From Octopus sinensis (taxonomy: Eukaryota): DNA of 64,000 bases. The notes beneath the pieces were generated by a model. It was not told the DNA's origin. It was given only the letters and a program-made list of their open reading frames with translations, and did not search any database. The stretch covers positions 56,606,001-56,670,000 of the forward strand of contig NC_043013.1 in the NCBI RefSeq assembly GCF_006345805.1. Reading direction: 5' to 3'. Shown piece after piece: positions 1 to 64,000 of the stretch (position 1 is its first letter; each line of letters begins with the position of its first letter). The translations under genes and the position numbers were made by a program.

Positions 1-228
1 CTTTTTAACCAACTTTACCATAGCACGATCATCTCTCTTGGTCGTTTTTCTTGGCCTACGTGTAGACTTTCTTGCTTCACACGAACCACAATCATCGTAG
101 ACCTTAAGAATACCGTGAACAACACTTTTTGACTTGTTAACAATCTTTGCAATAGACCCAATACTTAAATTATCCTTCTTTCGAAGCTTAATAATCTGCT
201 GACGAATTGGTAACGGAGTAAGTGGCAT
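1..228 (-). mobile_element. Tc1-family transposase, N-terminal DNA-binding region (continues beyond the window start)
   Basis: Manual minus-strand translation from ATG at 228 is open to position 1: MPLTPLPIRQQIIKLRKKDNLSIGSIAKIVNKSKSVVHGILKVYDDCGSCEARKSTRRPRKTTKRDDRAMVKLVKK. This is a paired-like HTH plus GRPR-like hook typical of Tc1 transposases. A TIR-like motif (ggcggccaaaatgatcagaac, minus strand) lies near 352-372. Confidence 0.8.
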
Positions 229-502
229 TATATTAACAAAGTACACTGCAGATATTTTTACTAATGTTTAGTAAACTAACCGTCAGGTAAACAACTTCAA
301 AACGTTAGAGTTCGCCGGTTAAATATACTAAAACACGGAGTAAAAGCAATCGTTCTGATCATTTTGGCCGCCATGGGTTTTGCACTAAATCACTAAATCA
401 TCCATAACGTTTGTATTATCCTCTCAAATTACACCAAAATCTCAGACAATAACAATTAATATCGTATTTATTGTGTGTGAAACAAGGCCGTTCTCTCTGC
501 TA

Positions 503-690
503 TCACTTGACAACTGATCCTGGTGTGTTTATGTTCCTGTAGCCTAGTGGTTTGGTAAAAGAGACTGAGAGAATAAATACTAGGCTTACAAAGAATAAGT
601 CCTGGGGTCGATTTGTCCAACTAAAACCCTACAAGGCAGTGCTCCAGCATGGCCACAGTGAAATAACTGAAACAAATAATTTAATAAAAG
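503..690 (+). mobile_element. 3' half of abundant tRNA-derived SINE family S1
   Basis: Matches the 3' halves of the complete copies at 59525-59910 and 61065-61475 (ggtgtgtttatg...gaataagtcctggggtcgatt...ccagcatggcc...actgaaacaa). Confidence 0.7.
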
Positions 691-746
691 AATATTGTCC
701 TGAAGCCTACAATTTTGTGGGGAAAGGACGATCAATTACAATGACC

Positions 747-919
747 CTAGGGCTAAACTGAGATTGTAATGATTTTAAATTTTGGCATAAGACCAGAAAT
801 TTCAGGGGCAGAAGTAAGTCCAACTGGTCCTTACTTCTGACCCTGAAATTTCTGGTCTTATGCCAAAATTTAAAATCATTATTATTATTATTATTGCAAC
901 AATCTCAGTTTAGCCCTAG
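747..919. repeat. Foldback inverted repeat
   Basis: Inner 51-bp arms 768-818 and 830-880 (one mismatch, 11-nt loop); outer 21-bp arms 747-767 and 899-919. Confidence 0.9.
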
Positions 920-977
920 TGTAATTTATGTTTTCCATGAATTTTTCACAGGTCCAGCTAGTTATTATTATTATTAA

Positions 978-1332
978 AGGCAGCGAGTTGGCGGAATCCT
1001 AACTGGGCTGGGTAAAATGCTTAGTGGCATTTTGTATGTCTCTACATTCTGAGTTCAAATTCTGCCAAGGTCAACTTTACCTTTCGTCCTTTAGGGGTTG
1101 ATAAAATAAGTACCAGTTGGACTCAGAAAGCATCTATTTTAGTGTACTGGTGCCATGTGAAATGTTTGTATATTATGACCGTCTGTCTTTACTTTCTGAG
1201 TTCAAATTCTGCTGAGATTGACTTTGCCTTTCTTCCTTTTGGGGTCAATAAATCAAGTATCAGTTGTGTACTGGGGTCGATCTAATCAACTGGCCCCCTC
1301 CCCCCAAAAAAAAACTTCACACCTAGAAAAGT
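978..1332 (+). mobile_element. Two copies of SINE family S2
   Basis: Shared core ttctgagttcaaattctgc...gactttgcctttc.tccttt.ggggtc.ataaa..aagtaccagtt, repeated at 10440-11075, 23458-23660, and on the minus strand at 3425-3590 and 35085-35263. Confidence 0.75.
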
Positions 1333-1804
1333 ATATTGTGTCAGTTACAGAATGTAGAAAGTAACGTAACACCAATGACTATATAATCAAAACAAAATAT
1401 CTCAGTTACACAAACGTAAATGGAATTACTATTTAACCTTAAAATACATCGTACATATTCAAAGAATATTCATGTACAAATTGAAATGCAAAAGAATGAA
1501 ATAATAAATGAATTCATGAATAAAAATTTGGTAATTGCGTTTTTTTCCACCATGGGACGCCTTATTGCAAACATGTTTTAACTAAGCTAAACTATACACA
1601 CACACAAATACATTCATATGTCTCGAGTTGTAGCTGTAATTGAAAGGGGCCAGCCTTGTCATATTCTGTGTGAGGCTGAATCTCCCTGAGAATTACGTTA
1701 ATGTTATGCATATCTGTGGAGTACTCGGCCATTTGTGAGTTAGTTTTATTGTCGTGTGGTAATGAAAAGTGAAATTGACATCCAATATTTGCTGTGTGTA
1801 TATA

Positions 1805-3097
1805 CGAGGGGCGTTCAATAAGTAATGCCCCTGACCAACTTCCCATAGCAGTAGAGCAACGAAACTTGGCACAGTTATTAGTATTTTTCTACATAAAAAC
1901 CACCCAGAGTTACGCATTTCTCCCGTTGTTTGATGCAGCTTTGGAGACCGTTTTTGTAGAAGACCCCAGTTTGGTCCTCCAACCATGACGTGACTTCAGA
2001 AATCAAGGCTGGATCATCTGGGAAACGCTTTCCTTTCAAAAACAACCTCATGGCTAGGAAGAGGTGAAAATCAGAAGGTGCAAGGTCAGGAGAGTAGGGG
2101 GATGGGGGAGGAGTTCATAGCCGCACGCCTGTGCTTCTGATCTGGCGACACGCGAGTTGTGGACCGGAGCGTTGTCCTGCAGGAGGAGGATGCCTTTGCT
2201 GATCTTGCCCCGCTTCTTTATTTTGATAGCTTCTCTTAATTTCCTCAAAAGTGAAGCATAGTAGGCTCCTGTAATTGTGGTACCCTTTGCCAGGAAATCT
2301 GTCATCACTTCTCTGTCCTGGTCCCAGAAGACTGTGAGCATGACCTTGCCAGTGGAGGGCTGCACCCTTGCCTTCTTTGGAGGAGGTGAGTCATGGTGCT
2401 TCCACTGCATTGACTGGGCTTTGGTCTCTGGATCATAGTGATGGACCCAGGTTTCATCCTGTGTAATCAGTCTTTTGAAAAATTTTGTCTCATCATCTTG
2501 GCACATCTCCAAATTCATCCTCGAGCACTCGACACGTTCTTGCTTCTGGAAAGGTGTGAGCAACCTGGGAATCCATCTGGAAGACACCTTTTGCATATGC
2601 AAATGATCATGAATGATAGTTTCCACAGGCCAGGTACTAATCTTGACTTCATGGGCTATTTGGCGAATAGTTATGCGTCGATCTTCCAAAATGGCAGCCT
2701 CAACTTGACGGACAGATGCCTCATCAATGGCAGAAGGGGGGGCGACCAGATCTGGGAGCTGTTTCCACAGAGTTCCAACCATGTTTGAATTCACAATGCC
2801 AGCGTTTTACAAGGTCATATGATGGGGCATCATCGCCATAAGTTACTTTCATTTCATCAAAAGTCTCCCGTGGTGTGCGTCCTTTCAAATACAAAAACCG
2901 GATCACTGCTCGACACTGAACAGGCTCCATTTCACACTTGACTCAGTTCAAACACCTGTAAATCAGAAACCACAATTAGTTCAGAGCTGTAATTTGCCAC
3001 TTAATCTACAGAGATATAAATAATTGCACATGCAAAACTTCAGCTAGATCAAACAATTGCAAGCAGGTTAGAAGCATTACTTATTGAACATCCCTCG
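1805..3097 (-). mobile_element. Full-length mariner (DD34D) transposon, about 1.29 kb
   Basis: Terminal inverted repeats cgaggggcgttcaataagtaatgc / gcattacttattgaacatccctcg, each flanked by TA; contains a transposase pseudogene. Confidence 0.95.
1878..2930 (-). pseudogene. Mariner transposase with frameshifts
   Basis: ORF 2724-2930 (MEPVQCRAVIRFL...SGRP), ORF 2054-2794 (RWIPRLL, TQDETW, LQDNAPVH), then in a shifted frame YSPDLAPSDFHLF...YVEKY* ending at 1878. Confidence 0.92.
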
Positions 3098-4507
3098 TAT
3101 GTATTTATGTATGAACTATACTTTGGATTTAAATATCTACTGTCGCTCTCACTTTCCCCCTCTTCTCTCCCACTTTTTATTTAACAATGTGTATCTATGT
3201 ATCTACTTCTCTTGCGATATGATAAACATTTATAAACATAAAATGAATGCCATCACCACTCACTGTATTTTTCACTCTCTTTCCATCTCTCTTACTTCCT
3301 CTCTGTCCTCATCACTCTTTCTTTGCCACTTCTTTGAAGTGTGACACACACAACAGGTACGTACAAAAACAACTAGTTAGCATATTAATATTATTGATAA
3401 TAATAATAATAATTCTTTCTCATTTGGCCAGTTGATTACACCAATTCCAGGGTTAATTGTTACCTTATTTCATTGACTGTAAAAGGATGAAAGGCAAAGT
3501 TGACATTGGTGGGATTTGAACTCAGAATGGAAAGAGCTGGAAGAAATGATACTAAGCTTTTGCTCAGACATGCCAATTATTTTGCCAGCATGCTATCTTA
3601 GCAACATCAACAACAACCATAAGGAAAGTAACAATAAAAACTTCTCATGAGTAACAGTACTGGAAATGATAAATTCATCTTGTAGATGCAGGCATAGATA
3701 TGGAAGAGAAAGAGAAAGAAAAGAACAGGCTTTAGAAGGACATAATAAAGAGAGAGGGGAGGGGTAGAGAGATAAAGGGAGGGAGGGCTGGAAGAGAGAG
3801 TTACAAGTAATAAAGCATAGCAGAAATCTAGCAGACAAATATAGACACACATAAACATCCACCACCACAACCACCACCACCACCACCACTCAAATATTAG
3901 CAAAGAATAAGAAACAAGATCACTGGATTAATAGATTGCTGGATTAATGGTTTATTTCACGGCTATGAACAGCTAATCTCCATGGAAAGCAACATTATAT
4001 AGTCTTTGAATTGTGTTATCCTACACATACATATACACGTATATGTGTGTGTGTAAACACACAGACACACACGTGCGCGTGTGCGTTTCTTAACTCGTAA
4101 TTAATGAACTAATGTTGTCCTTGTTACCATTTTCTTCTTCTGTCATTTGTTCTTCTTAAAAGTCATTAAATGCTGCTGCAGACATTTAGGATTCAAACAA
4201 GATTCTTCACACTAATTATTTATAACTCCTGCCAAATTTTACGTCACATTTTTGGAAATTTCATTTATTTTATATCTCAGTTTATATGTTTAACAATAGT
4301 GTTGGTGATTGTAAGCTTAAAACAGGTAAAAACCACTGATTGACATCATTTCTGGTAGTTAGAGTAATAAGGGAATGTTTATAACTCAGGGCAGAACAAT
4401 TATCTCAAGGATCTTCATCAGTGAGACACAAATGATTGTCTTCACACAAAAGTGAGCTAAGAAGATGACTCAAAGTGTCTGGCAGTATGTATTCAGACAC
4501 AGACATA

Positions 4508-5374
4508 CGAGAGGATACCAAAAAAGAAACCAGAATTTGGCAATATCATTTTATTCACCTGGTCTTACGTGGTTACACTTTTTATCCCCTTCAAAATATT
4601 CTCCATTTGAAGCACTGCATCAGTCACGGCACCTTTTCCACTATTCAATGCAGTACATGGACTCTTGTGAAGTGATGACTTTTAACAGCTCAGCTGTTTT
4701 CTTCTTCACCTCTTCCACATCTGCAAATTCCATAGCACCAGCTCTCATCACCAGTGATGATCTTTGAAATATGATCCAGATCAACTTCCAGCTGTTCTTT
4801 TGCTTTACAACATGCCTTCAACCATGCTTTTGATCTTCTGTGAGCAAGTGAGCCACAAATTTTGATGCAATTCATTTCATTTGCAATTCCTAGCTCAAAA
4901 TTCGTTGGCAGAAGCTCCAGAATACACCAGTCATGCCAATAAATTCATCAATTGTTCAGTGACGGTTCCACCAGGATCACTTCATGAATTTTCATGATGT
5001 TTCCATTCATTCAGGTGGTTGACAGGTGCCCTGGATGAGGCTGGTCTTGAAGCGACATATGACCATTTCTAAAGCATGAAAACGCCTTGTAAACTTGTGT
5101 TTTGCTCATGGCAGCATGCTTGTAAGCTGTTTGAAGCATGACAACTGTTTTCCTCAGCAGAAAACAGAATTTCAGCCCTCACAAAAATTGACAAACAGGG
5201 GAGAAGCACCACAGAACAAAGACACTCCACCTGGCTGTATGACTACACCCAACCAGGACAGTCAGCAAACTGATGCCTGAGGGTTGAATCAAGTGGCTTC
5301 AATTGATGCAAGTCAGAACTACAACATGTTTAGCCCCCAGAGAATGTTTCTGGTCACTCTGGGGTACCCCTTTC
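4508..5374 (-). mobile_element. Degenerate, internally deleted mariner element
   Basis: Remnant IITGDESWCYG in ORF 4690-4875; decayed TIRs (cgagaggataccaaaaaagaaaccagaa / ttctggtcactctggggtacccctttc) with TA flanks. Confidence 0.7.
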
Positions 5375-8300
5375 TACACTAGTTTAACAGATACCATGCA
5401 ACATATATTTTTAATTTATGATAACAATCTCCTTTTCTTGAGGATGAGTTCTTAATTAACAATCTGCAATTGTGAGCAGCTTCATGTTCACTTTTGGATG
5501 AATTTATTTCAGATAACAGTGACTGGCTGAGAAGAGGACAGAAACTTTGAACAACACATTGGTTAATGCACTTGTTTGAAGCTAGCTTCCTATGCAACGG
5601 TCAATTATTATGTGTGTGGCTGTAAAGAACTGGAAAAATGGCGAACTTCTGAGTAAAAACCATTACTGCTGCTACTGTTATTGTTTCTAGAGTACCACTT
5701 ATTGCAGTTCCAAGTACAGTACAAAAAGAAGGAAGAATATGGCAGAATGTGGCCCAGTCTGAAACTAAGTCGGTTAATGGAAGGACAACTGTCTTTCTAA
5801 AATGCTTGAGTTTCAAGAAGAGAACCTGATGCAGTTTCAAAATGAGCCGAAAGAAATAACATGAGAGAAACGGGCAAAGGGATACCCAACTCTCAAGTAG
5901 TAGTTTATCAATGGAGATCACACCAATATTTGGGTGATATCTAGAATTAAGTTACCAAATGGCTGTGGGAATTGTTGCAGATCAACCAAGGTTGAAGATA
6001 TCCACATGCCGATTTTGAGAAATCAGTTTACAAAAGACGATCAGAATGCAATATACTCTGGGTTGTTAAGTAGCCTGATCTCACTGAGATATCAACATGT
6101 TACCTTCCTTTATGGGTGGTCTACCCTAATTTGTTTTGTCAACTGAACTTTTAGCCTGTCAACATATATTTTATTGTACTTTTCTTTCCCCACCACTCTG
6201 TATTATATATGGATGTTTCTGTCTGTATGACAAAGCTTGCAGTGTGTATATAGGGTCTTCTGGCAATTAAAGGAAATATTATTCAGTTGTCTTATTTTGA
6301 TCCTATGCTTTCATTGTCCTACCAAGCACAGCTCGGTCTGCCTTCGCTATGTGCTGCCATTTGTTTTGGTGTAGTTATTTTCACTGTTTAAGGTGCTTTA
6401 TGTAGGACGTGTGTGTGATACCTTGTGGTGCCATTTTCTCTATGTTACATACATTTGCATAAGTCCTGCTGTTCTGGTTGTGTATTTTTTTTTAATCATA
6501 CCTAATGCACCTTTTAGTATAGTGATTGTTTTTGTTTCCATGTTCCTCGTTCAGATTATCTTCTCCTGCTCCTCCTCCTCCCCCTCCCCTTCCTTCTTCT
6601 CCCTTTCTTTCTATTCTGAGATCAAATTTGCTTTTCACATTTTTGGGTGGGGGGTGGGGGCAATAGAATAGGTACCAGTTAAATACTGGAGTCGATGCAA
6701 TCAAGTTGGCTCCTCCCCAAAATTGCTGGCCTTGTGCCAAAATTTGAAACCATAATGATAATAATAATAATTCATTATTATTATTATCATCACCACCATC
6801 ATCGTCATTGTTGTTGATGTTGTTTAAATGATCTGTCTAAAGAGTAACAGTGTGGATGCAGACAAAAGCCTCTCTTCAGTAACATGATGTTGAGCCAATC
6901 ATAACAAAACACACCGATGCTTTCAATAGTTTAACACCCGATATGAATAGCTGGGATATATTAGTCCATATCTGCTGCAATCTTGATCGTATGTTATTCC
7001 GGCAATACTCTGTAGCAGTCACTTTGCACAAAACACTCGTTTGTCTAAATTCTCCTCCCTTCCAATGCAATTTGATCTGCAATAAAATTTATAAAAGCTT
7101 CAATCAGTCTGATAATAATGTGAATTCTGACAATAATGTTTGATTGTTGACCTGGTTGAGCTACAAACACAATGCTGGTTTCTTCCCAAGATATACTTTG
7201 TTCTTCCATCGGCCATTATCAAAGCAAGTGGTGATAGAGATACAGTTAGAGAGATGAAGAGAGAGAGAGAGAAACTGACAGACAGACAGTAAGAGAAAGA
7301 GGAAGAAGAGAGAGAATGTGTGTGTGTGTGTGTGTGTGTTTAATTGTTGCGTTTCCCAGACAAACTATTCAATTGTTTATTTGCTTTCAAAACTGCAGAA
7401 AGTTTTTAAAAGCCAAGATAACAACAAGGAATTCAATTGTATAGAGGTGGGTCTGTTGAGCCTCCGGGTAAAAACTATTTTAATGTTGGCTTAGCTACTC
7501 AATAATCAGTGCCAAGTTGTTGAATTTCTGTTGAGATGAAAGAGGAAAAACTAACAAGAGTCTGTGAAACTAGAATACAGAAGAATCAGATATTGTATGT
7601 GATGCTCACCAAATTTGTAAAGTGCTATATTTCTTCTTTGTTATGTATCTTAAATATTCTACAGGGGACTGGCAGAACTGGTAGAGTGCTAGACAAAATG
7701 AAATTATACTATATAGCACTGGGTTATAATGTTTAAAATAAATGAGTTCAAATCCTGCTTAGATCTATTTTGCATTCTGTTGAGTGTGTCAGATGTGGAG
7801 GCATGTGCCATTGCATAATGTTGCTGCATTCACCATTTATTGGTTTATTCCAGGGTCCTCTTGGATGACCCATCAAACAGAGTCCCAGTCTGTTCCCATG
7901 GCCATGAGATGCCTCCTCATCTGCCATCACCATCTGGCATGGAGTCAGCTGACTCCAACCATCAACCCAACCAGATCCTCAGTGCAGAGAACATGATGAA
8001 AGCCTGGCACACAAAACAGCTTGGACACTTGTCTACTGAATGGTGCAAAGGAATCATCTTCCAGGAATGTGAAATCTCTGTTCCGCCAGTTGTATCTACT
8101 CACATTAATTAAATTTAGCAGTTTCTATTTGAATTCAATTTTTTTAAGGAATCTGTGTTGTTGCTGTGTCGCTGATAGTTTTGTACAAGCAATTCTGGTG
8201 TGATTGTTGGTCATCTGGAGAATCTTTTCAGTTGCATAGTCAGGACAAGTTTCATCAGTTACTCGTAGTTCTGTGATGCGTTCTGCTGATGCGCAATTGA

Positions 8301-8419
8301 CATTTGACTTGGTCTGTGTGTGTGTTGTGTTAACAGCAACCTCAATTGCTGTTAACACAATCTGGAACAGAGATGACCAGGCAGTCCACCACTGGGTCAG
8401 TAACATTTTATGACAGTCC

Positions 8420-8456
8420 ATCGTCATCATCATCATCATTGTCATCATCATCATCG

Positions 8457-8493
<37 letters not shown>

Positions 8494-8579
8494 TGTCATC
8501 ATCATCGTCATCGTCATCATCATCATCATCATTGTTATCATCATCATCGTCGTCGTCATCATCGTCATCATCATCATCG

Positions 8580-8613
<34 letters not shown>

Positions 8614-8714
8614 TGTCATCATCATCATCGTCATCGTCATCATCATCATCATCATCATCATCGTTATCATCATCATCATCGTCGTCGTCATCATCGTCAT
8701 CATCATCATCATCG

Positions 8715-8745
<31 letters not shown>

Positions 8746-8769
8746 TGTCATCATTATCATCTTCATTGT
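8420..8769. repeat. (CAT)n/(CGT) trinucleotide microsatellite, about 350 bp
   Basis: Seen directly; it produces the poly-Ser, poly-His and poly-Met ORFs. Confidence 0.97.
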
Positions 8770-9877
8770 CAAGGAAGTGGTGGCATAATTGTTTCCATCA
8801 TCCTGGTGCTCTTCCTGTTGTTAACCTTCACCAGTTTCTAAGTAAATTCATAATTTCCTTCAAGCCCTTTAAAAGCAAACATCACAATGGCCAGACGTAA
8901 TGTCAACGAAGATTCTGCTTGCTTCAGAGAGACAATCACCTTACAAGTAATATGTGATGTTAAGACAAGAATCCCTCTCTCTCAAATCAATTTATCCTGC
9001 TATATTTTTATTGTTATATTCATTACCACTACAAGATAACCATTTGTTATTTAATATGTTAAATAATTCCATATGTCTAATTTAAAATATTACATGAAAA
9101 AATGCAAGTAACAGAAATAATATTCTTAAGATTATAAACCTGGAAAATTACAGGACAAGTTATTAGACTTGGAAAAGTGCAGGACAACTTATTACATCTG
9201 GTAAAGTACAAAACAAGAAAATTTTTACTTAAAATATTGCAGCTGAGGATAAAATTTCAGATAAAATATTTAGATTTAGAAAATATTAGCTTTTATTAAA
9301 AATTTAAAATTTTATTACAAATTATTACTTCTATTTGTTATTACTTGTTATTTCTATTAAAAATTAAAAATAATTCAACATATTTTTTGCACTTTAAAAG
9401 AATTCAGTTTTTTTAATTATTAATTAATAATTAAAAATTTGAAAAGAGGTTATAAAAAATAGTAGTAGTACATGATTTGTTAGTACAATAAATAGAATTT
9501 TACAAAAATTAGTTATTTATTATAGTAAAATCTACCTATAACAACAAATTCACAGTAAAATTTGCTTGAGTTATTGCCTAAGTTATTGCCAAGTCTTCAT
9601 ATTTTTAGTCTTGACCCAATGCCTATTTTTTACATAATGAATTTGCCTACCATATATACTATTCTACTTTGCTAAAAACCTTAGTTATAGTGGTACTTCT
9701 GTTTCTTATTTTTAAAGTTTTCTAGTGTGTCAACATTTTAATAAAATGATGGTACCTTTTTTTAATTAAAATCTTACTTAAAGGCAGAGGGAGCTGGCAG
9801 CAGTGTTAGCAATGCCAGACGAAATGCCTGGTGGTATTTCATCTGTCGTTACATTCTGATTTCAAGTACTAAGCTTT

Positions 9878-10195
9878 AAAAAATAAATACTGCTGTTGAT
9901 TCGTAAGACTAAAATTCTTCAAAGCAGTGCCCCAGCATGGTCACAGACTAGTGACTGCAACAAGTAAAAGATAAGAGATAGGTACTATATATGATATTTT
10001 TAATTGTCCAATATAGCAAGGTACCCCATATCGTTTAAAAAAAAAATACTGCTGTTGATTCATAAGACTAAAATTCTTCAAAGCAGTGCCCCAGCATGGT
10101 CACAGACTAGTGACTGCAACAAGTAAAAGATAAGAGATAGGTACTATATATGATATTTTTAATTGTCCAATATAGCAAGGTACCCCATATCGTTT
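9878..10195. repeat. Tandem duplication, 2 x 159 bp (SINE 3' end plus flank)
   Basis: 9878-10036 and 10037-10195 are near-identical (ttcgtaag vs ttcataag); junction lies in an A-run. Confidence 0.92.
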
Positions 10196-10439
10196 CAATA
10201 TGTGCAACAAAAATATAACTCCATGGTTGACATTATGAATGAATCTATGTTCAAGAAAATAATTTGCATTTCCCTCAAAATAAATAATAATACCTTTGAC
10301 AGGATTAGAACTCTGTACCTACTGGTTGCCACCTTAACTGACTAGTTTTCAATCTGGCCACATCATCAAAGTATCTCGATGATACAGAATAGATTCAAAA
10401 TGGGAAGCTAGCTGAAAAAGTACTGAGTGGAACTTCATT

Positions 10440-11075
10440 TGTCATTTTGCTTTGAGTTCAAATTCCAGTGGAGTCGATTTTGCATTCATCCTTCTCTCAG
10501 GGTCGATAAATAAATACCAGTGAAGTACTGGGGTCGATGTAGTTGTCTTACCTCTACTCAGGACTACTGGCCTTGTGTCAACATTTCAGACCAATAATAT
10601 GAAACCCAGCAAGCTGGCAGAATCATTGGAACGCTGAGCAAAATACTTAGTGGTATTTCATCTGCTGTTACGTTCTGAGTTCAAATTCTGCTGAGGTCGA
10701 CTTTGCCTTTCATTCTTTCAGGGTCAATTAAATAAGTACCAGTTGTGCACTGGGGTTGATGTAATCAACTTAATCCCTTTGTCTCTCCTTGTTTGTCCCC
10801 TTCTATGTTTAGCCCCCTGTGGGCAATAAATAAATTAAAATAATATGAAACCTGTAAAATCAGATAACTGACCGAATCGTAAGCATGCCAGGCAGCATAG
10901 TGCTTGGATATATTTCTTCCATCTTCATGTTCTGAGCTCAAATTCCACTGAGATCAGATTTGCCTTTTATCCACAGAGGGTCGAAAAAATAAATGCCCGT
11001 TGAGCACTGGGGTCGATGTAATAGACTTAGCCGATCCCTGAACCTGCTGGCCTTGTGCCAAAATTTGAGACCAAT
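10440..11075 (+). mobile_element. Cluster of three S2 SINE copies
   Basis: S2 core repeated at about 10440-10595, 10608-10835 and 10860-11075. Confidence 0.75.
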
Positions 11076-12517
11076 TTATAATGATTTGAAAACAATGAGA
11101 AAAAATAAGCATCACGATGGACAGAGAAATTCAAATACGAAACGATTAAAGATCAACCATTCACACATTTTACAATTTGGAATGTTTATCATTTCTTCTT
11201 GTAGTAGAGAGAGGAAATGATTGGATGATGGTGGTGGTGGTTCTAGAGTTGGTGGTTTGGATAATGCCAGTGGTGGTATGGTGTTTGTACTAATGGTGTT
11301 GGTAGTGCTGTTAATAGAGACATTTGTGGAAGTCAAGGCTGAGATGGTGTGTTTATGACAATAATGGTATGGGTGGTGGTAGTGGTGGTGATGATGAGGA
11401 TTGCATTGGCACTATTAGTGCAGTTAGTGGGTGGAGAGTGGTAGTAGTAGCAGCAGCAGCAGCAGCAACAGTTGCAGAAGTAGTAATGCTGAAGGTATTT
11501 GAACAGCTAAAAGTGTTAAACTCCTGGTCACCAGATTTTAAAGTTCCCACGCTGGTTGGTTGCCTTGTAAATTGGAATTCAACAAAAGTTCTGGCCAGAA
11601 AGATGTGGCACTTAAAAGACCAGACATGGTGGAAGAGAGAAAGGTAGAAGGAAAGAAAGAAAGAAAGAAAGAAAGAGAAGTGGAACAAAGAATAGAGAGA
11701 GAAAGTGTGTTGAAGAGGTCAAGCTAAAAAAAATATTTCCAGAAACAAAAGGAAAATTTGTAACAAACTTTTGTTGCTTCAGTTTTAAAGAAACTAGTTA
11801 TGGTATAATAGGAGTGACAATAAAAACACAGACACACAGACACACGTATATATCTGTATATATACATACAAACATCGATACATATATATATATATATATA
11901 CATGTATTTATGTGTGTATATGTGTGTATATATATATGTATATGTATATATGTATACACACACATATATATACATACACCCACACACCCACACACAAATA
12001 CAGAATAACCCCAGTTACCCTCCAAAACAATCCCACATGACCACCACATCAAGTTACCAAATATAACCCCTATTGAAGAACTTTTGAAAAATACTTTTCT
12101 ATATTGAAAGAGAAAGTTTTACCCAGAGAAAAGAAAGCAGATAAAATGCGATGGAGTGACACAAGATAACAATATTCTCCTCACTTTTCTCTTCAAATAA
12201 AAATCTCAATGTGCCGCCATCTTGATATTTTTATTTGTTTTTTATTCCTTTTTCTTCTTTTTTTAACGCCAGTCTTGAAGAACAATATCAAAGTGATGCT
12301 TCGATCAATGATCGCAATATAGTTGGAGTTGAATACCTTTTGAGAAGAGATGCTGTTGTTCATGTTGTTGTTGTTGCTGATAAGTGATAGAAAAGTTTTT
12401 AGATAACTTATATTTTACATCATTTTTGTTCTGTACCAGTCACTGCACACTTACTGCCTATGCTAGCAGATGTCTGGGTACATACACATACACACTCACA
12501 TACACACACATGCACAC

Positions 12518-12556
<39 letters not shown>

Positions 12557-12938
12557 TCACATACACATGCTCACATACACCCCACAAGCATAGATACACA
12601 CTCACACATCCAAATATACACACAAACATATATATCCAAAATATTCCACCACAAACATCGATTAAACTTTCAAATATGCTTCACCTCACAAATATATACA
12701 CACTTTAATGTTGATAAGTTCCCAGCAGAGCTGTTTCTCTAAGCATCATCATCATCACAAAGCTACACCAATGGCAAATATTTCATCTATACATAACTAT
12801 TTATAAGTGTGTATGTGTGTATATATATATATATATGTATTTATTAAATTTATATATATATATTTACATATATACTTTATGGTTCTGTTCAGGTAGGATC
12901 CACAAAATTAAGTATTCCATCCTGGGAGTGATAGATGT

Positions 12939-13113
12939 CATTTAATGTGCACAGTGTCTAAAATAAGAGCTGCAAATAGTTTCATACCATGGAGACACTG
13001 AGATTAGGGATATTTGTATAACATGCCTTGTGTCTCCATGCAGTTTAATCTCAGTGTCTCTAGGACAAGAAGCCATTAGCAGTTCTTATTTTAAATGCAG
13101 TATACATTAAATG
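12939..13113. repeat. Imperfect ~68-bp inverted repeat between (TA)n tracts
   Basis: catttaatgt...gagacactgagatta (12939-13006) vs taatctcagtgtctc...acattaaatg (13046-13113). Confidence 0.75.
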
Positions 13114-13343
13114 ATGTTTACATGTATGTATATATAAATATATGTATATATATGCATGATGTATGTATACATATTACTGAAAGTGCAGGCACGACTGTGC
13201 AGTTCGAATAGGAAGTTCACTTGCCAACTTCTTGGGTTTGGGGACAGTCACACAACATGGCTTTTTAGGAATTGGTCTTTTCCCTCGACCAACCAAACAC
13301 TTATGAGTTGATTTGGTAGACAGGAGCTGTAAGAAGCTTGTTC

Positions 13344-13377
<34 letters not shown>

Positions 13378-13697
13378 GTAGTTTAGTTATTGGGATTTCA
13401 ATCAATAGGTTTGTGGGTATTCCATTTCAGATAATGCAAAAAGAACATAAAGAGTAATTATGATGGGAAACTCGTGGTATTTATATGCACATCAAGAAAT
13501 AATACTTGAGGATAAACCAGTACAATAGCAGGGTATAAAACGTGCTACCTTAATTAGTCCTTACTTGACCCCACTGCACGATATGCTGATGTGGAATACA
13601 CGGTATATATCCTCTATATTAAAATGCATGTAAGGCTAAAAGGTGTATACCTGATCGATTTGGAAATTCATTTTCCCACATTATTCATATATATATA

Positions 13698-15163
13698 TCT
13701 CTTATTATAAAAGGCAGATTTTATCTGCCTCCCTTTGTAACTTATAGAAATCTACAATATAGGATTTCTTCAATTACAATTTACCTAGCATTTTTAAGAG
13801 TAGAAAGCATCGGGTCATGCCAGGTCCGGTTTTTAAAATTTCAACCCCAATTAAGCAAAATTTAGAGAAAACTCACATTCTGGTGTATATGTCAAATGTT
13901 TTTCTTAATGTGGGATACACCACACGCAAACGCACACACACACAAAGGGAGCGACTGTTTCACTGACGCTATCACCCTTCTCCTCCTTTGTCTTTGCAAG
14001 TTTGCAGCTATTAAAGTGAAAACAGTGAATCCGACAGCGATTAAGAAAATGAATTGGTACCTGAATGGAGTGAAAATTTAAAAAATGTTTCTTTCGGTGA
14101 TTTTTCTGAAGAAACTGCTCCAAGCCACAGACTTTCCCAGAAGAGTATAAAGCCTTAAACTATTTCTTTTTACTTTTTCGAATGAGCCTATTTGAAATCA
14201 TTACGCTAAACGTAAACAAAGCGAAAGAAAGGATAGTTTGTTATTTCCCACAACCTTAAATTAAATTAAGGCCTATTTTGCCATAAATATTATTATGGGT
14301 ATCAGAAAGTTACCCAGAATAACAAATTCTATCGTAAAATTTTGTTGTATACCCAATTGAATATTAGCTAATAACCCATTTTCTATAGCAATGTTTGAAC
14401 AAAATTTTAATAATTTTATATATTGTTGAATTTACCTGTATCTACCTGCAATTAGAGTCACTTTGTGACAAAAATTATAGTGTAGAATTGGTTGAGAATA
14501 TTTCATTAAATTATCTTCCAAAAATCAGATTAATATATTGATAAATAAAAAAGTTATAGTTGTTTAATGAAACCAGACTAAATTTATGATTACGTTAGAA
14601 ATTAATTGAAACACATAAGGGGTGTAATTTGGTCAGAAATATAGTAACGAAAGGGTTAAGAAAAACCAAAAAATATTTTATTCTTTATAAATGTTGTATT
14701 CAAAGTAACATTTTCTTTTAAGAATGTGTATATAACAAAGTATGTGTATATAACTACGTGACTTATATCTTTATATATAAGAGTGAAGTTGTGTGTCTGT
14801 CTCCTACGATTTAGATTCCTAACTACTCCCACATTTTGCTGTGCAGTGTAACCAAAACCGGGTATCTTATAGTCGTGATTCATATCGAGCCCTTCTGGGT
14901 ATTAGCGCGCGTCTACGATGAGTCTACGATTTAAAAAAATTTACCATCATATTTTTCCATTTTAATGCATTTTTTTGCTATTATGTAAGGGAAGTAACTC
15001 TCTAAAAATATCTACGATGTGTCAACGATTTAAAAAGAAATTTACCTTAATTTTTTTTCCATTTTTAATGCATTTTTTTCCTATTTTTTGGCTATAACTC
15101 TCTAAAAATGCTTATATAGTTATTTCCCTTACAAACCCGAGCAACGCCGGGCGATACTGCTAG
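13698..15163 (+). mobile_element. Non-autonomous Helitron, composite with two 5' ends
   Basis: 3' end has a GC hairpin cccgagcaacgccggg (15136-15151) followed by CTAG|T at 15160-15164. TC-starting 5' termini after A at 13698 (tctcttattataaaag) and 14768 (tctttatatataagag). Confidence 0.75.
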
Positions 15164-15369
15164 TATATATATAAAAGATGGATGATGGTAATATATATAG
15201 ATGACACACACACATATATATATATAGAAGTTATACATATAGAAGAAGTTTGCTTGAAACATTAAAAACACACTTTCTTTCCTTGTCTGAGCATCTTTTA
15301 ATACTTTGCATGTACCACGTCCTTGCATTGTTGTGTTTTCTTGAGTTTTTCTTCATATCTTTTGGATTA

Positions 15370-15411
<42 letters not shown>

Positions 15412-15794
15412 ATACAGAGAGAGAGAGAGAGAGAGAGAAAGAGGGAGCTTGGTAGATAGATATGTATACATCTATACACACATATTGATTACTGGTGAAG
15501 GCTGGTTTATAGGGATACCCTGGGTTTCTCACCATAAAGGGTACATTTATGGTGTATCCTCAGATCCTAAGAGATCTTGACCTATGGCCTCTTTAAAATA
15601 TGGAGGGGGGTGAACGATAAAGATATAAAAAATGGTGATTATCACCCTTTGGTGTAGGTCATCAGCTTCAGGCAGTGTTGTCTTCTTTCAGCTATGCCAC
15701 CTGTTTGCTATGAGGTTAAAAGATAGGGGGTTATCTCCCATTCTCATCAGCAACAATTAATTTCCAGGTGTGGTGTAATTATTGCTAATACTGC

Positions 15795-15848
<54 letters not shown>

Positions 15849-15874
15849 CACATACATACATATACATGCATGAA

Positions 15875-16420
15875 GTGGTCCAACGAAAAGGTTAAAACAA
15901 TGTTACAGATGAGCTAGAGGGAGAAGCTGAAAAATCTACGACTTTATTCCCTGGAGTGAAAACATGAGAGATATGCAATAATCTACATATGGAAAACTGC
16001 AGAAGAGCTAGTACTAAATTGTGGTATTGAATGTTATACAAATGCCAGAACTAGACACCATCTGAATTCAAGACCAGATCCTGCAATAGCCTAGGGTTGA
16101 AAGGCCCACAGCTCTTCAATGCCTTTCCACAAAATTCAAGAAATCTACGTAAAGTGGAAGTAGATGTCTTCAAAAAGGAACTAGACATTCTCCTCTCCAC
16201 AATATTGGTTGAACCAACGGCCCAGCATGAGGTCCAGTTAAGGCCAGTGGAACCAAACTCCCTCATACACCAAATGGGAGAAAGGCACATATGGGAGGGT
16301 GATGTGAAACCACACCCAGCCTAAAGAAATCAGTGGAAGGATAATCATAAGTAACGATGCCAAAAACATGGTGGTGCTCCAGCATGACCTGTAGCTGCTT
16401 GCCTGGAATAAATAAAAGAA
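15875..16420 (+). mobile_element. CR1/L2-group LINE 3' fragment, degenerate
   Basis: Remnant LRLYSLE..ERYAIIYIWK, then CNSLGLKGPQLFNAFPQNSRNLRKVEVDVFKKELD, typical of the ORF2 C-terminus of this group. Confidence 0.7.
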
Positions 16421-16568
16421 TAAAAGCATACATATATGTATGTATGTATATATATATTTATTTATATATATATATATATACATATATATACACACACACA
16501 TACATATTTATACATATGTATGTACACACACGCACACACACACACGTGTGTGTGTGTATATGTACATA

Positions 16569-16840
16569 ATTCTTAAACAAGAACATTATTGAGTGTGACT
16601 TCAAAGTTTGAGCCAGTTAAGCCTCTGTTTCCCAGCTAATGTTACGAAAGCACTCTCATCGGAACAGAACCATTATGTTTATGTTTGTTTTCATGTTCAG
16701 TTATAATAAAAATAATTTTACATTAATCTGATGGGTTACTCTATACTTCAGTTGAGTACAAACTTTGAAGTCACTATCAATAATATTCTTGTCGAAGAAT
16801 AATAAATTTGTAATCTATAGAAGTAAAGTATAGTCACCCA
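16569..16840 (+). mobile_element. Short foldback element with degenerate hammerhead motif (Penelope-type pLTR remnant)
   Basis: Inverted arms 16569-16610 and 16759-16800; motif ctgatgg-gttactc..gagtac-aaac-tt(tg)aa-gtc at 16728-16772. Confidence 0.5.
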
Positions 16841-17774
16841 TCAGATTAATGTGTGTGTGTGTATATATATACACACACACACATAGATACATGCATACAT
16901 ACATTCATACACAAATACATAAACACACACACACACACACATATATATCAATCTATGAATGTGTGTGTGTGTATCTATATAGCTATATGTACATACACAC
17001 ATCCATCCACACACACATCCATCCACACACACATCCATCCACACACACATCCATCCACACACACATATATATGGTTACATTTCTAGATACTATTTTATTC
17101 TGTTAATGTAAATTGGTGAAAGCAGAACTCATTCTAATATATCATGTCATTCTTTCAGTAATGCCAGCCATTACTCCCTCTCCCCTGAGTTACTTCCTTT
17201 TCAAATCCATTCTTCTCCCTTTCCATTATCTTCAACTAATATTTACCATTCATGACACCCACCCCTCATTCACCATTCAATACATTTATTGCAATATATT
17301 TCTAATGACCTCCACCTCTGTTTCTTTCCCACAGAAATCCTTGCAACCTTTCTCATCCCTTCCTTATGGTTTTGTCTCTGTGCTTTCTTCTGTATTCGCT
17401 TCTTGGGCATGGTTTTTTGAGGGTTCGCTCTGGCACCTCATAACCCCCACAGTCAACCATCCCAAACAACCATACAACATGCAGGTTTGTCCTGAATCTT
17501 CTCCACACCAATAAACCAGTTCCTGTTTTTCCTCTCATAATTTAATCTCCTCAGCATCTAATCTAAAGCCACATCCCTCTCTTTGGTTCTCATTCTCAAT
17601 CAAAGGGGTCTCTTTAGTGTCATAGGTTACAAGACAAATCTCCCTAAGATTTAGTCGGATAAAGAATGCACACAGTAGTCTCTGTAAGGTGACAGGCATT
17701 GGGAAGGGCCCACAGTCACAGAAGGCCATTCTAAAACTGGGTCATTGGAGCAAGAGATGGAAAGCAAACAGGAA

Positions 17775-17950
17775 ATGATGACGGTGATGATGATAATGAT
17801 GATAATGATGATGACGACAACGATGATGATGATTACAATGATTATGGTGATGATGATGATGATAACGACGACAACGATGATTATGATGATGATGACGACT
17901 GCTGCTGCTGATGATGATGACAACGACGACGATGGTAATGATGATGATGA
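17775..17950. repeat. (GAT)n degenerate trinucleotide microsatellite
   Basis: Seen directly. Confidence 0.95.
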
Positions 17951-18262
17951 CACTACAACAGTACATATTTCTATGTCCAAGAGACAACCTGGATGAGAAC
18001 AAGTGAAATAAAATTTAATATGGTTGGCATCGATTTTATTCTTCACCTTTTCAGGTTCAACGAATAAAGCTTTAGACTGATGCCAGAGCAGAGTCATCCC
18101 TCTTTAGTCAAACAAATCGATCTTAGGATTTATTTTCTAAGCCTGGTACTTTATCAATCTCCTTTTGCTGAGCTGCTAGGTTACAGGCATGTAAACAAAC
18201 CAACACAGGTTGTCAAGAAGTGGAAGAGGACTCAAACACAAAGGCAGTCCATATATATATAT

Positions 18263-18316
<54 letters not shown>

Positions 18317-18322
18317 TTATAT

Positions 18323-19835
18323 ATCATCATCATCATCATCATCATTTAACGTCCGTTCTCCATGCTAGTATGGGTTGGACAATTCGGCCAGGATCTGAGA
18401 AGCCAGAAGGCTGCACCAGGCTCCAGCCTGATCTGGCAATGTCTCTACAGCTGGATGTCCTTCCTAACGCCAACCACTCCGTGAGTGTAGTGAGTGCTTT
18501 TTACGTGCCACTGGCACGGAAGCCAGTCAAGGCGGCGCTGGCATCGGCCACGTTCGGATGGTGCTTTTTTATGTGCCACCGGCATGGAAGCCAGTTGAGG
18601 AAGCACTGACATTGGCCATGTTCAGATGGTGCTTTTTACGTGCCACCGGCACAGGGATCACAGCTACAATTTCCATTGATTTTTGATGTTGGTGTACTTG
18701 ACTCAATAGGTCTCCTGAAGCACAGGGTCGAAACGGTGTTTCTTTACTTGCCACCTGCACAGGAGTCAGTCCAGCAGTCCTGGCAACTGCCAGGTGCCAG
18801 TCATAGGATTGGTTCAATTTCGATTCCAATTTCACTTGCCCCAACAGGTCTTCACAAGCAGAGTTTAGTGTCCAATGAAGGGAGGTTGGCATGGGTGCCA
18901 GTCGTCGGATGAGGTTCGATTTCACTTGCCCCAACAGGTCTTCACAAGCAGAGTTTAGTGTCCAATGAAGGGAGGTTGGCATGGGTGCCAGTCGTCGGAT
19001 GAGGTTCGATTTCGCTTGCCTCAACAGGTCTTCACATGTCCAAGGAAGAAAAGGCATGCATATGTGGGCTGGCTACATCCCTGGCAAGGGACACGGGATG
19101 GAGTCACTTGTCCTGCTGGGTCTTCTCATGCACAGCATATTTCCAAAGGTCCTGGTCACTAGTCATTGCCTTGGTGAGGCCTAATGTTCGAAGGTCATGC
19201 TTCACCACTTCATCCCAGGTCTTCCTGGGTCTACCTCTTCCACAGGGTGTGACACTTTTTCACACAGCTGTCCTCATCCATTCTCGCCACTTGACCACAG
19301 CTGATGCTTCTTAGGTCCAACTTTTCTCTCAAGGTACTTACACTCTGTCAAGTATGCACACTGACATTACACATCCATCGGAGCATACTGGCTTCATTCC
19401 TCGTGAGCTTACGCATGTCCTCAGCAGTCACGGCCCATGTTTCACTGCCATGTAGCATGGCTGTTCGTACACATGCGTCATACAGTCTGCCTTTTACTCT
19501 GAGCAAGAGGCCTTTTGTCACCAGCAGAGGTAAGAGCTCCCTGAAATTTGCACAGGCTATTCTTACTCTAGCAGTTACACTTTCAGCACACCCACCCCCA
19601 CTACTGACTTGGTCACCTAGGTAATGGAAGCTATCAACTACTTCTAGTTTTTCCCCCTGGAAAGTGACAGAAGTTTTTTCTGCAGATTTTCAGTGTTTAT
19701 TGCTCCTGAGCATCTGCCACATACAAAAACTATCATCCCAGTTAGCCTTCCTTTGATATTACTGCACATCTTATGTGTCCATAGCTTACACTGGGTACAT
19801 CTTATAGAGTTTCTACCTATGCCTTTACTACGGAT
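18323..19835 (-). mobile_element. RTE-clade LINE, 5'-truncated 3' portion with (GAT)n tail
   Basis: Homologous to 31202-33525 (GEKLEVVDSFHYLGDQVS, WANFRELLPLL, RKTWDEVVKHDL regions); same 3' UTR ending ggacgttaaa(tga)n. Confidence 0.9.
18829..19036. repeat. 90-bp tandem repeat (about 2.3 copies) inside the RTE 3' UTR
   Basis: ccaacaggtcttcac recurs at 18841 and 18931, with a variant at 19021. Confidence 0.92.
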
Positions 19836-19844
19836 CTATATATA

Positions 19845-20430
19845 TATATTGTTATATTTCAGAATGGTCATTTTGCCAGTTTAGCCAATAAAATCACATG
19901 CACTATATATATTTGGTGTTACTTTGCTTCAGTGTTATTTATTATTATCATATGTAATGATAATAATGGGTGAATGTAAACACATGAACAAAATTAGAAC
20001 AAAAGCAACAACAACAAAAAAAAATACAAATTACATGAATGTATATAAACAGAAGATACAAATATTACAGGCATCCCCCCCACACACACTAAATAAACAT
20101 AGATGCACATAGAGATATAAGCATGTGCAAATGAAGACATACAATAGAAATACAAAATGGCTGACGGTTAGTAAGGAGAGACACAAATAAGTGAGAAGAA
20201 AACAAAGGACCACTGATGCAGTCACAGGAGTGTGACGAAAGAACTCTGGCCGAAATAAGATTAAGATTAATGTAAAAAATAAATAACACTGAAGCAAAGT
20301 AACACCAAATATACAGTGCGTGTGATTTTATTGGCTAAACTGGCAAAATGACCATTCCGAAATATAACAATATCTGTTTCAACACGCGACTTCACATAAA
20401 AAATCTTGCACAACAAATATATAAACTTAT
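19845..20430 (+). mobile_element. Solo Penelope-like pseudo-LTR with inverted ~100-bp arm (same family as 52597-54993)
   Basis: 19945-20373 is near-identical to 54560-54993; 19845-19943 is the reverse complement of about 20277-20373; inserted in (TA)n. Confidence 0.88.
20208..20251 (+). ncRNA. Minimal type-I hammerhead ribozyme-like motif
   Basis: gacca CTGATGCA gtcac-aggagt-gtgac GAAA gaac TC tggcc: perfect 5-bp stem II, stem I cca/tgg, very short stem III. Identical at 54826-54869. Confidence 0.65.
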
Positions 20431-20460
20431 ATATATATATAGATGTATATATATATATAT

Positions 20461-20850
20461 ATAATTTACAAGATAAGGGCAGAAGAAAAATTCTAATGCC
20501 AAATATGCCAAAACAAAAAATTGTTGATAACCATGAGTAAGTATTTCATTTATATCTTGCATATTTGCCACTGAAGAGGGGAAAATTTCTTATGAATTAA
20601 TCCCGAAATTGGACCAATGCGGTAATAACGAATTTTTTTTAGAGATTTCTATCGGTTTGTTTCGAGACACATAAATTTAATGGTTATCGACAATTTTTTG
20701 TTGCGGCATATTTGGCATTAGAATTTTTCTTCTGCCCTTATCTTGTAAATTATGTATAAATTTTACCTTTAAAGGCATTTTTTGATATGCTGGCCATTGA
20801 TAAAATTTTTTTCCCGAAAAAAATTTTATCCTATATTAATTATATATATA
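20461..20850 (+). mobile_element. Second foldback element with hammerhead-like core, different family
   Basis: 74-bp inverted arms 20461-20534 and 20680-20753; ttgcca CTGAAGA gggg...ccc GAAA ttgg-a-ccaat at 20565-20625. Confidence 0.65.
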
Positions 20851-21133
20851 TACACATAGATATATATATGTATGTGTATATATATATGTATGTGTGTGTA
20901 TATATATATTATACATGCACATATATTGGGCTTCTATCAAGTCTACTCATAATTCTTTTCTTCTGTTGTAGAAGACAATCCTCCCCACACAAACTACACA
21001 CACACACACACCCACACATCCTCCCACACACAACATCTCCCACACACTCAAGGTGTCATAGAGTAGAATTGAACCCAGAACCCTGTAACTATGAGGTTAA
21101 ATAGCAAATCTCTAACCAAACATCCATCCTACA

Positions 21134-21171
<38 letters not shown>

Positions 21172-22351
21172 CGTGTGCATTTATGTAAAGTCCAGTGTAT
21201 TCAGGTCTGCGAAGTCCAGTCGCTGTGGAGAAAATTCTCTTCCAAGAAAAGGGTCAGAACACATTTGGGGCTGTAAAAGGATCTCCCTGGATTGTAGCAG
21301 ACATGTGTTTTTATGTTCTTTTGCTTTATCAACTACAAACACCTAATCTGTTGTTCACAACCCAATGAAAATGAAATTATTTTTATTCAAATTACATCTG
21401 TTATGTTTGCAGATGCATATACAACTTATTAAATGCTACAACTCCAATGGTAGCCTAATTAAGCCACAAATAAAGAATCTTCATTCACCAATGTGGTGTT
21501 GAGCTCTCATTCTCAGTTACATATTAGCATACACACACACACATACATGGTATCTGAACATGTTTATGATATCAGATGCTCACACTACACAGACACACAC
21601 TTGAGAGAGAGAGAAAATTTAAAAAACCAGAATAAAGGAAGAAGAGAGAGAGAGAGAGAGAGAGAGAAGGAAAGAGGTCTTTTGAGAAGAGCTTGTATGT
21701 TTGTTTAATATTCTTTTCTGCTGTTTATCCATTATTTTCCTCTTCTACACGTGTCTATCAAACACTTTATTCCATTCACACCTTTGTACAGTGTTTTAGT
21801 GTAAATTCTCAACAAAGATCATCTACCCTTTAAATGCTCTGCAGTCTGCAGGCCATTATCACGCTGCTTAAAAGCAGTTTGATGCTAAGAAGGTTTTTAA
21901 CCTTACAAGAAGCATAAAGAAGAAAATAAATGCAAAGTTAGAGTATGTAGTATCAATATAACAAGTGGTTCATATTAAAGAGTGTTGCAAAGGTGGATTT
22001 TATAAAAAAAAAAAAAACGACAAGAGAAAACAGAAACCAAACTGCAGAAAAACTTCAACGTAAACTAGAAAGCTTCTTGCATTGTGTTTGTGTTGTGTTT
22101 GTGTTGCAAGCTTTTGAAAGACAGTTCTTGGAATCATTCTCATCTTTGTGACAACATCTAAATTACTGTTAACTAGCCTTGATGTTTTGTTATATACATC
22201 CGATACACAGGCAAGTATCTATGGTAACCATGGCTTTTAATGGGGGAAAAAAAAATAATGGACATACAGACATATATGCATACACGTCCACAAACAACAT
22301 ATTTCTATGCACAGAAACACACACACACGCTCAAATATATATAGGTATATA

Positions 22352-22394
<43 letters not shown>

Positions 22395-23021
22395 ATGAAT
22401 GTATGTATATCTTAGCTGTACTGAGAGGTAATGTCATATCTCATGTGATGAGTTCAAATCAGCATAAAATATATTGCTTCATTTAAAATATAATCACTGT
22501 CAGTAAATAACATTTCCCCACCTCAAACTCATTTTCTGATTCCTCGGGTAAAAGAATCAGGTTCTTTAGAAGTGAAAAATGCTTGGAGTACTGTTTCAAG
22601 GTTGCCATTCTTTGTGAATGTTATTTTTTTTCTGAGAAAGATGTTCAAGAAAGTTGAATAAGTGAAAATCTGATTGTGTTATGTCTGGTGATTAGGAAGG
22701 GTGAGGAAGGGATTGCCAGGCTAATGAATTTGTCTTTTCTTGGATTTGTTGAATGTGACCTATATTCTCTGGGGCAGCTCATGAGGTTGCCCTTTCCCGT
22801 CTTTATATTCTTCTCTGATCTGCTCAAGATGATGTTGCACAGTGGACCAAGGTTTATTAAGCCTCTGTGAAAAGTCCTCAATATTTTGGCACAGATCCAC
22901 TTCTAGTATGATGTCAGACAATTTCCCTGTAAATATGATATTACTTTATGATAGCCCTAATATATTTATATGTACACAAGCACGGACAAACTCACATATG
23001 TGTGTATATACACATATGTGA

Positions 23022-23067
<46 letters not shown>

Positions 23068-23149
23068 TAGCAACTGTGTGTATGCTCGTAATTATGAAGT
23101 TGTGGGTGCGTGTATCTGGGTATATATATAGACTATACAGAGATACTTG

Positions 23150-23435
23150 TATCATCATCATCATCGTTGTTTAATGTCCATTTTGCATGCTGGCATGGGT
23201 TGGACGGTTTGACAAGGGTCTGGGAAGCCAGGAGACTGCACCAGGCTTCAGTCTGATCTGGCAGTGTTTCTTCAGTCGGATGCCCTTCCTAACACCAACC
23301 ACTCCAAGAGTGTAGTAGGTACTTTCTACATACCCACCAGCACAGGGGCCAGAGGAGGGTGGCATCGACCATGATTGGATGGTGCTTTTTATGTGCCACC
23401 AGCATGGGAGTCAGTCAAGGCGGCACTGGCATTGG
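23150..23435 (-). mobile_element. RTE-type 3' end (short LINE fragment or RTE-tailed SINE)
   Basis: Same terminal ~280 bp as 18323 and 31202, with (GAT)n tail. Related copies at 23720-23910, 25030-25195, 27170-27503, 37560-37805, 42540-42800, 48560-48830, 55400-55570 and 63880-64000. Confidence 0.8.
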
Positions 23436-23909
23436 TATGTAAATATATGTATATGTATGGCAGAAACGTTAGAGCGCAGAGCGAAATGCTTAGTGATATT
23501 TCGTCTGTCTTTACGTTCTGAGTTCAAATTCTGCTGACATTGGCTTTGCTTTTCATCCTTTCAGGGTCGATAAATTAAGTACCAGTTGCATACCAGGGTC
23601 GATCTAATCGATTGGCCCCCTACCCCAAAATTTTGGGCCTTGTGCCTAGAGTAGAACAGAGTATTTCTATGTGTATATATACTGGGTATGTATGTACATA
23701 TATGTATTTATGTATTGTGTTGCAAGTTACTTGCTGACCTTGCTGATGCTGGTGCCATGTAAAAGCACTCTGTAAAATGGTCATCATTAGGAAGGGCTTC
23801 CAGCTGTAGAAACCTTGCCAAAGCAGACGATGGAACTTAATGTAGCTCTCTGGCTGGACATCTGTCAAACTGTACCACTCATGCCAGTATGGAAAATGGA
23901 TGTTAAATG

Positions 23910-24115
23910 GGGAGGAGGATGATGACGATGATGGTGATGACGATGATGGGGATGATGATGACGATGATGGTGATAATGATGGTGATGATAACGATGATGA
24001 CGATGATGACGATGATGACGTTGGTGGTGATGATAGTGATGACAAGATGTGATGATGATGATGACGATGATGATGATGATGATGATGACCATGACGACGA
24101 CGACGACGACGATGG

Positions 24116-24150
<35 letters not shown>

Positions 24151-24165
24151 TTGATGGTGATGATG
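23910..24165. repeat. (GAT)n/(GAC) array continuing an RTE-type tail
   Basis: Begins right after ...catgccagtatggaaaatggatgttaaatg. Confidence 0.93.
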
Positions 24166-24764
24166 ATACACATAGAAAGTAAAACTAAGTTTTTGTATAT
24201 TGTGGTTTCAAAACTCCTGATCCTCTGACAGAGCATCAAAATGGCAAAAGAAATCTGCTCCTAAAAACCTATGAGAAATATTCCACAATATAAAATTCCA
24301 CAATATTTTCCATGTCCGTTTCTGCGGTCCATCTTGTTGGAGTCCATCATTATTCAGAGAGGAGTATAAACTGTATAAACTGTACATGGGTGGATTCCTT
24401 GCTATCAAACAGAGAATATTGAATATACTCTAAAAGGAGGCAGAATATGTTGAAATGTTTCTGAAGTTCACTTCACAATCATCAAGGCTTGAGTTCAATC
24501 CCTATGCAGGGTATCCTGGTTAATTGACATTTTCTGTAGCCTCGAGTTGACTCCTGACTCATGACTTGAAACTGGAGACATGGAAACTGAAAAGAAAACT
24601 GCTGGATGGATTACAAGGTACAATCTTAATATTGTGGTATGACGATTCTGTTTGAAGATTCATAAGTAAATTCAGGAGCAGTTGATTCACTAGCTCAAAC
24701 AACTGAATCCTCTTAGTTCAAACAATGGAGATCATCCTCAACCCCTGCACATTAAAGTGATGCT

Positions 24765-24831
24765 TCTAATTTATTCTCTAATTTATTCTCTAATTTATTC
24801 TCTAATTTATTCTCTAATTTATTCTCTAATT
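24765..24831. repeat. 12-bp minisatellite (tctaatttattc) x about 5.5
   Basis: Seen directly. Confidence 0.93.
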
Positions 24832-25849
24832 GCTAATTGTCATATAAAGAATATATTTTATCGCTTCCAGATTTGGCTTTCCCTTGAATAAATAACATTA
24901 GATTCTTCTTCCTCCTTCTCTAACTTTTCTATTATCCTCATCTGCAGCAGAAAGAGGTGTTAGGACTGGATGAACTATTCACCCCTATTGATCATTAAAG
25001 CCCCCCCCTCTCCTACCCCGACGGGCTCCTTTGCTGGTAGCATGTAAAAACCACAATCTAAATTTGGCTGATGTCAGTGCCGCCTGACTGGCTTCCATGC
25101 CAGTGGCACATAAAATGCACCCACTACACTCCCGGAATGGTTGGCATTAGGAAGGGCATCCAGCTGTAGAAACTCTGCCAGATCAAGAATGGAGCCACAA
25201 CAACACTGTCCACCATCCTCTATTCCTAACACCCCATCATCTCAGTGTTTATTCAAATAATATTTAATCTCATTTAGGTTGTTTCGATGTACCTTCTGCA
25301 TCGTCCAGACTAAATATATTCTTGAAAAAACGATGTGTGTCCCTTTGGTACAACTTTTGTGTGATTGGTAACAGTTTAAACTCTGTGTTAGGACAATGAG
25401 TTCAATATTGTTTAGCCTTGATCACATGTCTCTGCTTTGATGCTTACCAAATTCTACAATCAATATTTCTACACACAATCTTTATATTGTTTTCAGTTGC
25501 CTTTTGTACTTTGATTGAACTCAACTTTGAAGAGATCTCCAACTGACATGTCCTACACAATTTGGTCTCCTTAGATAAGTCAACATAAATGAAGAACCTC
25601 ATTCAATAGAATCATAAAGTTGAAACGGGTGTAATGTGGGCTCTTGAATGAAATACAAGAAACGCCCGACATCCTTATTGTCTGGGAAATACTTCATTGT
25701 AAGAAATCAGTTTTACTCTGGTTAACAAAGAACAAACAAACAAGCCCCCCCCCACACACATATATATATATATCTATTCATCTCTGTCTATCTATCTAGG
25801 TATCACATACATATATGTATCTGTATATGTGTGTATGTATGTGTGTGCA

Positions 25850-25862
<13 letters not shown>

Positions 25863-25884
<22 letters not shown>

Positions 25885-26019
25885 CGTTATATTTCGGAAT
25901 GGTCATATTGCCAGTTTAGCCAATAAATCTTGCACAACAAATATTTAAACGTATATATATATTATCATTGTTGTTGTTTAATGTTTGCCTTCAATGCTGT
26001 ATATATATACATATATATA

Positions 26020-26056
<37 letters not shown>

Positions 26057-26142
26057 CGTTATATTTCGGAATGGTCATATTGCCAGTTTAGCCAATAAAT
26101 CTTGCACAACAAATATTTAAACGTATATATATATTATATATA

Positions 26143-26176
<34 letters not shown>

Positions 26177-26240
26177 CATTGTTGTTGTTTAATGTTTGCC
26201 TTCAATGCTGTATATATATACATATATATATCTGTGTGTG
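25863..26240. repeat. Tandem duplication of ~172 bp containing a collapsed Penelope pLTR fragment
   Basis: atatcgttatatttcggaatggtcatattgccagtttagccaataaatcttgcacaacaaatat at 25881 and 26053; breakpoints in (TA)n. Confidence 0.88.
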
Positions 26241-28307
26241 TGTGTATATGTATGTATATATACATACATATATATACACAGTAATGCACACTTAGATAAA
26301 TAGATACCAACATGCATACATACAGGCATACATGCGTACATACATACATACATACATACATGCATACATATGTGTACGTGTGTATTTGAGCATTTCAATC
26401 AATATATACACCCTTGAAATGTCTATAGTACCCCAGATTATCGCTCAGTGCAAAGACATAATTTAATATTAAAGAGAAATTATTGGGAAACTGCTTCATG
26501 TATATTTACTTGTGGGTGCAAACAGGACATGTCTTGCCTTTCTAACAGCCTCTTTTAAATACACTGCTGTGAGTTTTTATGAGGTTTTCCAAGAAGTTTT
26601 TCATGGTTACACCATGGTTGTATTTCATTTCTCTATAAGCACCATACAATTATGTTTTTCTCTTTTTACTATGAAACTCTTTTCAAATCACGACTCAAAC
26701 ATTATTTACACTTAAAAAAATACACAAGAATAAATATAAAACCTGTACGATACAACTGGACTTGAAGTATAACAGAATATGTGTGTTAATATGTAGCAAA
26801 AGGAGTTAGCTACTATGTGGTCATTCAGTTTGCTTGACATAGCAGCTAAATGGAAGACCAAATCAATAGTCTTGTCTTACACATAAATAATATATATATA
26901 TTGATACCATCAGATCGAATGGTATTGCCCAAGTGTCGAAACCATAATGGTATCTGTGGGGCAGCTGATGATGGTGGTATGTTGGATCGTTGGTATGGCT
27001 GTTTTTGTACATGTGGAATAGTGTTATAACACACACTTTTGATATACATGTACACACACACACACACACACACACATACATATATACATTTATATATGTT
27101 TACATATACTCATGCACACACACATATATATGTGAAAATACATATGTATAAATATACACATACGGTTGAGCGTGCTCGTTCCCAGTGTCACCTTACTGGT
27201 ACTTTGTGCTAGTGAGATGTTAAAAAACATTCAATTGAGGTCGCTGCCAGTGCCACTGGACTGGCTCCTGTGCAGGTGGAACTTAAAAAACACCATTTGA
27301 GTGTGGCTATTGCCAGTGCTGCCTGACTGGCCCTTGTGCCAATGGCAAGTAAAAGCATCCATACACTCTCAGTGGTTGGCATTAGGAAGGGCATCCAGCT
27401 GTAGAAACTCTGCCAGATCAAGATTGGAGCCTGGTGCAGCCATCTGGTTTGCCAGTCCTCAGTCAAATTGTCCAACCCATGCTAACATGAAAAGAGGATG
27501 ATGCTTATATATTTACATGCATACGCGTAAATCCTTTGTTCTGTGGACCAAGATTTACCTGGAATTTGATGCTATAAACAGAAGGATCTGATGCTTGTTC
27601 TATAAGTCAACTACTACAGGTCCACACTTTGTTTTGATGTTACCATGAAATGCCATAAGACATTCTGTTTCAGAGAGAAAAAAACTTTGGATTTGTAGCA
27701 TTTAACTTTTAACATCATTTTACGAAGAGATATCTCTTTGTGTGTGTATAAGGATGATGCTGGCCAATAAATTTGTACATTGAACAGAACTGTCTTAAAT
27801 ATCCTCTAGGTATTTAGTTCCCTATATTCTGTTCCTGAGGTAAACTTATCGATCTTATAAGCAGTGATCTCTATGATAAATACTTGAGAAGAACAGTGGG
27901 TTAATAAAATAGTCAAAAAACCCTGAAAGGAACTCCCTAAGCAGGACTATCATCAAAGAATAATAAAAAAAAATATTCAATTTTTCTTGAAATAGAACCA
28001 ATGTGTGTATTGGCATGATGACCCTACCAAAATACAATAAAATTTTTTTCAATCCTGCATTTACAACAGAAACTTCTCAAACTAAATACAAAAATGAAAT
28101 TCTGTAATAATGCATTTTATATGTACTAATTACTTTAAAAGGTTAATTAGAGAACTTGAGAAACCCAGAATTTTTGTCGTTGTTGTTTAGCTCCATGTCA
28201 GCTCTGGTCAAGGGCACCTGCCACCCCTACACATATTGGTTTGGTCTTTAGAAAGGGGCTATGCCCTTGATGTATGTGTTCAATCCCTCTAAGACTAGTG
28301 AGGTACA

Positions 28308-28625
28308 CGAGGAGCATTTGAAAAGTATTTGACTCTTTTTCCCACCAAAACTAATGCTGTGTGGGGAAAGTCCTTTGGGTGGGAGGTGGCACCACCCTTC
28401 CTGCACATACATGATTTTGCACTGGTAGGAATAGGGTACAGATGTGTAGTATATGCCCACTGGCTTGTTATTTTCACATAAGATGACCGAACACATCAAG
28501 CAGGGACCATAAACCCATGTTTCATCACCACCAGTGATGATAGTTTCCATGAAGTCTGTGGTTTGCACAGTCCAGCAGATCCTGAGCAATTCCCATGTGG
28601 AGTTCCTTTTGCAGCAGTTCCACAT
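28308..28625 (-). mobile_element. Mariner remnant
   Basis: METIITGGDETWVYG motif in ORF 28248-28625; one TIR-like end cgaggagcatttgaaaagt. Confidence 0.6.
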
Positions 28626-29494
28626 AAATTGTTCTAAGGAAAAACGTGGTAATGAAGGAATTCCAGAGGGTAAATATTCTGGGGCACAACGATTGTAATT
28701 TAGTTAAAATGTAACCAATCCACCTCTCTTTGGCCCAAATCCACATCGTGTCAGTGGGGTTTGGCTGGCTACGAGATGCTCTGTCTTAAGAAGCCCTTGG
28801 ACTCCCACTCGCTTTTACTATCTTGTCTTCGCTCGTATATTTTCTCTCTGCTTCACCTGTTCTCTTCTTCTTCTTTTTCTCTGCCCCCTTTTCTCACTGT
28901 CTCTTATTATAAATGGTCCCTGGATGGTAGACAGTGATCAAAAATATTCCAGCCATGACTTTCCTCCCAATTTTTTTTTTATCCATGGATTACATTAACC
29001 AATGTCATTTATCTTTTATCTCTCGCTTGTTTCACTCGTTGGACTACAGCCATTGCTGCAACACCATGTTGAAGGGTTTAGCCAAGCAATCAACTCCAGT
29101 AGTTATTTTTAAAGCCGGTTACTTATTCAATTAGCCTCTTTTACCAAATCACTAAGTTATGGAGGCGTAACATATGCATTTTTGTAAAAAAACAAAACAT
29201 ATAGCAATTTTTTATTGGAGGGAGATTTGGCTGCAATTTTTAGTAGACTTAGCAATGAGCAGAGACTTCAATGTTGAATGGAGTGAAGCTGAGATGGTTT
29301 GGTAAAATTTTGCTGCAAGTTCATATAAATTAAGAAGTGAATATGAAATAGGTTTTATTGATTTTAGTGTTGTAGCTTAAATATGAAGGAATTAGATAAA
29401 AGTTGATGATAGCGAAGGTGTAAACTGTAAATGACTTACTGACACTATAAAGATTATTTTATTACATATTGAAGAGGGTGGAGGAGAAAGGTGG

Positions 29495-29540
<46 letters not shown>

Positions 29541-29667
29541 TGTATGCATAGTGTTGAGATGAGAGAAATTGGAGAAATATATATGTGTGTGTGTATATGT
29601 ATATATATTTATATATATCTATGTATTTACAAATTTATATATATATATATACACACATATATATAAA

Positions 29668-29711
<44 letters not shown>

Positions 29712-30570
29712 TATATATATATATATACACCACACACACATATAAATATATATTTATTTAAAGTGACAGTGAAAGAAATACAAAAAATTATATGTATATA
29801 TATGTGTATATATATACACACACACATATATAAATATAAACACCTAGACATATTGAGAAAGTGGAAGAGAAAGAGAGCAAAAATGTATGTGCATGTAGAA
29901 TGTAGAAACAAGAGAAAATGAAAACATATATAAATATACATATATATATTTATATTTATATATACATATCTAAATAAATATGTGTGTGTATATATATATG
30001 TACATGTATATGTATATATATATATGCCTATACATATATATCTACACACACACATATGTATATACTTGTATTTATATACATATATATAAATACATATATA
30101 TGTGTGTGTGTATATATATATGTACATACATATATGTATATATATGTCCACACATACACATACTGAGACGGAAGGAAGGAGCGGAGGCAGCAAGAGTGAG
30201 ATCTGATGGATACTTTCTAAGTAAACTGCTGTTCCATATTCTTTAAAGTTCATTACAAGGAAGAGAAATTGGTTTAGGAATTGGTTCTTCTAAGACAGGA
30301 GACTCTAGTCTTTGATTTCTCAGGCAAAACTTTACTATGTAATATGTCTATTGATATAAGCATGTGTGTGTATGTGAAGATGTGTGTGTTTGTGTAAATA
30401 AATGGGTATTTGTGTAAATGCATTTGTTTTTGTAGATATATGTGTTAGTGTGTATATATATATATGCGTTATTGTGATTATCCATGCACGTGCGTTAACA
30501 TGTGTGTTAGTATAAATATATCTGTGTATAAATGTCTGTTGATGTTAATATTGATTACTGTATGTATATA

Positions 30571-30919
30571 TAAGTTAAGTTAGTTAAGTTAAGTTAAGTT
30601 AATTTTTTGGTTCAAAAAGCAAAAAGCAAAAAGCAAGGCCATGTAGGGGGACATGGAGTTATGTACAGGGTGGTGTTCATGCAAAGAGTTCAGACCATTT
30701 CTGGTCAAGAGAGACTTTGAACCGAGCGGTCTTTGGCATCTTCACCATCTCGTCCGGCAGCTTATTCCACAGATCCGCAACCCAGACGGAGAAAGCCCCT
30801 CTCCTTCGATTGAGATGAAATCATCACAGATAGAGCTTTTCGGGGTGACCCCACAGCCAACACTCTGGAGCAGGAGTGAAGAACAGCTCTTTCGAGAGAT
30901 TACACTTTCCGCTTATGAT
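30571..30919 (-). mobile_element. CR1-type LINE 3' fragment with (AACTT)n tail
   Basis: Reverse complement of about 56270-56596. Confidence 0.88.
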
Positions 30920-31201
30920 ATATATCTGTGAGTACAATATATACCAGGCCACTGGTATTCATAGAGTGTTAAACACTTTTGGTATACAAATTAGGGACTC
31001 CTTCATAGAATACTTGTTACATTTGTTGAGTATATAAACAGTTTGGCTGTTTGTTTGTCTGGTGATTGTGAAAATGATGTGGACATCTCTGATGAGAACC
31101 CAATAAAGCTCAAAAAATTAAAGTTGTTCATAGTTTTTTTAGTCTGTGGAGAAATGGCTAAAATTTCCTTGTTTACAAATTATACTATATATATATATAT
31201 A

Positions 31202-33525
31202 TCATCATCATCGTTTAACGTCCGTGTTCCATGCTAGCATGGGTTGGATGGTTCGTCCAGGGTCTGGGAAGCCAGGAGGCTGCACTAGGCTCCAGTCTGA
31301 TCTAGCAGTGTTTCTACAGCTGGATGCCCTTCCTAACGTCAACCACTCCGTGAGTGTAGTGGGAGCTTTTTACTTACCACCGGCACAGGTGCCAGGGGAA
31401 GCTGGCAGTGGCCACAATTGGCTGGTGCTTTTTTACGTGCCACCTGCACAGAAGCCAGTCAAGGTGGCGCTGGCCTCAGTCACATTTGGATGGTACTTTT
31501 TACGTCCCACCGGTATAGGTATCGCAACTACTATTTCCATTTGATATTTATTTTGATGTTGATGTACTTGACTCTACAGGTCTCCTCAAGCACAGCAAGT
31601 CATGGGCCACGTTCAGATGGTGCTTTTTACGTGCTGCCAGCACAGGTATCGTAACTACAATTTCCATTTGATATTTATTTCGATATTGATGTACTTGACT
31701 CTACAGGTCTCCTCAAGCACAGCAGGTCACTCTATGATCCAAGGTAAGCACAGCAGGTCGTTCTGCAATCCAAGGTACTTTGGAAGGGCTGGGGCTGTGC
31801 AAAACTGGTGGAGGAAGCAGCCCAGGTCTTTGAAGTCACAGCATATCTCCAGAGATCTTGGTCTTCCATCATTGCCTTTATGAGGCCCAATGTTCGAAGG
31901 TTATGCTTGACTACCTCATCCCATGTCTTCCTGGGTCTACCTCTCCACCTGATACCTCCAACTGTTTGGGAGTGGCACTTCTTCACACATCTCTCCTCAT
32001 CCATCCGCAGTACATGACCATACCAGCGCAAACGTCTCTCTTGCACACCACATCTGATGCTTCTTATGTCCAGCATTTCTCTCAGGGCGCTTACACTTTG
32101 TCGTGTGTGCACACTGACATTACACATCCAGTGGATCCTGCTAGCTTCATTTCTTTCAAGTCGACGCATGTCCTCTGCAGTCACAGCCTATGTTTCACTA
32201 CTGTGAAGCATAGCGGTTCGCACACATGCATCATACAATCTACCTTTCACTCTGAGCGAGAGACCCTTTGTCGCCAGTAGGGGTAGGAGCTTTCTAAACT
32301 TTGCCCAGGCTATTTGTATTCTAGTGGTGACACTCTGAGCATCCACCTCCACTACTAACTTGGTCTCCTAGGTAGTGGAAACTATCAACTACTTCTAGTT
32401 TCTCCCCCTGGAGTGAGATGGAATCTGTTTTCTGAGTATCTGTGGTGTCTATTGCCCCTGTGCATCTGCTGCACATGAAAGCTATCTTATCAGTTAATTT
32501 TCCTTTGATATTGCTGCACCTCTTATGCATCCATAGCTTACACTGGGTGCATCTTATGGAGTTTCTACCTTCACCTTTCCTACAGATCGAGCAGGGCCAA
32601 CTGCCCGAGGGGGTGTGTGATGAGTTCGCCTTTCTGCTTACTATAACTTTGTTCTTTGCTACATTTACTCTAAGGCCCTAAACCTTGCTTCCACACCCGA
32701 AATTTCTTTTCTAGTTCCGGTAGTGATTCTGCTATGAGGGCCAGGTCATCAGCATAGAGGAGCTCCCAGGGACAACCCATCTTGAATTCCTCTGTTATTG
32801 CCCGGAGGACTATGATGAATAAAAGGGGACTGAGTGCTGAACCTTGGTGGACTCCTACTTCTACCCGGAATTCTTCACTATACTCATTGCCAATCCTAAC
32901 CTTGCTGACAGCCTCTCTGTATAGGGCCTGTACAGCCCTTATTAACCATTTGTCAATCTCCAGTTTCCACATTGCTCACCAGATAAGGGATCGGGGGACC
33001 CTGTCAAAGGCTTTCTCCAAGTCCACGAAAGCTATGTAGAGGGGTTTACCTTTAGCTAGGTATTTCTCCTGCAGTTGTCGAACCAGCAATATGGCATCAG
33101 TGGTGCTTCTACCTGGCACAAAACTGAACTGCATCTCATCTAAGCAAATTCTCTCCCTAATGAGATGGGCTATGACCCTCTCTGTGACCTTCATCACCTG
33201 ATCCAACAGTTTAATACCCCTGTAGTTATTTCTATCTAGATAGCAGTTGACTATGGTGCTGCTACGCCAGTCATTCGGTATGACTCCTTTATGAAATACC
33301 TGGTTTACAATGCGGGTGACTAGGCCATAGCCCACACCACCAGATGTTTTAAGCATCTCAGCAGTGATTCTTGATGGGCCGGGGGCTTTTCATGGTTTCA
33401 TACCCTTAATTGCCTTAACTACTAGGGAGCTCTCTATTCGGATAGCTGGTCCCTCTACTGGGTCAACAATTTTCAGGCTCTCCTCCTCCCATTCATTCTC
33501 CACATTCTCTCATAATGGCTTCTTT
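31202..33525 (-). mobile_element. RTE-clade LINE, 5'-truncated, with disrupted reverse transcriptase
   Basis: ORF pieces: NYRGIKLL...FVDLEKAFDRVPR (32976-33356), GVHQGSALSPLLF...LLYADDLAL (32670-32972), RRLRWYGHVLRM...GRPRKTW (31732-32184); stops and frameshifts; (GAT)n tail. Confidence 0.96.
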
Positions 33526-33542
33526 TATATATATATATAAAA

Positions 33543-33830
33543 ACGATAAACGTCACCCTTTTCAAGCCTAGCCAGGATCATGGGCCCGGTTTCTGTAGTG
33601 CATGTGTTCCCCTCAGCTGGATGGGACGCTAGTCCATCGCAGCATTACTCAAGAAACAAGAAGAAAGAGTGTGAGAAAGTTGGGGCAAAAGAGTATAACA
33701 GGGGTCAACACCACCCCCCTGCTGGAGCCTCGTGGAGCTTTTAGGTGTTTTCGCTCAATAAACACACACAATCGAAACTGCATCCTCTGACTGCAAGTCC
33801 GCTGCCCTGACCATTGGGCCATTGTGCCTC

Positions 33831-33832
<2 letters not shown>
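33543..33832 (-). mobile_element. tRNA-derived SINE (distinct family)
   Basis: Minus-strand head tggaggcacaatggcccaatggtcagggcagcggact...gtttcgatt with A- and B-box-like motifs; flanked by (TA)n. Confidence 0.6.
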
Positions 33833-33865
<33 letters not shown>

Positions 33866-33869
<4 letters not shown>

Positions 33870-34061
33870 GGGATGCTGAAAAGTTTCTGGCTTCGGGTAA
33901 TCATCGAATTCTGATTTTATTTAACATATTCCCTCTCAGATTCACACACTTGCAGCAGTTCTTCAGTTCTTCTAAACCCTGTAAAAGAACTCAGAATGTT
34001 AGGCCTCCAACCAGGCGTTTTGTGATACCCTTAAAGCCAAGACCCTTTCAGCATCCCTTTG
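33866..34061. mobile_element. Mariner-type MITE, about 196 bp
   Basis: TIRs tgaggggatgctgaaaag / ctttcagcatccctttg with TA flanks. Confidence 0.7.
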
Positions 34062-34933
34062 TATGTGTTTGTGTTATGGTAAATATGAATGTAAATGTGT
34101 AATTACATTTAAGAGTGTTTGAGTAAATCAGTCGTCCCTGCTCATTGCCTGGTTCAATCCCACTCTGTTTGAAGTGGTGGTGGTGGTGGTGGCGGCGGTG
34201 GCGGTGGCGGCGGCGGTGGTGGTGGTGGTGGTGAGGAGGAGGAGGAGGAGGAGGAGGAAAATGATAAGGAGAAGGTGGAGGTGGTGGATCAGGATTTTAA
34301 TGAAGATGATGGCGATGATAGTGATGGCGACAACATTGATATCAATGCCAATATCAATGACGATAATATTGCTGATGATGATGATATTGACAATAATGTT
34401 AATGATGAATAGGGTGTGATTTGGCTGCTATTTCTTGCAGCTCAAGCCAACCATGTGGACAATCTCTCATCGTCTTGCTATTTAATCCGTTAGATTAAAG
34501 AGATCAATTAAACTTTTATGTTAAATTAAAACAAGGAGTGATCTCCATAAAAATATGTTTCTAAATCATTAATCTTCTGTTTTGTGATTGTGTTTGTATT
34601 TTACGCTCAGTGATTAATAAAATTTATTAATAAATAAGGATGTTACGGTTGATTAAACCTCAAAAATGCTTCTTTTTTTTCATAGAATGCAGTAATGAAG
34701 TCAGATGTGAGAAGGTGGAGAAGGAAAAGTGTGTCTTTGGAGCAAGAAATCATCTGAAAAATTAAGATGGATGCAGGAGTGGCTGTGGTAAATAGCTTGC
34801 TTACCAACCACATAGTTCTGGGTTCAGTCCCACTGCATGGCAACTTAGGCAAATGTTTTCTGCTATAGCCCCGGGCTGCCCAAAGCCTTTTGAGTGAATT
34901 TGTTAGATGGAAACAGAAAACGCCTATCGCATA

Positions 34934-34983
<50 letters not shown>

Positions 34984-35001
34984 ATATATATATATATATA
35001 T

Positions 35002-35049
<48 letters not shown>

Positions 35050-35264
35050 TATATATATAATATTTATTTATTTATTGCCCACAGGGGACTAAGTATAGAG
35101 GAGACAAACAAGGATAGATGAAGGGATTAAGTAGATTACATCGACCCCGAAAGGACGAAAGGCAAAGTCAGCCTTGGCGGAATTTGAACTCAAAATGTAA
35201 CAACAGCTGAAATACTGCTAAGCCTTTCACCCACCATGCTAACAATTCTGCCAACTTGCCGCCC

Positions 35265-35295
<31 letters not shown>

Positions 35296-35472
35296 TATAT
35301 ATATTTTTTTTTTTCCTCTAGTTTCAGCTCAGAGCTGCGGCCATGCTGATGCACCGCCGTTTTGTGCTACACTGTTATTGCGAAGAACCTCGTCTAATAT
35401 GTGGCACTTGGTGAAGAATGGGGTTTGATATAGCTACTCTCATTTGCACCTCTTGCCATGAGGTAGGTTCAT

Positions 35473-35543
<71 letters not shown>

Positions 35544-38500
35544 CACAAGACACCATATTCCATCCTAAAATTCTTCATTTGTCTTCAAATGTTATAGGAA
35601 TATTCCATTCAGCTTTCACATTTTACGTCAAAAGAAAAACAAATTCATTTTGTTTTGACATATTCTTTCTTTTTTTCTTTACTTTAGTTGAACAAATCTT
35701 CCCCAGGATTTATTTTTTGTAAGCCTAGTACTTATTCTATCAGTCTCTTTTGTTGAACCACCAAGTTACAGGGATGTAAACACACAAACATTGGATGTGA
35801 AAAGCTAGTGACTGGGAGGAGAAGCTAGAGACAAATAGAGGGGAGGTGACCACATTGGATGTGACAAGGAGAAAGATCAGGGAAAGCAATACCAGCCAAA
35901 CCCTTTCAGATCAAATTTGACTAGGACCCTATTTGATAATGTAGACTTGAATAGATTTTTATCAAACTAGTTGGCCATGGTGGGAATACCTTGGTTCATA
36001 AGTTAGCTTAATCATAACTGAACAAAAGCTAAACAACAGAATGGCATTTCAGACCCCAAAATTTAAGAATGCATCAAATTTCCATAAATGCCATTGATAG
36101 TTGCTCTCAGGATATTACCAAAGTAAGCAGCAAACCCAATTTATGAAGAGGTGTTGCTATTTTTGATGTTATTGAGGTTACTGTTGTTGTTGTTTGGCCC
36201 TGTGGTCATTTTGACCAAATGAATTCCAGTTATGATGTCTTTCTATCCAATGTGAACTTCCTTATTTAAGATAATGGAGTGTGATTTGATGGAAATTTGG
36301 CTGCTCCTTCTAGCAGGCTGGGTGAACTCATAGAGGCTCCTTCAATGTATCTTGGTTGGTCAGGTGTTGTTGAATTTGGAGTAAAGAAAAGGCAATGGAG
36401 ACTGGAAGAACAGATGACAATGTCAAGAGGAATAAGAGAGCATCAGAGGTGACAACAGCAGTGAGGGAGGGAAGGAGAAGCTGGGGGGGGAGAAGAAGGA
36501 GGTGGAAAAGAACGAGAGGGATGATGATGATAAGAAAAAGGCAGGCTTGGAAGAAAGAAGAAGAGGAGGAGGAGGAGAAAGAAGAGGAGTGGTTGTGGTG
36601 CCAAATATTAGAGAAGCTTTTCATGAAGTCTAAATTGTTGAAAATATAATTCTGCTCACTTTGCAAAACGTTAATGGTTTGGTGCCAGAGTTTCTAAACA
36701 ATGGTAATTGCAGGAAAGCAAATGAAATTCTTCTAAGGAATTTTGCAAAAGAATATAAACTAAAAGAAAACAAATTAAAACTCCTTAAAAAAATTAGACA
36801 AATAGAATTGTCGAAACTTTAGATATTTGTTAGAAAACAACATCTGAGCCATTAATGAGTTAATAGAAGTGGAGAGAATATTAAATGTTATTGAGAGTAA
36901 TTGGTAAAATAATCAGGTGTGTTTATTCACAGCAATAATATAACGAGCTGAATTCTTCGTTAGCAAACATTCAAAAATGACATCCAGCCAAATTCTTCAC
37001 AAACTTTACACTTTTTATTCTCAGTGTCAAATGCGGGGGGGGGGGGGGGTTGATGTACTTTTGTTTCTCATTATAGTTTTTATTGACCTTTGCACAACGT
37101 TCCCACTTAGCAATACACAACAGCACAAACATATATACAAACACTCACACACACACACACACACAGTTATTGCTAAAGAACAAGAACAACAACAGTAGCA
37201 ACACTACCTCTGGGAATATCGTTGTCATCATCATCATTACCGTCATCATCATGATCATCATCAACATCATCATGATCATCATCATGATCATCTTCATTGT
37301 TCTTATCATTATCTTCTCTTATGTCGACACACTCCTACAATGACATGCCCTGCAGTTGGAAGCCTCTCTGACACCAAACCATATTTAGTTTCATCCAAGC
37401 TACTTTATTCTTCCCTCAAAGAATGACCTAACCATGTAAGATGCACACAAGTCTCTTTGTCTTCTGCTCATTTGTGGTGGGCAAAGCCTTGCATTCACCT
37501 CTTCGTCCACACATCTAATTCTGTCCCCCTAGCCTCATCTCCTAACCCACAATCCTGTACCCATCTCACTTCAAGGCAGAGGTCTCACCTGGCAAATTAT
37601 TCAATAACCTCATTGGTGCTGGTGCCCCATAAAAGGCACAAGTGCACTGTGTGAAGTGGTTGGCCTTTAGAAGAGCATCCAGCTGCAGCAACCAATCAAA
37701 GCAGACACTGGAGATGGTTGCAGCCCTCTCGCTCATCAGTTCTTGTTCAACTCTCCAACCTGTGCCAGCACAGAAAAACGGACATTAAATGAAGATGATG
37801 ATGATTATGTCTGGTTTCCACATTGGCATGTGTTGATCAGTTTGTCAGGCTTCATCACGTTGAAGGACCATGTTATCCCCCACTTTCTACTTATGCATAG
37901 TTTCCACAAGTGGCTGCCCATCCTAATTCTATCCCCTTTATAGAGTGTAGTAGGTGCTTTATTCATGGCTCCAGCTCTAAGGAAGGTTACCTTGTAGCTT
38001 GCAAGGCTAAAGGCCTAAATTGGTTCCTATAACTGAAGGAAAATAGTAATTCATTACAATCTCCATCAATCAGATTGTATCCATCACTCATTAGTCAATC
38101 CAAATCTATGGTAGAAGAGACTTGCCCAAGATACCACAAAAGTAGACTGTGTTAAAATTCCTGAACCTGTTACCCATTCAACCACATATATGTTTGAGAA
38201 TTCCTGATGCTTGATGGGAAATATCTGTCTACCAGATCTAATCAACCTGGAAAACTAAAAGTTTCCGAATATGTTTAGCAAGCTGTTGTAATGTTAAAGA
38301 TGATGTCTGTTACTCAGGTAATTCTCTCAGCAATAAAAAAAAAAAACAAATGACTTTTCACTAAATTGCACACGATATAACGAAATCTTTGTGCTTTCTA
38401 ATTTATGTGTTTGTCTTAAAAGGCTTGAAATATTTACGAAAATGGATTATTTTAGCTTAACACTAATTATTATTTCAGCTTCATTACTAATTACGCTTGC

Positions 38501-39903
38501 GATTTTCAAGTACTTTTTAAATTCATCTTTTACCACTGCTGCTATGACCACCGCCAAGACATCCCCCACCACTGCCACCCCACCAACACTCCCAGGGACA
38601 CAGACACCAGCATCACCATCACCACTATCAAATACAACATTTTACACCTCCTCACATACACACGTACAGCCCCTGATCATCTGTTAATGCCCCCTGTTCC
38701 ATGCTGGCGTGGACAAGACACAATTTCTGGATGGAGATTTTCCACAGCCAGATGCTCTGCCTGTCGCCAATCCTCCAATCCTCATCTATTTCCAAGTGCA
38801 CAGCAGGACATAGAGAAATATTTTTCTCGTGTATGTATGTGTGTATACATATTACACACACACACACACACATGCACAAACACACAAACCCTTGCATATA
38901 CTAATATTCTTACACTGAGTTCAACCCGTTCACTTTGATCACAATTCATTTGCAACTGACACAATATAATTATGAATATTCACACATACAACACTCACAC
39001 CTTTGGACTAAGCATTTTCTTTGTGAGTGAAATTGGTCAATGGAAATTGTATGGAAGCCTTTTATATGTGTGTGTGTGTGTGAGTGTACAAATTGTGTGT
39101 GTTCACATGTATGTGTCTATATGCATGTTTACATTTTGAACTTCACATTTAAGCTTTGAGCTAAAAAACAGTGACATGTGTTGACATTCCCTGTCAACAG
39201 GCCTTCCTCTCTGTACTTTCCAAGATCCATAGAATTTAAAAGGCATTCTTTGAGAATTGGGTTAGTGCTGGGGAGTGCCTCACTGTTATTTATTTGTCCA
39301 TCGCAAATTATCTTGGAAAAATGGATATAAAATGAGTGAAAGACATAGATAGAACATCCTTATACATTCACTCTCAAAGCTTGCATGGGTTGGACAGGGC
39401 ACCTTGATTAGAGTCTGTATATATTTAGGAGTATTGTTCATCTGGATGGATCAGAGTATCACACCTTCTTAGCGTGTGTCATTTTTGGATTAGCTTTTAC
39501 TGCTAGATGCTCCTCTTTTCAGCACCAACCAATTTACAGAGTTTACAAGTTGTTTTCTTATGGCATCATTTATTTATGGAATTACAAGCAGAGATGCCTG
39601 GCGTTGCTCGCAATTAAAATAGTTTTTTAATTCTTTTACTTGTTTCAGTCTTCTGACTGTGGCCATACTGGTGCATTGCCTTTAGTTAAACAGAAAGAAA
39701 GAAAGAAAAATGGAAGGAAGAAAGGAAGGAAAGAAGACAGACTAAAAGAAAGAAACTATTACAGGGGGGGGGGAATGTATGTAAATAAGAGAAGCAGAGA
39801 AAAGGGAGAGAATCAGTTGAAAACTGCAGTCTTTAGAGTAAAGGCTGTGTAAAACCCCTTTTTTCCCTGTTTCTCACATTACACAGGAGCTCTGGGCAAA
39901 AAA

Positions 39904-41260
39904 TTACTGAGCATAACCATCCTTGGCACATAAGTAATGTGTGTGTAATGTTTGGTGAAAATCGGTTGAAAACTGTAGAAATGCATACATATTACAAACA
40001 CAGACACACACAATCCTTTGTTTTATTTTTATAGATATGTGTGCATGTGCTCATGCATGTGTGTGTGTGTGAGTCAATGATTCAGTAAGGAGTCCACATG
40101 ACCCCTGAGAGCACGTAAGAGATTTTGTTAAAATCTCTAATAAATTGATTATGCTTCTGCAATGCACAATTTTTATTTTTTTTTACACAATTCCTAATAA
40201 TATTTATTTAAAAAAAATATAATAGGATTTTTAAAACCATTAAATGACTTAGAGGGTCAAGTTGAGTAAAATAGGAATGAAAGGGATCCACAGGTAAAAA
40301 AAAAAACAATGGTTGAGAACCAATAGTCTTTGTGAAGGCTTACCATACAATTTGCATTTTTCATCAAATGCTTAAGCAAATGGTTGAGACATTTGTTGAC
40401 CTTTGCAGCCAAAAATTCCTCCTTCTGCTCTCTCACTCACCCTCTCTCTCTCCCTCTTTCTCTCTCTCTCTCTGTGCTTTCAAAGATAAGGAGACAGAAA
40501 ACTCTCTTGAATAACAATATAACCATCAGGGGTTAGTCACCAAAAAGACAGTTTTAAAACAACACCTTCATAAAATGAGTTTGCTCAAGGCCTGCTTGCA
40601 TGGAAAAATGGATATAAAACAAATGAGAGAGGAGAGAGAGAGGGGGGGGGAGAAAAAGATACACAGAGAGATAATGATTAAACATGATTCTAACTTCTAA
40701 GTTTCCCCAAACTTAGTGTTTCAAACAGTGAAGGTCTTAGGGTTTCTCTGTTCTGTTTAATCTCTGTAAAATGATGGAAGTTGGGAAGAATAAAAAGATG
40801 AGGGGAGGGGCAATATCTAGACTTAGTTGAGTCGACCTGTGCCATGTCATCGCTGTCGTAAAACTCTTGTGAGTTCAAATGAATTCTTTCCAGCGGCATT
40901 AAATTTAAAGAAAAAGGATCACAGGAAGATCAGGAAAATCAGGAATGCAGCACCTTGGGTCACTCAGCCATGCTGATGTACTTAATGTACTTATTAATAC
41001 TAAAAGCACAGGCATAGACAGGCATAGCTGTGTGGTAAGAAGCTTGCTCTCAAGGGTCATGTGGACTCCTTACTGAGAATCCTTGGGACACACACTCACA
41101 CACACATGCATGAGCACATGCACACATATCTATAAAAATAAAACAAAGGATTGTGTGTGTTTGTGTTTGTAATATGTATGCATTTCTACAGTTTTCAACC
41201 GATTTTCACCAAACATTACACACACATTACTTATGTGCCAAGGATGGTCGTGCACTGTAA
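39904..41260. repeat. Inverted duplication of ~210 bp (39904-40112 vs 41045-41260) containing a Helitron-like 5' end
   Basis: tctataaaaataaaacaaaggattgtgtg...caaccgattttcaccaaacattacacacacattacttatgtgccaaggatggt and its flanks occur in opposite orientations. Confidence 0.88.
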
Positions 41261-41635
41261 GAAGCATGGTTCCAGGTTCAGTTCCACTGTGTGGCACCTT
41301 GGGCAAGTGTCTTCTACTGTAACCTCAAGGTGACCAAAGCCTTGTGCATGGATTTGATAGATGGAAACTGAAAGAAGCCCTTTCTGTGTGTGTGTGTGTG
41401 TGTGGTGTGTGTGTGTGTATGTATGTATGTATGTATGTCTTTGCATGTGTTTGTCCCCCCCCCACACCACCTGACAACCAGTGTTGGTGTGTTTACATCC
41501 CTGTAACTTACCCAACAAAAGAGACCAGTAGAAGAAAATACCAGGCTTGAAAGAAATAAAGAACTGCCATCAATTCATTTGACTTAAAATTCTTCAAGGC
41601 ATGCTTGCATTCTAATGACTAAAACAAGTAAAACG
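41005..41635 (+). mobile_element. S1 SINE interrupted by the inverted templated segment
   Basis: Head gctgtgtggtaagaagc (to 41043) resumes at 41257 gtaagaagcatggttccaggttcag; rest matches the other S1 copies. Confidence 0.8.
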
Positions 41636-43125
41636 GAAAACAAAAAAAAAAGAAAGAAAAAGCCTTTGTTAAAAACTTAAATCTTGGTTAAATCTCTGAT
41701 ATAATTAATGTTGTGCACGAAATTTGATTTAAGAATGGGATATAAAAAGTTATATTTCAATAAATGTGTAGGTGTACGCAATGAAACCCTGAATTAACAG
41801 AATTAATCATCTCATAGAATCTGAAATTGTATTGTTCTAGTGTAATAAGTATGTTATGTTTGTAAGTTAACGAAGAATAATCAAAGAAAAATAATAATTA
41901 ATACCAGACTGGCGGTGGTAGCACTTGAGAAAGTACAGACGTTTCAATCAGTTTATAATGAAAGATGAAACTACAATACAGTTAATAAAAGTTAATAAAA
42001 TCGTGTATTTATATATAAATCAATAATAATTATGTTGAGAAGACAAAGTTGTCATCAGAAAGTAAAGCTGGAAATCAAAGAATGCGTATAGAATGGTAAA
42101 ATAAGACCATCTTTGGGTTACGGTTAGTACTTTAATAATTGGTATAAAATGAAAATAAATATTGACTGATGTTATTTTAAACTTGCACTATTTTCCATAA
42201 AACAACCTAAAAATATGAACGAAAATATACACATGTATACATACATACACATGCATACATACACATATATACATACATTCAAACATACATATATACCTAC
42301 ATACATATATACATACATACATTCAAACATACATATATACCTACATACATATATACATACATACATTCACACATACATACATACATACATACATACATAC
42401 ATACATACACTCACACACATACATAAGAGTAAGTAAGTATGGCTGTGTGGTTAAGAAGTTTGTTTCTCAACCATTCAGTTTGCACTGCCCTTTGTATAAG
42501 TATCATCCTTCTCCTCATCCTTAACATCAGCATCCCCATCATCATTTAACGTCCATCTTCGATGCCGGCATGGATTGGACAGTTTGACCAGAGCCACACT
42601 AGGCCCCATTGTCCACTTTGACTTGGTTTCTCTTCAGCTGGATGTCCTTCCTGATGCTAACCACTTTACAGAGTGCACTGTGTGCTTTTCATATGGCACC
42701 AGTACCAGTATGGTTGCCAAGTAACTTGCAAGATGATTGAGGGAGTGGAGCCAAGGGAAGTGGCTTGGTGCCAGGGGAGAGGTTAGACAATAATAGAGGA
42801 ATAGAGAGAGGTGCCTTAATATAGAGGGAATAGTTGGCCACCCCGATAGGAGAAGAAAGGAGAGCAAGGAGAGACAGAGTTGTAGGGGAATATAAAAAGA
42901 CAGAGTGAGTGAGTGAGAGAAAGAGAGAGAAACTGGCTCTATAAGTGTCTTCTGGCATAATCTTGGGTCAACCCATGACTTGTGAGTGAATTTGCTTTAT
43001 AGAAATTCTACTAACACACACACACACATCTACAGGTAGTTACTGAGATATTTAAAAAAGCAATCACATGTAATTATTTGCTTTCATATATATCTTTAAA
43101 TGTGGGATTGTGTGTATGTATGTTT

Positions 43126-46020
43126 GTGTGTGTGTGTGTGTGCATCTTTATTTGTAAATTTGTAAAACATTCAATAATAAAAAAGAGACCAAAAGTGGAT
43201 TTGAAGAAAGAATTTACATTAAGAATAGAATGGTGAAAATTATGAAGGAAACAAAGAGTAGAATTGGTTCCATGTTTAGCAAACTGCCTCAGGTGTAATA
43301 GAAAACAACATCGTTGCGGTTCCCTTTACCTGTGTGTCCCAGTAAGAAAATATTTCATGAAATGAAGCCAAAATACAACACAATTTTGTATTTCTTTGGC
43401 TTTTGTTCATCACATCTATTTATTTTATTGTTTTTCTTTATTTATTGTTATATTTATAGTTTTTGATTAATTTAAAGATTTTTATGCCTGTTGGGATTGA
43501 CTGGACTCTTGGAGGGTGGTCTAGGGAGAATTAGGAAACAAGCTATGAACATTGGAATGGTAGTTGTTGTGATGGTGATGGTAGTGTTGGTGGTGGTATT
43601 GTGGTGGTAGTGATGATGAAGGAGGAAGAGCAAGGAGGAAGAGCAAGGAGGAAGAAGAAGGAGGAAGAGCAAGGAGGAAGAGCAAGGAGGAAGCAGAAGG
43701 AGGAAGAGCAAGGAGGAAGAGCAAGGAGGAAGAAGAAGGAGAAGAGCAAGGAGGAAGAACAAGGAGGTAATATTTATTAAGTGAAGAAGTTGTAAACTCA
43801 AATGTGCAGACATTTCCTTTTCTTGTTTTTTGGTTTATATTTTCAAACTGTAAACTAAAGTCTGTTGAATCATCTCTATTCCTTTCACCCCTCCATGTAC
43901 GATCTTGGACTGACCCAAGATATCAATACTACACTGCTATTGATACATGCAATTAAATTTTCCTCTTATGGATATTATCATAATATATAAACAATGCCCC
44001 AGCATGGCCACTCAATGTCCAGTGAATGAAACCAGTAATAAAAGACTAAAAGAATTCTCCCAAGTAAGAAATCAATATTTGAATCTGTGCAAACGTATTC
44101 CAGCTTTGGTACCAAGAAATACCAAAACTTATAATGGAAAGAAAATAGAAGCCTTTCCTGAAGTTATTCTTTCCGAGATTTCTAATAGTTTTGAAAGGAA
44201 ACTGATCGATGGCGATACCTTAGAGAGGTTCTTCGACAATAAATTAATGTCTGATCTTTCATATTGCAATGACCTGAGGTGATTGCATCAGGGGGTTGTG
44301 AGAGAGTGAGGGGTGAGGCAATTATTTATTACAAATTCATTATGAAGAAAATGGTAGATATCAAAATATCAGACACTTATGAGTGGGGGGAAGGGAGGAG
44401 AACATGTGGCGTATCGATGGCCACTCAGTGATTGCCACCACTTTACAACCAAGTGGTTCTGGGTTCGATCCTGTTGTGTGCCACCTTTTACTACTGTAGC
44501 CCTTGGGAGTGGATTTGGCAGAGGGAAACAGAAAGAAGCCTGCTGTGTGTGTGCGTGTATATATATATACATGTGTGTGTGTGTGTGTGTGTGTGTGCAT
44601 CTTTATTTGTAAATTTGTAAAACATTCAATAATAAAAAAGAGACCAAAAGTGGATTTGAAGAAAGAATTTACATTAAGAATAGAATGGTGAAAATTATGA
44701 AGGAAACAAAGAGTAGAATTGGTTCCATGTTTAGCAAACTGCCTCAGGTGTAATAGAAAACAACATCGTTGCGGTTCCCTTTACCTGTGTGTCCCAGTAA
44801 GAAAATATTTCATGAAATGAGGCCAAAATACAACACAATTTTGTATTTCTTTGGCTTTTGTTCATCACATCTATTTATTTTATTGTTTTTCTTTATTTAT
44901 TGTTATATTTATAGTTTTTGATTAATTTAAAGATTTTTATGCCTGTTGGGATTGACTGGACTCTTGGAGGGTGGTCTAGGGAGAATTAGGAAACAAGCTA
45001 TGAACATTGGAATGGTAGTTGTTGTGATGGTGATGGTAGTGTTGGTGGTGGTATTGTGGTGGTAGTGATGATGAAGGAGGAAGAGCAAGGAGGAAGAAGA
45101 AGGAGGAAGAGCAAGGAGGAAGAGCAAGGAGGAAGCAGAAGGAGGAAGAGCAAGGAGGAAGAAGAAGGAGGAAGAGCAAGGAGGAAGAACAAGGAGGTAA
45201 TATTTATTAAGTGAAGAAGTTGTAAACTCAAATGTGCAGACATTTCCTTTTCTTGTTTTTTGGTTTATATTTTCAAACTGTAAACTAAAGTCTGTTGAAT
45301 CATCTCTATTCCTTTCACCCCTCCATGTACGATCTTGGACTGACCCAAGATATCAATACTACACTGCTATTGATACATGCAATTAAATTTTCCTCTTATG
45401 GATATTATCATAATATATAAACAATGCCCCAGCATGGCCACTCAATGTCCAGTGAATGAAACCAGTAATAAAAGACTAAAAGAATTCTCCCAAGTAAGAA
45501 ATCAATATTTGAATCTGTGCAAACGTATTCCAGCTTTGGTACCAAGAAATACCAAAACTTATAATGGAAAGAAAATAGAAGCCTTTCCTGAAGTTATTCT
45601 TTCCGAGATTTCTAATAGTTTTGAAAGGAAACTGATCGATGGCGATACCTTAGAGAGGTTCTTCGACAATAAATTAATGTCTGATCTTTCATATTGCAAT
45701 GACCTGAGGTGATTGCATCAGGGGGTTTGTGAGAGAGTGAGGGGTGAGGCAATTATTTATTACAAATTCATTATGAAGAAAATGGTAGATATCAAAATAT
45801 CAGACACTTATGAGTGGGGGGAAGGGAGGAGAACATGTGGCGTATCGATGGCCACTCAGTGATTGCCACCACTTTACAACCAAGTGGTTCTGGGTTCGAT
45901 CCTGTTGTGTGCCACCTTTTACTACTGTAGCCCTTGGGAGTGGATTTGGCAGAGGGAAACAGAAAGAAGCCTGCTGTGTGTGTGCGTGTATATATATATA
46001 CATGTGTGTGTGTGTGTGTG
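43126..46020. repeat. Near-perfect tandem duplication, 2 x ~1.44 kb
   Basis: 43126-44580 vs 44581-46020; identical 111-aa ORFs at 43947 and 45377; breakpoints in (TG)n; differences are a ~25-bp GAG-rich repeat indel, one substitution and one 1-bp indel. Confidence 0.97.
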
Positions 46021-46356
46021 GTTAGCATGTCAAGCTTAGTGGTTAGCAATATCAAGTTCATGGTTGTAATGTCATGAGTTCAATTCCCAGCATCACATTG
46101 CGTCCTTGGGCAAGACACTTTATCTCACATTGCTCCAGTCCACTCAAATGGGCAAAATGAGTTGTACCTCTAATTCAAAACGGCTGGCCTTGCCACAGTG
46201 TCATGCTGAATAACCCCAACAACTAGGAAGAGTATGCATATCTGTGGGGTACTCAGCCACTTGCATGTTAATTCTACGAGCAGTCTCTTCCATTGACCAA
46301 ATCAATTGGAAAACACATCATGGCAACAGCCAATAGAGCACCCAGCTATGTGTGTG

Positions 46357-46700
46357 AAAGTGCATGGCTCAGTAGTTAGAGTGTCAGGCTCACAACTGAT
46401 GAGGTCATGAGTTCAATTCCCAGACCAGGCTGTGTGTTGTGTTCTTGAGCAAGACACTTTATTTCATGTTGCTCCAGTTCACTCAGCTGTAGAAATGAGT
46501 TGTGACGTCATGGGTGCCAAGCTGTATCGGCCCCTTTGCCCTTCCCTTTGATAACATCAGTGGTGTGGAGAGGGGAGGCTCGTATACATGGGAGACTGCT
46601 GGTCTGCCATAAACAACCTTGCCTGGACTTGTGCCTTGGAGGGGAACTTTCTAGGTGCAATCCCATGGTCATTCAAGACTGAAGGGGGTCTTTACCCTTT
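46357..46700 (+). mobile_element. tRNA-derived SINE with V-domain-like core
   Basis: A box tggctcagtagtt, B box gagttcaattcc, then gttcttgagcaagacacttt...ccagttcactcagctgt. Related elements at 46020-46340 and 59940-60240. Confidence 0.65.
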
Positions 46701-46717
46701 TCTATATTATATATACA

Positions 46718-46912
46718 CAGAGAGTTCATAAAATAATGCTTACAATTTGAAGCTGTGTGTAACCAATGGATCTCATGGGGAAGTGTTCTGATGTTTCTAA
46801 TAAAACATTATTTCTTTGCCTTTGTTTCCCAAAAAACTCTGCTGAGTTATACTTAATTTTTTTTTATTCTGAATTATTTCAAATTGTAAAAGTAAGTTAT
46901 AGACTCATTCTG
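46718..46912. mobile_element. Possible Tc1-type MITE
   Basis: Decayed TIRs cagagagttcata...ttacaatttgaa / ttcaaattgtaa...gactcattctg between TA-rich flanks. Confidence 0.45.
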
Positions 46913-46913
46913 T

Positions 46914-46914
46914 T

Positions 46915-46947
<33 letters not shown>

Positions 46948-47095
46948 GAGTGTATTTTTACCTTGTTAACAATTAACACGGAAAAATAAATAAATAGTTA
47001 CCAGGGCAGCAAAAATAGTATCAGTGGAATTTTCGAAACATGTGTCGAAAGTAAAAATACTTGTTAAACCTGCGTTAACTCCATTTTTTATTCAT

Positions 47096-47140
<45 letters not shown>

Positions 47141-47310
47141 GAGTGTATTTTTACCTTGTTAACAATTAACACGGAAAAATAAATAAATAGTTACCAGGGC
47201 AGCAAAAATAGTATCAGTGGAATTTTCGAAACATGTGTCGAAAGTAAAAATACTTGTTAAACCTGCGTTAACTCCATTTTTTATTCATATATATATATAA
47301 TATATATATA
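46914..47310. repeat. Tandem duplication, period 193 bp, bounded by (TA)n
   Basis: aaatagatgagtgtatttttacc...ccatttttattcat at 46940-47095 and 47133-47288. Confidence 0.93.
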
Positions 47311-47690
47311 TATGAATGTTTTGCTTAATGAGTAGATATCAAAATATCAGACACTTATGAGTGGGGGGAAGGGAGGAGAACATGGCTCTATAGATATTAG
47401 AGCATTTATAGATATTTATCTATCTATAAATGGTCTAATATCTATAGAGCCTTGGTTTTTTTTTATCTCATTACGCAAAAAAATCTTATATACACCTGCT
47501 GACATAGAACCAACGTTGAACCCTTTATTCGTAAAATTACCGAATCTGGAACTTAACTATGGTCTGTCTATAGCACTTATTCAGAGAAAGAGAGAGAGAG
47601 AGAGAGATAGACAGATAGTTTTAAATGTGTCTTTGTGAGTTGTTGTATATTGGTATAAGCATACAAGTGTACAAAGAGATATGTGTGTGT

Positions 47691-47722
<32 letters not shown>

Positions 47723-48036
47723 AGAGAGTGTTCATTTGTGTCTCCATGTTTTGACATCCCATTGAAGCTGTAAGCAAATACCTCCATCGTACAAATGGTG
47801 GTCTTCATTTGTCATCGTCAGTGACAGCATCTCCAGATTTTGAACTGTTCATGTTCAAGAGATTAGTGAAATATTACATGCTCAAATACTGTTAAAGGTT
47901 GGCAACAGGAAGAGGGTCAAGCCATAAGAGATCTGCCTCTTAGAATTTTAGCTGACACAAGCAAACATAGAAAAGTGGGTGTTAAAACAAGAATGTGAAA
48001 AACTATAGATGTATGCATGTAAGTATGTATACATAT

Positions 48037-48294
48037 ATCATCACCACCACCATCACCATCATCCTCATCATCATCATCATTATCATCTTTATTATCATTA
48101 TCATCATCATCATCATCATCATCGTCATTCTCATCCTCATCATCATCGTCATTATCATCTTCATCACCACCACCACCATCATCATCATCATCACCACCAC
48201 CACCACCATCATCATCACCATCATTATCATCATCCTCATCACCACCACCACCATCATCATCATCATCACCATCATTATCATCATCCTCACCACC

Positions 48295-48325
<31 letters not shown>

Positions 48326-48348
48326 CCATCATTATCATCATCCTCATC

Positions 48349-48379
<31 letters not shown>

Positions 48380-48405
48380 CCATCATTATCATCATCCTCA
48401 CCACC

Positions 48406-48436
<31 letters not shown>

Positions 48437-48468
48437 CCATCATTATCATCATCCTCATCACCACCACC

Positions 48469-48499
<31 letters not shown>

Positions 48500-48558
48500 C
48501 CATCATCTCATCCTCCACCTCATCATCAGCAGCAGCTTCAGCATCATCATCATCATCA
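48037..48558. repeat. (CAT/CAC)n array, ~520 bp, with ~57-60-bp higher-order unit, attached to an RTE-type tail
   Basis: Unit catcattatcatcatcctca(t/c)caccacc... recurs; abuts ttaacaatctcctttcatgttggcatgag at about 48560. Confidence 0.95.
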
Positions 48559-49081
48559 CTTAACAATCTCCTTTCATGTTGGCATGAGCTTGGATGGTTT
48601 GACAGGAGCTACCAAAGTCAGAGGGTTGCATCAAGCTCTACCATCATCTATGGCTTGGATTCTCTGGCTGGATGCCCTTCCTAATGCCGACCACTTTACA
48701 GAGTGTGCACTGGGTGAATTTTACATGGCACCGACAGCAGTGAGGTCACCAAGTAACTTGTACGACAAGATCTTTCAACTGATGCTGGGGACACAGTATT
48801 GAGGGACGTGGCTTTGTGCCAGATGAGGAGAGATTAGAGTATGAAAAGAAGGAGAGAAATGGGTTGCAGTAGAAGAAATCCATGACTATGTTAGTTGGAA
48901 AAAGAATGGAGAGGAAGGGAGAGGAGGGAAAGAAGAGACGTACATCTCTTTTATATACATCTGCATTAACTTTCTCATTGATAATGCCTTTCTTTATAAA
49001 TGCACAAAGGGAACTGAAATTAAGGAAGGATCGGAAAATGTTAGATTTATTAGCCCTAAAATTCACTCCATAAATCCCCAC

Positions 49082-49378
49082 GGGCATATGGCATAGTGGT
49101 TAAGTGCATGGGCTACTAACCCCAAGATTCCGAGTTTGATTTCAAGCAGTGACCTGAATAATAATAATAATTATAATAACCATGATAATAATAATATAAT
49201 AATAATAATAATGTCAAAAAAAATACCTTAGGAATGAGAACCCAGGTTTGAAATTTCCCCAAGGCACCTGATGAAGGCTGGAGAGTATATCAGCCGAAAT
49301 GTTGTGTTAACAACAAACAAGATGAGGACAAATATCTGTCAAATATAAATAATGTAAATCCCTTAAGTATAGAATTGT
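49082..49378 (+). mobile_element. tRNA-headed SINE with internal (AAT)n and a 3' hammerhead-like motif
   Basis: A box tggcatagtgg 49089-49099, B-box-like gagtttgatttc 49132-49143, (AAT)n 49157-49212, hammerhead motif 49263-49308. Confidence 0.7.
49263..49308 (+). ncRNA. Minimal type-I hammerhead ribozyme-like motif
   Basis: ggcac CTGATGA a ggctg-gagagtatat-cagcc GAAA tgtt gtgtt: perfect 5-bp stem II; stem I ggcac/gtgtt. Confidence 0.65.
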
Positions 49379-52300
49379 AATTTTTTTGCCAAATAAATTG
49401 CACTCGATATCTGATGCTGCAATGAAGCCATAAGCCATTATTCAGGTACTCAACAGATGAGTCCACTGTATCTTATCACAGAAACAGCTGTAAACTAATG
49501 AAGTTCAAAAGGGGATCAAAAACAAACAATGTGCAGGTGCAAAATTAAAAATATAACATGTCAACAATATACCCATTGCAACCTGTATATGTATGTGTGT
49601 GTATGATATATATATATATATAGAGATGTGTGTGTGTGTGTAGCCTGCAGTTCATTTATCTGAAAACGAAGCACACTCAAAAGCATTAAAGCTGTAATAC
49701 ATTTTTTAGGGAGTTAAAAGTCATGGCTGATCATAGAGCAGCCATTGGGTTCACAATATAGGCAACTCATGAGACTCAAATGGCTGGAAGTGAATAACCT
49801 CTCTAGAACTGGAGGAAGAAATATACAGTGGTAAGTTGGCTTTGCAAACAAACACTAATTGCCCATGCTGCAGCATGGGGTTAGCAGGATGGGGTTATCC
49901 CCTTACATCAGCCCCAACCTGGTCACTCCTAACTTCCTAAAAAATCTATATATAGATAAGTATGTATGTGTATGTAGCTATGTATATGTGTATGCATATA
50001 TCAGAAGAAAAGCCACAGGTTTATCTGTCTATACGTGGCAATTAAAAGAGAGACATGTATGGAATAAATAATAAAACATGGTGGGGCAATCATGCAGAGA
50101 GAAACCATGCCTATACTATTATTATATTCATAATATTTACAGCACATTTTCCACCTGCAGTTTATAGATATGGCCATTCTATCATAGTCAGATAAATTTA
50201 TTGCATTATAAAACCATGACAGACAAAATAAATTAATAGCAGCTCATTCATGAGGGGGAAAAATGACAGAATCTGTTATTTAAGAAGATATCTCATCTGT
50301 TCATATTGTTCAGTAAGAAAAAACTGTCAGTGGTAATTTAAATTATTCAGTAATGTGTAAGTTTTTGAAATGACTTCCTGTATGAGAATAGAACTTTATA
50401 TTATAGAGACTTTGTCATTTTGATTGCCATATGTTTAAATAAACAATAGATCCCTTTTGATATTATCTGCATTCAAGGGAATCACAAAACCAAAAGGTTA
50501 AAAGACGGGAGTTGAAGGGATTAATTGATGTGAGAAGTGGGTAGGGTGCAGTCACACATTAATAAGAACAACTGACTGGAGGTGTCAACCCTTTCACTAG
50601 CCATTGCCCAGTTCACAGACAGCACTCGTCTGAAGCAGGAGAACATTTGCATATTAGAATTTTTTAAAAAATGAAAAAAGTAATTGATGAGAGGAAAAAG
50701 TCTGGCTATAAAATACTGCTTGGTATAATACTCCATCGAAATTCACACTACAATACAAAACAAAATGAACAGACACACACACACACACACACACGTGCAC
50801 TCACACACATATGCACACATGCACGTATACACATAAACACACACACGCACATACATACACACACATACACCTGCACACACTTACACACATATGCAGACAT
50901 GCATGCATACACACACACACATACATATGTCAATTGCATGTCATCATGGAAAGCAAAATGTTGATGATGATGATGATGACGTTGATGATGATGGTGGTGG
51001 TAGTGGTGGTGATGATAATGATGTTGATGGTCATACACACATACATACATACATAGCAAAGTTTCTTTATTCATAGGAATCTGATTCTTCAGTTGTCACT
51101 CCTCTATCATTATTCCATGTATTTTTTCCGTGTATCGTATTCTGTAATCACCAGGTTTAAAAGAAAGTAATAAAATATGAGAGATTAAAGAATTATGTTT
51201 TTGTTTTTGGCCTTTTTTTTGTTTTTAAAAATATTTAGTTTTACATTTGCTTGATTTATGGTTAATTTGTATTTTCAATCTTTTACTGATTGGCAAACAT
51301 CTTGTAATGCATGATGGAAATAAAAGTATTGATTAGATTCTGGGGACTGAGTTTTTGAATTCTTGCTGAAGGGATTATATTAGCATCAAGGAAGTAAACA
51401 AACAAACAAACAAATAGACTTGAGTTATATATTATGATAATATAGAAAAGAAAAACAAGGCAAGGAACAAAACCCACACACACAAAAAATTAATTTTCGG
51501 TAAAAATAATTTGTCTCAAGCTGAGCAAAATGATAAAATAAATTTGCCTCTCTAAACTTCTAATTATTTCAATTTCTTTTTTCTTTTTTTTTTTGATTTT
51601 CAAACTTTGAATAATATCATTATGTCTAAAAAAGATGGTTTTTGTTTTCATCTTGGCTATTTCAAAATTACTTCTGCCAGAAAACAGAAAATAATTTTCA
51701 AGAAGAAAGAAAATACATTTGGCTTGTATTTATTTGTTTGTTTATTTATTTTACATATTTCTTTTTTCTCTCTCTTCTCTACCACTTCTCTTTCTTTCTT
51801 TCCTTCTTTCCTTATCTCTGTATGTGTGTGTATATATACGTATATATATAAACATATATATATATATATATATACATACATATACATACATACACATATG
51901 TATGTAGTTATATAATTCTCTCTCTTTCTCCCTCTGCCTCTCCTTCCTGTTGCTCAATGACTGATAATTTCTTTTGGACAAAACATAACAAAGTAATTAC
52001 TGGATGGCAACATAGATCAGCATTTGGGATTCAAGTAATTTAGTCAAATTTTTGACTTGGTAATGGTTTTCGGGCAGAAACTAAACAGAATAGACATACT
52101 GTGTTTTACTTATTATACAGAGCAAAATAAAAATCTGTGTTGCTTCCAAGATGGCTACTGGAAAATCTCTTTCTTGCTGATCTGATTTCATTGTCAATGA
52201 CATGTGAAAGTGGGCAAACGACTATTACCTGTAAAAGATATTACAGGTATGTTATTGCAAAGAGGGAAATTGGAGCCATTTGATTAGGATGTTTACTGTG

Positions 52301-52422
52301 TTGCTAAATAGTTTTTATTTTTATGATGTGTCTGTGCAGTGTATTAGGTAAGTCCTTTCTAACAGCAATAGTTGATGCATTCTTGGTTGATGGAAATTAT
52401 GCAATAGCCTCTTACACATATT

Positions 52423-52458
<36 letters not shown>

Positions 52459-52502
52459 CACATACATACACTTATATATGTGTGCGTGTGTGTGCATGAA
52501 TG

Positions 52503-52540
<38 letters not shown>

Positions 52541-52797
52541 ATATATATATAATGTGTGTGTGCATGAATGTGTGTATATATATATTATATATATAAATAT
52601 TTTTTGTACAAGATTTTTTTATGTGAAGTCGTGTGTTGAAACAGATATTGTTATATTTCGGAATGGTCATTTTGCCAGTTTAGCCAATAAAAACACACGC
52701 ACTATATATTTGGTATTATCTTGCTTCAGTGTTATTTATTTTTTACATTAATCTTAATCTTATTTCAGCCAGAGTTCTTTCGTCACACTCCTGTGAC

Positions 52798-54387
52798 CAC
52801 ATCGATCGACGTGGTTTTTGTGGCGGAGAAGTGCATGGAGATGATCAATGAGAGCAAGGTGGAGTTCCGCAATGTCAACACAGAGGAACAGGGCCTCCTA
52901 CTTAGACTGACTTATGACAACGAATACCAAGATAAACATAATCTTAGTAGTTTCTGCCCCAGTAGACGTTTAAGAGGTAGACCACCCACAATTACTTCTA
53001 TAGCTAGGACGACCCATACAGAAAGATGGAGTGGATGGACCAGAGCCATACGGAGCCCCGCAAATGTCCATCAGGTAAAGAAAATGATCGCACATGCACT
53101 AGGAGCTAGTATAAGAGTTACCCTAAAAGGCCACACGTTTAAGTTTAACAATAAAATATATGCCAAGGCGAGGGGGCAGTCATCGGCATTAGTATCGCTG
53201 GGGATGTGGCCAACCTTTTCATGGTATGTTGGGACAGAAGGCTTAAAGAATGACTAACACAGAACTCCATACTCGTAAACATGTACTCTCGCTATGTTGA
53301 TGATATCAACATAGTAGTAAAAGCACCCCCACAAGAGAGTAATGTTGATATAGTAATAGAAACTAATACTATGGAGAGCATCCAGCAAATAGCTAACTCC
53401 ATCCACCAAAGGATTAAGGTCACAATAGACTACCCCACTAAACAACCCAACCATAGACTATCAGTACTAGACACAGAACTCTAGCTAGAAACTGTGAATA
53501 ATAAAACCCAAATCCTTCAATCGTACTATGCCAAACATATGGCCTCAAAATACTTGATCCACCGGAACTCAGCAATTGCAGACAATGCCAAATTCAATAT
53601 TTTGATGGCAGACCTCATCAGAATAATGAGACACATACAGTATTTCATTCACCGCATGCAATTCTCAGGTTACAGCCATAAAGAAAGGATCAGAGTATAC
53701 AAAGGAGCCATGAAGAAATTTGATAATATATTATGTAATGATAGGAATGAGATTTGCCCACTCTATAGGAACAAGTCATGGAACACTATAGAAAGGACAA
53801 AAAAGAAAATAGGGAAGGCCAACTCTTGGTATGATAGCCATAAATACCAGAATGTCATGTTCGTTGACACCACCCCTGGAGTTGAACTGGCGTACCGCTT
53901 TAGAAGGACCCTAGACAAACTTAAGTTAAGGATGAAGGTTGTTGAAAAACCAGGCAACCCTATCAAATCTATAATCGGTAGAACCTACCCTTTTAGTAGA
54001 AGCCCCAGTATAGATAAGTACTGTACTGTATGTAGATTTAGCCCACAAACAAACTGTAAAGCCAGAAATGTAGTCTATAGTATAAGATGTATAGAGGGAC
54101 GATGCAGTAACAAGACAATGACATACGTAGGGGAAATGGCCAGAAGCATAGGAGAGCGGGTGAATGAACATTGGAGACAACTCAAGGAAGGTAAAAGCTC
54201 ATCGATTCTGAACCAACACGCCGAACAGGAACACGGGGTATCAATCAACAACATAGAAATTAAAATATTGTCCACACATAGAACAGATGCAACAATCAGA
54301 CAAATTACAAAAGCTACAAACATACTAGAAAATAAACCTAGCCTGAATAGGAAACTAGAATGGAACACTAGCACACACAACATATGA
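52798..54387 (+). pseudogene. Penelope-like RT plus C-terminal GIY-YIG endonuclease, disrupted
   Basis: FKFNNKIY..Q.EGAVIG (frameshift near 53163), YSRYVDDI, LSVLDTEL, Cys-rich linker CTVC...C, NVVYSIRC...YVGEMARSIGERVNEH...H...H...LNRK; in-frame stops at 53251 and 53482. Confidence 0.92.
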
Positions 54388-54825
54388 CGATAGAGGATCC
54401 CCATAAACTGGTTACAATATAAACAAAACCGAAAACATAATAAATAAATAAACAAATAGAAATAGATAACTATATAAGTTTTTTTTTTTAATTTAAAAGA
54501 TATTTTATTTATTTATTATTATTATTACTAGTATTGTTGTTATACATACATACATACAAGCATATGTAATGATAATAATAAGTGGATGTAAACACATGAA
54601 CAAAATAAGAATAAACAAAAACAACAACAACAAGAACAAATTACATGAACATATATAAACAGAAGATACAAATATTACAGGCATCCCCCCACCCCCCCCA
54701 CACACACTAAATAAACATAGATGCACATAGAGATATAAGCATGCGCAAATGAAGACATACAATAGAAATACAAAATGGCTGATGGTTAGTAAGGAGAGAC
54801 ACAAATACGAAAGAAGAAAACAAAG

Positions 54826-54869
54826 GACCACTGATGCAGTCACAGGAGTGTGACGAAAGAACTCTGGCC
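54826..54869 (+). ncRNA. Hammerhead-like motif in the Penelope pLTR
   Basis: Same motif as 20208-20251, on the coding strand downstream of the ORF, where PLE hammerheads are expected. Confidence 0.7.
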
Positions 54870-55596
54870 GAAATAAGATTAAGATTGATGTAAAAAATAA
54901 ATAACACTGAAGCAAAATAACACCAAATATATATAGTGCGTGTGTTTTTATTGGCTAAACTGGCAAAATGACCATTCCGAAATATAACAATATATATATA
55001 TATATAGTAGAAATATGTTACGAAAAGAAAATATAAAATACACGTGGAAATGTAAGGGTAAAATATGAAAGGTCAACGAAAATGCATATTGCAAATAGAA
55101 AAAGGCTATTTATGACAGGTAGTGACAAATATATACATTTAGATTGACTGAGGTAGTAATACGAGTCATATAGGCCATTATTATGAGATGATTATAAGAT
55201 GATAATAAAGTAAGAGAATGTGTGTGTGTGTGTGTGTGTATGTGTGTGTGTGCATGAATGTATATAGATATATACATATGTGTGTGTGTGTGTGTGTGTA
55301 TGTGTGTGTGCATGAATGTATATAGATATATACATATGTGTGTGTGTGTGTGTGCATTTATATATATGTATGTATACACATTTATATATGCTGGTAGCTC
55401 TTAAAATGCACCTGTGCTGGTGCCACATAAAAACAACCTGTACACTCAGTAAACTGGTTGGTATAAAGAAGGGCACTGGTGCTTGGTGCAGCCCTCTGAC
55501 GTGCCAGCTTCTGTCAAATGGTCCAACTCATGCCAGCATGGAAAACGGACGTTAAATGGTGAGGATGATGATAGATAGATAGATAGATAGATAGAT

Positions 55597-55738
55597 CTAA
55601 GTAGCTTGCTTATGAACCACATGGTTTTGAGTTCAGTTCCACTGTGTGGCACCTTGGGCAAGTGTCTTCAACTATAGCTTCGGGCCGACCAAAGCCTTGT
55701 GAGTGGATTTGGTAGACGCAAACTGAAAGAAGCCCGTC

Positions 55739-55773
<35 letters not shown>

Positions 55774-56600
55774 AAGATGCTTTAAATACTTAATTCAAAA
55801 CTTTTAAACTGTCATATACGTTATATATTTATACTTATACATATTTACATATATTTTTATACATATTTATATTTATTTATATATTTTTAATACAACAATT
55901 TTTTTTCACACGTGTATATCTTTATGAGGAGTTTTCTGATACTGATTTCCTAATATTTATGATAATAATATATTATTAAAAAAAAAATATATATATATAT
56001 AATAGCTCATATTAAATATATAAATACTTTAATAGTATTAATACTTTGATACAATAGAGCACTCAATATAAATTCAGTATATAATATTCTCTTTGAATAT
56101 ATTTAACTAAAGATTTATATATACATACATATATGGAAAGAGTCCAGAAGCTGGCTACCCGCATGGTTCTTGGTCTCAAGCATTTGTCTTATGAAGAAAG
56201 GCTGAAGACGCTCGACCTTTATTCCCTCAAAAAACGCCGCCGCCGTGGTGACCTCATTCTCGCTCACAACATCATAAGCGGAAAGTGTAACCTCTCGAAA
56301 GAGCTGTTCTTCACTCCTGCTCCAGAACATCGGCTGCGTGCTCACTCCGAAAAGCTCTATCTGCGACGATTTCATCTCAATCGAAGGAGAGGGGCTTTCT
56401 CCGTCTGGGCTGCAGATCCGTGGAATAAGCTGCCGGATGAGATAGTGAAGATGCCGATGACCACTCGGTTCAAAGTCTCTCTTGACCAGTAATGGCCTGA
56501 ACTCTTTGCATGAACATCCTCCCTGTACATAACTCCATATCCCCCTACATGGCCTTGCTTTTTGCTTTTTGAGCCAAAAAATTAACTTAACTTAACATAT

Positions 56601-56646
<46 letters not shown>

Positions 56647-56860
56647 CTGCATGTGTGCATGTGCTTGTCCCCCAACATCGCTTGATAACTGATGCTGGTG
56701 TGTTTACGTCCCCGTAACTTAGTGGTTCAGCAAAAGAGACTGATAGAATAAGTACTAGGCTAACGAAGAATAAGACCTGGGGTCGATTTGTTTGACTAAA
56801 GACGGTGCTCCAGCATGGTTGCAGTCAAAATGACTGAAACAAGTTAAAGAATAAAAGAAT
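55597..56860 (+). mobile_element. S1 SINE split by nested insertions in its internal (TA)n
   Basis: 5' half 55597-55740, 3' half about 56640-56860; an AT-rich insert and a CR1 fragment lie between. Confidence 0.8.
56133..56596 (+). mobile_element. CR1-type LINE 3' end (ORF2 C-terminus, UTR, (AACTT)n tail)
   Basis: ERVQKLATRMV.GLKHLSYEERLKTLDLYSLKKRRRRGDLI...FS...WNKLP...FKVSLD, the characteristic CR1 ORF2 end. Confidence 0.93.
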
Positions 56861-58564
56861 ATGTTTCATGATCTACCAATAACTCATGCACTGGTAGAGT
56901 AATAAACATAATTTCCCTGGACAAGGGCATCAGTTTTGTTGTCCCCCTTTCCATTATAATTTCAAATAATGATGAGGACAACTTAGTATTTCCTTTCAGT
57001 TGATGAGTGAGGCTCAACAAATTAAGTGGCACTCAGATATTCCATTCTTTGCCAGACACACCTCTTCCAAAGAAGTTTTTATGCTGAGCCAAAGTTAACA
57101 GAATCTATTTTAGGCTCCAAGACTCTGTCAAAAGATAATCCAAACTGTCTTGGAATATGTCTTGCAACATTTTATTCCAAACAACAGAATGGTATTAATT
57201 GAAAGATAAATGATAGCTTGTTCTTGTAAAGATGGTAAATGCCAAAAATATATTAGTTGTAACTTGATTTGTGGAAACAATTTTCAAGAATTTTCTTCTC
57301 TTTGTAGAACTGTAATTCTTTCAGGTATTGGCTGCACTGATTCATATGGTATGGTGATTGTCTATTATCAGACTCTTTAGTGAGAAGCCCAGTTATTTAG
57401 CAAATACCAACTGTCAGGGGAGAGACCGTTAAGTGAATTAGTAGCTGTAATCTCAAATGGAACGAAAATCTAAATTAAGCTTATTATCATCAGGGTATGG
57501 AAGAGAGAAAGATAGAAACAACAATAAGAAGAAGAAGAAGAAGGAAGATGGCATTCTGTCAGTTACAACAATGAGTGTTCCAGATGATCTGATCAGTGGA
57601 ACAGCCTGCTGGTGAAATTAATATGAAAGTGGCTGAGCGCTCCACATACATACATACTCTTAATGTAGTTCTCAGGGAGATTTAGCATGACACAGAATGT
57701 GACAAAGCTGGCCCCCTATGAATTACATGTACAACTCAATTTTGACAGCTGAGTGGATTGGGGCAACGTGAAATAAGGGTCTTGCTGAAGGATACAATGC
57801 AATACATGAAATTCAAGTGATGACCTTCCAATTGTGAGTGAAATAGCCTCACTCTTAAATCTCCTGCTTTCATTAGAAACAAGGAAGTTAAAAAAAAAAA
57901 ACCATGGGAAAAACAATCCCTTAACAATATGAATTCATCTAACCCATGCTGACATTGAAAAAAAACGGATGAAGAAATTAAAGAAATTAATAAATGAGCA
58001 TGTGAAGAAAGATGTACCATTAGGCTTTTATGTGTTGTATTCTAGAATTTTCACAGCAGACTGAGTATTATTTTATGGCTAATATTGCTATATGCCCAGA
58101 TTAGGGGGTTATAGGTTGTTTTAGTGGGTGATGGATAATATGTGAGTATAATCAAGGTAATAATTGGTAAATAAATAGAGGCTGAGTAGTAAATTACAGT
58201 GAAGACGAGTATCATATGAATGAGGAGATAAAATATATACTTAGGTTAATAAAGCTGAAGGAAACATCTATGAAAATAATACATCAGCATATATTAACAC
58301 CAGTCAAAGAGCATTTATCTTTTAATTCAGTGCAGATACATATATATACATATACATATGCATCTAGATATAAATATATGAATAAACTCACACATGCACA
58401 CGCCTGTATCATACACAAACAATAGATACAAATAAGAATGTACGTATGCACACATACATGGAGATGCATGAATGTGCACCAATTCACGTAAATAAATACA
58501 TATAAAAAACCAAACATATATATGCATATATATATACATACATATACACACACATATGTATATA

Positions 58565-58908
58565 CAAGGATGAGTCAAAAAGTAATGCCATTTTGTTTAG
58601 GACAGGTATAATTACCAACACAAGAACATGTATCATACATCAAAATGAAGCTGGTCCTCTGTGGATCACATCCTTACTTCTCAACATAGTCACCGTTTCT
58701 CTCAATAGCAATGTTCCACCTTTGAGAGCATGTATGCTTGCCATGTAAAATTCTGTTGACTGTTGTTTGAGCCACTTCTTCACTACAGTTTTCACTTCAT
58801 CACTGGAATAATGTTTGCCTCTCAAACTCTCTTTCGTGGTGCCAAAGAGATGATAGTCCAAAGGCACTGAATCTGGTGAGTGTGGCATTACTTTTTGACT
58901 CACCCTCG
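58565..58908 (-). mobile_element. Internally deleted mariner (344 bp) retaining the transposase C-terminus
   Basis: TIRs caaggatgagtcaaaaagtaatgcca / tggcattactttttgactcaccctcg; SPDSVPLDYHLFG..KESLRGKHY motif. Confidence 0.85.
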
Positions 58909-59524
58909 GATATATATTCATATATACATATGTACACACAACCAAGCACTTATACATAGTACACATTTTTGTCCATATAAAGCATGTATACCTTTATATA
59001 CATATCCATATATACATGGGTGCATGTGTGTGTATGCATATGCAGATAAGTGAACAAGTATGCATACATGAATAATACATACACACTAAAAAAATGTACA
59101 CTCACTCTTACAAAATATTGGTACAGATCATGTAAAGTCAAAAAACAATTTGATTGGTTAAATATTTTTAAAAAATAGAATCCTGTATAATCTAATTAAA
59201 TCAATCTAACGGAAAAACTAAGATGTTTTGCTTCTAAAAGAGAAGATGCTTATATCAATATAAATAAAAATAAAATTACTTAAGGGTTAAGGGCACCTGC
59301 ATCTTCAAAAAAATAATGAATTTTTATTAAATGCTACGTCTCCATTTTCTTACTTTCTTTTGAATGATTATAAACCATGATTAATGTATAAACCTATTGT
59401 TTTATAAATGTTATTAGTCACAACAAATATTAGGTATTGAACTAGTAATTCATTAGACGATACCATCCCTTAACGAGGCTAATTTAACCTCTAATTGAAT
59501 TTATATATATCTATATATATATAT

Positions 59525-59910
59525 TCTTTTATTCATTTATTTGTTTCAGTCATTTGACTATGGCCATACTGGAACACTGCCTTTAGTCGAGCAAATCGAC
59601 TCCAGGACTTATTCTTTGTAAGCCTAATACTTATTGTATCAGTCTCTTCAGCCGAACTGCTAAGTTACGGCGACGTGAACACACCAACATCGGTCGTCAA
59701 GTGATGGTGGTGGGAAAAGACACAAACATACACACACACAGGTATATATGCGATGGGCTTCTTTCAGTTTCTGGCTACCAAATCCACTCACAAGGCTTTG
59801 GTGTGCCAGAGGTGATAGAAGACACTTGCCCAAGGTGCCCCACAGTGGGACTAAACCCAGAACCATGTGGTTGGTAAGCATGCTACTTACCACACAGCCA
59901 TTTCTGCACC
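59525..59910 (-). mobile_element. Complete S1 tRNA-derived SINE
   Basis: Head ggtgcagaaatggctgtgtggtaag, B-box-like ggtttagtccc, CORE-like ccttgggcaagt, internal (TA)/(TG), A-rich tail. Confidence 0.85.
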
Positions 59911-60345
59911 TATGAATATATATTTGTGTATAATCAATGAAGGCGTATGGCTTTGTGCTTAGGGTATTTGGTTTGGGATTGTAAGGTTGTAAATTTCCAG
60001 TGGCAAATTTTGTCCTTGAGCAGGACACTTTATTCCCCATTGCTCCAGTCCACTCAGTCAGCTGGCAAAAAGGGCTTGTACCTGTAATTCAAGAGGAGCT
60101 GGACTTGTCATGCTGAATCTCCCTGAGACCTACGTTAAGGGTACGCATGTCCATCTGTGGAACTTTCAGCCAGTTGCATGTTAATTTCTCAACCCAGATC
60201 AATTGTAAGCTTCATTATCATAACTGACAGACAGCCCCTGTCTATAATCACTTCTTTAAAAGAAAAGAAAAACTATATTCCCTTGACAAATTTTTTTTTT
60301 TTTGTTTCAGTACCTTACATTAACTTTTATAGTTCTATATATATG

Positions 60346-60374
<29 letters not shown>

Positions 60375-60376
<2 letters not shown>

Positions 60377-60870
60377 TATATAAAAGGGCTTAGTAAAATA
60401 AATTACTTTGCCACATACTGAACTCATTAGAAATAGCAGCCAAAAAAGTTTTTTTAGCTATTTCTAATACTTAAATTTCTTAATTTGGATTTGGATTTTA
60501 AGTGTTTCCAAATCCAAATTAAGAAATTTTGGGCTGACGAAAGAAATGTCGAATTTTATTTGGCTGATCTAGAAACGTAACGTTCTCAAATAATCTTTGC
60601 ACTTGTGAGTTTTTAATGTTTTTTACCCCCATACCTTCGTGGGTTATTCTGAGTAAACACTATCTGAGAGAAATTTTCTTTAAGTATTAGAAATAGCTAA
60701 AAAAACTTTTTTGGCTGCTATTTCTAATGAGTTCAGTATGTGGCAAAGTAATTTATTTTACTAAGCCCTTTTATATAATGTAATATTTTGAATTCGCCTT
60801 AAATGGTCCTTTTACATACTGAATACTTGGTGAAATTGATTAATAACTAATTAATTTTACCCTCAATTGT
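60375..60870 (+). mobile_element. Foldback element with perfect 100-bp arms, inner 23-bp hairpin and hammerhead-like motif
   Basis: Arms 60375-60474 and 60680-60779; inner hairpin 60473-60495 / 60507-60529; tttggg CTGACGA...GAAAcg-taa-cgtt ctcaaa at 60528-60590. Confidence 0.75.
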
Positions 60871-60899
60871 TGATATATATATATATATATATATATATA

Positions 60900-61040
60900 T
60901 TCCTTGTTTCTTTCTGTGTTCCTTTCTGTGGAAGAGCGCAGTCTCGAAACATTAAAGGCTTTTCAATTCCCGAGCATTTGTTCTCAACACCACCTGTCTT
61001 CGTCTTTTGTTTTTTTTTTGAATTCTCCTTATATATATAC
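60900..61040 (+). mobile_element. Short Penelope-type tail with degenerate hammerhead motif
   Basis: ccttt ctgtggaa gag-cgcagt-ctc GAAAc att aaagg at 60921-60958; a similar, more decayed piece lies at about 15240-15375. Confidence 0.45.
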
Positions 61041-61064
61041 GTATATGTATACTTAGGTGCGGGA

Positions 61065-61250
61065 GTGGCTATATAGGCGCAGAAATGGCTGTGTGGTCAG
61101 AAGCTTGCCTCCCAACTCCATGGTTCTGGGTTCAGTCCCACTTCGTGGCACCTTGGGCAATTGTCTTCTACTATAGCCTGGGGCCAACCAAAACCTTGTG
61201 AGTGGGTTTGGTAGATGAAAACTGAAAGAAGCCTGTCATATATATATAGA

Positions 61251-61282
<32 letters not shown>

Positions 61283-61475
61283 TCTCCACTTCACCACTTA
61301 ACAGCTGGTGTTGGTGTACTTATGTCCCTGTAACATAGCAGTTCGGCGAAAGAGACCAATAGAATAAGTACCAAGCTTAAAAAAAAATAATGACTAAGAT
61401 CAATTCCTTCAACAAAAATTCTTCAAGGTGATGCCCCAGCATGGCCGTTGTCTCATTACTGAACAGGTAAAAGGG
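61065..61475 (+). mobile_element. Complete S1 tRNA-derived SINE
   Basis: ggcgcagaaatggctgtgtggt...gggttcagtccc...ccttgggcaa...(TG)n...ccagcatggcc. Confidence 0.85.
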
Positions 61476-64000
61476 AAACTAATTCGATTTATTGGTTGAT
61501 CTTTCAATGAATCTGCCAGTGGGAGGGTCATCTTGTCTGTAAGAAACACATCTGCTGATTCTATTACATACTTTATTATTTTCATGAGTCAGATACACAC
61601 ACACACACACACACATGCATACATATATGTCTAAACTATACTTACACAAATTTGATTTGACCTCCAACATAGTGCTTCCTGCCAATTTTCACCCTAATAT
61701 TTTGCACTAAATTTCTTGCAATATGCATAAATAAATACAGTGCATGTATATATGTGTGTGTGCATATATATATATATATATATATACATATATATACATA
61801 TATATATATATGTGTGTGTGTATGGGTGTATATATACACACGCATATATATACATGCATGCATACAAATAGATAGATATATGTCTATTTTTTAATGTCCA
61901 ATAATAACTTGGTAAAGTTTGAAATTCGTAATTCTTTAATATGATTTTGATTTTCTCAAGTTGGAATCGACTGAAGATGGTTTCCTTTTGTTGTGAACAG
62001 AGAAGAGGCAACAATAGATTTAAACAGACCATATTTTCTCTTGACAAAGCCACTTAGTCAATTAGAGGCCATTTGATGGCACCGATACCCTGGAATCTAA
62101 TTGATTCCCTTATAAATAAAGCTAAGAATTTCATATAATAGGTTTATCAATCATTGTTAGACAAATTAATGAGTTGGAGTCATCCACCAACGATATGTCT
62201 GCGTCTGTTTGGCTTGGTATTTTGATATATTAACGTACATGTGTGCAATCATATATTTTAAAAAGGTGTCTCTATGTGTGTGTCTGTGTGTGTATGAGTG
62301 TACATGTGTGTGCATTTGTATGTGTGTGTATGCTGTAGAGAAGGTTGAAGAGAATAACAGAATTAAAGACAGATTAATTGATTATTTGGTCAATAAACTC
62401 CTTTTTAAACACATCTAGATATATATGTATGTTTACACTCATACACATACATGCACAATGTATGTATAGATGTGTGCAGTGGGGTGTTATGTCTGTATAT
62501 GAACGTATATATTACTATAAACACACACAAATGTATATTTATCAGTGTGTGTGTGTGTAACCTTTTATTGATGTATATAATTATATGCTTCTTTCATTGT
62601 TACTTAAAACGCCTTGCACTGAAGACAATCAGAAAATATCTTCAACTAGGAAACACGATTCTTCTCATATCACTATTTCTCTGCAATAATGTCTCTAAAA
62701 CGGTAAATTTTCAAAAATTCTTGCACATTTGTATTATGAAATCAGTGAACTTCATTCCAAGAATTTCTGTCAACCATTTCTGTTAGTTCTTTGAGAAGGC
62801 CAACATTACAAGTTTTGCTTGATAAACATTTAATAAGAAGGCTAAATTCTTAAATTGTTAGAAGTAGAAATACAGAATTATAAGCACCATCATTTGTAGA
62901 CTTTGTGGGAGATCAAAAATCACCAAAATCAGTTTGGATTCTCAACCTTTTATGTTTGAGAAAATAAAACACCAGCCAAGAGCAGTAGATTGTCCAAATT
63001 GCATGGAAAGAGTCTTGTCTTCGTGTCTGTATGGGGTCTTGGCATTCTGAGTTCTTTTGTGATAGACTTAATTCTAGACATACCACCCTTAGCCGTTGGA
63101 TAAATTTAAAGGAGTTCATTCTATTGCAATCAGTCTATGGGGTGGGTACCCTGTTTCCCATCTTTTTTTTTTGCCTCCCACCAGTCTTGGAAGATCTGAG
63201 AAATAAAAGATCATAGATGACCAAACCCTACTTAGTAGTTACATAGACATGCACCCCAAGATTTTCCAGTCATCTTCTACTAAGACCATGCATTAAAACA
63301 TGAGTACAGCCTTTCTCCTCTGGCCATACATATTCATAAATATTTATGTAACAAATGATAGAAAAGGGAATTCATGAGAAAATTTATTGCTCACAACGAT
63401 CGTATATATGTATATATATATATGTGTATATATACAGAGTATGAGAGGGATAAGTGATCCTGACAGATACCAGATTATCTCTCAAATGGGTTAAATAAGA
63501 AGGCTAAATTCTTAAATTGTGTGGAGGACATGTACCAAATTTTCACTTCTAAATTTTCTCTTATGAACACAAGACATGAACAGGCTCTAAAATGTTTTGA
63601 AATGGCAATCTAGGTGTGTTTTGGCTGATACTAAGGTAGGTACTACCCCATATCTGACCATTGGTTACCCTCCTCTGACATTCATACAAAATTACCACCT
63701 CTCCTCCCCACCTTAGTTCACTGCCTGTATTCTCTCTTGTACTTCTTGTACTTTTGAGATGCTCTGGCATCCCTTCACCATCTTTAGTTTCTTTCCAGCT
63801 ATTCCCACCACTAGTAGAACAAGAAAATCACCCAGTACTCTTTGTAAAGTTTAATGACTTGTATGTACATGGTATTTCCATTTGAGTGTAGCTGTTGCCA
63901 GTACTGCCTGACTGGCCCTCATGTTGGTGGCACGTAAAAGCACCCACTACACTCTCGGAGTGGTTGGTGTTAGGAAGGGCATCCAGTTGTAGAAACTCTG

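What the first reader, a model, noticed from the sequence alone, without database searches (positions are those of the whole stretch)
16569..60958. Recurrent hammerhead-bearing foldback mini-elements in (TA)n tracts, from at least four unrelated families
Seen: four 270-590 bp segments with no similarity to each other (16569-16840, 19845-20430, 20461-20850, 60375-60870) share one architecture. Each has a (TA)n flank, an inverted copy of the element's 3' part, a CTGANGA-like...stem II...GAAA motif with a very short or palindromic stem III, and then the direct 3' part. A fifth has the motif without arms (60921-60958). Established: Penelope-like elements carry minimal type-I hammerheads in their pLTRs and often integrate with an inverted pLTR. 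One of the four is clearly the pLTR of the PLE at 52.6-55.0 kb. Inference: the others are ultra-short insertions or non-autonomous retrozyme-like derivatives of further PLE families. Their density would make them a large source of ribozyme motifs and long dsRNA hairpins.
Basis: partly seen in the sequence, partly recalled or inferred. Interest (0 to 1): 0.72.

Follow-up and report, generated by a model that had tools for sequence, protein, structure and literature searches.

The report
Penelope retrotransposon stubs and retrozyme units
The five segments are short end-pieces of five unrelated high-copy repeat families, three tied to protein-coding Penelope-like retrotransposons and two made of protein-free tandem units with a predicted self-cutting RNA, and their mirror-image layout is the known Penelope insertion pattern, likely made by copying one RNA from both ends of a cut in a TA repeat.

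Summary
The architecture is real and of a known kind. All five segments are high-copy repeats (1,365-3,007 first-look candidates). S2 is the pLTR of an RT+GIY-YIG family, S5 and S1 are ends of two further PLE families, and S3 and S4 come from ORF-less head-to-tail units of 466 and 566 nt (non-LTR retrozyme type). In 56 of 74 foldback loci one outer end lies at the pLTR end and the other at the tail end; none has the same site twice. That is the published PLE inverted-pLTR-plus-tail pattern, not a MITE. Correction: S1 in the window has no intact hammerhead. Only S4 matches its family consensus, and Rfam finds none. Three families have non-canonical consensus cores (U4C, A6U, A9C). Stem I covaries across three S4 subfamilies. 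Added here: 5' ends of short copies pile up just below a TATA box or at an Inr-like motif in three coding families, suggesting run-off copying to the transcription start. Cleavage, circles and dsRNA are untested. The scan found this system before on other DNA of this genome.

The parts
16566..16623 (-). S1: pLTR 3' end with stem II and the 3' half of the hammerhead; outer end at the pLTR end site (P)
   Evidence: family positions 685-742, 90%
16624..16677 (-). S1: about 55 nt that follow the tail in a long family copy (start of the element body)
   Evidence: 79% match in L188/L214, where it runs on into RT-like remnants
16678..16762 (-). S1: tail
16760..16852 (+). S1: 3' half of hammerhead, pLTR end near 16803, partial tail, then (TG)n
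   Evidence: family positions 699-788, 87%
19846..19946 (-). S2: inverted arm starting at the pLTR end
   Evidence: 101 bp, 94%
19949..20426 (+). S2: 5'-truncated pLTR to 20373 plus tail 20374-20426; TATA-like ATATAAG at 20115
   Evidence: 94% to family reference
20207..20251 (+). S2: minimal type I hammerhead-like motif, A9 replaced by C, bulged stem I, predicted site CUC after 20246
   Evidence: A9C in 54 of 55 copies read
20453..20534 (-). S3: inverted arm starting at the pLTR-end site
   Evidence: 82 bp, 93-94%
20533..20840 (+). S3: 5'-truncated copy of a 466-nt non-coding unit; P site 20761, tail 20762-20840
20565..20625 (+). S3: hammerhead with near-palindromic stem III; canonical in the family, this copy has a stem I mismatch (20570) and G at the cleavage position (20619)
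   Evidence: core CUGAAGA in 19 of 22 copies, UA site in 19 of 22
25881..25951 (.). S2-family micro-foldback (47-nt arm plus 30-nt tail end), no hammerhead
26053..26123 (.). duplicate of the S2-family micro-foldback
52594..52803 (-). S2-family long copy: inverted pLTR with tail
   Evidence: 96%
52813..54387 (+). 5'-truncated, broken RT (YVDD) plus GIY-YIG ORF
   Evidence: relatives with open frames up to 1044 aa
54523..54993 (+). direct pLTR ending at P, hammerhead-like motif at 54825-54869, then (TA)n
60367..60475 (-). S4: inverted arm starting at the pLTR-end site
   Evidence: 109 bp, 98%
60497..60876 (+). S4: 5'-truncated copy of a 566-nt non-coding unit; P site 60786, tail 60787-60876
   Evidence: 99% to family reference
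60528..60590 (+). S4: hammerhead, core CUGACGA, 6-bp stem I, A-A in place of G10.1-C11.1, near-palindromic stem III, predicted site GUU after 60584
   Evidence: core in 34 of 35 copies; descriptor hit
60901..61028 (+). S5: 3' end of a coding PLE family, no arm; decayed hammerhead-like motif 60921-60958 with U at position 6
   Evidence: 85%; U6 in 31 of 41 pattern hits, 2 or more of them spurious; upstream RT/GIY-YIG in long copies

Best explanation
These segments are 5'-truncated copies from three protein-coding Penelope-like families (S1, S2, S5) and two ORF-less tandem hammerhead units (S3, S4), and each foldback was likely made by a PLE RT/GIY-YIG enzyme priming twice on one RNA at a double-strand cut in (TA)n. 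Shown: family identity, fixed 3' sites, one-tail-only asymmetry, variable inner ends, TA flanks, tandem units, ORF linkage. Inferred steps: the enzyme cuts both strands; one DNA end primes copying from the tail end (T), the other from the pLTR end (P) 54-94 nt upstream; both cDNAs stop early and are joined head to head, often through a few shared bases. Many short copies of the coding families would be run-off products: copying starts at the tail next to the 5' pLTR of the mRNA and ends at the transcription start. Such stubs would lose the TATA box, so protein-free derivatives would stay expressed only as head-to-tail units, which is what S3 and S4 are. The hammerheads are predicted to work as dimers through palindromic stem III and would release unit-length RNA; cleavage is probably not needed for insertion.
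For: Foldback ends: 56 of 74 loci are P+T, 0 P+P, 0 T+T, 18 with an eroded end; 5 of 5 foldbacks among 8 loci picked by endonuclease protein, not by tail, are P+T. Both flanks TA-rich in 49 of 59 S2/S3/S4/S4c foldbacks. Junctions within -2 to +8 nt in 36 of 50 of those families. In 10 of 46 P+T foldbacks the P arm reaches at least 10 nt further 5' than the T arm (up to 938 nt), which self-copying of the first cDNA cannot give. Pieces within one locus share non-majority bases at 12-33% of variant sites against 1-8% between loci. PLE-protein match upstream on the same strand: S2 12 of 30, S5 4 of 55, S1 1 of 60 plus L214 (E 1e-12 to 1e-16), S3 0 of 30, S4 1 of 30 (1170 nt away across a TA flank), S4c 0 of 30. 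Exact tandem junction: S3 9 of 30, S4 17 of 26, S4c 24 of 29, S2 0 of 40, S1 0 of 30. One array has 14 full 546-nt units, 99.6-100% identical, ending at T plus (TA)n. 5'-end pile-ups: S1 24 of 43 at -6..+10 with TATATAAAG at -36; S5 29 of 53 at -74..-59 with an Inr-like motif at -71; S2 12 of 32 at -83..-56 with ATATAAG at -98 (positions from C3; P 5e-5, <5e-5, 0.0015 against constant-rate truncation). In vitro, a PLE protein cuts and extends both strands and starts at two RNA sites that bound the tail, and hammerhead mutants still insert (PMC11167929).
Against: No coding partner was found for S3 or S4; PLE mobilisation rests on the insertion signature. Most loci were the top hits of tail-containing queries, so P+P could not be seen there and T arms are biased long; 29 of 46 P arms are nested in the T arm, which fold-back copying also predicts. 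Pile-up windows were chosen after seeing the data, BLAST ends are good to a few bases, S2's set was selected near the pile-up, and only 2 of 15 unselected S2 ends fall there. No window copy ends at a pile-up. S3 shows only a weak cluster and S4 none. Promoter motifs are read by eye; D. virilis Penelope has a TATA-less internal promoter (PMC2377424). Pfam support is below cut-off (RVT_1 E 2e-4; GIY-YIG E 0.054), and 3 of the 4 S5 protein hits are to queries taken from the same loci. Monomer folds are no better than shuffles.
Confidence: 0.8

Rival explanations
1. The inverted arm arises when one cDNA folds back and copies itself, or by self-priming on an antisense RNA, and the endonuclease trims the second end at the P site.
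For: 29 of 46 P arms are nested in the T arm and 7 are about equal; short shared bases at junctions; self-priming on an antisense template was proposed for rotifer Penelope (PMC3846280 passages).
Against: 10 of 46 P arms extend beyond the T arm, four of them by 42-938 nt in young S3/S4 copies; two RT start sites bounding the tail, on both strands, were shown in vitro (PMC11167929).
Confidence: 0.12
2. S3 and S4 are solo pLTRs of coding PLE families that I did not sample, and their tandems grow by local DNA duplication rather than from multimeric or circular RNA.
For: Only 30 of 2,300-3,007 candidates per family were examined; local duplications occur (S2 micro-foldback pair in the window; L022, L025); within-locus sharing of variants also fits duplication or gene conversion; the model is discussed in bioRxiv 10.64898/2026.07.22.740005.
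Against: The tail-to-start junction is the same at 17 of 26 dispersed S4 loci and is kept between subfamilies 80% identical; arrays start with a truncated unit and end at P or T; 0 of 90 S3/S4/S4c loci have a contiguous ORF against 12 of 30 for S2.
Confidence: 0.15
3. The segments are MITEs of DNA transposons that target TA.
For: Short, high-copy, inverted arms, TA flanks.
Against: The two outer ends are never the same site, inner ends vary, many copies have no arm, and three families run into RT/GIY-YIG coding sequence.
Confidence: 0.01
4. The hammerhead motifs of the variant-core families (S1 U4C, S2 A9C, S5 A6U) are catalytically dead and are kept, if at all, as folded signals or leftovers.
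For: A9C in 54 of 55 S2 copies in a family with long open frames; position 6 changes and U4C give low activity in vitro (PMC3088659 passages); 8 of 9 tested frog elements did not cleave; S2 stem III gives no stable duplex by cofold.
Against: Stems and the other core bases are kept; palindromic stem III in S1, S3, S4a-c; stem I covaries across S4 subfamilies; the anole hammerhead cleaves only with protein present. This rival concerns the ribozyme only and is compatible with the main explanation.
Confidence: 0.45

Closest known systems
EN+ Penelope-like element insertions (PMC8557442 passages and section 11; PMC3846280 passages)
   Same: 5'-truncated copies, adjacent inverted pLTR, tail at one end only, partial tandems, (TA)n bias, junction overlaps.
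   Different: Tails here are 54-94 nt against the 30-40 bp described; several families at once in one window; one-tail-only rule counted at 56 of 74.
Minimal hammerheads of metazoan PLEs (Cervera and de la Pena 2014, PMC4209133, parts 1-2 of 4 and supplement passages)
   Same: Type I, short or palindromic stem III, extra base between 9 and 10.1 (S1, S2, S5), mostly solo, also opposite-strand pairs 100-700 bp apart.
   Different: Consensus cores U4C (S1, S4b), A6U (S5), A9C (S2) fall outside their CUGANGAH consensus; S4a/b lack G10.1-C11.1.
Metazoan non-LTR retrozymes (PMC7229834 passages; bioRxiv 10.64898/2026.07.22.740005 parts 1-3 of 5)
   Same: ORF-less head-to-tail units with one type I hammerhead each, dimers to long arrays, low GC, PLE link.
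   Different: Units of 466-593 nt, longer than the coral, mussel and axolotl units; they carry the PLE P/T ends and inverted arms directly; circular RNA and cleavage not shown.
Poseidon of Anolis carolinensis, PAc (Frangieh 2024, PMC11167929, parts 1-2 of 4)
   Same: Two RT start sites bounding the tail, both strands cut and extended, AT-rich target.
   Different: Other clades here (S1 Hydra-like by protein similarity; S5 Neptune-like and S2 Neptune/Nematis-like by recalled motifs, no tree built); run-off to a transcription start is my inference from genomic ends.

Membership tests
EN+ Penelope-like element | single ORF with RT and GIY-YIG endonuclease | tested here: met
   S2: open frames of 882-1044 aa with YVDD and YVGET motifs; Pfam RVT_1 E 2e-4, below cut-off. 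S5: RT plus YIGQT endonuclease upstream in 4 of 55 loci. S1: decayed long copy hits Hydra-type RT at E 1e-12 to 1e-16.
EN+ Penelope-like element | single ORF with RT and GIY-YIG endonuclease (S3, S4) | tested here: not met
   0 of 30, 1 of 30 (not contiguous) and 0 of 30 loci for S3, S4, S4c: non-autonomous
EN+ Penelope-like element | direct and inverted pLTR with tail at one end | tested here: met
   56 of 74 P+T, none P+P or T+T; S5 window copy has no arm
EN+ Penelope-like element | microsatellite or AT-rich target | tested here: met
   both flanks TA-rich in 49 of 59 S2/S3/S4/S4c foldbacks; only 1 of 15 for the older S1
EN+ Penelope-like element | clade placement by RT phylogeny | not tested
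minimal type I hammerhead | core CUGANGA ... GAAA ... UH | tested here: inconclusive
   met in S3, S4a, S4c consensus; one core base differs in S1, S2, S5, S4b
minimal type I hammerhead | stems kept through compensatory change | tested here: met
   stem I differs at 4 of 6 pairs among S4a, S4b, S4c and stays paired, except one C-A in S4b; not tested for the other families
minimal type I hammerhead | palindromic stem III for dimer folding | tested here: met
   cofold -6.6 to -12.5 kcal/mol for S1, S3, S4a-c; -1.7 for S5; none for S2
minimal type I hammerhead | match to an Rfam hammerhead model | tested here: not met
minimal type I hammerhead | self-cleavage | not testable with these tools
   needs in vitro assay
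non-LTR retrozyme | ORF-less tandem unit with one hammerhead per unit | tested here: met
   S3 466 nt, S4 566 nt, S4b 546 nt (14 units), S4c 593 nt
non-LTR retrozyme | linear and circular monomer RNA | not testable with these tools
   only contigs of runs of guessed kind were on offer
MITE | symmetric terminal inverted repeats with fixed ends and a TSD | tested here: not met
   asymmetric ends, variable arms; TSD cannot be read inside (TA)n

The most novel reading that the evidence does not exclude
The genomic ends record a whole PLE cycle: the enzyme primes at two fixed RNA sites from the two sides of one cut, often on the 5' pLTR-tail of the mRNA, so that it runs off at a Pol II start and mass-produces promoterless stubs; only derivatives that become head-to-tail keep a promoter and turn into retrozymes. 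Families spread to thousands of copies with U4C, A6U or A9C hammerhead cores, so either these are active natural variants or cleavage is dispensable in vivo.
Probability: 0.45. Interest if true: 0.62.

Novelty: new member of a known kind. Interest (0 to 1): 0.4.

Why it matters
The layout itself is ordinary for Penelope-like elements. The value is as a test set for an open question, how PLEs make inverted and tandem insertions and what their hammerheads do. Several young families with thousands of copies give countable P and T ends, candidate transcription starts, ORF-less tandem units and natural core variants that can be assayed side by side. My paper searches showed no paper on hammerheads or retrozymes in cephalopods beyond Naiad entries in PMC8557442, and the 2026 octopus repeat annotation has no occurrence of 'ribozyme'. 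These repeats are also likely to be mislabelled as SINEs or MITEs.

Tried and rejected
Rfam scans gave no hammerhead; microsatellite miRNA models filled the list. Pfam on the window's broken ORF gave nothing useful. Sequencing runs: no RNA holder listed on record; contigs of four runs of guessed kind cover the S4 unit in pieces and show a few strand-change joints and one end-to-start joint, which says nothing on expression, cleavage, circles or editing. A G8C core seen in one S4c copy looked like a dead-core family but is a single-copy mutation: 1 of 42 motifs. Search for coding partners of S3/S4 among 50 Hydra-type endonuclease loci (30 returned plus 20 picked from 150 scored) found only unlinked neighbours; the S2 endonuclease search returned only its own family at 89-100%. 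The antisense and minus-strand look-alikes in S1 were rejected as hammerheads. A splice acceptor at the S1 pile-up was considered; no shared upstream exon appears in the copies, and a TATA box lies at the expected distance. The pattern tally for S1 caught only 3 copies and was replaced by alignment of 46. Parts of the outputs were cut and not seen. Lunse et al. 2017 (PMC5785218) is not held and was seen only as a reference title; it may already list these core variants. File 1 of the PMC4209133 supplement and the preprint's supplements could not be searched.


Full report
Names used: S1 16566-16852, S2 19846-20426, S3 20453-20840, S4 60367-60876, S5 60901-61028. P is the pLTR end, T the tail end. 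The window lies in G000, a 2.72-Gb microsatellite-rich animal genome; 'octopus-like' is recalled, not a tool result. Hammerhead numbering is the standard one (recalled).

Observation. The inverted arms are real and far beyond chance (E 9e-8 to 7e-47), and the five segments do not match each other. S2 matches both ends of the element at 52594-54993, which has an inverted pLTR plus tail, a broken RT and GIY-YIG frame, and a direct pLTR. That element has the same layout as the small ones with 2.4 kb between the arms, and two 71-nt S2-family foldbacks at 25881 and 26053 have it with no hammerhead at all. So the foldback is a feature of insertion, not of the ribozyme. S1 holds only the 3' half of its family motif, twice. 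S2 with S3, and S4 with S5, are separate insertions sharing one TA tract.

Families. Each segment has 1,365 to 3,007 first-look candidates, of which 40 were scored and 30 fetched. S2: 12 of 30 loci have PLE protein upstream; relatives have open frames up to 1044 aa. S5: copies that reach further 5' run into RT and an endonuclease with YIGQT (4 of 55 loci, three of them matching queries from the same loci); Neptune-like by recalled motif. S1: an older family (74-94% identity); one long decayed copy continues from the tail through the 55 nt seen in the window into sequence that hits Hydra-type RTs at E 1e-12 to 1e-16; those RT families carry the DKT and CxCX5C motifs given for Hydra. S3 and S4 have no contiguous ORF in 30 loci each; their 5' side ends in TA, an inverted arm, unrelated DNA or the tail of the previous unit. 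Exact tandem junctions occur in 9 of 30 and 17 of 26 loci, units 466 and 566 nt (repeated fetches of one insertion were dropped: 1 locus for S2, 4 for S4, 1 for S4c). Two S4 relatives turned up by chance: S4b, 80% identical, as one array of 14 full 546-nt units plus a 118-nt start, 99.6-100% identical, ending at T and (TA)n; and S4c, about 70% identical in its 3' part, 593 nt, 1,646 candidates, 99-100% identical copies, tandem junction in 24 of 29 loci.

Hammerheads. Family consensus: S3 canonical core with stem III AUUGG-A-CCAAU; S4 canonical core but A-A at 10.1-11.1; S4c fully canonical with a GUC site; S4b and S1 U4C (S1 position 4: C 27, T 16 of 46, with G5 to A in 18, the pattern of CpG decay); S2 A9C in 54 of 55; S5 U at position 6 in 31 of 41 hits. 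Stem I reads UUUGGG/CUCAAA, UCCGAG/CUCGAA and UCUACG/CGUAGA in S4, S4b, S4c, so pairing is kept through changes on both sides. Stem III is self-complementary in S1, S3 and S4a-c, weakly in S5, not in S2, as expected for dimer hammerheads (PMC4209133). Against: no Rfam match, monomer folds like shuffles, and of the window copies only S4 equals its consensus. U4C and position-6 changes lower activity in vitro (PMC3088659 passages).

Ends. Of 74 foldback loci with both outer ends visible, 56 are P+T, 15 T+other, 2 P+other, 1 neither, none P+P or T+T. Tail-containing queries bias this against P+P, but T+T was free to appear (0 of 71), and 5 of 5 foldbacks among 8 loci picked by protein are P+T. 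In 10 of 46 P+T loci with a tight junction the P arm reaches at least 10 nt further 5' than the T arm; 29 are nested and 7 equal. A cDNA folding back on itself cannot copy what it does not contain, so those 10 need a second priming on the RNA. Arms and tandem units of one locus share minor variants far more than copies at different loci, which fits one template, though duplication or conversion would do the same. This agrees with the anole enzyme, which cuts and extends both strands and starts at two sites bounding the tail (PMC11167929).

5' ends. In copies not selected for a long 5' side, S1 ends cluster at -6..+10 from C3 (24 of 43), about 30 nt below TATATAAAG at -36; S5 ends at -74..-59 (29 of 53) around an Inr-like motif at -71; S2 ends at -83..-56 (12 of 32 in the selected set, 2 of 15 unselected) below ATATAAG at -98. 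A constant-rate truncation model gives P 5e-5, <5e-5 and 0.0015 (windows chosen after the fact). The clusters lie upstream of the predicted cleavage sites, so they are not ribozyme cuts. I infer transcription starts inside the pLTR, as known for Penelope (PMC2377424 passages; TATA and Inr-like motifs in rotifer pLTRs, PMC3846280 passages), and copying that begins at the tail near the mRNA 5' end and runs off. Such stubs would lack the TATA box, which would explain why lasting non-coding derivatives are tandem. No window copy ends at a cluster.

Comparison. Truncation, inverted pLTR, one-sided tail and (TA)n bias are described for EN+ PLEs (PMC8557442 passages). Solo and opposite-strand minimal hammerheads from truncated PLEs are in PMC4209133. 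ORF-less tandem hammerhead units are non-LTR retrozymes (PMC7229834 passages), argued to be non-autonomous PLE derivatives (bioRxiv 10.64898/2026.07.22.740005). PMC6765202 was seen as passages, PMC13282606 as passages. Earlier notes of this scan report the same layout, twin priming and retrozyme units elsewhere in this genome; I reached the family and end results before and the 5'-end result.

Verdict. Observation partly confirmed, interpretation supported, new members of known kinds. The end statistics, the start-site clusters and the variant cores make the PLE mechanism testable. RNA-level claims remain open. Interest 0.40.

Noticed in passing
   Followed up: partly
L217+L224 (G000:C4:115948878-115956634): Array of 14 near-identical 546-nt S4-related units with a truncated first unit and a U4C core, ending at the tail and (TA)n; looks like one multimeric insertion.
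   Followed up: partly
L283-L312: S4c: very young 593-nt ORF-less unit with a canonical hammerhead and a long stem II; 1,646 candidates.
   Followed up: partly
L258-L277: Abundant Hydra-type PLEs (12,996 first-look candidates for the endonuclease query) with Asn-rich linkers, some in 5.1-5.5 kb tandems, with canonical hammerheads in 4 of 12 loci scanned.
   Followed up: partly
window 39904-40113 and 41045-41260: Inverted repeat of about 216 bp, 93%, 931 nt apart, unrelated to S1-S5.
   Followed up: no
window 47381-47454: 74-bp palindrome, 89%.
   Followed up: no
window 16728-16765 (+): The antisense strand of the S1 tail forms a hammerhead look-alike (stem I, CUGAUGG, long hairpin, no G12) in the family consensus; the hairpin may mark the RT start region.
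   Followed up: partly
window 2054-2806, 28248-28703, 58640-58993 (-): Mariner-type transposase remnants by recalled motifs.
   Followed up: no
window 19003-19689, 31732-33389 (-), 56097-56492 (+): LINE RT remnants by recalled motifs.
   Followed up: no
window 43472-44282 and 44927-45712: Near-identical reading frames 1,430 nt apart: a local duplication.
   Followed up: no
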